Positions 1 through 64,000 of a stretch of DNA of 64,000 nt are shown here, in pieces. Origin of the DNA: Octopus sinensis (Eukaryota); the NCBI RefSeq assembly GCF_006345805.1, contig NC_043004.1, positions 71,238,001-71,302,000 of the forward strand, given 5' to 3'. Position 1 is the first letter of the stretch; each line of letters opens with the position of its first letter. A program made the position numbers and the translations under genes. A model generated the notes under the pieces. It searched no databases. It saw only the letters and a program-made list of their open reading frames with translations, and was not told the origin of the DNA.

Positions 1-1589
1 GACGTAACTCGAAGCAGTGAACTTCGTAGCAGATGAGGAAGCACAATAAAACGCCCTTCTTCAGCTAAAGCCATGTATCCGAAGAGGTTTCTATTACTGA
101 ATCATTTCAATGAACCCACGAGGAGCGATGTTTGAAGAATACTCTGCTAGCTTAATGCTTTAATGGAAAGAGTAGACGCTGTTATCATTTTGGACGTGAG
201 ATCTTTATCAGAAGGAAGAAAAAAGAGTGCTGCCAGCATTGAAACAGTGAAAAGGAGTGAAAATAATTTCTACCGAAATTTTAGAACCAGCCTGGGTGCA
301 TTTCAGTTGGGTACTAAAGGTATGAGTTTGAGGTGTGTGCATCAATGCAGTTATAAAATTTACCCGGATATAAATTCTGGCATTGAACGGAGTGGTGACA
401 GTGTGAGTGTTCTACGATGTCCTACTTTGCTGGTGTATGTGCGTAATCGTTCGTCAGGTGGTATGGAAGCATGTATGTGAGGACATGAGGTGCGAGAATG
501 AGAGAGCTATGGCATTGATAAAGTGTATGAGATGTCAAAAGCAAACCGGAGACATTTTTGGCGTATGTGGAAGTACATGACAAAAGCGTTTACGAGTGTG
601 ACACGATGTTTTTTTTAGAAAGTCGCAATGTAAGAAAAATGTATGAAATCTGTGAAGAGAAGAAAAGGCAATGGAATTGGTAATAATGACAAAATGAAAA
701 ACAATAGAAAAACGAAATGTCTCTAGAATTTGATAGATCATTTAGATGATGGTGAGAAAGTGGTAAAATGAAGAGAGAATAAGTAACTGTAATGAAGAAG
801 TACGGAAGAGAAATTAGTTCGTTTAAGAGATGAACGTCCATTTGATATGGAAATGATGTTGGGAAGAGATACTGGGAGGGAGAGAGATAGACAGAGAGGG
901 AGAGAGACAGAGAGAGATAGAGAGAGACAGGGAGATATAGACAGAGTTTAAGACGAGAATATGGCATAAGCATTATAGGATTATTAAGAGGGGCATTTTG
1001 TTGAATAATTAGGATAAAAATATAACACTACTGCCACGCTTCTTAAGGTATCAACAGAAACGAGATGTAAAAATCTAGTTACTGTGGGTTTCTCCGTTTC
1101 GTGCATAGCGCAAAACTTTATTATTAATAAGTCACGTGATTGCAACTAGTTCAGTTTTTGCATAAAGAATTTAAACACGAATCCTTTTGAAAAATGATTA
1201 ATGAAGTAATTTTCAATTTTTTATTTTTCTTGGTTACTTTTCGTTAAAAAAAAATCGTTTGCAATAATTATTGAGGAATGCAACGTCCTTGACATATTTC
1301 AAAATCTTCTCACGTTTCATTGAATTTGATTCCCACAGAATGGAGAAAGAATCCTTTACAAAGCAACATCGTATCTGCGGCAGCGATGCCTTCGCGTCTT
1401 GCTTGCTTCAGATGCAATAATGCAAACAGAATTAGGAATTCTAAAAATATTTTTCTTACCCACTTTTTCCTTCACACGTCTATTCACACGCACATGCATA
1501 CATATGTACATATATATATAAACAGACACACACACAAGTACATGTAAACAAACACACACACACAAATATATATATATATGACAATCTTA

Positions 1590-1653
1590 CGTGTATGAAT
1601 ATATATCAGTATGTATATATATGAATATATATATATATATAAATATGTATATA

Positions 1654-1709
<56 letters not shown>

Positions 1710-1739
1710 CATATATACATATATATATATATATATTAT

Positions 1740-1795
<56 letters not shown>

Positions 1796-1892
1796 TATAT
1801 ATATAAATATTAAATATATTATATATATTATTACATATATACATATATATATATATATTCATATGTATATATATGCATATATATATATATTG

Positions 1893-1925
<33 letters not shown>

Positions 1926-1985
1926 CATGGTGTGTGTGTGAGGTGTTTGTGTGTGTGTGTGAGTGTGTGTGTGTGTGTGTGTGCA
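1590..1985. repeat. (TA)n/(TG)n microsatellite block; similar blocks at ~8995-9660, 10175-10515 and 51860-52280
   Basis: Direct reading. Confidence 0.95.
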
Positions 1986-2331
1986 TTATATTAGGAAGAC
2001 GGAGAAAGGTAAATATTTGCTTGAAAAACTATTAAATTAACCTGTGTTTGAACTATTATTATTTTTAATTTTGTTATTACTTATAATTCTTTATTTATTA
2101 ATTTATTATTTAGAAATAGATCGTTATTGTCATTGTTCTCTACTCAATGTAAGCCAACCACTGTTTCGTTTATATTTCCGTTTGTATAATTTTATTTTCA
2201 TTTTGTATTACCACAAGCGCATGCGCTGCTTTGTGGAGCTTTTTAATCACGATCATTTTTAGTTTCTTGTTTCAAATCCTTTCTCTTTCTATTCCCTCAC
2301 GGTTTGCTTTTTCTGCTTCATTTTGGTATTC

Positions 2332-2372
<41 letters not shown>

Positions 2373-2407
2373 ACATATATATCCTTCAAAGATGTTACAA
2401 AAGTATA

Positions 2408-2697
2408 AGGCGGCGAGTGGGCAGAAATGTTAGCACGCTGGGCGAAATGCTTAGCGGTATATAAGCACTTCGCCCATCATGCTAATGTGCCTGCCAGCTG
2501 GCCGCCTAGCGGTATATATTCTGCCGTTACGTTCTGAGTTCAAATTCCGCCGAGGTCGACTTTTTCTTTCATCCTTTCGGGGTCGATTAAATAAGTACCA
2601 GCTACGCACTGGGTTCGATATAATCGACTTAATACGCTTGTCAGTTTTTGTTTGTCCCTTCTATGTTTAGCCCCTTGTGGGTAGAAAAGAAATAGGT
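2408..2697 (+). mobile_element. tRNA-derived SINE (octopus-type family 1)
   Basis: A-box-like ggcagaaatgttag and B-box gagttcaaattcc; homologous to 18841-19069 (-) and 6270-6490. Confidence 0.8.
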
Positions 2698-3872
2698 AAT
2701 TCGTCTGCCGTTACGTTGTGAGTTCAAATATGTTGTTGAGCTGTTTATTTAGAAATCTTAATACTGTCCAGTCTTGATCTGATCAACTCGGCTTATAATC
2801 AAAAAGCCTTCCAGCTGTAAACATCATATATTTTATTTCTATCTCATACATATATACATGTATGGACGGTATATAGTTAAGAACTACAAAAAGTTTCTTG
2901 CTCTGAAGACATGAATCTGGTAGGTTTTTAGCAAGCGACTATTAGCAGCGCTTGTCTTTATGCAGTCTACGTTAAATGACATTTTACAAGATAAAGTTTG
3001 GTTCGTAAGGGATTAATCTATTATTTCTTGTAGATGTTGCAAAATGTTAAACGCTCCCACCTTGAGATATTAATTCTTTACGACTGAATGACATTACAAT
3101 CAGATTCAGTTAATCCAAACATGGCTCTATGCCGTATTGCATTTTCCGTGGACATTATAAAAAGGAGCCTTAATTATTAATCTTTCTTACAATTTGTCTT
3201 TAGTTTTTCTAGAAATCTAATGCAAGCCAGTGTGATTCAGAAAAGTAAATCCCCAACAGGATAAACGGAAGTTCAATCCTAGTGTACAGATATGTAGGGC
3301 ATTTATGCCTCTGTTTAAAGCCGAGGGGTACAAAACCATTCAGCGAAATATTGTGGATGCAATCTACTTAAAATCCATAGGATAACAGTTAGATTTGGTT
3401 ATTATCCGTCGCCAATGCATTAATACGGACGGTAGTATACGTATATAAGTGTGTTCTACATTATAAGGTTTCATACAATTTCCTGTGAAGACCTTTAAAC
3501 TTATCCGCCGTTTCTCCTCCGAGATGTATCGCTTTAGTTGAGCATCTTATTAATCATGCACCATTTCATTCCAAGAGCTTCTTTTCCCAAACTGTGCTTC
3601 TCTAGAACTCATTAATATAAACTGCTCTTCTTTTGATCTACCAAACTGTTTTTTCAAGTTTATTGTCATACAGCATCTTTTGAATTTTTAGGTCCTTTGT
3701 TTTTTTAATCCCTTATGCTATCTTGTTTGGGACGACATTGTAGAAAAGGATGTCGACTCGAATAATTTGGTCCAGTGAGTTGAGCAAATTCCTTAGAATT
3801 CCTACATAGGAAATCTAATGGCGATTCAAAAACAAACAGACTGCGTTAGAGTCGTCTTCCTTTATATTTATA

Positions 3873-4267
3873 CTTGCAGTATCGCCCGGCGTTGCTCGGG
3901 TTTGTAAGGGAAATAACTATATAAGCATTTTTAGAGAGTTATAGCCAAAAAATAGCAAAACAAAGCATTAAAAATGGAAAAAAAATGATAATTTTTTTTT
4001 TAAATCGTTGACTCCTCGTATACATTTTTAAAGAGTTACTTCCCTTAATATAATAGCGAAAAAATGCATTAAAATGGAAAAAATGATGGTAATTTTTTTT
4101 TTTAATCGTAGACTCATCGTAGACGCGCGCTATACCCAGAAGGGCTCGATATGAATCACGACTATAAGATACCCGGTTTTGGTTAAACTGCACCGCAAAA
4201 TGAGGGAGTAGTTAGGAATCTAAATCGTTAGGAGACAGACACACAACCTTACTTTTATTTATAAAGA
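3873..4267 (-). mobile_element. Non-autonomous Helitron-like element
   Basis: On the minus strand it starts TC (tctttataaataaaag) and ends with a GC hairpin (ccgagcaacgccggg) then CAAG; inserted between A and T. Confidence 0.65.
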
Positions 4268-4787
4268 TTAAGTATACTCTTCTCTGTTCGAAAGAAAAGA
4301 ACGTGTATCGTGGACGCTGACAAAGATTCACTTTAATAATAACGGCGGATGCGGGTAAAGGCGATTTAGAGAGCAACGGAGAGAGGCTGTTTTGATGAGG
4401 ATGAAAACGTTTTAATTTTTTTTTTAATGTGTTATTATGAAAGAAGCTTAAATGATATTAATATTCCTTAAATGTAGGTGATGATAATGTTGATATCGAT
4501 GATGGCTATTCTGATAGCGTTGATGATATTGTTAATGAGAAGAAAGTTGATGACATTGATGTCGAATAATAATGATAATGTTGATAATAGTGAGGGCGGT
4601 AATGCTGATAACGTTATCGATGATAATGTTGTTGATGATAATTATGGTAGTAATGCGAATGAATATGTTGATAACATTTGATAATGATAATATCGATGGA
4701 GATAATGGCGTTCACATGGCTTGCGATAAGATCGATGTTATTCATGAGTGTTGTATCTGATATCGCTAAGGCTGACGGTCGTGGTCA

Positions 4788-4809
4788 CGACGACGACGAC
4801 GACGACGAC

Positions 4810-4863
<54 letters not shown>

Positions 4864-4928
4864 AATGATGATGATGGTGGTGGTGGTGGTGGTGGTGGTG
4901 GTGGTGGTGGTGGTGGTGGCGGTGGCGG

Positions 4929-4976
<48 letters not shown>

Positions 4977-5300
4977 CGGTGGTGGTGGTGATGATGATGA
5001 TGATTATGGTGATGATGATAATGATGATCAACAACTGTTTTGACGACGATGAACTTGAAGCAGATAACATTCAAAACGTTGGTGATGATGGTGGTGATGG
5101 TTTTGGGAAAAGTGTCGATGGTAGCGGTTGTGTGATTGTTGTTGATGACAGTAACGATGACGACGATGATGATAGTGATGGTAGTGGTGATGGTTGTGGT
5201 TATTGTGGTGGTGGTGGTTATTGTGGTGGTGGTGGTGGTGGTGGTGGTGGTGGTGGTGGTGGTGATGGTCGTCGTCATCTTCATGGTGGTGATGATGGTG
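4788..5300. repeat. (GAC/GAT/GGT)n compound microsatellite
   Basis: Direct reading. Confidence 0.95.
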
Positions 5301-5656
5301 TTGTTGGGGATAATTCTAAGTACAATGACGACGAAGAAGAGGGGCGGATAGATTCCAGTCGTTTCTTTCCTTTAGATTCGGTTTGTAAGAGTAAAGACAA
5401 AGTTGGTTTACAAAATGTCTTGGTGTCGAGTCCGTCAGTGCCATAGACTCACATAAAACGGAACCTGGGTTATTATTTCAGTACAATATGATGAAACTGC
5501 CATTGAAAAAGATGAATGGCATGAGATAACGCAACACTCACCAACACACACACACACGCACGCGCATACACACACACACACATACACACATACAAACACA
5601 CATACACACAAACAAACGTACACACGTACACAGAGATACGTTATCTATATATAAAT

Positions 5657-6040
5657 GTGGAGGCGCAATGGCCCAGTGGTTAGGGCAGCGGACTCGCGGT
5701 CGTAGGATCGCGTTTTCGATTCCCAGACTGGGCGTTGTGAGTGTTTATTGAGCGAAAACACCTAAATACTCCACGCGGCTCCGGCAGGGATGGTGGTGAT
5801 CCCTGCTGTACTCTTTCACTACAACTTTCTCTCACTCTTACTTCCTCTTTCTGTTGTACCTGTATTTCAAAGGGCCGGCCTTGTCACTCTCTGTGTCACG
5901 CTGAATATCCCCGAGAACTGCGTTAAGGGTACACGTGTCTGTGGAGTGCTCAGCCACTTACACGTTGATTTCACGAGCAGGCTGTTCCGTTGATCGGATC
6001 AACTGGAACCCTAGTCGTCGTAACCGACGGAGTGCTTCCA
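5657..6040 (+). mobile_element. tRNA-derived SINE (family 2)
   Basis: tRNA-like head ggcgcaatggcccagtggttagggc...ttcgattccc followed by a ~300-bp unrelated body, between TA tracts. Confidence 0.75.
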
Positions 6041-6269
6041 TATATATATATAAATATATGTTAATATATATATGTTAATATCTGTGTATGTATGTATGTA
6101 GTCTGAATGTGTGTATATATGTAGAGACACGACTTGCTACTCTGTTCTGCTGCGTAAATGAAAGAAAAATAGCATAAACAGTATCTCATATACCAGGCAT
6201 TAAATGATTTTTTTTGTGATGTTTATATAAAATAAGAAGGAAAACAAAATTAACCAAGTTCAATTCCAA

Positions 6270-6490
6270 ATGTTGGCAGGAGCGTCAGCATGCCGGACAA
6301 AATGCGTAGCGGCATTTCGTTCGATTTACGTTCTAAGTTGGGATTCCGCCGGAGTCGATTTAACTTGCCTTTACCCACTTTCGGGGTCGATAAAATAAGT
6401 ACCAGTCGAGCACCGATGTTGACGTAATCGAAATAATCCCAGCCCCGGAATTGCTGGTCTTGTGCCAAAATTGGAAACCAATATTTAAGC
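6270..6490 (+). mobile_element. Degenerate copy of SINE family 1
   Basis: Shares ttccgcc..gtcga..tttcggggtcgataaaataagtaccag. Confidence 0.7.
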
Positions 6491-7791
6491 AATCTCGCAG
6501 TATGTTAGAGAGCATTGTAAAAGTTTAATTACATATCATCATTATCAATCAAGATAAACGGTTAAATTATGTCATAATGTTGAACATTTGGCCCAAATTC
6601 GCATATAGCATCCGGGCAATTTTTTCTTAGACATATTTTTAGAAAAATGCTTTCCCATCAAATATGCCACATTCTTTTTTTTTTCTCCTCTAAGTTACGG
6701 TCTTTATATCAATGCAATGCAGAAATTGGCAGTAAAAACGAAAGGCAGATGAAGGGGAAGCTGCCGTATCATCGGTGTCATGTTGTTTCTCGCTAGCTCA
6801 ATCAATGTGAGATGATGTCACAATTTGCACTGCAGAGAGTTGTATATTGCATCATGTTGTGAGCTGTCAACAGTCATACAGGAATGTTGGTTTTCAAGTG
6901 GAAATTGACAATTAATAATCCAGTCAATCTTTGACAGTGAAGATGTAACGTGTACGGAAGCGAAAGCTTGTGTTCTATGTGAATATGTTCTGTTGGAATT
7001 TTATGTAGGAAAACTATTAAAATATATTGGAGACAGCAGCTGAAATGTTTTGTCGCAAATGATATAGTGAGATGCAAAGATATGTTTTACAATATTTGAC
7101 AGAGGCAATGATTTTTGAGAAAGAAGCGCAACCTCAATTGTTTTACGTGTATATGGATAATAAAGCATCGGTTGAAGATTTCACAGCTCGACAATAAAAC
7201 TATGGGTGTTACAGGTCTGTAGCCACATAAAAATACACCTACGAACGCAACTAAGTACTCAAGTGTAATTCTATAAAACTAAAGAGTGTTTATTAAAAAT
7301 TAAAGCACGACCCATAAATATATTACTGTCTATATTGCGGCCCTAATTTTGCAACAAAATTCGCTACAGCAAACCTGGAAATAGGTTTTCCGAGGTGTAC
7401 AGTTATTAATTCATCATGTGAATTAATAGTAGAAGTAAAGTGAAATTATGTCCGTAGATTATGTCCGTTGGGAATTGTGATGTCTTAGGACGTGTCTTTC
7501 TCTTTTGCCATCTGTCGATAGATTCTTTGCATCATCTGGAATATCTTAGTGTCGTAATTTCAATGCGGAGATTGGAAATTATAGAGCAGTGCACAAATTT
7601 TGAGCGATCCGTTTTTTCCTTAGAAATCAATAAGAAATCATTTTCTGACACGTCGAACCACAAATCAGCAAGTCAAACATGTGGTTTCGGGTTCACACTG
7701 ACTGCGTGACACCATGATCAAGTGTTTCTACAATAGCCCTGAAGTGAGCGAATTTCATGGTCAGAAAGCCTATTGTACACACACACTCATA

Positions 7792-7858
<67 letters not shown>

Positions 7859-8215
7859 AAACACACACATACACACACACACACACACATATATATGTGA
7901 TTTATTAATGAAGTTACAAAGACATTACAAAAATGTGTACTCAGAGTTTCACGTTCGCCTCCTCTCTGGGTAGGCGAGCAGGACAATATCCCATTTACAG
8001 CTGAGTGCAAGGCTCTAACCTTTATATCTTTATGAAGAAACACACCTACACATCAACAAGCATACACATATATACACTACATACGCACACAAATGCACAC
8101 GTATACACTACACACACACGCGCGCACACAGCTATATGTAAGAACAGTCATATACACACGAACGGTTGTGTATATATATTTAAAGCTTAAAGATATATGC
8201 GTGTGTGTATGTGTG

Positions 8216-8247
<32 letters not shown>

Positions 8248-8426
8248 CGTGTGGATGTGTGTGTTTGTGTACGTAGTATATGCGTGTGGTTAGATGCTCC
8301 AGCTATTGTCAATATGGCAAGCCACAGAACACACGAAGAGCTTTCAGACCTTGCCATGTCATTTCTTTATCTTTGATCTCTCTCTTTCTATCTCCCGCCA
8401 TATTGGTTTTTCTATTTCACTCATAC

Positions 8427-8461
<35 letters not shown>

Positions 8462-9014
8462 CACAACACCGTTAATTTGTAGGGACGTAAACACAACAGC
8501 AACGGTCGTCAAGCTTTGTTGTTGGACAAAGACGGACGCAACACATACACTTACATATATACGAAGGATTCTCCCAGTTTCCGCCTACAAATTCGACTCA
8601 CAAGACTTTGGTCAACCCAGCCCTTTAGTGGAAGAGATTTGATCAACGCATCACGGACTAGGATTGATCTCGGAACCATACGGTTTGAAATACACTTCTT
8701 AGCACAAACCCACGCTTGCACCTCTGTACGTCGATTGTTAAATTAAAAATCATTAATTATATTAAAAAGATCTTCAAAAAACTACGACAGGAAGCATTCC
8801 TTGAAAAATGTTCGTGTCGATCCGTTTTATATAGATATTTCTTATATATAATTAATTATTTGTAATTTCAGAAATCTTACTTCAAGTAATGCTTCGGTAA
8901 CCAGGATGGTTTGAAAAAAATTACTATTGAAACAAATAATGAAACAGACTAATATTTAGACTCATACACACTTACGTACATACGTGAACATTTATTATAT
9001 CTATCTACCTACCC

Positions 9015-9082
<68 letters not shown>

Positions 9083-9149
9083 GTCTATCTATCTATCTAT
9101 CATCTATCTGTCTCTCTCTCTCTCTCTCTCTGTCCCTCTCTCTCACTCT

Positions 9150-9192
<43 letters not shown>

Positions 9193-9236
9193 TATGTTTA
9201 TATATATTCATATATATATATATTTATGTATATATA

Positions 9237-9277
<41 letters not shown>

Positions 9278-9538
9278 TTATATGTATACATATATGTATA
9301 TACCACAAAACATGCATACAAATATACGCACGCGTATGAACAGCACATGCACAGCCATGCTACGTGTACATGTACATATATATAAAGGTATATATATTTA
9401 TATGTGTATATATCCATACATATATATGTATATACACACACAACACTCACACACACACATATATATATATATACAAACAATATACGCACGCACACACCAA
9501 TATGAACTGTACATGCACACACTCACATACAACGCACG

Positions 9539-9596
<58 letters not shown>

Positions 9597-10180
9597 GAGA
9601 AAATGTGAGAGAGATAGTAACATACTTCAGAGAGAGAGAGAGAGACAGAGAGAGAGAGAGGGGGGAGAGATTCGCTTTATTAATTGAATAGTAATTTCTG
9701 AGCGAAATTCTAACCGAATTCGCAGTTAGAGAAATGTTTTACATCGACACGAAACCTGCCGGAGGAAGGAAGATGGTAAAAAAATATTGTTGACTTCATA
9801 GTAATACCAGTTAAAAACCGCATGCGTTGGGCGGCAAAAGAAGATAAATAAATGCATATGCGTGCGAGAGTGTGTGCGTGCGCATTTGAGAGTACATGCT
9901 TGCTCTCGCGAGCGAATGTGCGTATTTCCGTGCGATTGTGTGTTGTGTGTATATATATGTGTGGTTGTGGGTGTGTATGTGTAAGTGGTGTGTGTGTGTA
10001 ATTTGGAAAGAAAAAAATTACTTTCACTTTCACAAGGAAAAGATGAAGACAAGGGATGAAAAAGTGACACCACTCCGTATTGTGCAAATAACTGGCAGGC
10101 TATATAACATTTGTCGAGCACGTACAGCCATACATACACTCCGATATCATACGCGTTTGCTTGAGCCTGTTGGTATATAT

Positions 10181-10224
<44 letters not shown>

Positions 10225-10269
10225 TATATATAATGAATACATATATATATATATATATATAAATATTAA

Positions 10270-10301
<32 letters not shown>

Positions 10302-10409
10302 ATACATATATATATACATATATATATATAAATATTAATATATATATATATATATATACACATATATATATACATATATATATATATTATATATATGTAT
10401 ATAATATAC

Positions 10410-10514
<105 letters not shown>

Positions 10515-11170
10515 CATGCGTGTATGTGTATATGTATATATTTCTATATTTGCAAACGCAGACATATTGGCAAGGTTATTTGTGCGGCAAATGTTGTAAT
10601 TCTGTTATTGCAATTTGGTATGAGGGGTTTGGCATCAACTCATATAAAAATTGTAAGGATTCACATTGATCGACGTTAAAGTTCCTTGGCCGGCAGGAGT
10701 AATGTGAAGAATATCAGAGGAGAGAATAAAAACAACAGTATATACAGCGCCGCCCTCGCAGACGCTGCATTATTGTCATCACCAGCAACATCAATTACAA
10801 TAACAACACCAACAACAACAATAATAGTATAATAACAATGGAAGTGCTAAAGTAAGAGTAATGTTGATGATGAAGAGATAAACTAATTATTTATAATTAT
10901 TTCTGTGTATCATGTTATCAGAATAATGCTTAAAGAGGCTTCCTTCAATTTCAATAATGGAAAGAGATTTGTATATTTGTACGCCTTGTTATATATATAT
11001 ATAATTATATATATATATTATGTGATGCAATAGAAAGATGAATAATCTTGTAGTAGATAATCAAAAGTTTAACCGATACCTTAGTAGCAAAAATCACAGC
11101 AGTGAACAGCACGGTTGGAGGTACAACCATCTGGCGTTGCAACCGTGCGTTGGTGCGGATAATTGAAATT

Positions 11171-11355
11171 AAACATTATTGGTGAATTGAAGAAATGGAG
11201 CTGAACGCAGATTGAACAGAAATCGTTTTAATTTCATTCTACACGTGTTTCGAAAGGCACAAATTTGGTGCCTTTCGAAACACGTGTAGAATGAAATAAA
11301 ACGATTCTGTTCAATCTGCGTTCAGCTCCATTTCTTCAATTCACCAATAATGTTT
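11171..11355. repeat. Near-perfect fold-back palindrome (~88-90 bp arms, 7-nt loop)
   Basis: aaacattattggtgaattgaag...cgaaaggcac / aaatttg / gtgcctttcg...cttcaattcaccaataatgttt. Confidence 0.95.
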
Positions 11356-11441
11356 TATATATATAATATATCTATTTCTCTACCTATATATCTGTGTGTA
11401 TCTATCTATCTCTCTATCTATCGCTACTTACCTGGTCAGTA

Positions 11442-11480
<39 letters not shown>

Positions 11481-11789
11481 AAATAAGCAGCAAGGATATC
11501 CAGAGGTAATGCATTACGATCGTTTCATGCAACTCCATTTAATTGAACAATGAAATCATTACGTCAATTTAAAATGCAGAGCAATCCTCACTGCACAAAG
11601 ACATAGAACTTAATTAAATTAGAAGAGATGACACACATTATAATCACCTTACTTTGAAATTGTATGGATAATACCATACTGAATTCTGGTGCCCCACGTA
11701 AGTACCATATTTCATCGAATCTATCTATTTATATGCACTTTATAAGTGTGTGTGTGCGTGCGTGTACATGTATGTATGCATGATGTATG

Positions 11790-11829
<40 letters not shown>

Positions 11830-11980
11830 TGTGTATTTATATAAATATAATCATTATGCAAATATATGCATATACATATGCATACGTGTGTGTGTCTGTG
11901 TTTTAGTTCACAATATATCTGCGATTATTATTTACATATTTACATTTGACGGGTATTTGTCCTCATCTTGTCTGTTGTTA

Positions 11981-12023
11981 ACACAATGTTTCGGCTGATA
12001 TAATCTCCACCCTCATCAGGTGT
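11981..12023 (-). ncRNA. Degenerate minimal hammerhead motif in a dispersed repeat
   Basis: Reverse complement reads ACAC CUGAUGA ggguggagauuauaucagcc GAAA CA UU GUGU. Confidence 0.45.
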
Positions 12024-12070
12024 CTTGGGGAGATTTTGAACCTGGGTTCTCATTCTTAGGTATTTGCATG

Positions 12071-12137
<67 letters not shown>

Positions 12138-12459
12138 ATCATTAATTATCTGAGCACAGGTAAACGAAAATGTATTTCGCGAAATCGCACAGTTATACAG
12201 AAGACTAAATCGTGTATCCGAAATATCTGTTGAGTCTACTTTGGAGACCGCCACAGCACCATCTTGATGAGATTGTTTCTATCTCTGAAATAGTTAACTC
12301 GAACAAAGTCCTTCCTTTCGATCTAGCTCTCATCTAAGTTTTCAAATCTTACTTGGAATGGGAAGAGACGCATGAATGTTCTGGAGATATGCTGTGACTG
12401 CGAAGATCCGGAAATATAGTGAGTTCACGGCTGTATCCTATAACAGTCTCGCATAAACA

Positions 12460-12810
12460 GCCCCAGCCCATTCAAAAGACCTTGGATCGTAAGGCGACCT
12501 GCTGTGCTAGAGGAGATCTATTGAGTCAAGTAACATTAATATTAAAATGAAAATTAAATGGAAACTGTAGTTGGGATACCGTGCCGGTGGCACGTAAACC
12601 TCCGTCCGAACGTGGCCGATACCAGCGCCGCAATGACTGGCTTCCGTGCCGGTGGCACGTAAAATGCACCAACCGATCGTAGCCGTTGCCTGTCCCCTCT
12701 GGCCTCTGTGCCGGTGGCACGTAAAATGCACCCACTACACTCATGGATTAGTTGGCGTTAGGAAGGGCATCCAGCTGTAGAAACACTGCCAGATCAAACT
12801 GGAGCCTACA
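12460..12810 (+). mobile_element. Dispersed repeat (SINE- or LINE-tail-like) with three internal gtgccggtggcacgtaaa units
   Basis: Three internal repeats followed by ttggcgttaggaagggcatccagctgtagaaa. Confidence 0.6.
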
Positions 12811-14075
12811 CTTGGATTATTCCCTCAGGTAGCTGCTTTATTTAATCATATTTCTCTGTTGTGCCAACCTTGTCTGTAAAAGTATTTAATTAAGTTCAGT
12901 TATAAATACCGAGTTTAAGGAATTTTTCATCCTGATATTCTTGTGCAAAGATCCCATTCCAAGAAGTGTGAAACGAACCGGAAATATGCAATAGCAGCTG
13001 AAGAATTAGAGAGCTTTGATGTTTAAGATTTTATTATTATCACAGACTATTACAGAAGGAATGTGAAACACTAATAAATTAACCAATTTATTTATTTACT
13101 ACTTACTTAATAGACTGGTGGTAAAACTGAAGTGAAATGTAAACACTTCGTGTGTTTTTACGTGCAATGTGACCCTCCCAACCTACAACAACTATAAAAG
13201 AAATGGAGTCTCTTAAGAATTTTCAGGATCAAACACTCCCAGACACGCACAGTTGTTACTTTCTATGCCTCAATGATGAAAGTCTGCACGTCTTTCTGTA
13301 TGTGTGTAGGATGGAATAATTAGAATGCTTTTTGTTAAGGTATATTTTTTTACACCAAATCTTGAAATTTTAGAGGACATTTTCGAATTCATTATCTTTT
13401 ACATACTTACGTAATAGTTCGCAATAAGTTTATGGAATTATCTCTTGAGTTACGTTGTACTACAAAAATATGATTGGGCATCGATTTCTTCAGAGCTATA
13501 GAAACGTGGCTTGTTTGTACCTCAATATAACTCGATGAGATAATAAGAATATCTTGCACAGATTATTTTATTTGGCATGTGTGATATTGTCTTGAAACAT
13601 TAAGTTAAAAGAAGCATATTCGGAAAATATCCAGGGAGAAAATTGACGTTCTTTCATTTCTTCTTAACTAAGATAAATTCCGGAAACATAAAGTCTTCTA
13701 TCAATTATGTACAAATATATTTCAGCAACGGAATTTAGAATATATAATTGAAGAGATGCGTGGTGTAATTTTTCCATTTGATTTCTCGTTGATATTTTGT
13801 TACAATAGAGAGAATTGAGGTTGATTGAAAAGCTTTTTGTAAAGAAAATTCTAGTTTAAATTTTGATTGTTCGATGAATAAAAGAAATATGAAACTTTAA
13901 TGGAGAAATTCAGCTGAATGCGATAGGCGTTATAATTATATTTCAATCACATGGTGTAGCATTTGCAGGAGAGTGCCACATGTTGAAATTTCGCTTGAAT
14001 ATTACAGTGAAACACAGAAAAAATGGGCATTATTAATACCCGTGTTGTTCATAAAGGAATGATGATAATAATAAC

Positions 14076-14124
<49 letters not shown>

Positions 14125-14157
14125 TAATAATAATAATGATAATAATGAATCACGATA

Positions 14158-14310
14158 ATGTGGCATCTCAAATCAATAACAATACCTATTTTATTGAAGC
14201 ACTTGAAATGGCATCAAAGTGAGCGAATAAATACACAACTAAATTCCTGGCATCTCCAAAATAAGCAATTGTAAAGATCATACTTATGCTACCTCACACG
14301 TTTTACGTAA
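14158..14310 (+). mobile_element. 3' fragment of an RLE-type (R4/Dong-like) non-LTR retrotransposon next to (TAA)n
   Basis: MWHLKSITIPI.IEALEM...PK*AIVKIILM..SHVL resembles the MWxLKxxxIPVVIGALG...QKIVLxGTAHIL C-terminus. Confidence 0.55.
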
Positions 14311-15759
14311 CTCCCTCTCCGTCGAGAGATAATCATTTTTCATTTCGTTCTATTATAAAATTTCTAAAGTTGTTTTTTTTTTGTCTTAAAGACAAATATC
14401 ATTTTTTTTTTTTTGGTTTTTTTTGGGTTTTTTTTAAATATCATAACACTTCATCAAACACACTTCACCTGGTTGCATTTTTTAGACGTAAAAATTTGGT
14501 TTCTTTTGCCGCCCTCTGGTTGAGACTAGAGTACAACTCGTATAGTTCAGAACAAACGCAATGTTTGTTGCTACTACTACACTACTACTATATACTACTA
14601 CTACTACTACTACTACTACTAGTAATACTACTACTACTACTACCTAATCCCAGAACAACACAGAAACAAAATCGTAATAATAATTTCTTTTGTTAGCCAA
14701 AGTGGTATAAAGAGGGGGACACTTGAACAATAGACGAGAATTTGTGACGGAATTTGGCATAAGGGACGGGGGAATAGAAATGGAAAATACAGTAAAATGC
14801 TATAAAGCTAAAGCAAGCTAACAGGATTTTGTTTTTTTTAAATCATTTATCTCTGTATCGAACGATTTCGGGATTAATCCACAGCAAATTTTTCTATTCA
14901 TACCCATCAGCAGATGTATTAGAAGGTAAATAAATACTCATAAGCACCCATGGAAAAAAGCTGACGCAAAAGCCATGTGTACACTAAGTACCCCCCAAAT
15001 GTATCTAAATATAAATTCCGTAGCAAGTCTCAACACACGTGTAATCGTCAGGAACCACAACTTAGAGTAGTCACCATTCCCGAAGTGAAGACAATAAATG
15101 TACTTCTAATATTGGATAAAATTTTCAAAAACTTTCGTCAACTGGCCACAACATTAATACCTTAACATGTATTTCAATGATACCTAATATACGTCCATCA
15201 ACCAGTGTCTCTTTTTTCTAGTATCACCTCAACCCTACATAAAAATAAACAGACAAGAACTGTAGCAAGTAACATTTACTAGCGATACACATAGTGGTAG
15301 GATCAATGCCAGCAGCAAATTTAACTTTGCCAATCGCCAGCAACAACATAGGCCACAACTCATAACAACAATGAAAACGAATAATAACTATACTGTTGTC
15401 ATGGTTACAGAAGGAAGCCACAATGATTTTTTACAATAACACAAATTGGTGGTTAGCGGTAGCTATGACTACTCTAGAAGTATAAATATAATAATGGTAA
15501 GGACACAAAATAATAGTATTATAATGGTACCGATATTAAGAGTAGAGCTTAATATAATATCATTTATTTATTAGCCCAACAGGCCTCACTGATGATAATA
15601 TTAAAGTACCAGGTCAACCCATAAGTTCCGTCCGAATTTGAATAAAGAAAACAAGTGATCAAATGTTATATTTAATTGAAATATAATCATCAGTGTACTT
15701 TCCCTGATTACCTATGACTTCCTTTCCTCTATTTACAATCTTTTTAATCCCATCAATGT

Positions 15760-16080
15760 AAACTCTTTTGGTTTCAAAGTGAAAAACCACTGAAATGTCA
15801 GTTTTGTCCTCCTGGCTTGCGAAAGTTATGTCCCCCAAATGATTCTGTAACTAACGAACAAATTTTAGTCTGAAGGGAGGCAAGGTCGGAAGAATAAGGT
15901 GGATGTGGTAATTGTTTTCCCAACCAAGCTCTTCGATGTTTTTGTGATGTGATCTTTGCAGTGTGGGGTGCCCCACATTGCCCCGATAAACATCACTGAC
16001 TCCTTTTTTGACTCACTAAAGCGGGTCTTTTTTGCTTCAACGCTTGGTTCAAAGCTCTAATTGCTGCCAGTAGACTTGAG
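15760..16080 (-). mobile_element. Mariner transposase remnant
   Basis: Minus strand reads ALNQALKQKRPALV...PHTAKIT...LPHPPYSSDLA (YSPDLAP-like motif). Confidence 0.75.
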
Positions 16081-16567
16081 TATGAGGTGTGTATATAAAA
16101 TAGAGATAATGTGTCTTCACTTTTCACGTGAAAACGGCCTCACCAGTACCTTCCATTCATGCGATGCACGAATAATTACACTTCCGGACATATAATAGGG
16201 TCATCATTTGATTTACTTCATTAAAAATAAAAAGATATTGCATTATATTTATGATTCACTTCTTTAAGAGGTTTCTGAATAATCAACTTCCGCGGTATTA
16301 ACGTAAAAAACGTGAAGTCTCCAATCTCTATTTTTAATGTTCGCTATTTGTAAACACTGTGATAATTTTACTGAAAGAAATATTTACGAAATTCACAAAT
16401 TTGAACATTCGGTACAAGATATTTTTCAACTTTGCTTTTTATTTCTACGATTTTTTTCATTCCATGTTTATCTCATTCATTGTTTGCACTGTCTCTGTCT
16501 GTCTGTCTCTCTTTCTCTGTCTGTTTGTCTTTTCTCTCTGTCTATCTGTCTCTCTCTCTCCTCCCAG

Positions 16568-16603
<36 letters not shown>

Positions 16604-17214
16604 CCACACACACACACACACTACATACACACACACACACACACACACATCACACACAACACACACACACACACTTGTGGCTTCATTTGGTTCTGAAACT
16701 CGCACATTTCGTAATTCCTGTAAAAATCTTTTTATTTACTTTCTTTTTGCAGGCCGTGTCTTTGTATGTTTTGTTTGTATACATATTTTTATGTGTGTGT
16801 GTGTGTTTTATGTCTGTGTGTTTGTGTGTGTGTGTCTCTATGTCTGTGTGTGTGTGTATGAATGACTGAAGGGATTATAATACTATGCATACATCGTTTT
16901 TTCTGTGTATGTATGCGCGTCTGTGTAAGAGAGAGAAGAGTGATGCCTAAGTGGCACTCTCACTCTTTCTTCTCCCTCACTCACATACGCACACACTCAC
17001 ACATACATACAAGGAGGATGTATGTCACCACAACCCTCCACTTGTCTTTCTCTCTCTCTCTCTCTCACACCACACACACAAACATCTATTTCATAGATGC
17101 TTGTTACTGTATGTATATGTATCTGTGTGTGTGTGTGTTGTGTGTGTGTGTGTTTGTGTGTGTTTGTGTGTGCGTGTGTGTACCTGCGGTGCATGCGTGT
17201 GGCGTTTCCATAAT

Positions 17215-17625
17215 CGCCAGAGAAAGCGAGGGAATTTTCTTTCTTGATGCTCAGGTAAAACCTTTGTAACATTGCTTCTCTCCCCAGGTAAAGCAACAAA
17301 AAAAGAATTGCAGTTGCTGTAACGTTGTCTGACTTTGCTGCCACCATTCTTCCAGAAGGACGAACAGCTCATTTCGGCTGTTTAACATACCACTGACCAC
17401 TGTTCACAGGACAGTCCAATTTGTAACATAAGCAAGATTCAGGTTCAACAAAAGTGTTGTGTCCAATGCCACCCTTAACATTTCGGATGAATGCACATGT
17501 CACATAGAGGTGCGATGCAAGCACTTGTAATACCTTACAGACATCAGAAGCAACAATAAATCTATGGGAGAAGTTACATTAGTTTTATCAGAAGACTGTG
17601 AGACAGGCATTAACATCATTCTGAG
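17215..17625 (+). mobile_element. Helitron PIF1-family helicase fragment (pseudogenised), cut by the gap
   Basis: With frameshifts it reads EGIFFLDA..(G)KTFVTLLL..RIAVAV..AATILPEGRTAH..DECT.SHRGAMQAL..DIRSNNKSMGEVTLVLSED, matching PIF1 motifs I-III of Helitron RepHel proteins. Confidence 0.85.
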
Positions 17626-17725
17626 NNNNNNNNNNNNNNNNNNNNNNNNNNNNNNNNNNNNNNNNNNNNNNNNNNNNNNNNNNNNNNNNNNNNNNNNNNN
17701 NNNNNNNNNNNNNNNNNNNNNNNNN
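17626..17725. other. Assembly gap (exactly 100 N, probably a placeholder of unknown size)
   Basis: Run of 100 n. Confidence 0.99.
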
Positions 17726-18462
17726 CAATTAGGTGCTTACATTTATACGTCTCTGTGTGTGTGCAATATCTGTATTTGACCAAATATTGCGTTGTTGTTT
17801 GTGAATATGTGGGAGATCCTGTTCCTCTGGCTTCCTATAATTGAGTGCGTTACAATTAACGGCAAGAATTAGTGCAAACATGTTTATGTACATATATCAG
17901 AGTTTTGTCTCTGTGTATGGATGTGTGCCTGGACGTGTATCAAAATGTATGAGTAATTCGGTCTGTATATCATATGCTGCGTTTACGGTTATGTCACCAC
18001 TGATTACCAACCTATACTTCTTCTTCTTCTTCTTCTCTTCTTCTTCTTCTTCTTCTTCTCCTCCTCCTCCTGCTTCTTCTTCTTCTTCTTCTTCTTCTTC
18101 TTCTTCTCCTCCTCCTCCTGCTTCTTCTTCTTCTTCTTCTTCTTCTTCTCCTCCTCTGCTTCTTCTTCTTTTTCTTCTTCTTCTTCTTCTTCTTCTCCTC
18201 CTCCTGCTTCTTCTTCTTTTTCTTCTTCTTCTTCTTCTTCTTCTTCTTCTTCTTCTTCTCCTCCTCCTCCTCGCCCTACTTCTCTCTTTTCTTGTGCATT
18301 TCATCCTTTCTTTTACCCGATTTCTTCATATTTTCTAATTTCTCTGTCATTTACCAGCTTTTTTATTCGTCTAAAACGATGTAAACATATCAGAAATATT
18401 AAATTTCTAAATGTCTCTGAGAGACATGAGCGGTGGTGGAGTGATAGAGTGGTTGCATACTG

Positions 18463-18626
18463 TCAACTTAACGTGACAGTCCCGTATGGGAATTACACCA
18501 CCGCTGTTTAGCCCTAGGAAATATAAGGACACAGAAAATGTGTCAAAGCCGACAGCAAGCGTTCGATGCTTCCTAGGGCTAAACAGTGGTGTGTAATTCC
18601 CATAGGGTACTGTCACGTTACGTTGA
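18463..18626. repeat. MITE-like inverted repeat (~57 bp arms)
   Basis: tcaacttaacgtgacagt...gtttagccctaggaa / ttcctagggctaaac...actgtcacgttacgttga. Confidence 0.8.
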
Positions 18627-18840
18627 TGTAAACATATCTGCTGATATAATTATCAACGTCTTTGTCCATGTCCTCATCACCGACATCAAACTTATTCAAC
18701 TGTTATCTTTCTCACACACAGACATCGTCAAGTTCATCAACATCATTCACCATTCCAAAATACCACCATCAGATGCAGAATCTTCAATACTATTACATTC
18801 AACTCCGACAGTAACATTCCGCCGAACATCATCATAATGA

Positions 18841-19069
18841 ATACCTATTTCTATTTATTTACTACCCACAAGGGGCTAAACACAGCGAGGACGAACAAGG
18901 ACAGACAAACGGATTAAGTCGATTATATCGACCCCAGTGCGTTACTGGTACTTAATTTATCGACCCCGAAAGGCAAAGTCGACCTCGGCGGAATTTGAAC
19001 TCAGAACGTAACGGCAGACGAAATACGGCTACGCATTTCGCCCTGCGTGCTAACCACTCTGCCAGCTCG
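18841..19069 (-). mobile_element. SINE family 1 copy
   Basis: Reverse-complement homologue of 2408-2697. Confidence 0.8.
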
Positions 19070-19447
19070 TTTCTGCCATATTCAACATCACCTCAGACAT
19101 GCTCATTACAAGAATAATCAACATTAATATCACACTCATCATCAGCATCATAACATCTTCATCATCAATACTACCGTATATTCTTCTCCACTTCCCCATC
19201 ATCATATTCATCACATCCTCTACCATGAAATCCACTACTACCTACACTGCTATCAGCATTATCCAATCTTCCTTCCCCTTCTTATCATCATCATCGTCTT
19301 CACTATCTTCATCGTCGTCATCATCTTCATGGAATTAACCGTAATCTTGTTCTACGTTTTATCCACCTCATCAATTGATTGTTTAGCGAAGACTCTGTCA
19401 CAGTTATTATCTATACATTTTCTTATCAACCCAATTTTATGTTGCAG

Positions 19448-19519
19448 ATACTTGAGTGACAATAACATCAAGCATATCCAGGCAGACACCTTCCGGAATC
19501 TGTCCCTTTTAACCGACCT
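19448..19519 (+). CDS. LRR exon 1: [23 protein letters not shown](L)
   Basis: ttgcag|a tac ttg...gac ct|gtaagt; 72 nt. Confidence 0.92.
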
Positions 19520-21246
19520 GTAAGTTAAATCAGTTTTCATTTTTAGTATTGCATTGACGATATATATCTAAATTTGTTATATATTGCCATTCTTGATTGT
19601 AAGCATCCTTACCCGTCTTTTCAAAGATGTGATTTGTTTCTTGTGAATTTGCGTTTGTTAGTGTTTGGGCATTTATAAGATATGGGCTGTACGAAAAGGG
19701 AGTCGTTTGGTTCTTGCATTCTTATGTGTATGTATAAAATCAGTCTTTGACCAAAGTGTGCATTATTTGTGAATATGTGTGAGGGGTCTATTCCTCAGGC
19801 TTCGTATAAATAAATGCGTGACAGTTAACGGTAACATAGTGCTAACATGTTTATGTACATATATCAGATTTTTGTCTCGGTGTATGGATGTGTGACTTTG
19901 AGTGTGTCGAAATGTACGTGTAATTCGCCCTGTATATCATGTACGGTGTTTACGTCTACATCACCAATTATTACAACCTATTCTTCTTCTTCTTCTTCTT
20001 CTTCTTCTCCTTCTTCTTCTTCTTCTTCTTCTTCTTCTTCTTCTTCTTCTTTTCTTCTTCTTCTTTCTTCTTCTTCTTCTTCTTCTTCTTCTTCTTCTCC
20101 TTCTTCTTCTTCTTCTTCTTCTTCTTCTTCTTCTCGTTGTTCTATTTGTACTTCTTTTATTCATGGAAGACTCCTTCTGTAAATATTCTATTTTTCCTTC
20201 TTTCCGTTTTCTTTGTTCTTTCTCTTTATTTTTTTGTTCTTCTTCAGAAGTTTTCGCCGTTACACCTTTTTCTATGTCTTAACTATTACCGCATCTTCTT
20301 CAATATCATATTCTTCTTCATCATCATATTCGCCATCATCATAGTTATGTTAATCCACATCAACATCAGAGTAATCAACTCCACCCCCATCATCAGCATG
20401 ATAACATCTGCCTCATCACTGCTACCATATAATTTCCACTGCCTCATCATCATATTCATCACTTCCTCTACAACAAAATCTCCTACTTCCTACACTACTA
20501 CCACCATTATCGAATCTTCCTCCTCCTCCACCTCCACCGTCTCCTCCTTATCACCACTTTCATCATCATCACCTTCACAGTCATAATTGTCACCATTATC
20601 TACATGGAATTAATCATCATCATTTTCTACTTTCCGTCCATCTCATCAATTAATTGTTTAGCAAACATCCGTCACAAATATGTTCTCTACATTGTCTTAT
20701 TAACTCAATTTTATGTTGCAGATACCTGAGTCATAATAATATCAAGGAAATCCAATCAGACACCTTCCAAAATCTGTCCAGTTTGAGAGAACTGTAAGTT
20801 GAACCAATTTCCTTTCTTAGTATTTCATTGACGATAATTTTATAAATCTGAAATACCCTGCCATCCTTCATTCTAAGCACGCTCGCCCGTCTTTCTAAAG
20901 ATGTGTTTTATTGATTGTGTGTCTGCGTTTGCTAGGGTGTGCCCATTTACTTGATATGGGGAATACGAGAGGTTGATAGATAATGGGAACGATATGGTGC
21001 TTGCATTCTTATGTCTGTGTGTAAATCTAAAATTTCTCTTTGAACAAAATATGTGTTGTTGTTCAGGCTTCATATGGGTGCGTGATAATAAACGGGAATA
21101 ATTAGTGCAAACATGTTTATGTGCAGATATCAGCATTTTGCCTCTGTGTAAGGTTGTGCCAGCGAATCTATCAATATGTATCTGAAATTCGGCCTGTACA
21201 CCATGTGCGGTGTTTACATCTATATCACCACTGATGCCAACCTATA

Positions 21247-21277
<31 letters not shown>

Positions 21278-22588
21278 TTCTTCTTCTTCTTCTTCTTCTT
21301 CTTCTTCTTCTTCGTCTTCTTCTCTTCTTCTTCTTCTTCTTCTTCTTCTTCCTGCTCTTCCTCTTCTTCTCCTCCTTCTTCTGATTTTTTTCTGTGCCGT
21401 TCAATTATTTTTACATGGTTTCTTCGTATTTCGCTTGTCCTCTGTCATTCGCTAGTTCATTCATTCGCCTTAATCATCTGCAATTTTAAACAACACCATA
21501 TATGTTGTGATATTGATCAACATGCTCGACCATGTCTTTATCTAAATCATCATTTTCATTTAGATTTTTATCTTTCTTAAACATAAACATCGTCATGTAC
21601 ATCATCGTCCGTTTCATTATCAACATCATTCATCACAATAATATACCGCCATCAGATGCGGTATCTTCAACACTGTAGAAATATCCACAGAATTCTGTTA
21701 CAAAAATGTTCTATACAATCTCGTCTTAACTCAATTTTTTATTCCAGAGATTTGAGTTCTAATGATATCAAAGAAGTCAAAGTGGACACCTTCCGAAATA
21801 TGTCCAGTTTAACAATTATGTAAGTTGAATCACAACTTTTTTTATCTTTCTTTCTTTCTTTCTTTTACTTGTTTCAGTCATTTTGACTGCGGCCATGCTG
21901 GAGCACCGCCTTTTAGTCGAGCAACTCGACCCAGGGACTCATTCTTTTTGTAAGCCCAGTACTTATTCTATCGGTCTCTTTTTGCCGAACCGCTAAGTGA
22001 CGGGGACGTAAACACACCAGCATCGGTTGTCAAGCAATGCTAGGGGAACAAACACAGACACACAAACACACACACATACATATATATACATATAGCAGAA
22101 GACACTTGCCCAAGATGCCACGCAGTGGGACTGAACCCGGAACCATGTGGTTGGTTAGCAAGCTACTTACCACACAGCCACCCCTGCGCCTATATTTCAT
22201 TCTCACTATATTTGTAGGTTTGTAATATTAACCCATCCTGGATTTTTAGCTCCTTCATCCACCATTCGAAAGATGTCTTTGTTATTTAGCTTGTTAATCT
22301 GTGTATGAGAATGTGTGCTCATTTGTTAGATATGAATGTATGAGAGCGTGACAGTTCCGGAGAATCACTTACTGCATGAATTTCTATGTATGTGCAAATC
22401 TATTTACACCAAAGCGTGTGTTAATGTTTATTAATGACTAATTGTGAGTGTGGGCGAATTCCCCAGAATTTGTGTAGCAGAGTATGTGACAGTAGCGGGA
22501 AAAAATTAGAATAAACTCGTCTGTATATATATATACTTTTTATACTTTTATTTGTTTCAGCCATTTGATTGCGGCCATATATGTATGC

Positions 22589-22654
<66 letters not shown>

Positions 22655-25600
22655 TATATATTAATAAAAAGAATTCCAACCTTGTCTGATTTTCACGTTT
22701 TATTTACAATCTTATAATGATATATTATAAGATAATATATTATAATTGAATAAAATAAAATGAAATAGTAGAATGTTAAATATTCATTCTGATTGAACTA
22801 GTACTTTCGTGCATTGAATTCTGCAATCTTCGGGTTCATGTAGTAGTGTTGACAGTCATGCTTCACAATTTTTGACTGTAGCAAGATGATTGATTCTGTG
22901 CTATAAATACAGCTGGGAGAGGCTCCAGAGTGCTAGGTTTTGCAAACTGTATTCTGACCAATCAGTGTGTAGTATCACTCAATTACTTAAGCTGATTGGT
23001 TGGTTGAGCTGATTGGTTTAGGCATCACGCTTTGTTGGACATGTCAAGAGTCCTGTATCTTGACCTGGCCGAAGCAGCAATTGTTGAGTTATTTTTAGAA
23101 ATGTTGTAAATATCCTTTTGTCAGAGATTTTATATTTTTATATTTCAATTGTCATCATCATCATTGTCAGCACCTTAATTATTGTTGCTAGTGGTGATGG
23201 TGGTGGCAATAGAATTTTTAACCCTCAATAAGATAATTTTCTGCTATCTTCATCTTGATCACCTTTAGTATTGTTGTTGTTGTTAGTGGTCATGATCGTA
23301 GCAGTGGAAGTAATACCTCTAAGTATTATTATTATTGCTTATTTAGCTTGGGTTCGAATTTATCAATAAAATTCCTTTCTCTGATTCTCCTCTCGATTTC
23401 ACTTGGGCTGTGTAATTGTAGAATGGAAATATTATATATATTTTCCGACCACATGTTGCTAGGTGGTGGTTACTGAAGGTATCTGACGGACCTCTGGGTC
23501 TCTAATCTGTTGCCGGTGTACACGTGAGCGTTCTAATAGTGCGTTTCCCGTCTGACCTACATATATTTCTTCACAATTTGGGCATTTGATGCAGTAAATT
23601 AAATTTCTGCTTTTGCAGTTCATATTCGCGTTTGTGAATATTTTCCCGGTTTTTGTGTTATATATTGACCGGTATGTATGAATTGGCATGTGCCACATCG
23701 GCTATCATTGCATTTAGATACCGTGAATGTTTGGTCTTTGTTGCTGAGGTCAAATTTTGCCTTTGTTAGTAATGTTTTCAAGTTTTTAGGCTGTCTTTTA
23801 CTAAGCACCATAGCTCGATCCGTGATTATGTCTTTTAATTCATTACTTTGGGCAATGATTGGTAGGTTGCTGGTTTGGCAATGTTGAAGATATTCTGGTG
23901 ACATGGGTTGTGTGTCACTATGAATGGTATGATTTGTTCTTGTTTTCCTCTTCCTTGGGTTGTCCTAAGTTGTTGTATGGGTATTTTTATAGCCCTCTGT
24001 ATGCCATTTTCTGTAAGTAGAGATGGGTATTTTTGTTTGAGCAAAAATTCTCTTAGTTCTATTAGGCGTTTGTTCCTGATATTTGCATCTTCTACAATAG
24101 TACAAATTCTTCTGGCTAGGCAGTATGGGATGTTACGTTTTGTATGTGGTAGATGGCACGACTTAAAATTTAGGTATTGATGTGTGTCTGTGTGTTTATA
24201 GTATATATCTGTGGTGATGGTGGTGTCTTTTTTAATTACCATTATATCCAGGAATGGTAATTTGGTACTACTCATCTCCTTTGTAAATTGGAGAGATGGG
24301 TGTAGGTTGTTCAGGAGGATATTGAACTCTTCCAGAGTATTTAGAGATTCTGTCCAGATTATGAAACAGTCGTCTAGGTATCTCTTCCATGCCTTTTCAA
24401 TATACTTTCTAAATCCAGTGCCATAGTTTACCTCCACCTCTTGGTAGAGTTGTTCTTCTAAGTATCCCATTACAGAGTGGCGGCGTAAACGGGAGCAAAC
24501 CTCGTTCCCATCGCCGTGCCTCTAATTTGGATGTAATTCTTTCCATTGAAGAAGAATGTGTTATTTTCTAGAATAAGTTTGACTGTGTCTAATATAAATG
24601 GCACTGTGAATCTGCTGGGAATCACTTCTCTATGTTTTTCTAACCAGTATTTAATCGCCTTTATTCCTAAATCGTGTGGAAATATTGGTGTAGAGGCTTA
24701 CCACATCAAAAATTAGTAAAAAACTGTTGTTTCTGTTGTTTTGGGAAGATGGGAGGAAGTCGATGTCATCCCTGATGAAACTTGGTATGTGAGTACATAG
24801 TGGTTTCAAAACAATGTCAATAAAATTGCTTAGACGGTGTGTAGGGCATGCTGGACCAGCTATAATAGGTCTAAGTTTTAGGTCTTTTGGATGAGTGTAA
24901 TAATTTTATGTACTCACTTTCTTGTTTTTTACTGCCTGTTGAATGTTTTTTGATTTGTGTATTTTGGTAAGCCATAGAAGTTGCTGGGTTTTGGTTCAAA
25001 ATTGGTGATGTAGTCTTTTTCATTATCCGTAAGTGAGTTGTGGTGTGTTGAAATCAGGTTGTTGATCTTTTCATGATGTGGTGGTCTATATTTGCGGGTA
25101 TTTCACAATAGAAGGTTGTATCCTTCAGTTGGTCTTCAACCAAATCCTTATAGTATTCGGTATCCATAATAACAATTGCACCACCTTTATCTGCTTGTTT
25201 AATTATTATTGTTTGATCGTTTTGTATACGTTTACATGCAGAGACATCTCTGATTTGCTAATGTTGGCCTAACATTGGTATTGCGTCTAAGGGGAAATTT
25301 AGACAGGATATCAATGTATTGGTCAAGGTAGTTATTTCTTCCTTTTGGTGGGGTGAAATCTGATTTATTCCTTACTAGGGATTCATCAATCTCATTACTT
25401 TTGTTAGCGAAGAATTCTACAAGTCGTAATTTTCGACAGAATTTTGGATATCCTCCTTTAATTCTTGGTGGTTGGCTGTTGGTGTAGGTGTGAATTTCAG
25501 TCCTTTTGACAGAAGTTGGATTTCATCATTGTCAAGATCTCTTTTTGATAAATTAATTATTTTAGGATCTATACGTTCAGTTGTTTGGGGTATGTTTCCT

Positions 25601-27272
25601 CTTGGATTTTCTTTTTCCGGTGTTTGTTGTCCTGACGTAAAAAAATAGATTTTTTTCTGGTTATGATTTATATTCCTGTTGATGTTTGCTTGATGAATTT
25701 TGCGTTTTGGTTGTGGTACTTTACTTGGTTTCGTTATGTTTTCTGTCTTGTTTTTGGTATTATGTATGCTACTTTTCAATTTCTTGTTAGCATTGTTTTT
25801 AACCACCTGGAGAAATGATCTGGGTTTACTTCTAGATCTAGATCGGTTTTTTGTCCAGTTTCTTGTGGGTAATCTCTGTTGAGGTCTTGAAAATGATCTC
25901 CTGTTATTTCTACTGCTAATGGTCTGTTCAAAACAATATCTATTTTGTTTGTGCTTTTTGTTCATGTTGTGTGCATTAGGGTGTTTGCATACAAAATGGG
26001 AAGAGTTCTTACCGTAGTTCGTCTTCGATTCGTGGTGAAACGGGGTGTTCATGTTGCCACGTGTTCTGGTGTATGTTGCGTTGGTGAGGTTGTCCACTTT
26101 TAATGCTATTTCTCGGAGTTCTGGTGTCTTTACCGTAATTTGTAGCATATTTGTCGAGAAATAATTGTTTCCGCTGCCAAAACTTTCTTGATCTGCTTTC
26201 TTCTTTCGAGATATCTCTGATCCATAGTTCTCGCATTTTTTCTGCTATATTGCCGGTCGTTAGTTTGGATATTTCATCTCTGATTTGATCATCGATAGCT
26301 TCGTATTTGGCTTTGTAGCGGATTGTTTAGACAGGGTAATGGAGATGTCGGTCCTGAATTTTATCAAACTAAGGTCCCATCGAAGTTTAGTTTCTTCCTC
26401 TGGTTCTCCTGCAATTTCTTTAATTAGGTACTTCCGAGGAAGTATTGGGTGCCGCTAAAGATATCCATTTCGAATGTATTTCAGCATATTTTCGCATTTA
26501 TATGCCTTCCAGAAGTTTTGTTTTCTTATGTTAAGGAGTTTTTTCCATGTCTTCTGTATCTCTTCTCTTTTTCGGTGTGCCTCTTTTTCCAGATTTCTTT
26601 CGTTTATTTCTGACATCCAAGGAGGTTGTGGTAGGCTTTCTCTTGTAGATTTTATAATTGTTGGTATCATTTCAGCTAAATTCTTAATTTCAGAGTTTAT
26701 GTGCTCATTTCCAAGTTTTCCGTCTGTAGACTGTTTTTCTATTTCCTTTAAATAGAGGATTGTGTGTCAATCATCGTGATGAGTGTTGATAATTTCGATG
26801 AAATTTCCATTAGAATTCTTTCTGATTCTGTTAATTTTGTTTGTTGCTTTCCAGACATGTTGGCATATACACAATAGGAATATAGATATATATATATATG
26901 GGTGTGTGTGATTGTGTATAGAAGAATATATTAATAAAAAGAATTCCAACCTTGTCTGATTTTCACGTTTTATTTACAATCTTATAATGATATATTATAA
27001 GATAATATATTATAATTGAATAAAATAAAATGAAATAGTAGAATGTTAAATATTCATTCTGATTGAACTAGTACTTTCATGCATTGAATTCTGCAATCTT
27101 GCAGTCATGCTTCACAATGTTTGACTGTAGCAAGATGATTGATTATGTGCTATAAATACAGCTGGGAGAGGCTCCAGAGTGCTAGGTTTTGCAAACTGTA
27201 TTCTGACCAATCAGTGTGTAGTATCACTTAATTACTTAAGCTGATTGGTTGGTTTAGGCATCACGCTTTGTG

Positions 27273-27318
<46 letters not shown>

Positions 27319-27612
27319 AAAGGGCTTAGTAAAATAAATTACTTTGCCGCATAACTCATTGAAATAGTAGCTAAAAAAAACTTAATTTATTTTACTAAGC
27401 CCTTTAATATAATGTAATAATTTGAATTCGCCTTAAATGGTCCCTTTGCATACTGAATACTTGGTGAAATTGATTAATAATTAATTAATTTTACCCTCAA
27501 TTGTTGAAAGTATATATATATATATATATAATATATATATATAATAATAATAAAAATAATAATAATAATAAAAATAATAATAATAATAATAGTAATAATA
27601 ATAATAGTAATA

Positions 27613-27667
<55 letters not shown>

Positions 27668-29432
27668 GAGTAAAAGGTAGTTCGGTATGTTAAAAGAATC
27701 ATTATCGGTAAAAATATACAAAATTCTATAATTATACGCATAATTATAATTAGGATTCAGCAAAAATTTGTTTCACCACATATCGAAATTTAGAAGTAGC
27801 AGTTAAAACTAACTATTTCACTACCATAAGAAAATCTCCCAGACAGCAATACTAAACAACCCATGCAGGTAAAGAAAAAAAATTACGAATCCACCCGGCT
27901 TTGATTAACTGTATACGCGTTTCGGAGTCAGAGAGATGTGAAAAATGTAAAATCCTATTCCCACTCTATCATATTTCCTCTTCAGTACAGTAATTCAAGA
28001 TTTTAAATTTGAGAGCACTGTAAGAATTAAACATACTTATCTGATTAGGCGACATCAGACACCATACATCTAACGACAGGTAATTCCGAATTCAAACAGA
28101 CGAATGAGATTTCGTATTCCTTCCCACTCACCCACGTGTGCTAATGAGTGAAATTTAACAGAAAAAAAGCTGTAGAGTGGAAATAGGATTTTACATTTTT
28201 TACATCTCTCTGACTCCGAAACGCGTATACAGTTAATCAAAGCCGGGTGGATACGTTATTTCTTCGCGTTGTTCTGTATTCGTCCAAATCGTGTGTATGT
28301 AGATTACAACCTCATCTGCCGAAAAGATCGTCACCGTCTTCGCCCAACTCCTCATCATGGTCATCTCATTTTTGTTGTCATCTTTCTCAAACACGACCCT
28401 CGTCAAGTTCATCATAAGCCTCTACAACATAAACATCATACATTACCACAATATACTGCCATCAGATGCAGAATCTTCGAAACATCATCATCATCACCAA
28501 CATTAACATCCCGACCAACAGCATCATATTCCGCATCACCATAGACATGCTAATCCCCGACATTATCTAAATAGTCAACATTAACATCATCAGCATCATA
28601 ACTTCTTCGTCATCATCACAACACACCATATACTTTTCTCAACAGTATCCACTTCATATTCATCACTGCCACCGCCATAACGTCCACTATCAACTCTACC
28701 ACCACCATTATCCTTCTATTCTACCTTCTGCTCACCACCATTATCATAACTATCATTATCGTCATGAACGTCATTATCAGTGTCATGAACTTTAAGGAAT
28801 CATCATCATGATCTACTTGCCAATCGCTTCCGTCACCTAATTGTTTAGCACAAATTCTGTCACAAATATTTTCTGTACAATTCCTTCATAATTCAATTTT
28901 ATGTTCCAGATCTTTGAGTTCTAATGATGTCAAAGAAATCAAAGTAGGCACCTTCCAAAATCTTTCCAGTTTAATAACTCTGTAAGTTGAATCAATTTTA
29001 TTTTCTAGTATTTCATTGGTGATACATTTCTAAATCTGTAATACCTTTCCATCCTTCGTTTTAAGCTCCCTCACCCATCTTTCCAAAACCGTTTTATATT
29101 GTTTGTGAATCGGTGTGCGTGAGCGAGTGCCCATTTCTGAGTTATAGAGAGCGCGATAGATCAGGGGAGTCATTTAGTGCATGCATACGTATGCCTCGGT
29201 TTATGTGTAAATACTGCCTGTATCCAAAGTGTGTGTTTCTGTATGTTAATGTGTGTGAATGTGGGTGACGGAAAGTAAGATAAGTGAAGGGAAAAATTGG
29301 TGCAGACGTTTTAATGCACACATACACGCGCGCACACACACACACACACACAACACACACACAAACATATATATATATATATATTAAAACGTCTGCACTA
29401 ATTTTTCCCTTCACTATATATATATATATATA

Positions 29433-29494
<62 letters not shown>

Positions 29495-30265
29495 TATATA
29501 TATATGTCTGTTTATATATACACGCGTGCGTATAATGTCTGTGTTATTCGGTCTATATATGATGTGCGGTGCTTGCGGCTCCATCACACTTATTACCTTC
29601 ATAGACTTTAAATTTGATAATCTTCTGGTTCTTGTTATTGCTGTTATTGTCGTGGTTGCTGCTCTTCTTCTTCTTCTTCTTCTTCTTCTTCTTCTTCTTC
29701 TTCTTCTTCTTCTTCTTCTTCTTCTTCTTCTTCTTCTTTCTTTCTTTCTTTCTTTCTTCTTTTTTTTCTTCATCTCCATCTTATGCCTCTGCATCGTGTT
29801 CTTCATCTAATTCTTCTACGTTTCCTTATTCGTCTCCCTCTACTTTCTCTTCTTTGTTGTCTTCCTCATTATCAATATCAACATTATAATCTGTGTCATT
29901 AACTTCATGAAAATAATCATAATCGTGATCTACGACCACCCCTCAATTGTTTAGCCAAATTTCAGTCAAAAATATGTTTTATGCAATTCCTTCTTAACTT
30001 AATTTTATGTTCCAGGAATTTACGCTCCAATGATATAAAGGAAATCAAAGCAGACGCCTTTCGGAATCTGTCCAGGTTAACAAATCTGTAAGTTAAATCA
30101 TTCGTTCTTATACTACTTCATTGATGATATATTTCTGAATCTCGATTTTTCTTATCCTTCCTCATCTTTGCGAATATGTATGTGTGTGAATGTTTGCACA
30201 TTTCTTAGTTATGTGATATATAAGAGTGTGATAGTTTATGCGAACCATTTAGTATATGATTGTGT

Positions 30266-30315
<50 letters not shown>

Positions 30316-30614
30316 TGTCTCTGAGCAAAGTGTGTGATTTTGTATGTTAATATATGTGAATGTGAGTGAGAGCCTGTTCCTTAGATAATAAGTATATGAA
30401 AGGGTGACAACAGAGGAAACAGGTTTGTGCGATGTTTACGTCTCTATCACAACTGAATACCATCACAGACTTTACTTCTACGTCTTCTTGGTCTTGTTGT
30501 TGTGGCAGTCGTCATTCCTGTTGTTCTTTGTCTTCTTGTCCTTCTTTATTTTCTTCTTCTTCTTCTTCTTCTTCTTCTTCGTCTTCTTCTTCTTCTTCTT
30601 CTTCTTCTTCTCTC

Positions 30615-30653
<39 letters not shown>

Positions 30654-32554
30654 TCTTTTCTTCCTATACTTCTCATTCTTTATCTTCCCCTTCTGTTTCT
30701 TCTTGTTCTTCTCTTACATCATCATCATCATCGTTTACTGAACTTTTCCATGTTATTCTTCATATTTCTCAAATCTGCTCCTTTTAATTCTTTTTCTGTA
30801 TTTCGATGTTGTTTCTCTACTTTTTGATTTTCTACTCCGGTCCCTCACAACTTCACATGTTCACTCACTTCATATTCATCATCATTATCCTCAATACTAT
30901 CAACCAAAAAAATGTTTGCGCCATCTACAACAACGCCAGTACTATCACCATCATGTTTTTTTCTCTTACAGCAGGTATTTGTTTAGTCATAATATTTTGT
31001 TATACAACACTTCTATGAATTTCGCATCTGAAAATATATTTTATTTTACAGATATTTGCAAAATAATAATATCGAAACAATTGAAGTAAGGGCTTTCCAT
31101 GACCTGACCAGTTTAAGATCTCTGTAAGTTGGATAAATCTTGTTGATAAAATTGCATTGACAATATACTAATAAATATTCAAAATATTCCCATTAATATT
31201 CGCACCATATATTTGTTCCTCCTTACATTCCTAATGTGTTTTGATAGAAATATGTAATTGTGAGTGTCTGTAAATATGAGTCTGTGAGTCTGTGAATCTG
31301 AATATGTGCTGGCATGTATAACATTTCGTGTTCTACCCGCCCTGCTAAATCTTCTTATACACTCGAACGTCACTTCCTTTACAACTACGGATATTTTTAC
31401 TACCAACACCACCACCACCACACCACCACCGCAATAACTACTGCTACTACTACTACTACTACTACTAACAACAAAAATCCATACTATGTACACCGCAACC
31501 ACATGTGGCGCGGAAATTGTCGACGTTCTCGACCTTGTTCTCATCAGCGACATCCTCCTAATTTTTGTTGTTAAATATCTCGTTCATAAATATCGTCAAA
31601 TTCATCATTGTCCTCCTCCTCATCAATATCATTCATTACCACAAAATGCTGCCATCACATGAAGTATCTTCAACACAACCATCATCATCACCGATATTAA
31701 GATAATCATCTTCAATGTCATGTTCATAATCCCCATAGATAGGCTAAACCCATCATTATCAGAATAATCAATCTACATAAACGCTTTGTTATCACCACAA
31801 CAGACCTTAGACACTTCTCCTCTGTCTCATTACCATGCTCATCACTACCACACAATCTATAATCGACTCTACTATCACAATTCTGCATAAGCTGTGTCTC
31901 CCCTTCTTCCTCCCCATCCCCCTCCTCCTCATCATCATCAACATCATCATCAGTGCCATGAATTTTATGGAATTAATCATCATCGTGTTCTGATTTCCAT
32001 CGATTCCATCATTTAATTGCTTTGCCAAATTCGGTTACACATAAGTTCTATACAATTACATATTAACTCAATTTTATGTTCCAGGAATTTAAGTTCAAAT
32101 GATATTACAGCAATCAAAGCCGATATCTTCCGAAATCTGTCCAGTTTACACACACTGTAAGTAGAATAATTTCTTTTTATAGGATATATTTCATCGACGA
32201 TATATTTCTAAATCCGTAACATCTAGCCATCCTCCATATGAAGCTCCCTCACACTTCTTTCCCAGAATGGGTTTTAGTGTTTGGGAATCTGTGGGTGTCA
32301 GTGTGTGCCCATTTTGTAGATATGAGATATATGACATTTTGATCATTCAGGGGAACCATATGGGGCATGTATGTGCATGTTTCTATGCACGCCGAAATCT
32401 ATCTCTTTAGGATTTAATAAAATTATAATGGGTTCCGTTTGTTTTTTGGGGGATCACCCTGTATGTTCATGGGTGTAAATATGAGTGAGGACCCTTTCTT
32501 GAGATTTGAAATATGTATGTATGTGACAATTAAGTAAATAAATTATTTGAAACG

Positions 32555-32593
<39 letters not shown>

Positions 32594-33641
32594 TATATAT
32601 ATTATATATATAAGAAAATGACTCTCCCCAGACAGCAGAAAATGCTTCAACACACGAACTCATATAAAGTAGTGTTGCGGAGTTCAAAAAGACGAGAAAG
32701 TGCTATGACCCAATTTCGTTGGTTTAGAGCCGGACAGACTGGAGAAAGAAGTAATGGGTATTTGTCTTGTCACCGGTAAGGAAAAATTAATGAGTTGGGA
32801 AGTGGCAGTTGATCCCTACGGTCAGGGAAAGTTTAAGAAAAAAATTAAAACGCTACCCTTTATAAATGCGGCTGGCATTAGGGTTAGTTGGTCAGTTGGC
32901 GAGAGAGGGTCGATCAGAGACAGTCAGCAAGAACCGGAGAAGGAGTCAGTTGGCAAGAGACGGTCAGCCAAGAAGGCGGTGATGGCGAGAGGCAACAGCG
33001 AGGCAAGAAAGACAGACAGAGAGGAGTGAGGACTTGACAAGCGAGAGGAAGTAAAGGAGATGACAGCGAGAAGGCTAGATTGCTTATAGTAGGATTTTGT
33101 GAACGAGAAAACGTGCGGTAATGTTTGTTTATGCTTTTTGTTGTTGAATTTTGATGTGTGTTAAAAGAAAAGAGACTCTGTAAAAAGAACTGTGGAAAAG
33201 AAAGAAAAGAACTGTGAGATGTGTTCCTAAAAGGAAAAGAGCATTGTGTTAAAAGAAAGAGAAAGACTTTAATTTGGATTGTTTTTCAAATTCTGCATTG
33301 TGCATGCCATTGATTGTTTTTCTTTTAACTCTGTACGATCTGTTAAATGTTTTTCTTTAAATGTATCTAAAATGTATCACGTTTTAATTGATGTTGTAAA
33401 TATTGTATAAACTGTTGTTAAATGTAAGCAACTGCCTTCCGCTGTCTCTCTCTTCCTGTTGTTGTTGTTGGTTACTGGTTTGCGTTCGCGGCCAAGTCCT
33501 GCTTTCTGTGGTGGATTTCCGATTTGACTGAGCGTAGTCGTCGTCGTTCGACTTAGGGTCCTGAGTCTTAGTTGAGCGACGGCAGGTCGTAACAACATCT
33601 TGCAACCAAATCGAAAACGAATATATATATATATATATATA

Positions 33642-33689
<48 letters not shown>

Positions 33690-33933
33690 TTATATATATG
33701 TGTGTGTTGTGTCTGTGTGTGTGTGCGTGTGTGCATGTAAAAATCTGTGTCTGTTATTTATGAATATGCGGCGTGAGTATATCAAAATCTATGTAGTTCA
33801 CTCTGTATATCATGAATTAGTTTAGGTCTCTACCTCCTTTGATTATCATTAGGAGTTTTACATCTTCTATATATTCTGGTTGTTGTTGTTGATCTTCAAT
33901 GTTCTACTCCATCATTTTCTTCTTCTTCTTCTT

Positions 33934-34001
<68 letters not shown>

Positions 34002-36878
34002 CATTCCTCACTATCATCATTATCTTCATTTTATCTCACTTCTACTTCTTCCAATTCTTTCTCGTTTCTTTTTTGTTCTGCTTTCGTGAATTTCACTTCC
34101 TGTTTCTCAATATTTCTTCTTATTTTCTCCTTTCTCTATCATTCTCTTGATTTTCTATTCGTCAGGATCCTATCCTATGTAATTCCCAGCAACAAAAATT
34201 GCCGACAAAACCTGTGGCCTCCTCATCTACATCCTCATCGCCGTCGTCCTTTACATATTCATTCTTACCTTTCTCAAGAATAAACAAATTCATTACGGTC
34301 CCCTTCTTCATCAACATAATTCTTTACCACAAAATACTGCCATCAGATGCAGAAACGTAAACACTATCATCATCATCACCAACGTTACTATCCCTGCTTA
34401 CACCATAAACAATATCATATTCAGCATCATCATAGATGTGCTAATTCCCGTCGTTATGGGAATAATCAAAATTAACATCTCCCCACTATCAGCATCTTCG
34501 TCGTCATCCCTACAAACCATTATACTCTTCTCCTCTGTCTCATCAACATATTCCTCACTACCATATCGTCCACTATCAATTCTAACACTGTCAAAATCTT
34601 TCTACTCCACCTCCGCCCCTTCATCATCCTTATTATCATCGGCATTAACATCATCATCGCTGCTATGAACTTTATGGAATTAACCATAATCGCGATATAC
34701 ATTTCACCCGAACCATCATCTAATTGTTTCGCCAATATTCTGTCACAAATATATTCTTTACACTTCCTTCTTAACTTAATATTATGTTCCAGAAACTTGA
34801 CTTTTAATGATATGAAGGAAATCAAAGCAGACACCTTCCGAAATCTGCCCAGTTTAACAAATCTGTAAGTTAAAAACCCACTTTCTTATACTATTTCGTA
34901 AACAATATATTTCTAAATTTGTACTCTCTTCCTAGGCTTTATTTGAAGTTCCCCCACTTGTGTTTCCAAAGATGTGTTTTATTGTTTGCGAATATGTTTC
35001 TATGTGTGTGTGTGTGAAAGAGAGAGAGAGGGGGAGACAGGAGAAAGAGTGTGCCCATTTTTTAGCTATGTGATATATGAGAGCGTGATAGTTCATGAGA
35101 ACCGTCTAGTGTATGTTATGTGTGTCTATGTGTATGTGTAAAATCTGGCTCTGCCCTTTGTATATTAATAGGTGTGAATGTGAGAGCCTTTTCCTCAGAT
35201 AATAAATATATGAAAGTGTGTGACAATTGAGGGGACAAATTTGTGTGTTGGTTACGTCTCCATCATCACTGATTACCAGCGTAGAACTTACCTGTGCTTC
35301 TTGTTGCGCTTGTAGGTCTTTGTTTTTGTTATTGTTCTTCTTTTTTCTTCTTTTCCTTCTTCTTCTTCTTCTCCTCTTTCTTCTTCTTTGCCTTCTTCTT
35401 CTTCTTCTACTTCTTCTTCGTCTTCATCTACGTCTTCTTCTTTTCCTTGATCCCCTTTTGCTTCTTTTTTATCTTCTTCACTCTGTCTTTGTATATACAC
35501 ACATATATATGCTTGTGTGTTTCTTTGTGAGTTTGTGTGTGTGTGTGGATGCGTATGTGTGTATGTGTGTGTGTCTGTGCGTTTGTATAAATATCAAAGA
35601 TAATTATCAAGAATGATTATCCGTTCTAATAGTATTTAGGTCTTCATTATTCTTATTTATCTTTCGCTTTAATCACCAGTTCATTCGTTTTCCACTTTCT
35701 TTGAAATTTCTATCTCCATTTCATTTGTCTCTTCTGGTCTCAAACATTTACATGTCGTGCAAATTTAATATTCATTCCTTTTACGTCTTCATCTCCTTTA
35801 AATCTGACCACAGAATTTATGCCTTCTTTTGTTACATCATCATTCTCACCAGCTATATTTCTTCTTCTTGCTCTTCTTCTTCCCCTTCTTGATTTTCTTC
35901 TGGCTAGTTTCTTCTTCTTCTTCTTCTTCTTTTTCTTCTTCTTCCTTTTTATCTTTCTTCCTCTTCTGAGTCTTCTCTTTCTTCCTCTTGTTCTTCTCTT
36001 TCATCATCATCATCCTTTACTCGACCTTTCATCTTATTCTTCATATCCTTTGTTTTGCGTTTCTTCTTTATTTCATCCCACATCTAGCATTTGTATTTTA
36101 AAGAAACTCCTCAATTCTACTCCTTCAGCGTTTTGCTGTTGCTCTTTCTCTTTTTACTGCTTCACTTCGTCAACTCATCCTCTTTCTTCTCATATTTTTA
36201 TTAACCTACTCGTTTCAATTATTATTCAATCTTCTTTTCTTTTTTGTATGTTGTCCTAATTTTCACATACATTTTTCACCACTGTTTTATATTTTCAAAT
36301 CTTCATGATTACTCTTTCAGATTAATCATCACTATAATCAATATTGTCAATCTCACAAATATTTGCACCATTTAGAGCAATGTCAGTATTATCTCCATCA
36401 ATATATTCATCATCATGTTTTTTCTTAGAGCAGGTATTCATTTTGACATATTATTTTATGCTATACAGAAGTTCTATGAATTTTACCTTTGAAAATATAT
36501 TTTATTTTACAGAGATTTACAAAATAATAAGATCGAAAAAATTGGAGTAAGAGCTTTTCATGACCTGCCTAGTTTAAAATCTCTGTAAGTTGACAATATA
36601 CTAATAAATATTCAAAATCTACCCATTAATATTAGTCCCATTATCCTTGTCCCTCCCTACATTGTCAATGTGTTTTTATAGAGATGTGTGACTGCTCGTG
36701 AGTGTCTGTAAATATGCGTGTCTGTGAGTGTGTGAATGTAAATGTGTTGGCACGTATATCTTGTGTTTCACCTACGATGCTACATCTACTTACACATTCG
36801 AACGTGTTTTCCTTTACAATTACGGATTTTGCTGTTACTACAACCAAAACAGCATCAACGATGACAACAACAACAATG

Positions 36879-36919
<41 letters not shown>

Positions 36920-37663
36920 ACTACTACTACTACTACTTGTGTTGTTGCTGTTGTTCTTCGTCTTCTCCGTTATCGTCTTACTACTTCTTCACTATCTTCC
37001 TCTTCATCTTCTTCTTCTTCTTCTACCTCTTCTGGTTCCTTTCATCCTCTCTCTTTTCTCTTTTCTCTTCTTTTTCCCTGACTCTCACAATTTCTTCTTA
37101 TTTCATAACTTATTTATCAGTCGCTAGATTTTCTGTTCCCCTAAATTCCATACTATGTAAATCGCAACCACATCTGGCGCGGAATTTGTCGACTTTCTTG
37201 TCCAATTCGTCATCACCGACATCCTTCCCATTTTTGTTGTTAAATATCTCCTTCATAAACATCATCAAATTTATCATTGCTTCTTCATCATCAACATCAT
37301 TTATTACCACAAAATAGTGCTATCACTTGAAGAATCTTCAACGCAAACATCACCATCGCCAACATTAACATCATCAACATCAATGTCATATTCAGAATCA
37401 CCAGAGACATGCTAAACCACTTCAATAACAGAATAATCAGCATTAGCAGCATCACCCCTATCATCATCATCATCATCATAAACACGTTCGTGATGATCAC
37501 TACACACTCTATAATCTACTCTATCTCATTAGGGTAGTCATCACTATCACAAAGTCCACTATCAAATCTATTATCAGAATTATATTTCGACGCCACTTCC
37601 TCATAATAACCATCATTACCACCATTATAATCATCATCAATATCCTCCTCCTCCTCCTCCTCC

Positions 37664-37696
<33 letters not shown>

Positions 37697-38855
37697 ATAT
37701 CAGCAACGGTGCCATGAACTTTATGGTATTATTCAACATCGCGTTCTGATTTCCATAGCTTCCGTCATGTAATTGTTTAACCAAATTCTCTCACATATAT
37801 GTTCTATACAATTGCTTATTACTTGAATTTTATGTTCCAGGAATTTAACTTCAAATGATATTACAGCAATCAAAGCCGACATCTTCCGAAATCTGTCCAG
37901 TTTAACAACTCTGTAAGTAGAATGAGCTTATTTCATAGGATTTCATCGACGTTATATTTCTAAATCCGTAATACCGTTCCATCATTCATATGAATCTCCC
38001 TCAACTGACCTTCCAACGATGTGTTTTATTATTTTCCAATACGTGTGTGTGTGCGAGTGCGTGCCTATAACTTAGATATGGGACATATGACTTTGTAATA
38101 GCTCAGCGGAACCATCTGGGGCATGCATATGTATGTCTCTCTGTATGCAGAAAATCTATCTCTGTTGAAAATGTATGTTTTCTACAGGGTGACCAGAAAA
38201 GAAAAAAAAAACAGACCTCACAAATCTTTGAATAAACATGTTTGCATAAAACTACGCAGAATGATAGATCGAAATAAACAGTGGTCTCAGCATGACGAGG
38301 ATACCACCACAATTACATGTCTCGCTAGCCCGGCCGAGAGTGCGATTTCAGGAGGGACTGATTAACAGCAAGTGTGACATTGGGTGGGCAATGAATTCAC
38401 CGTTCTTGACCCCCACCCACATTTCTATCATTTTAAGTATAATGTTTACCAGAACAACCCTCAGACAACTGGTGAACTGAAGACAGCAATCACAGCAGAA
38501 ATCTGGGAAATCTCTAAAGAGGAATGCAATTGAGCAATTGACAATTTTACGCGACATATGCAAGTGATTGCGAGGCGTATGTCATTTAGAGCATATTTTA
38601 AAGAGAACATGTCTGCTGTGTAAAGGGAATGATCGTACACGGACCGAAGTATATGTTCTGAGATTTGCTGGAACTTTGTAGGATTTAATAACATTTTTAT
38701 GGGTTCTGTTTTTTGGGTGTCACTCTCTATGTTAATGAGTGTGAATGTTAATGAGTAACTTCTCCTTTAATCTGAAGTATAAAAGTGTGTAACAATTAAA
38801 AAGAAAAATTGGTTGAAACGTGTTGATGTGTGTATATATATATATAATATATATA

Positions 38856-38897
<42 letters not shown>

Positions 38898-38943
38898 ATT
38901 CCTCTGTTGACATAAAATCTATCTATTTATCTATCTATCTATC

Positions 38944-38976
<33 letters not shown>

Positions 38977-39038
38977 CTATCTATTATATCTATCTATCTA
39001 TACCTATCCTATCTATCTATCTATATCTCTATCTTATA

Positions 39039-39090
<52 letters not shown>

Positions 39091-41059
39091 GTGTGTGCAT
39101 GTAAATGTCTGTCTGTTTATTTATGAATATCTGCATGCGAGTATATCAAAATCTATGTGTAGTTCACTCTGTATATCATGAATTAGTTTAGGTCTCTACC
39201 TCCTTTGATTATTATAAGGAGTTTTACATCTTCTATATATTCTGGTTGTTGTTGTTGATCTTCAATTTTCTCCTCCTCCTCCTCCTCCTCCTTCTTCTTC
39301 TTCTTCTTCTTCTTCTTCTTCTTCTTCTTCTTCTTCTTCTTCTTCTTCTTCTTCTTCGTTTTCTCCTTCTCTTCTTTCACTTCTTTTTCGTATCATTTTT
39401 GTTCCACTTACGTGAATTTCCTTTCTATTTCTCAATATATCTTCTCATTTTCTCGTTACTCTCTCAATTGTCTTGATATAAATCTCAATCACGATTGCCG
39501 ACAAACATTCTTACCTGCTCGTCTATATTCTAATCATATCGTCCTTCACCTTTCGTTCTTACCTTTCTCAATCATAAACAAACCGGTCCCCTTCTTCATC
39601 AACATCATTCTTTACCACAAAATACTCCCATCAGATGCAGAATCTTAAAAAAATTATCATCATCACCAACGTTACCATTCCCACCTACATCATAAACAAT
39701 AACATATTCAGCATCATCAGAGATGTGCTAATTCCAATTGTTATGAGAATAATCAACATTAACATCATCACCTCCATCATCAGCATCTTAACATCTTCGT
39801 CATCATCACTACAAACCATGTATTCTTCTCCTGTGTCTCAAAAAAATATTCCTCACTACCATATCATCCACTATTAAATCTAACCCCCCAAAATCCACCT
39901 CCTCCTCTTCATCATCATTACAATTATCAACATCAACATCATCATCGATGCTATGAACTTTATGGAATAAATCATAATCGCGATCGACATTCCACGCCTA
40001 CCATCCTCTAATTGTTTAGACAAATATGTTCTACACAATTCCTTCTTAATCCAATATTGTTTTCCAGATACTTGACATTGAATGGTATGAACGAAATCGA
40101 AGCAGACACTTTCCGAAATCTGTCCAGTTTAACAAATCTGTAAGTGAAACCTTCTTTCTTATACTATTTCGTTGACGATGAACTCCTAAATCTGTAATAT
40201 CTTCCCATCCTTCATTGTAAGCTCCGTCAGCCCTCTTTCGGAAGATGTGTTCCATTGTTTGCGATTATGTGTGTGGGTGTGTGACCATTTCTTTCTTATG
40301 TGATATATGAGAGCGTGATAGTTCAGGCGAAACATTTATTGCGTATGCTTGTGCATGTCTCTGTGCATGTGTAAAGTCTGGCTCTGTCCAAAGTGTGTCA
40401 TTTTGTATATTAATATGTTTGAGTGTGAATGAGAGTCTGTTCCGCAGATAAATATATGAAAGTGTGACAATTGAGGAGAAATATTCGTGCGATGATTACG
40501 TCTCCATCATCACTGATTACCATGATAGACCTTACTTCTACTTATTCTTGGTTTTGTTGTTGCTGTTTTTGTTCTTCCTTTTTCCTTCTTCTGATTGCTA
40601 CTTTTCTTCATCTACGTCTTCTTTCCCTTGATCTTTTACTTCTTTTTTATCTTCTTCACTCTCTTTTTGTATATATACACACACACATATTTTTGTATGT
40701 TTCTTTGTGTGTGTGTGTGGTGTGTGTGTGTGTGGATGTTTCTCTTTGTGTGTGTATAAATATCAACGATTTAAGAATTTTGTCTCCACACTCCTTAATT
40801 TCTGTCTCTCAATTTCTACCTAAATCCATCTTATTCCTCTTTGGCTAAGCATGTGTTTATGCACATATCTTAGTGTGGATGAATGGGCATTCATGTTGAT
40901 ATGAGTATGTTTGTGAGTGTGCCAGCCCTCATCATTTCAACATGAAACCCTACAACTTTTCCTGGTTCGCTACATCATCAGCACCATTATAGAAACGAGT
41001 GACCAAGGGAATCATTAGCACGAATCACATCCAATTTCGGTCCCTAGTCCTCAGATCCA

Positions 41060-41102
<43 letters not shown>

Positions 41103-42751
41103 TCACTGTATACACACACATACACACACCACATATATACTCACACGGCCTTGAGCACAACATTTTAGAATATGCCTCATTATGTTTGTTGTACGGTTAG
41201 AGCATCCCAATCCTCTACCAAGTTGTCTACTGGTTGCAGCATGCCTTTCACAAATAGCATTGACCATTCTTTCTTGCATAGCAGCATTTTTGACAAGGCT
41301 TGGTCGCCCAGAAACGCTCTTTTGGCTGTATTGTTCCACGAAGAGTTGCATTTTTATAAATTCGCGCTGGTATATTGCGGTCTATTTGAAAGGCATTGCA
41401 AAGGTCACTCATTGTTTCATTTGCGACCCCATCTTTAATTTGCTGGTAGCGTAGAAGTATTGCCAGTCTATCTCTCTCACTAATTTGTTCACCTCGCCTG
41501 CGAACCATCTAAAGTTAATAATGATTCTTCTAATTCTACGTGTAAACATGTGTTGAATAGAACTCACCGAATAAATCTTAATTAACTGTGTTGTCAACTG
41601 TATGCACCTGACATATGGTAACGTGTATGCAGCCAGACTTTCCACACAGAGGATACATTTTTGTGTGTTTGTTTGAGAATGCCGGGATATGTCTATTTTG
41701 TGTGTTTGTGCTTCTATGGTTCTTCGACTTCCTTCTCGTTCCCTTTTTCTTCGATTACTTTTCTCCCCCTCATCTTCTCCTCTCCTTCTGGTAGCATCTT
41801 GTCTTTGTCTTCCTCCTCATCTACCTCTTCTCCTTTTCCTTGACCCTCTTTTACTTCTTCTTTCTCTCTGAATATACTCACACATACATATTTTGTTTGT
41901 TTGTGAGTGTGTCAGTGTGCCGCCGATCTGTCTCTTTCCGTGTCTCTGTGCGTTTCAATAAATATCAACGAATATCATCAACAATGATTGTCCTTTCTTA
42001 TTGTATTTATGTCTTCATTATTCATATTTATTTCCCCCTTTAATCACCGGATCATCCGTCTTCTCCATTTATTCTTTCTTTCTTTGAAAGTTCCATCTCT
42101 GTTTTAAACCATTTTTATGTTATATAAGTTTCCTGTCTTTCGCGTCTTTATCGCCGCCATTAAATCTGATCACAAAATTTCTAACTTCTTTTCTTACGTC
42201 ATCAACATCATTTCTTCTTCCTCCTTTCTTTTCCTTCTTCATTTTCTTCTTGTAACTTTAGCCATCATATTCTTCTTCATCTTCTTTAACTACTACTACT
42301 ACTACTACTAACTTACTACTACTACCACTACCAACACCCCACCACCATCACCACCACACCCCATCACCACCCCACCACCACACCACTACTACTACTACTA
42401 CACCCCACTATTACTACTACTACTACTACTACTACCAACCACCACCACCACCACCATCACCACCACCACCACACCACCACCCACCACCACTACTACTACA
42501 CTAACTCTACCACCACTATTACTACTACTACTACTATACTACTAACTACACCACTACCCACCACCACACCACCATCACTCACACCACACACCACCACCAC
42601 ACTACTACTACTACCCCCACTACTACTACTACTACTTACTACCACCACCACCACCCATCACCACCATACACCACCACCACACCACCACCACCACTACTAC
42701 TACTCACCAACAATACTACTACTACTACAACTACTAAACAATACTACCACC

Positions 42752-42785
<34 letters not shown>

Positions 42786-43810
42786 TACTACTACTACTAC
42801 TAACTATCTCATATTTTTTCTTTACCTGCCGCTTCTTATTCTTCTCTTTGTTCTTCCTCTTGTTCTTCTTTTGCATCATCATCATCATCATCATCATCCT
42901 TTACACAACATTTTATGCTATTCTTCATAATCTTCTTCGTTTTCCATTTCTTCTTTGTTTCATCCGATTTCTCGCATTTGTATTTTACATATTCCACTTC
43001 TCATTGCTACTCCTTTTACTTTTCTCCTGTATCTTGATGTTTCTCTTTTGTTTTGATCTTCTACTCCAGTCTCTCGTCACATCTCCCTCTTTCTTCTCTT
43101 CATTTTATTTTCCTAATCACTTCAATTTTTCTCAAAGCTCTTTTCCTTTTTATTCATTACGTTGTCGAAATGTTCACATACATTCTTCACCACTGTTTAT
43201 ATTTTCAATTCTTCATGATCTCATTTTTCATATTAATCATCACTATTATTAATATTGTCAATCTCACAAATATTTGCACCATTTAGAGCAACGTCACTAT
43301 TATCTCCATCAATATATTCATCATCAAGGACTTTTACTTCCAGCAGGTATTCGTTTAGCCATAATATTTTATGTTATACAACAATTCTATGAATTTCACC
43401 TATGAAAATATATTTTATGTTACAGATATTTGCAAAATAACAATATTGAAACGATCGAAGTAAGAGCTTTGCATGATCTGCCCAGTTTAAAATCTCTGTA
43501 AGTTGGATATGTCTTGTTCATAAAATTTTATTGACAATATATCACTAAATATTCAAAATATCCCCATTCATATTCGCCACACCAATGTGTTTTGATAGAG
43601 ATGTGTGATTGTTCGTGTCTGTAAATATGTGTATCCCTGTGTGCGTCAATATGAACATGTGTTGTCATGAATAATATTTTGTGTTCCTCTCAAACTGCTT
43701 GTTCTACTTATCCACTCGAACGGGAATTCCTTTACATCTACAGACATTGCTGTTACTACAACCACAACAGTATCGATGACAATAACTACTACTACTACTA
43801 CTACTACTAC

Positions 43811-43849
<39 letters not shown>

Positions 43850-44636
43850 TGTCATTCACGCTGTTGATGTTGTTGCTGATATTCTTTAATTTTATCATTT
43901 ATATAATAAATGCCCTGATGCAGCACAAGGCAGTGGTTCTCATGGCTTCTGATCTTAACTGATTGGAAGTGTTATCATGTACATTGTTTTGTCTTGGTAT
44001 AAAAGATGGGCTACGGCAAATATTCTGCTCAATACCACAGATTTGCTTATCAGTTGCTTAACCTTAACCAGTTGAGCATGTCCTTGGTGACTGACGATAT
44101 GTGCATCTGATGCACATCATCAGCAAGACCTCGGGAAAAAAATCTTATTGCACAGGACGTTTTGACGGGATTAGGCGACTTCTTTGAAGAAAATTCTAAC
44201 TGGGCCCCACCTGCAAGGCATGTGCTGCTTATCTTGATATGAGATCACTAATGTCGCGCACATAAGGTTGTGAGTATGTGCCTGGTGTACCCTTTCACGA
44301 CGGGTAGTCATGATGGTATACTGGGCTTGCGCATAGTGTACCCCAGTGGTCATTTGATGGCATTGAACTTGTATCTCAGAATAATAATAATAATAATAAT
44401 AATAATAAGTAATTATATATCAACTAAAAACAAAAACTTTTTTTTTTAGACAGTCATTAGGTTACAACATCCCCACCCCCGAAAATATATGGCTACACTA
44501 GGCAGTAAACAACAACATTGAACTTCCAACCCTGTTGTCTCTTGAGGTCTCTGGGTGAGACTTGGAGCAACTTGTACAGATATAAGCAAAAGTCAACATA
44601 GATAATAATAATAATATAATTATTATTATATTATTA

Positions 44637-44667
<31 letters not shown>

Positions 44668-46378
44668 GTTATTAAGCTTTCTTTCCTTCTTCTCTTACTC
44701 CTCTTTTTTCTTCATCTTATTCTTCTAATTGTCTTCACCTTCTGCTGCTGCTGCCGCTGTATCCCCCTCATCCTTGTTTCTCTTCTTTTTCTACTATTTT
44801 ACTATTTCTTCATCCGGTTCTAGATCTTCGTCTTCGTCATATTCTTCTTCGTCTCCATCTTCGTCTTCTTCTAGTCATTCTTTTTCTTCTTCTCCATCTA
44901 TTTCTTTATTTTCTTTTCGTGTTTATTCTTCTTCGACTCCGTCGTCTTCTGTTTTTCCTTCTTTATACTCTCATTCCTTATATTTTCATCCTCTTCTTTC
45001 TCACCCTTCAGCATAATCCTCTTCAACTTCTTCGTCGCAATTTTCTACGTTTTCTCTTCTTTTTAATCTATTCACCTCCACCTTCTCTTTCTCCAACTTC
45101 ATTTTATCTCCATCCACTTTTCCAACATTATCTATTCCGTGTTCTTCATCTACTTTTCTTCTTCTTCGTCTTCTTCTTCTATTCTTCTTCTTCTCTTCTT
45201 TCTTTCTTCTTCTTTTCTCTTAGTCTTCTTATCTATTCTTCTTCTTTTTCGTTTCTTCTTCTATTTCTTTATCTTCTTCTCTTATTTCCTTCTTCTTTCC
45301 TTTTCTTTATTCTTTCTTTATTCTTCTTCTTATTCTTCTTCTTCTTCTTCTTATTCTTCTTCTGTCTTTCTTATTCTTCTTCTTCTTCTTTATTCTTATT
45401 GTTTTTCTTGTGGTGTTTGTTCTTCTTCTCTTCTTCTTCTTATTCTTCTTTTCTTCTTCTTACTTTCTTCTTCTTATTCTTCTCTTCTTCTTCTCCACTT
45501 CTTCTTCTTTCTTGTGTTGTTGTTCTTCTTCTTTCTTCTTCTTCTTCTTATTCTTCGTTTTCTTCCTCTTCTTCTTCTTCTTTTTTGTTTTCTTCTTCTT
45601 CTTCTTTTCCTTCTTCTTTCTTTCTTCTTCTTTCTTTCTTCTTCTTCTTCTTTCTCCTTCTTCTTCTTTCTTCTTCTTCTTCTTCTTCTTTCTTCTTCTT
45701 GTTCTTTCTTCTTCTTGTTCTTCTTGTTCTTCTTTCTTCTTCTTCTTCTTTCTTCTTCTTCCACTTCTTCTTCTTTCTTGTTGTTGTTGTTGTTCTTCTT
45801 CTTCTTCTTCTTCTTCTTCTTCTTCTTCTTCTTCTTCTACGTCTTTCTTTTCCTTGACTTTCACAATGTTTTTCCTATGATTTCTTCATATTGCATCACT
45901 TATTTATCAATCGCCAGATTTCCTTTTCCACTAAATTATAGGCTGTGTAAGCCGCAAACACATCCGGCCCGGAAATTGTCGACGTTCTCGTCCATGTCCT
46001 CATCACCGACATCTTTCGCATTTTCGTTGTTAAATTTCTCCTTCATAAACATCATCAAATTCATCATTGCCTCTTCATCCTCAACGCAAAATGCTTCCAT
46101 CACATGAAGAATTTTCAACACATGTATCACCATCGCCAACATTAACATCATTGTCATCAATGTCATGTTCAGAATCACCATAGAAATGCTAAACCCCATC
46201 AATAACAGAATAATCAACATTAACAAAATCACCGATATCATCATCATCACTACACACATTAGACACTTCCCCTCTCTCCCATCATCATGTTCATTCCTGC
46301 CACAAGGTCCACTATCAAATCTATTGCTACCATCATACTTCGACTCCACCCCTCATTATCATCATTATTACTATCTTT

Positions 46379-46430
<52 letters not shown>

Positions 46431-48043
46431 ACAACATGATCATCATAATCATCAATATCATCATCGGTGCCCTGAACCTTATGGAACTAAACACCATCTT
46501 TTTCTGATTCCCATCGCTTCCATCATTTCATTGCTTAGCCTAATTCTGCCACAAATATGTTCTATATAATTGCTTATTACCTGAATTTTATGTTCCAGGA
46601 ATTTAAGTTCAAATGATATGCGGGCCATCAAGGCCGAAATCTTCCGAGGTCTGTCCAGTTTAGCAACTCTGTAAGTAGAATAATTTATTTTTATAGGATG
46701 TGATCGGCGTTGTGTTTCGAAATCCTTCATTTGAAGCTAGCCCACCCGCCTTTCTACAGTTGCGTTTTATTGTTTGGAAATCATCGTTTGTGTGAGTGTG
46801 TGCCCATTTCTTAGATGTAGGATATATGACGATGTTATAGTTCACGGGAACTATCTGGTACATGCATATGTTTGTCTTTATGTATGCGGAAAATCTATCT
46901 CTGTCCAAAGTGTATGTTTTCCACAGGGTGACCAAAACGAAAATCAGATCTCACAAAACTTTGAATAAAACTGTTTATATAAAGCAACGCAGAGGAACAG
47001 ATCGAGATGAACTGTGGTTTCAGCACAATGGGGCCAACCACCACGCAACAAATGACTCACAAGCCGGGATGAGAGAGCGACTTCCGGAGAGACTGTAGGA
47101 AGCGTGACGTTGAGGGGTTACCGCATTCACTGTTTTTGGACCCTACCCAGATTTTTATCAGTGTGGGTATCTGAAGGAACATGTTTGCCAAAACAAGCCT
47201 GAAATGATTGATGGTCTGAACGAAGCAAACGCAGCAAAAATATGGGAAATAACCAAAGAGGAATACATTCGAGGAATTGAGAATTTTGCGCTGCGTAATA
47301 CTCTTTACTCTTTTACTTGTTTCAGTCATTTGACTGCGGCCATGTTGGAGCACTGCCTTTAATCGAGCAACTCAACCCCGGGACTTATTCTTTGTAAGGC
47401 CAGTACATATTCTATCGGTCTCTTTTGCCGAACCGCTAAGTGACGGGGACATAAACACACCAGCATCGGTTGTCAAGCAATGCTAGGGGGACAAACACAG
47501 ACACACAAACATACAGGCACACACACACACACACTTATATATATATATATATATATACATACATATATACCATGGGCTTCTTTCAGTTTCCGTCTACCAA
47601 ATCCACTCACAAGGCTTTGGTCGGCCCGAGGCTATAGTAGAAGACACTTGCCCAAGGTGCAACGCAGTGGGACTGAACCCGGAACCATGTGGTTGGTAAA
47701 CAAGCTACTTACCACACAGCCACTCCTGCGCCTATTTGGAGCATATCTAGAAAAGAAGACGATTTTTATGGAAAAGATAGGATCGTACACAGACCGATGT
47801 TTAATTTCAGCAAATTTCATAAAATTTGCTGAACCTTTGTATGATTTAATAAAATGTTTTCGGTTCTGTTTTTTTGTTATTTGGGTGGGTGGGGGTCAAC
47901 TTTTATTTTAATAAGCGTGAATGTGAGTGAGGATACTCCCCAGAAATGTAAATATAAGTGTGTGACAATTAAAAAGAAAATTTAGTTGAAATGTGTTTAT
48001 GTACACACACACACACACCACACACACACACCACACACACACA

Positions 48044-48075
<32 letters not shown>

Positions 48076-50969
48076 TAAACAAAATGAGATAACAAAGTCA
48101 AGGCTGAGGTGTTTTCAAGACATTTATAAAGGATAAAATATATATTCAGTCTTACAGCTGTTTCTGGGATACTATGCATATCCCTTCATCAGAGAGGATG
48201 TGAGATGATTAAATAGAGGTAGTTATTGATTGTGGAAAAGGAGGAGATAATGAACATAGAGGGAAAGAAGTGAATGAAAGTAGAAATAAAAATACAAAAT
48301 ATATAAAGATATTGTAGTTGCAGTTACATTAATTTCAGAAAGTGGTGTATAGAAGTGGTAAAAATGGTCCTGTACATGATATGTAAATTATCTAAATTTC
48401 AATAGTAGTTCATGTATATATATATATATATATATATACAACTTATAAACAAGGGCAAAATAAAAAAAATTCTAATGCCAAATATGCCGAAACTAGACAC
48501 ATCGTCCATTAATTACCATATAATTTATCACTATAAGCACGCGTCTCGAAGAAAGCCGACAGAAATTACTAAAAAATTCCTTTATTATTATATCGGACCC
48601 GATTTCTGAGTAAATTCATAAGAACCTTCTCTTCATCAGTGATAAATGCGACAAAAGAAATAAATGAAATACTTACTCATACCCATGGAAGAAGCAAACA
48701 CTAAGTCATGAGCACAATCAAGTACCCCAAATATATCCAAAATAGAAATTCTCCAGCCCATTCGAGACAGGTGCGATTCTAACTGAAAACTCTCATAGAG
48801 TGAAAGAGTCCGGAAGTGAACACTACTAAATTTATATCTAATAAAGGATAAAATTTTTTCGAAAAATATTTTGTCAATGGCCGGCATATTAAGATATACC
48901 TTTAAAGCTTAAATTTATAAACAACTTATAAACAAGGGCAAAATAAAAAAAATTCTAATGCCAAATATGCCGAAACTAGACACATCGTCCATGATCATAT
49001 AATTTATTACTATAAGTATGCATCTCGAAGAAAGCCGACATTCATCATTGACGAAGAGAATGTTCTTATGAATTAACTCTGAAATTGGGTCCGATATGAT
49101 AATAACGGAATTTTTTAGAAATGTCTGTGTTTTGGGTGGCATGAGCTGAAGGGGAGGTATCGTTGTGAGTCTGTAGGTTTTTGGGAGATGTCGGTTGTGA
49201 TTTGGTTGTTAGGTGTTTTTATATTTAGGAGATCAAGAAAAGGGAGTTGAAGTTTGCTGAATTTCATTGTGTATTAAATTTTGGGATGTATGTTGTTAAG
49301 TGTGGCTTTGAATTCCAGAAGTTTTTTATAAGATTCTTTCCATATGATGAAACAATCATCTAGGTATCTTTTCCAGTTTTCCATTAAGTAGATGTGGAAA
49401 CGTTGTCCAAATTTCTGGTGTGATTTCTCATAAAGGGATAGTTCAAAGAGGTTCGCAAGGACTGGTGCAGCTTCGGTACACATCACGATACCACATTTTT
49501 GACGGTAGTGTGTGTTTTCGAACAGGAAGTAATTGTTTGTCAGAATGAACTTGAGTGATTCCGTAATGAAGGTCTTACTAATGCGGTTAGGAAATGCTTC
49601 TGGGTGTTTCTCCAGCCAGAAATCCATTGCTTCAACACCATATTCATGTGGGATGTTGGTATAGAGGTTGATAAAACCAAAGGAAACTTAGAATGCCTCC
49701 TCGTTGGTTGTTTTCGGGAGGTGCTTGAGCATGTCAAGATCATCTCTAATGAAACTTTCGATGTGACTGAGGAAAGGTTTCTATTGCATTCCAAGAATTT
49801 GCTTAAGCAGTGTATTTCGCCAGTTATAATGGGTCTTAGTTTTAAGTCTTCCGGTCCCTTGATGTAGATGTGGATGTCAGAGTTTGCAGGCTTCGGTGAT
49901 GGATCTGTTTTTACGGACTTTAGGGAGGCTGGGCTTCCATTTGAATTTAGTGATGTAATTCTTTTCATTTTCCGTGAGCCTTTGACTGTGTTGGAGTATA
50001 AGAGTGGTGAGGTTTTTGAGTGAAATTTGTTGTTTATAGTTAGTGATTTTTTATACAAAGAATTGTTGTTTAGTAAGGAGAGCACTAGGTGTTTGTTAAA
50101 TTCTGTGTCCATACGGACTGCAGTACTGCCTTTGTCGGCGTCTTTGATAGTAAGGCTTTTGTCCTGTTGTAGGTCTCTTAGCTTTTTCCATTCGTTGTTA
50201 TTAAAGTTGGACTTAACCCTGGTTTTGGATGAGGTAAAATGGAAACTCTGGATGTGGTTGCAAAACTCGTCAGTACTTTATTTCTTCCTTTGGGTGGTAG
50301 GTAGTTGCTTTTGTTTTTAACAGTTGAATCGTCCTCATTGTTGAGGTCTGTAAAAGCTTCTTTTAAACGAAGCTTTCTGCAAAATTATAAAATGTGATTC
50401 TTGATCTCTGTGGAATTGGGTGTGCTTGGGGTGGGTGTGAATTTCAAGCCTCTGGCTAGGATGATAATTTGGGCTGGTGTAAGGGTTTTATTATAGATTT
50501 ATTATTTTAGTTTTCATTTTATGCGTGTGTGATAGCGGTGGTGCCTGTTTTACTCCACTCTGTTTCACTGGATAACTCCCACCACATTTCTTGTTTCACA
50601 CATCCAACCTTCTCGAACAAAACACTACACTGAAACACATGCATCCTAATCCTTGAAACACGTTTTACCATGGAATTCTATTGAACTTTAAAAGCTTAAA
50701 GACACTATGATGTATTTGTATATTTATTTATTTTTGTATATATTTATTACTTTTTTGAAAAAAAAATTTTCTTCTCCCTTTCATATCTTGAATAGTTGCC
50801 ATGCAATGAGAGACGTTTTGAAATCCTTTTTAATCTATCTTACACACATTTATATTAAAATCTGCTTTCAGTTTAGCATTCTGCCTTATTATTTTTTTCC
50901 TTTCCTATCATTTATCCACCTGCGGTTAATCCCGCCATTTACTAAAACACACATACACACACACACACA

Positions 50970-51008
<39 letters not shown>

Positions 51009-51976
51009 TGCCCCTTCGTTACCGAGTATGGTCATTGCACGAAGCTTATTGGTGCTGTGATTGAATGTGACTTTTTAGCCAAGCTAAAGATCTACAATGT
51101 GTTGTACAGAATTGGAAGCTAAAACCTTTACCGGTAATAGCCGGCTGTAGTTGTAACTGGGCTTCATGTACCTTTGCATGTCGTTTAAGTCCTCCTCCCA
51201 CATGCCTGACAGATATGATTAGTGTGGTGTGTAACACCATCAATAGTGGACAGGTTGTCACTCATCTGTCTCACTTTATGACTACGAAGATGACTCTTGA
51301 GTCCAGGTTTGTATATATATATATATATATATATACTGACAGGACACAGAAAGTGTGTCTATGGCCAGCTGGAGGAGTGTATCCTCCTGGGGCTAAAAAC
51401 TACAGTAGCATCCACCCTTAGGGGTTAGCCATATTGAAATGGCAAATATACGTCACGATGTTTTACCGCTACTGTATATAACTCACTTTGATATTTATCA
51501 TTGTTTGATTTCACTTTTTCAATATCAGCGACAGTGGACGCTGGAAAAAGTATAAGTATTTGTGAAGGAAATCTAATTCTCGCCGACAACTATGATTGTC
51601 ACACGCTGACGAGAGGTCAATACCTCGAAACTCGAGTCCGTGTGTATCATAAGTTGAAGACGGGAAGGATGACTTCCCTTTGCAAATACTGACAGGACAC
51701 AGAAAGTGTGTCTATGGCCAGCTGGAGGAGAAGTGTGTCCTCCTGGGGCTAAAAACTACAGTAGCATCCACCCTTAGGGGTTAGCCATATTGAAATGGCA
51801 AATATACGTCACGATGTGTTACCGCTACTGTATATAACTCACTTTGATATTTATCATTATTATATATATATATATATATATTACATGCACATACGTATAC
51901 TACATACATATATAATCTATATATATATATATATATATATAGATATATATATATAATATATATATATATATGTATA

Positions 51977-52014
<38 letters not shown>

Positions 52015-52208
52015 TTTATTGGTAAAACGGTAAGATAACACAAGAAAGAAAGAGACCTCAATATTATGTACATAGAGGAAATTTATCTGTAAAATAATAT
52101 GTGACAATTATTCAAGACCAAGATAAAACTCTGAGTTTCAGATGGCTATTGAATGATTGTCACATATTATTTTACAGATATATATGTTATATATATATAT
52201 ATATATAA

Positions 52209-52247
<39 letters not shown>

Positions 52248-53810
52248 TATATATATATATATATGTATATGTATATATTATTTTTTCCTTTTGGGGTTAG
52301 ATTTTGGGTTAGTTACGGTTAGGGTTAGACGTGGGGGAAGGGTATCTTTTTTCTTCACAAATGTAAATACACTCTATCTGTTTCTTAAACAGGGACATAT
52401 TAAGACAGTACAGAATGTTGTTTACGTAAATGGAGGTAATCGATTGGTTAAAATTGCCGAAATGCTAGAAATTAAAGACGAAATATGTTACCTAGAAATT
52501 ATGATACAAACTGCCGTTCAAACCGAAAAGATCCGGCAAAACAAGCTTCTGTCACTAATATATTCCTTACAATTCCTTCTTAACTCAATATTTTCTTCCA
52601 GATACTTGACTAATAATGATATGAAGGAAATCAATGCGGACACCTTCCGAAATCTGCCCAGTTTAACAAATCTGTAAGTGAAATCATCCTTTCTTATACT
52701 ATTTCGTTGATGATATATTTCTAAATCTGTACTATTTTCTCATCCTTCATTGTAAGCTCTCTCACCTTTCCAAATGTGTTTTATTGTTCGTGAATATGTA
52801 TGTGTGTGAGTGTGTGCTCATTTTTTAGTTATGTGATATTTGAGATGTATGTGTAAAGCCTGTCTTTGTCCAAAGAGTGTGATTTTCTATGTTAATATGT
52901 GTGAATATGAGTAAGAACCTGTTCCTCAGATAATAATTATATGCAAGTGTGCAAATTGAGGAGAAAAATTTGTGCGATCGAAGGCCTTATATCTACTTCG
53001 TCCAGGTCTTTTTCCTTCTTCTTCTTCTCCTTTTTCTTCTTATCTCCTCCTCTTTCGTTTTCCTTCTTCTTCTTCTTCTTCTTCTTCTTCTTCTTCTTCT
53101 TCTTCTTCGTTTTCTTCTTCTTCTTCTTCTTCTTCTTCTTCTTCTCCTTTTTCTTCTTATCTCCTCCTCTTTCTTTTTCCTTCTTCTTCTTCTTCTTCTT
53201 CTTCTTCTTTTCTTCTTCTTCTTCTTCTTCTTCTTCTTCTTTTTCTTCGTCTTCAGCTTCTAGCTTTATTCTTTTTTCGTTTTCTTCGCATTTATCATCT
53301 TTGCTACTTGATTAGTATTTCGTATGAGCCTTAACAATTTTGTCACCAAACCCCTTACCTTCTGTCTCTCAATCTCTGCCCGAATCCTTCTTATTCTCCT
53401 CTGGCTAAACGTATCTTTGTGGATGAATGGGCATTCGCATTGACATGTGTATGTTTGTGTGTATATCAGCCCTCATCACTTAAACAGGAAACCCAACAAC
53501 TTTTCCTCGTTCGCTACATCTTCAGTTCCTTTTTAGGGTCGAGTAGCCAAAGAAATCATCAGCAGGAACCCCTTCCGATTTTGGTCTCTACTCCTTACTC
53601 ACCTCCAACTATCCTCTCTCTCTTTCTCTCTTTGTATATGCACACATATATTCTTGTGGGTGTGTCTGTTTGTCTCATTCTTCTACATCCATCCTGTCCT
53701 CTTCTTCATCCCCTACTTTTCTCTTCTTGTTGTTGCTGTTGTTGTTGCTGTTGTCGTTCTTCTTCTTTTTCTTCTTCTTCTTCTTCTTCTTCTTATTCTA
53801 CTACTACCAT

Positions 53811-53872
<62 letters not shown>

Positions 53873-54930
53873 TTCTTCTCTTTCATCATCGTCATCTTTT
53901 TCATATTCTTCTTCTTCTTCGTTTACTGTTTTTTCTTTGCTTCATCCCATTTCTCGCATTTTTATTCAACATATTCGACTTCTCAATTCTACTCATTTTA
54001 CTTTTCTTCTGCCTTTTGATGTTGTTTCTCTTCGTTTTGATTTTCTATTCCAGTCCCGCGTCATCCTCTTTCTTCTCATCTTTGTATTCAATTTTTCACG
54101 GAGCTCTTTTTATTTCTATCCTTTCCAATGTCGCGATTTTCACATACAATTTTCACCAGATTTATATTTTCAATTCTTCATGATCACCCTCTTAATATTC
54201 ATCATCACTCTCATCAATATCATGAACTTCACAGATGCTTGTACCTTCTATAGCAAGCTCAGTATTATCTTCATCAGTGTTTTTTTTTTACAACAGGTAT
54301 TCGTTTAACCATAATATATTATGCAACACTTTTATAATCTCACCTTTAAAATATATTTTCTGTTACAGACATTTGCAAAGTAATAATATCGAAATCATTG
54401 GAGTAAGAGCCTTGCATGTCCTGCCCAGTTTAAAATATCTGTAAGTTACATAAGTCATGTTCGTAAAATTTCATTGACAATATCATTCATCATTGTTCGA
54501 CCGTGGTCGAGACAATGGAATTTACTATGCCAGACTTCACGGTCCATCATAGCATTACGGACGTCCTGTTGCTGGATGCCTGTAGCCATGGAGATTACAT
54601 CAGGGTAGGAGAGTGTGCGCCCTCTGGTATCGCGAGTAGATGGCTTCCAGAGGAGAAAAGTAGAAATTGCCTCGTTTTGACAATATACTCTCTCTTTACT
54701 CTTTTACTTGTTTCAGTCATTTGACTGTGGCCATACTGGAGCACCGCCTTTAATCGAGCAACTCGACCCCGGGACTTATTCTTTGTAAGCCCAGTATTTA
54801 TTCCATCGGTCTCTTTTGCCGAACCGCTAAGTGACGGGGACATAAACACACTAGCATCGGTTGTCAAGTAATGCTAGGGGGACAAACACAGACACACAAC
54901 ACACACACACACACACACCACACACACACA

Positions 54931-54980
<50 letters not shown>

Positions 54981-55379
54981 GGCGGGCTTCTTTCAGTTTC
55001 CGTCTACCAAATCCACTCATAAATCTTTGGTCGGCCCAAGGCTATAGTAGAAGACACTTGCCCAAGGTGCCACGCTGTGTGACTGAACCCGGAACCATGT
55101 GGCTGGTAAGCAAGCTACTTACCACACAGCCACTCCTGCGCCTATATACTATATACTAATAAACATTCACAATCTTCTCATTCGCACCATATCCTTCTTC
55201 CTCCATACATTTCCAAGAAATGTGTGATTGTGAGTGTCTGTAAAAATGTGTGTCTGTGATTGTGTGCATCTCAATATGTGTGGGCATCTATAATATTTTG
55301 CGTTTTACACACCCTGCGTCATGTTCGTATCCACTCGAACGTTGCTTCCTTTACAACAACAGACATTGCTGCAACAGTG

Positions 55380-55410
<31 letters not shown>

Positions 55411-57370
55411 TCTTTTTATTGCTCTTTCATTCATTATTTTCTTGTTCTTTTAGCTATTCTTATTCCTATACTATATATTTTTTCAGCAAGAATGTGAACC
55501 ACATGTATCCTCATTTCCATCATCATTAGCATCATCATCATAGAAAACACAAGGAAACTGTGTTCTTCGTCATCATCATCATCGACATCTTCATCATCAT
55601 CATCATCATTATCATCATAATCATCATTTGCTTTTTCTCTTTCCATTTCTTCCTTTTTCTTATTTTGCATCAATTTTTTATGTTTTATTGTTGTTGTTGT
55701 TGTTGTTGTTCTTCTTCTTCTTCTTCTTCTTCTTCTTCTTCTTCCCCTCCTCCTCCTCCTCCTCCTCCTCCTTCTTATTTTATTATTATTAACCTTCCTT
55801 TTCTTCTCTTCCTACTCCTTCATTTACTTCGTCTTCTTCTTTGTCTTCTTGAATGAATCCTCATCGTGTTCTGATTTCCATCGCTTCCATCATTTAATTG
55901 CTTAGCCAAATTCTGGTAAATATATGTTCTATATTAACTCAATTTTATGTTCCAGGGATTTAAGTTCAAATTATATGAAGGCAATCAAAGCCGACATCTT
56001 CCGAAATCTGTCCAGTTTAACAACTCTGTAAGTAGAATAATATTTTCCTATCCTTCATTTGAAGCTACCCCACCCGACTTGCAACAAATGTGTTTTTTGT
56101 TTGGAAATCGACGTGTGTGTGAGTGTGTAGTCATTTTTTTAGTTATGTGATATATGACAGTGTGATAGTTCAGGGGAACCCTCTGGTGCATGTATGTGTA
56201 TGTATTTATGGTTGCGGAATATCTTTCTCTGTCCAAAGTGTATGTTTTATGCAGGGTGGCCAAAAGAAATGAAAAAAGATCTCAGAAAGCTTTGAATTAA
56301 ACTGTTTGAATAAAATTTCACTGACGGATAGATCGAGATAAACTGTGGGTTCAGCAAGACGCCCCCCCCCCCTCAGGTATCAAATGATTCCCTAGCCTGG
56401 CTGACAGCGATTTCAGGAGAGGCTGATCAGCAGGAAATGTGACGTTGAGTGGGCACCACATTTATTGGTCTAGGAACTCCTAGATTTTATTAAAGTTGGA
56501 AACTCAACGATTAATGAACTGAAGCCAGCAATCACAGCCAAAAAATCAGGGAAATGCTCAAAGAAGAATGTGTTCGAGTAATTGACAATTTTGTACGACG
56601 TTTGCAATTGTTTGCGCGATGTGTGTCATTTGGAGCATATTTTGAAACAGATATGACTTTTAAGCAAAGGGAATAATCATACACAGCCCTAAGTTTAAGT
56701 CCAGCAAATTTCAAGATATTTGCTGGAACTTTGTAGGATTAAATAAAATATATTTGGGTTCTAATTTATTTTGGTGGCCACCCTGTATATTAATGAGTGT
56801 CAATGTTAGTGAGGACTCTTTTCTGACGTATATAAGTGTGAGGCAAATAAGTAGAAAAATCAATTGAAATCTGTTTATGTACATATATTTAGAGAGATTT
56901 AGAAAAAGTATTTCTATCTTTGAAGATCCAGTAGATGTCTCTCACTGAATATATATATATATATATCACGTGACCGTGACCGACCAGGCCATCAGATGCC
57001 GCCACACATCGCTGGTCACAATGCGTTCGCATTTTTTTAGCCTTCGAATGACGCCACCCCGCTGGCTAAGCGAGCAGGCCAATATATACATATATATATA
57101 TATATATAATTAAACATTCGACCAGACAGTTAACAGCGACCCCTGCTGAGTTGAGTTTATGTACTCCGTATTGATAAATGGCAAATACTCCGAAACTAGT
57201 CTGTGAATGCTGAACTAACAGGTGGACGCTAATAATCTCGCCTCTTCTGAGGACGTAATAGAAACAGGTTTGGTTGTTAAAGAGCTAGATGGAGGCGATG
57301 GCTTCTTGGAGCTAATCAACGGAACATTCTCCTCTGATTCTTCTAGACTGCCATGTGAGCTTGGTGAGAA

Positions 57371-57413
<43 letters not shown>

Positions 57414-57864
57414 GTCACTGTTTATATATGACTGTCTGCATGCGAATCTATAAAAATGAATGTGTAATTCAGTGTATATGGTGAACTTTGTTTAGGTTTC
57501 CACCAGCATTGATGACCGTCTTCGACTTTACATCTTTTCTTTCTGCTCGTTGTTGTTGTTGATCTCTCTTTACCAATCTTCTTTGACTTCTTGCTTTGCT
57601 CCTTTTAACCACCTTCTTCTTCTTCTTCTTCTTCTTCTTCTTCTTCTTCTTCTTCTCTTCTTCTTCTTCTTCTTCACCTTCTTCTTCGTCTACTTGATCC
57701 TATCATCATCATCATCGTCATCATCATCATCATCGTCATCGTCATCATCATCATCATCATCGTCATCGTCGTTATCATCATCATCGTTATCATGGTCATC
57801 ATCATCATCATCGTCATCATCATCACCATCATCATCATTGTCATCATCATCATCATCATCATCG

Positions 57865-57913
<49 letters not shown>

Positions 57914-58224
57914 CGTCATCGTCGTCATCATCATCATCCTCATCATCATCGTCATCGTCATCGTTTTCGTCATCGTCATCATCATCATCGTCATCATCGC
58001 CATCATCGCCATCATCGGCATTATCATCATCATCATCATCATTGTCTTCGTCATCGTCATCATCATCATCATCGTCTTGATCATCATCATCATCATCGTC
58101 ATCATCGTCATCATCGTCATCATCATCTTCATGATCATCATGATCATCATTATCATCATCATGATCATCATTATCATCATCATCATCATCGTCATCATCA
58201 TCATTATCATCATCGTCATCATCG

Positions 58225-58255
<31 letters not shown>

Positions 58256-59946
58256 CGTCATCGTCATCATCGTCATCATCATCATCGTCATCATCATCAT
58301 CATCGTCATCATTATCATCATCCTCATCGCCAACGTTAACATCCCCACTTACATCATAATCAATATCATATTCAGAATCATCATGGACGTGCTAATCCTC
58401 TTCATTATGAGAATAATCTACATTAACAAAATCCATCCTATCGTCATCTTTTAAAGATATTCGTCGTCATCGTTACAAACCATTTACTCTTCTCTGTTTC
58501 ATCAACTTATTCATCACTATCACATTGTCCACTACTATCGGGAAAATTGACCTCGTCTTCATCTTCATTACAATCATTAACATCAACATCATCTTCGGTG
58601 CTAAGAGACTTTATGGAATTAAATATCAACATTCCACATCTACATTCCACATCCGGCATCATTGTTTCGCCAGTCTTTCGTCACAAATATATTCTTTACA
58701 ATTCCTTCTTAACCCAATATTGTTTTCCAGATTATTGGCCTCTAATGACATGAAGGAAATCAAAGCAGATACCTTCCGAAATCTGTCTAGTTTAACAAAT
58801 CTGTAAGTTTAATAATTCTTTCTTATACTATTTCGTTGACAATATATTACTAAATCTGTACTAATTTTCCATCCTTGAATTGAAGCTCCCTCTCTTGTGT
58901 TTCCGAAGATGTGTCATTGTTTTCGAATATGTGTGTCTCAGAGTGTATTCCCATTACTTAATTATATTGTATGTGAGAGCGATATAGTTCCGAAGAACAA
59001 GTTAGTGTACGCTTGTGTGTGAGTTCGTGTATGTGTAAAGTCTCTCTCTAGTCAAAGTGTGTCATTTTCTATATTAATATCACTGAGAACCTTTTCCGCA
59101 GAAAACAAATATTTGAAATTGTGACATTTGAGCAAACAAATCTGTGCGATGATGACGTCTCTATCACCATTGATTACCATCATAAAATTGACTTCTTATC
59201 CTTATTGTAACATTTGTTGTTGTTGTTGCACTCATCGTCGTTGTTTCTGTTGATGTTGTTGTTGTTTTACTTCCTTCTTCATGTTCTTGTTCTTGTTCTT
59301 GTTCTTCTTGCTCTTCTTCTTCTTCTTCTTCTTCTTCTTATCATCATTCATCATTTTCTGGTCTTTCTATTTCTTCTTTTTCTCCATATTTTGCGCCAAT
59401 ATCATTTTTTATTCAACCTTTTCTTATTATTCTTCATATCTTCTTCACATTTCTATTTTACTAATTCGTCTTCCCCCTTCTCCCCCTTTTACTTCTGTTC
59501 GACATTTTGATTTTCTACTCTCGACCTTCGTCCCTCCTCCCTCTTTCTCAGTTCCTTTCTATTCTCCAAACGCTTCAATTTTTCTCCGAACACTTTTTCT
59601 CTTTATTCATTCCGTTGTCACAAATTTCAAATAAAATTTCCATTCCTCTTTTATATTTTCATTTCTTCATGATCACTATCTATATATTCAATATCATTAT
59701 CATTAATATTATCAGTATCACAATATTAGACCCAAATACTATAGCGTCTAAATTATCATCATCGTGCTACTCATCATGTTCTTATTCTTCCAGCAAGTAT
59801 TCGTTTAATCATAATATTTTTTATTATACAACACTTCTATAATTTCACATATGAAAATATATTTTATATTACAGATATTTGCAAAATAATAATATCGAAA
59901 CAATTGAAGTAGGAGCTTTCCCAGACCTGCCCAGTTTAAGATCTCT
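19448..59946 (+). CDS. Partial multi-exon gene: 18 single-LRR exons (18 x 72 nt = 1296 nt, 432 codons) encoding an extracellular 24-aa LRR solenoid; both termini not found in the window
   Basis: All 18 exons were read by hand: YAG acceptor, GTAAGT donor, 72 nt, phase 2-2, no stops or indels. The spliced product follows LxxLxLxxNxIxxIxxxxFxxL. Introns are 954-7090 nt. Confidence 0.92.
20722..20793 (+). CDS. LRR exon 2: [23 protein letters not shown](L)
   Basis: ttgcag|a tac ctg...gaa ct|gtaagt; 72 nt. Confidence 0.92.
21748..21819 (+). CDS. LRR exon 3: [23 protein letters not shown](I)
   Basis: ttccag|a gat ttg...att at|gtaagt; 72 nt. Confidence 0.9.
21863..22192 (-). mobile_element. tRNA-derived SINE (family 3), inserted ~45 nt after the exon 3 donor
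   Basis: Minus-strand head ggcgcaggggtggctgtgtggtaag...ggttcagtccc, then ttgggcaagtgtct; homologous to 47300-47734 and 54688-55144. Confidence 0.85.
22661..27278 (-). mobile_element. Penelope-like retroelement (RT + GIY-YIG), near full length but frameshifted, with direct-repeat pseudo-LTRs (22661-23042 and 26931-27278), inserted in a (TA)n tract
   Basis: Minus-strand fragments contain [27 protein letters not shown] (RT), CNDSRCGTC and [19 protein letters not shown] (GIY-YIG). The ORF ends KFEPKLNK* at 23339-23341. Near-identical ~350-380 bp repeats lie at both ends. Confidence 0.9.
22794..22838 (-). ncRNA. Minimal type I hammerhead ribozyme-like motif in the 3' pseudo-LTR of the Penelope-like element (variant core)
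   Basis: Reverse complement reads UGAAC CCGAAGA U UGCA gaauucaa UGCA C GAAA GUAC UA GUUCA: stems I and II pair, palindromic stem III, CCGA instead of CUGA. Confidence 0.6.
27908..27991 (-). ncRNA. Minimal hammerhead motif with long loop II, within a PLE-type inverted repeat (partial inverted copy at ~28173-28255)
   Basis: Reverse complement reads ACUGUA CUGAAGA GGA...UCC GAAA CGCG UA UACAGU. Confidence 0.7.
28910..28981 (+). CDS. LRR exon 4 (A-like): [23 protein letters not shown](L)
   Basis: ttccag|a tct ttg...act ct|gtaagt; 72 nt. Confidence 0.92.
29283..29415. repeat. Local inverted duplication (33-bp arms) around a CA/TA microsatellite
   Basis: agtgaagggaaaaattggtgcagacgttttaat ... attaaaacgtctgcactaatttttcccttcact. 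Confidence 0.85.
30016..30087 (+). CDS. LRR exon 5 (B-like): [23 protein letters not shown](L)
   Basis: ttccag|g aat tta...aat ct|gtaagt; 72 nt. Confidence 0.92.
31052..31123 (+). CDS. LRR exon 6 (C): [23 protein letters not shown](L)
   Basis: ttacag|a tat ttg...tct ct|gtaagt; 72 nt. Confidence 0.92.
32085..32156 (+). CDS. LRR exon 7 (A): [23 protein letters not shown](L)
   Basis: ttccag|g aat tta...aca ct|gtaagt; 72 nt. Confidence 0.92.
32408..32461 (+). mobile_element. Right end only of the same Tc1/mariner relic after exon 7
   Basis: taggatttaataaaatt...gggttcc...tttttgggggatcaccctg|ta. Confidence 0.7.
32673..33594 (+). mobile_element. Solo-LTR-like element (~920 bp)
   Basis: TGTTGCG...CGTAACA inverted termini and an internal TATAAAT at 32861; no clear target-site duplication. 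Confidence 0.5.
34793..34864 (+). CDS. LRR exon 8 (B): [23 protein letters not shown](L)
   Basis: ttccag|a aac ttg...aat ct|gtaagt; 72 nt. Confidence 0.92.
36513..36584 (+). CDS. LRR exon 9 (C): [23 protein letters not shown](L)
   Basis: ttacag|a gat tta...tct ct|gtaagt; 72 nt. Confidence 0.92.
37841..37912 (+). CDS. LRR exon 10 (A): [23 protein letters not shown](L)
   Basis: ttccag|g aat tta...act ct|gtaagt; 72 nt. Confidence 0.92.
38185..38727 (+). mobile_element. Internally deleted Tc1/mariner-type element in the intron after exon 10
   Basis: TA|CAGGGTGACC...GTCACTCTC|TA termini; degenerate C-terminal transposase (W.QHD.., [28 protein letters not shown]). Confidence 0.8.
40068..40139 (+). 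CDS. LRR exon 11 (B): [23 protein letters not shown](L)
   Basis: ttccag|a tac ttg...aat ct|gtaagt; 72 nt. Confidence 0.92.
41140..41508 (-). mobile_element. Tc1/mariner-like transposase N-terminal (HTH) fragment
   Basis: [21 protein letters not shown]... then a frameshift to [23 protein letters not shown]; the GRP linker between two HTH-like regions is typical. Confidence 0.55.
42290..42805. repeat. (CTA/CCA)n compound microsatellite
   Basis: Direct reading. Confidence 0.9.
43426..43497 (+). CDS. LRR exon 12 (C): [23 protein letters not shown](L)
   Basis: ttacag|a tat ttg...tct ct|gtaagt; 72 nt. Confidence 0.92.
44680..45855. repeat. Expanded (CTT)n-type pyrimidine tract; similar tracts occur in most introns of the LRR array
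   Basis: Direct reading. Confidence 0.95.
46599..46670 (+). CDS. LRR exon 13 (A): [23 protein letters not shown](L)
   Basis: ttccag|g aat tta...act ct|gtaagt; 72 nt. Confidence 0.92.
46924..47903 (+). mobile_element. Paralogous copy of the same Tc1/mariner relic after exon 13, interrupted by a SINE
   Basis: cagggtgacc start; [11 protein letters not shown]; same intronic position. Confidence 0.75.
47300..47734 (-). mobile_element. SINE family 3 copy nested in the mariner relic
   Basis: Near-identical to 54688-55144. Confidence 0.85.
48150..48195 (-). ncRNA. Minimal type I hammerhead ribozyme motif
   Basis: Reverse complement reads UCU CUGAUGA A GGGAUA ugcauag UAUCCC A GAAA CAGCUG UA AGA. 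Confidence 0.7.
49140..50520 (-). mobile_element. Second, degenerate Penelope-like retroelement (RT region)
   Basis: Minus-strand fragments [41 protein letters not shown] and WKRYLDDCF, with multiple frameshifts. Confidence 0.85.
51334..51858 (+). repeat. About 1.5 copies of a 353-bp hammerhead-containing monomer (retrozyme-like or PLE pLTR-like) flanked by (TA)n
   Basis: 51334-51502 is repeated at 51687-51858; the hammerhead lies in the intervening part. Confidence 0.8.
51600..51644 (+). ncRNA. Canonical minimal type I hammerhead ribozyme
   Basis: CACACG CUGACGA GAGG ucaaua CCUC GAAA CUCGAG UC CGUGUG: 6-bp stem I, 4-bp stem II, palindromic stem III, GUC cleavage triplet. Confidence 0.88.
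52602..52673 (+). CDS. LRR exon 14 (B): [23 protein letters not shown](L)
   Basis: ttccag|a tac ttg...aat ct|gtaagt; 72 nt. Confidence 0.92.
54369..54440 (+). CDS. LRR exon 15 (C): [23 protein letters not shown](L)
   Basis: ttacag|a cat ttg...tat ct|gtaagt; 72 nt. Confidence 0.9.
54486..54681 (-). mobile_element. 3' fragment of an RTE-like LINE
   Basis: Minus strand reads [43 protein letters not shown]. Confidence 0.6.
54688..55144 (-). mobile_element. SINE family 3 copy
   Basis: Near-identical to 47300-47734. Confidence 0.85.
55956..56027 (+). CDS. LRR exon 16 (A): [23 protein letters not shown](L)
   Basis: ttccag|g gat tta...act ct|gtaagt; 72 nt. Confidence 0.92.
56252..56785 (+). mobile_element. 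Paralogous copy of the same Tc1/mariner relic after exon 16
   Basis: cagggtggcc...ggccaccctg|ta terminal inverted repeats; [10 protein letters not shown]; [13 protein letters not shown]. Confidence 0.8.
57700..58330. repeat. Expanded (CAT/CGT)n tract
   Basis: Direct reading. Confidence 0.95.
58731..58802 (+). CDS. LRR exon 17 (B): [23 protein letters not shown](L)
   Basis: ttccag|a tta ttg...aat ct|gtaagt; 72 nt. Confidence 0.92.
59875..59946 (+). CDS. LRR exon 18 (C): [23 protein letters not shown](L)
   Basis: ttacag|a tat ttg...tct ct|gtaagt; 72 nt. Confidence 0.92.
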
Positions 59947-60000
59947 GTAAGTTGGATAAATGATTTGAACACTTTTATGTTATTGGAAAACCTATATAAA

Positions 60001-60086
60001 TTAGCTGAAGATTACTCAACATCTTAAATCTGCTGTAATATTTACAGTTTTTAATAAAATGTTGTAGTATGAAACAATTGTACTAA
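60001..60086 (+). ncRNA. Minimal hammerhead-like motif with long loop II
   Basis: UUAG CUGAAGA uuac...guaguau GAAA CAAUUG UA CUAA; stem II pairing is weak. Confidence 0.55.
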
Positions 60087-60122
60087 ATTACCGGATTCAT
60101 TCTTGTTGCTCATTTTTTATTA

Positions 60123-60178
<56 letters not shown>

Positions 60179-61795
60179 CTAGCAGAGATACCCGGCGTTG
60201 CCCGTGTTACTTACAATTGAAGAATTAGACTTTTCGGCTATATTTTCGAATTTCATCAAAATTGCAGATGTGGGTTATTTCCCTCTTTACACACCCAAAA
60301 AACATTGGAATCGTGACATGTATCCTATAATACTGATTTTTATGCGCATATTGCAAAATTCCAGTTTAACCGAACCTGTTAAAAAGATTTTGCTCCTGAA
60401 AAATGAAGGTAATGGAGCTCTAAAATGTGAGAGTTAACGCCCATGTTGGGGATAGGCATCTTAATGTCAACCAGAGAAGTTGAATTGTTGAGAATCTTTT
60501 CAACTTGGATCTTATATCTATTGTTTGAATTTCTTTGTTATAGGAAATATATGTTCACTGGGTTTGTAAAAGAGAGCAAAGTTACAGGAAGCCAAATGAC
60601 GAATGATCACAATAAGCTAGTCATTACCACTCCCAATGTAGTATTCCTCATCATCAAGACAGGCACAGCTGTAAGATGCATTACGAATCTATAGCAATTG
60701 GAAGGGCGTGACCCAACTGAAATAAACATTAACAATTGTGTGACGTGAGGGCTAAGGAGAAATGAAAGTTGGAGTTTGCGAATGACCACTATACTGATAC
60801 GTAACTGGACAGAATAAATATACAATCTATAAATGTCTTTGAATAACCAGTCACTCATTTGGGAAGGCCTTGTAATCAATGTCACCATGTGGGGACTATG
60901 TGTGACCCAGTGTTAATAAAAAGACTGAAAGGTGATCTGCAATCAAATAACTTTACTGAACACTTTGCAACTGAATCAGTGGAGGCAAAGATGCCCCTCA
61001 TTTACTTGACATTTATGCACCACATTGCATAAATCACAATGTAAGTGTATGTCAAAGCAAACTGTTACACTGTTGTACCATTGAATTACAAATAATGCTC
61101 ATCTTCTATGCTCGGATGACCCAACAGCTTCCAAGAGTACAACTGTATTCGTCTTTGCTTAGATAAAATGACAAAATTGTGGGTGTTAAATCCCCATGAA
61201 GGGTCTTTCTAGCTTGTAAGAAGATGAAATTTTATAAATATTACTTCATTTGTATCAAATATTTATGGTTAAAATTTCATCAACAGCAAAAATATATAAA
61301 TTGCCATGGGGACTGTGGCCCGTATGCATAGAACATAATTTCCAAATTTCGTAAAGATTCATTCAGTACTTTTGACTTAGTTTTGGATCATAAAATTTGG
61401 ATCTAAAATTTGGGAGTTAAGGCCCCCATTAGGGAATTTTAGAATCCTGATGTGAAGTGGAAACATTGAGAATATTTCCTGATGTGTGTCAATTACCCAT
61501 GGCTGAAATTTCATCAACATTGAAAATTTATGAATTTTCATGTCCCATTTGAGCCATCTGAAATTCAAACCAAGCATATTGCATTATACCCGCCCTTATG
61601 CATTGATTCTAAGCTTCAAATATTGGATCCATTCAATAATTTTGGTCCATGAAATTGTATGAAACACACAGCATTACCCTTCTCCCTAGGCTTCGATTTT
61701 GTATTCCAAATTTCATTATGATCGGTGCAGCAGTTTTCGAATGTAAAAATAATACACGAACACATAAAGATATTGTCTTTGATATATTAAATATG
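60179..61795 (-). mobile_element. Non-autonomous Helitron-like element (~1.6 kb; far end approximate)
   Basis: CTAG terminus beside a cccggcgttgcccg hairpin, the same type of end as the 3873 element. Confidence 0.6.
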
Positions 61796-61831
61796 AATGT
61801 ACACATATACATACATGTATATATATATATA

Positions 61832-62238
61832 CCAAAAATAAGCAACAAGAATGGATCGGTAATTTAGTACAATTGCTTCATACTATAACAATTTATTAAA
61901 GCTGCAAACATTACAGCAGATATAATATGTCAAGTAATCTTCAGCTAATTTCATATAGGTTTTCCAATAATGTAAAGTTCTCAAATCAATTAGTAACATC
62001 CTAGAGAAGGTAAATATACCGATAAAGCTGTAGATATGAATTTCAGGAACATGAAGTTACCTTCTTTAGGATGTTACTAATTGATTTGAGAACTTTACAT
62101 TATTGGAAAACCTATATGAAATTAGCTGAAGATTACTTGACATATTATATCTGCTGTAATGTTTGCAGCTTTAATAAATTGTTATAGTATGAAGCAATTG
62201 TACTAAATTACCAATCCATTCTTGTTGCTTATTTTTGG
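61832..62238. repeat. Long inverted repeat (~182 bp arms, 43-nt spacer); a diverged third copy of the arm lies at ~59960-60118
   Basis: 61832-62013 is the near-exact reverse complement of 62057-62238. Confidence 0.95.
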
Positions 62239-62336
62239 CTATAATCACCCCACATAATTTTATGGGTAATACCATAAAAATTCTGGTGCATCTAAATTAA
62301 GTACCATATTCATTTGAATCTAAATTGTTTTGCTGC

Positions 62337-62397
<61 letters not shown>

Positions 62398-62499
62398 CGT
62401 GTGTGTGTATGATATCTATCTATATATATATATATATATATATAAACACACAAAGATAAATTGATAGATACAACTGAGTGGGCAAACAAAAATATGAGA

Positions 62500-63103
62500 C
62501 ACAGCGTAGTGCTTTTTTATGTTCATAAGCTTGGTACTTATTCTATTAGTATCTTCTTGAACCAGTAAGTTAAGGGGATGTAAATAAACGAACATCAGTT
62601 GTGATGCAGTGATGATGAAGGTGAAACACAGAAACAAGTCACACACATACACTTTAATATAAACATATATATATATAATATAAATATATATATATATATG
62701 TATGTATACACACAGACACACACACACGAATATATATTGTGTGGGCAAACAAAAATATGTGATACTGCCTAGTGTTTTTTTTTTAAATTTTGATAAACCT
62801 GGTACTTATTCTATCAGTTTCTTCTTTTGAAACAGTAAGTTATGGGGATGTAAATAAACGAAAACCAATTGTGAGGTAGTGATGAGGGAGAAACACAAAG
62901 AAACATACACAGACTTACATATAAACATACATATACATACGATTGATTTCTTTCAGTTTCTGCCTACAAAATCCACTGACAAGGCTTTGGTTGGTCTGAG
63001 TCTATAGCAAAAGCCGAATGCCATGTCACCACACAGTGGGACTGAACCCAGGACCATGTGGTTTGGAAGGAAGTTTGTTACCACACAGCCACACCTGCAC
63101 CTA
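62500..63103 (-). mobile_element. Older SINE family 3 copy with a partial tandem duplication (another degenerate copy at ~8480-8725)
   Basis: ggtacttattctat occurs twice; gggactgaaccc...accacacagccac head. Confidence 0.7.
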
Positions 63104-64000
63104 TGTATGTGTGAGTGTGTGTGTATGGGTGTATATATCTATGCATGTATATATGTGAATATATATGTGTAATATTACATGTACATCTATCTATCTATAT
63201 ATATATATGCATCTACACATATACATGTATACATATACATCTATATGTATAGAAATAAATGTATACATATACAGCTATACACACATACACACACACATAC
63301 ATAGGTGCAGATGTGGCTGTGTGGTAACAAACTGTGTTCCAAAACATGGTCCTGGGTTTAAATTTAAATTTAAATTACTAAGGGTGAGAAATTGAATATT
63401 AATTTGATTAATATTAATTGAAAACCAGTGGTGTAATATATAAGACCATAGTGGATCTTCTTCTAGCAAAATGGATGTTCACTGTTAATGGTTTATCCCT
63501 CTTATATAATAGTTGGACTTTAATAGTTTCAGTAATAAAGTGAAAGTATCTGACATTACAACAGAGAGATGTTTGTTTCACTTTACACGTAATACTGAAA
63601 TAGTGTCGAGAGATATGATATTGCGTGGGCTCGCCCTAGGCAAAAGTTAAATTTCTTTTGCCCATGACACTCCCTGGACCCTAAGTAAGGCTGTGTAAAA
63701 TTGAATGAAATTGGTTGTGTAGTTCTCAGGTTTTAGGGATTCACACAGACAGACAGACAGACAGACACACACATACACATTCTCAGTTTCACATATATAT
63801 ACATATATATTCTTCTGCTTTTGTTTGAATGTGCAAATATTCATTTGATTATCTGTCTGTGTGTGTATCTCTGTTTGCTCTACTTCCTTCGCGTACCCTT
63901 CTTCTTCACCTACATTTCTTGTCTCCATCACCATCATCATCATCACCATCTTCTTCTTTTTCTTCTTCTTCTTCTTCTTCTTCTTCTTCTTCTTCTTCTT

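What the first reader, a model, noticed from the sequence alone, without database searches (positions are those of the whole stretch)
28910..59946. Higher-order repeat: five tandem A-B-C exon triplets
Exons fall into three classes in strict order. A (7, 10, 13, 16): xLSSND..[16 protein letters not shown], acceptor ttttatgttccag|G, donor GTAAGTAGAAT. B (8, 11, 14, 17): ..[20 protein letters not shown]. C (6, 9, 12, 15, 18): [24 protein letters not shown], acceptor ending ttacag. Exons 4 and 5 are more divergent A- and B-like members. Flanking intron sequence is also class-specific. The gene therefore grew by duplicating a 3-exon (72-aa) unit, after earlier single-exon duplications (exons 1/2 and 3/4 are similar pairs).
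Basis: seen in the sequence. Interest (0 to 1): 0.75.

Follow-up and report, generated by a model that had tools for sequence, protein, structure and literature searches.

The report
Octopus receptor's triplet-built repeat arm
These small exons are part of a 43-repeat leucine-rich arm of a likely octopus cell-surface adhesion receptor, and the arm likely grew by copying blocks of three exons (further on, two and four), a known way for repeat proteins to lengthen, here on an unusually large scale.

Summary
All 18 exons are real 72-nt, phase-2 LRR cassettes. Identity peaks at lag 3 (0.84 vs 0.62; 0 of 20,000 shuffles), and whole introns match by class. The window has four full A-B-C triplets plus B5-C6, not five: exon 4 is not clearly A-like, and exons 3/4 are not a special pair. 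Beyond the window the array reaches 43 exons: six full triplets, then a 2-exon tier and a 4-5-exon tier. It continues into LRRCT, a Ly6-like domain, four SEA-like/HRM modules, GAIN, an intact GPS motif and TM1: an octopus ADGRG6-like adhesion GPCR, cut by assembly gaps at both ends. Copies are old (exons at most 93% alike) and under purifying selection (pN/pS 0.45), without hypervariability. Within-class distances are star-like and not congruent. One contig of a probable RNA run fits in-order splicing of exons 21-22-23-25. One module exon is frameshifted as assembled. The family and the block-duplication mechanism are published, and this scan already noted four-exon versions in sister genes. 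New here: the length and three stacked periods.

The parts
17626..17725 (.). Assembly gap (100 N) 1.7 kb upstream of exon 1; the signal-peptide/N-cap exon was not found
19448..19519 (+). LRR exon 1 (pairs with exon 2)
20722..20793 (+). LRR exon 2
21748..21819 (+). LRR exon 3 (unclassed, A/B superclass)
28910..28981 (+). LRR exon 4 (unclassed; not clearly A)
30016..30087 (+). LRR exon 5, class B (by tree and by its downstream intron)
31052..31123 (+). LRR exon 6, class C
32085..32156 (+). LRR exon 7, class A
34793..34864 (+). LRR exon 8, class B
36513..36584 (+). LRR exon 9, class C
37841..37912 (+). LRR exon 10, class A
   Evidence: (LRR_8 E 0.002)
40068..40139 (+). LRR exon 11, class B
43426..43497 (+). 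LRR exon 12, class C
   Evidence: (LRR_8 E 0.0005)
46599..46670 (+). LRR exon 13, class A
52602..52673 (+). LRR exon 14, class B
54369..54440 (+). LRR exon 15, class C
55956..56027 (+). LRR exon 16, class A
58731..58802 (+). LRR exon 17, class B
59875..59946 (+). LRR exon 18, class C
59947..64000 (+). Intron 18-19, running off the window. The gene continues (window numbering extended; add 71,238,000 for G000:C8): exons 19-24, two more A-B-C triplets, 64,242-78,432; exons 25-43 (B, unclassed, (D-E)x3-D, F-G-G-H-E, F-G-H-E, terminal repeat), 81,954-140,120; LRRCT and two Ly6-like exons, 145,178-151,733; four 5-exon SEA-like + HRM modules, 171,342-217,448, with a 97-nt frameshifting exon at 197,658; GAIN, GPS (236,382-236,537) and TM1 exons, 221,544-239,805; assembly gap at 240,599

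Best explanation
The exons encode part of a 43-repeat leucine-rich arm on a likely octopus adhesion GPCR, and the A-B-C rhythm is most likely the footprint of old tandem duplications of a three-exon block, introns included. Shown: one repeat per 72-nt symmetric exon; six full triplets; class-specific introns; a 2-exon and a 4-5-exon tier behind them; LRRCT, Ly6-like, SEA-like/HRM, GAIN, GPS and TM1 exons downstream on the same strand of one gap-free stretch; purifying selection on the repeat core. Inferred: unequal crossing-over between look-alike introns copied the block in a short burst, or later exchange blurred the history (star-like classes). Every exon is in phase 2 and every possible junction gives L, I, V, M or F, so any block copy keeps frame and fold. 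The exons are likely spliced in order into one long solenoid (about 1,030 aa, roughly 200 A of contour by the recalled 4.8 A per repeat) with a surface pattern repeating every third turn. By analogy with known adhesion GPCRs, the arm would bind a partner cell or matrix ligand at a distance, and load on it would expose the TSFALLM peptide after GAIN self-cleavage to activate the 7TM part. Ligand, cleavage and TM2-7 are not shown.
For: Periodicity and shuffles. Trees. Whole-intron matches 15 of 19, at 70-80% identity. 43 exons give 1,031 aa with no stop, and all 16 junction codons are hydrophobic. All 72 modelled exons have AG/GT, and leaving out one of the recently duplicated modules gives an open 2,018- or 2,023-aa frame from LRR1 to TM1. 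Pfam GPS E 2e-15. 16 of 17 candidates for the GPS exon pass E 1e-8; all 16 are octopus proteins, 13 named ADGRG6/G2/GPR126-like and 3 GAIN-B. O. bimaculoides P0017 has 13 repeats matching exons 31-43 in the same order, then LRRCT, Ly6-like, SEA-like and HRM; its 88% amino-acid identity (12 full-length repeats) exceeds the 70-76% within A, B and C, so the triplets are probably older than that split if rates are similar. pN/pS 0.45 (bootstrap 0.30-0.63), core positions 0.11. In run X14 (RNA only by guess), rows at one contig depth (14.7) carry four substitutions found together only in exon 21 and three joints that leave exactly at exon ends, none of the joints seen in run X7. The entry points fit exons 22, 23 (or another B) and 25. 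The model of P0017 is a typical LRR solenoid.
Against: Within-class distances are not congruent, so a simple one-copy-at-a-time history cannot be reconstructed. Both gene ends lie in gaps: no N-terminal exon was found nearby and only TM1 is present. With all 72 exons included the frame stops at residue 1558 because of the 97-nt exon. No retrieved protein contains the A-B-C tier (191 examined). The splice evidence is one set of contig rows in one run whose RNA nature is guessed and which also holds intronic contigs; what lies between the joined exons is listed as not known.
Confidence: 0.7

Rival explanations
1. The triplet is a selected functional unit: A, B and C together form one binding site that is repeated six times to grip a periodic ligand multivalently, and selection keeps the register.
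For: Class-fixed exposed residues: Q3 in 7 of 7 C, S4 in 6 of 6 A, T22 in 8 of 8 B. The register is unbroken over 18 exons. The 2- and 4-5-exon tiers keep their order in O. bimaculoides.
Against: Shared ancestry alone predicts this, since non-coding introns show the same period. Concave positions are the least constrained group (pN/pS 0.75 vs 0.11 core). The register breaks at both edges (B5-C6; C24-B25). None of 3 paralogous stretches shows period 3 (lag 3 reached by 828, 4376 and 527 of 5,000 shuffles).
Confidence: 0.2
2. The array is a splice-diversified recognition receptor like brown-algal ROCO or Dscam: exons are chosen combinatorially, or one per class, to give many binding specificities.
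For: Every exon can be skipped in frame. A paralog is annotated with a 1,208-aa isoform and five 1,184-aa isoforms that each lack one 24-aa repeat (predicted models). Brown-algal ROCOs use the same 72-bp phase-2 layout (PMC11378527, passages). The four D exons show concave pN/pS 2.15 (four exons, untested).
Against: No diversifying selection in A, B or C (concave pN/pS 0.87, 0.94, 0.49). The one spliced contig fits genomic order. P0017 is modelled with 13 consecutive exons. Strong donors throughout (39 of 43 begin GTAAGT).
Confidence: 0.12
3. The gene now makes mainly a secreted ectodomain (LRR43-LRRCT-Ly6-two modules), because the 97-nt exon truncates the frame before GAIN.
For: Stop at residue 1558 when all exons are used. 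The O. bimaculoides model P0017 also ends before GAIN.
Against: The shift includes a one-base shortfall in an A run inside a 95%-identical recent duplicate, which is what a sequencing error would look like. GAIN, GPS and TM1 exons are intact, and skipping one module gives an open frame.
Confidence: 0.15
4. The periodicity is an assembly artefact, or the result of single-exon duplication followed by gene conversion.
For: Star-like, incongruent classes are compatible with conversion.
Against: Copies differ too much for false duplication (exons at most 93%, introns 70-80%). No near-identical second copy among 40 scored of 73 candidates. In run X7 (kind not on record), 6 of 8 listed contig pieces match the window with 0-4 differences; the other two have 13 and 29. 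Conversion alone would not order whole introns by position modulo 3.
Confidence: 0.03

Closest known systems
Octopus-specific adhesion GPCR expansion, group 3 (Ritschard et al. 2019, PMC6408891; passages read; supplements not read)
   Same: Octopus adhesion GPCR with GPS; LRRs reported in 5 of 22 sequences; GPS-exon relatives are octopus ADGRG6-like proteins at 65-83% identity; 48 GPS-exon matches in this genome.
   Different: The passages read do not describe exon structure, repeat number or periodicity. Retrieved relatives that were inspected have at most 13 repeats in their models and one genomic paralog has 17 LRR exons, against 43 here.
Multi-domain tandem duplication of protein repeats, e.g. 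the nebulin 7-domain/4-exon block (Bjorklund et al. 2006, PMC1553488; passages read)
   Same: Repeats grow by several units at a time, often in the middle of the array, and are detected by lag autocorrelation.
   Different: That survey found LRRs peaking at a unit of two. Here units of 3, 2 and 4-5 are stacked in one gene, each repeat is its own exon, and introns record the blocks.
Brown-algal ROCO LRR exons (PMC11378527; passages read) and human exon-modular LRR families such as NLRP3 (PMC6642158; passages and section 6 read)
   Same: One LRR per 72-bp phase-2 exon (ROCO); frame-preserving modules that can be skipped.
   Different: Those are not adhesion GPCRs. ROCO shows diversifying selection and many splice forms; the A-B-C tier shows no such selection and no skip form was seen. 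In NLRPs the two-repeat unit lies inside one 171-bp exon.
LU-domain 7TM receptors of molluscs, arthropods and starfish (PMC13719153; passages read)
   Same: A three-finger (LU) domain in the ectodomain of a GPCR-like protein.
   Different: The LU match here is weak (Pfam E 0.21). No long periodic LRR arm is described in the passages read.

Membership tests
Adhesion GPCR | GAIN domain with GPS motif and H-L/T cleavage site | tested here: met
   Pfam GPS E 2.1e-15, motif CSCNHLTSFALLM; GAIN exons match named relatives
Adhesion GPCR | Secretin-type seven-helix domain | tested here: inconclusive
   Only TM1 is present (7tm_2 E 0.027); an assembly gap follows and TM2-7 were not found in the next 160 kb
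Adhesion GPCR | Long N-terminal ectodomain of adhesion modules in frame with GAIN | tested here: inconclusive
   Open 2,018/2,023-aa frame if one module is skipped; stop at residue 1558 if all exons are used. Paralogs join the same domains in one protein
Adhesion GPCR | Signal peptide / N-cap exon | tested here: inconclusive
   No match near the locus among 73 matches of 78 candidates; a gap lies 1.7 kb upstream of exon 1
Adhesion GPCR | Autoproteolysis and tethered-agonist signalling | not testable with these tools
   Inferred from the motif only
Octopus-specific group 3 adhesion GPCRs | Nearest relatives are octopus ADGRG6-like proteins in a large paralog family | tested here: met
Octopus-specific group 3 adhesion GPCRs | Placement inside the published group-3 7TM clade | not tested
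   The 7TM is missing here and the paper's sequence list (supplement) was not read
Higher-order (multi-exon) tandem duplication | Similarity peaks at multiples of the unit in exons and in non-coding flanks | tested here: met
Higher-order (multi-exon) tandem duplication | Whole introns homologous by position in the unit | tested here: met
   15 of 19 best hits are of the same type; 1 goes to the hybrid C24-B25 intron; 3 go to introns of another type, two of them shown to share an interspersed repeat
Higher-order (multi-exon) tandem duplication | Congruent within-class histories | tested here: inconclusive
   Mantel r 0.06, 0.40, 0.13 (298, 37 and 244 of 720 permutations as high), B vs C -0.13; classes are star-like, so power is low
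Diversified LRR receptors (ROCO/VLR-like) | One LRR per symmetric 72-nt exon | tested here: met
Diversified LRR receptors (ROCO/VLR-like) | Positive selection on the concave face | tested here: not met
   A-B-C pooled concave pN/pS 0.75; A 0.87, B 0.94, C 0.49
Diversified LRR receptors (ROCO/VLR-like) | Combinatorial splicing of this gene | tested here: inconclusive
   One contig fits in-order splicing; single-exon skips are annotated only in a paralog
Toll-like receptor / LGR | TIR domain or rhodopsin-type 7TM behind the LRRs | tested here: not met
   The LRRs lead to HRM-GAIN-GPS instead; the database name 'toll-like receptor 5' for P0017 is not backed by any TIR hit

The most novel reading that the evidence does not exclude
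Octopus adhesion GPCRs use exon-block duplication as a tunable code: this receptor displays six copies of one three-repeat binding site plus two other repeated sites on a very long LRR arm, reading a periodic ligand multivalently, with block number varying between species or alleles and exon skipping tuning reach and avidity, as a GPCR counterpart to the protocadherin/Dscam recognition codes.
Probability: 0.12. Interest if true: 0.75.

Novelty: new member of a known kind. Interest (0 to 1): 0.36.

Why it matters
It gives a clean record, readable in the introns, of how one receptor arm grew through three different block sizes. It also suggests that current annotation misses most of the gene: no retrieved protein holds the triplet tier, and the likely O. 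bimaculoides orthologue is named a Toll-like receptor. The octopus-specific GPCR expansions are reported to be expressed mainly in arm nerve cord, suckers and skin, or in gills in a second species (PMC6408891, passages), so arm length and periodicity are testable handles on what these orphan receptors bind. As mechanism, it is known biology.

Tried and rejected
Exon 4 as class A and exons 3/4 as a pair: rejected. Lost A or C exons in the C24-B25, B25-26 or 3-4 introns: profile searches found no convincing pseudo-exon (43 known hits, all others E 0.12 or worse); the C24-B25 intron looks like a C-type 5' end joined to an A-B-type 3' end, so a clean loss of A is possible but untested. Congruent trees: not found, low power. 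Positive selection in A, B, C: not found (counting method, pairs not independent, concave positions assigned from recalled LRR geometry and consistent with the strands). Period 3 in paralogs: 0 of 3 stretches examined; these are a few of dozens of family loci, and four exons with uncertain ends (one in C9192, three in C6355) were left out of that count. Protein evidence for the triplet tier: none among 191 retrieved proteins; these searches are capped and clustered. N-terminal exon and TM2-7: not found beside the locus. Expression: no RNA holder listed on record; runs X19 and X24 gave no listed exon joints, which is no evidence either way. Reads were laid only on 28,700-35,250 and only as contigs, so depth, collapsed triplets and copy-number variation remain untested. 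Pfam on four intronic ORFs: 1 of 4 hit. The A-B-C tier itself was not folded; the model is of the orthologue's exons 31-43 region (mean pLDDT 63.5, about 90 over residues 140-340). Literature: seven completed searches listed no paper on exon-block periodicity in octopus adhesion GPCRs. The library lacks most subscription papers, and the unread supplement of PMC6408891 may list the orthologue.

Full report
Observation. For exons 4-18 the mean identity is 0.84 at lags 3 and 6 and 0.62 at lags 1 and 2. None of 20,000 order shuffles reaches this contrast, for exons or for either 150-nt intron flank. Leave-one-out assigns 13 of 13 exons (6-18) to their class by exon and by flank. After masking simple repeats, 15 of the 19 introns from B5-C6 to B23-C24 have an intron of the same type as best match, at 70-80% identity over hundreds of bases. 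One goes to the hybrid C24-B25 intron, and three go to introns of another type, two of which are shown to share an interspersed repeat. The triplet is therefore a DNA block of about 6-9.5 kb, not only a protein motif.

Corrections. Exon 4 is not A-like, and 3/4 is not a special pair; 1/2 is a pair, mainly by its flanks. The window holds four full triplets and a B-C half. All pairs are 75-87% alike, so the classes are star-like and the test is weak. A burst of copying or later exchange between copies would both give this (inference).

The whole gene. The window is G000:C8:71,238,001-71,302,000 of a 2.7-Gb genome. Neighbouring stretches extend the array to 43 exons: 1, 2, 3, 4, B5, C6, (A-B-C)x6, B25, 26, (D-E)x3, D33, F-G-G-H-E, F-G-H-E, 43 (classes). 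Then come an LRRCT exon, two Ly6/uPAR-like exons (Pfam E 0.21, weak), four five-exon modules of a SEA-like fold plus HRM, GAIN exons, a GPS exon (E 2e-15, CSCNHL/TSFALLM) and TM1. 'SEA-like' rests on the strand-helix order in the model and on recall; Pfam gave no SEA hit. All 72 exons have AG/GT ends. One module exon is 97 nt where its sister has 95, which gives a stop at residue 1558; leaving out one recent duplicate module gives an open frame of 2,018 or 2,023 aa. Gaps lie 1.7 kb before exon 1 and 0.8 kb after TM1, so the N-terminus and TM2-7 are unseen and 43 is a minimum.

Family. The GPS exon retrieves 16 octopus proteins, most named adhesion GPCR G6-like, and 48 places in this genome. 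PMC6408891 (passages) describes an octopus-specific adhesion GPCR expansion (group 3) with LRRs in 5 of 22 sequences. O. bimaculoides P0017 carries 13 repeats that match exons 31-43 one to one and in order, followed by the same domains. Its 88% identity exceeds the 70-76% within A, B and C, so the triplets probably predate that split (inference, equal rates assumed). Its model is a typical LRR solenoid whose top matches include LGR4, LRRTM2 and chondroadherin. No retrieved protein contains the triplet tier. Three paralogous stretches have the same kind of exon (17, 26 and 13 profile hits) but no period 3.

Selection and splicing. The 43 exons read as 1,031 aa without a stop, and every possible exon-to-exon junction gives L, I, V, M or F. 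Within A, B and C pN/pS is 0.45 (0.30-0.63): core 0.11, concave face 0.75. That is purifying selection with a relaxed binding face, not an arms race. In run X14 (RNA by guess only, and also holding intronic contigs), rows at one contig depth show four substitutions that occur together only in exon 21, and three joints that leave at exact exon ends; run X7 shows none of these joints. The entry points 34797, 34795 and 34803 are those expected for exon 22 (under 2 of 3 penalty settings), exon 23 or another B, and exon 25. This fits in-order splicing, but it is one contig, and what lies between the pieces is not known. A paralog has five annotated isoforms that each lack one repeat, so some skipping in the family is plausible.

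Mechanism. Symmetric exons make any block duplication harmless to frame and fold, and look-alike introns invite unequal crossing-over, so whatever block was first copied sets the local period (inference). This matches the general finding that repeats grow several units at a time (PMC1553488, passages). The product is likely a long solenoid with a surface pattern repeating every third turn, on a receptor that would signal by GAIN cleavage and a tethered agonist (established adhesion-GPCR knowledge, recalled; untested here). A selected three-repeat binding site (0.2), a splice-diversified receptor (0.12) and a secreted truncated form (0.15) remain open; an artefact is unlikely (0.03).

Earlier scan notes (unchecked AI notes) had reached the same family and four-exon blocks in sister genes, and one led me to PMC13719153 (passages). 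Their claim of hypervariable exons, made for other loci, does not hold for this tier. Verdict: real and well supported, a striking member of a known family grown by a known process; interest 0.36.

Noticed in passing
G000:C8:71,409,342-71,455,448 (window numbering 171,342-217,448): A second higher-order repeat in the same gene: a five-exon SEA-like + HRM module in four copies, with 2.7-3.1-kb stretches about 95% identical. O. vulgaris P0016 also has repeated modules.
   Followed up: partly
window numbering 243,942-262,006, minus strand, beyond the gap at 240,599: Inverted fragment of a close paralog (LRRCT, Ly6-like, HRM, GAIN start) with no LRR exon detected in the next 140 kb; database protein P0019 matches it. 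Possible misjoin or truncated copy.
   Followed up: partly
exons 27, 29, 31, 33 (window numbering 87,682-100,806): Class D shows concave-face pN/pS 2.15, the only class clearly above 1; four exons only, not tested for significance.
   Followed up: no
window 54,709-55,141; also introns 3-4, 13-14 and 39-40: A shared interspersed repeat in two pieces of about 170 and 150 bp, 88-94% identical, likely inserted after the triplet duplications.
   Followed up: partly
window 23,838-24,521 (-), 49,277-49,687 (-); L011:2277-4097 (+): Retroelement-like reading frames in introns 3-4, 13-14 and 19-20; the last has a weak GIY-YIG hit (E 6e-4). 'Penelope-like' is a recalled label.
   Followed up: partly
G000:C6355:10,622-13,054 and 26,534-29,638: A paralog has a recent block duplication (exons 90-97% identical) that includes two LRR exons broken by TTC/TCC microsatellite runs.
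   Followed up: no
G000:C9192:21,156-21,403, 12,113-12,885, 26,373-26,568: LRR exons separated by very short introns (about 120-400 bp) in a paralog with at least 26 LRR exons.
   Followed up: no
P0042 (461 aa, named O. sinensis LRRC15-like): A paralog model with near-identical repeats recurring every second or third unit, ending after the SEA-like part without Ly6 or GAIN.
   Followed up: no
G000:C8:71,101,718-71,101,831 (+): Another GPS-like exon about 136 kb upstream of the window on the same strand, suggesting a local cluster.
   Followed up: no
window 18,837-19,070: High-copy interspersed repeat (90-95% identical copies on many contigs) just upstream of exon 1.
   Followed up: no
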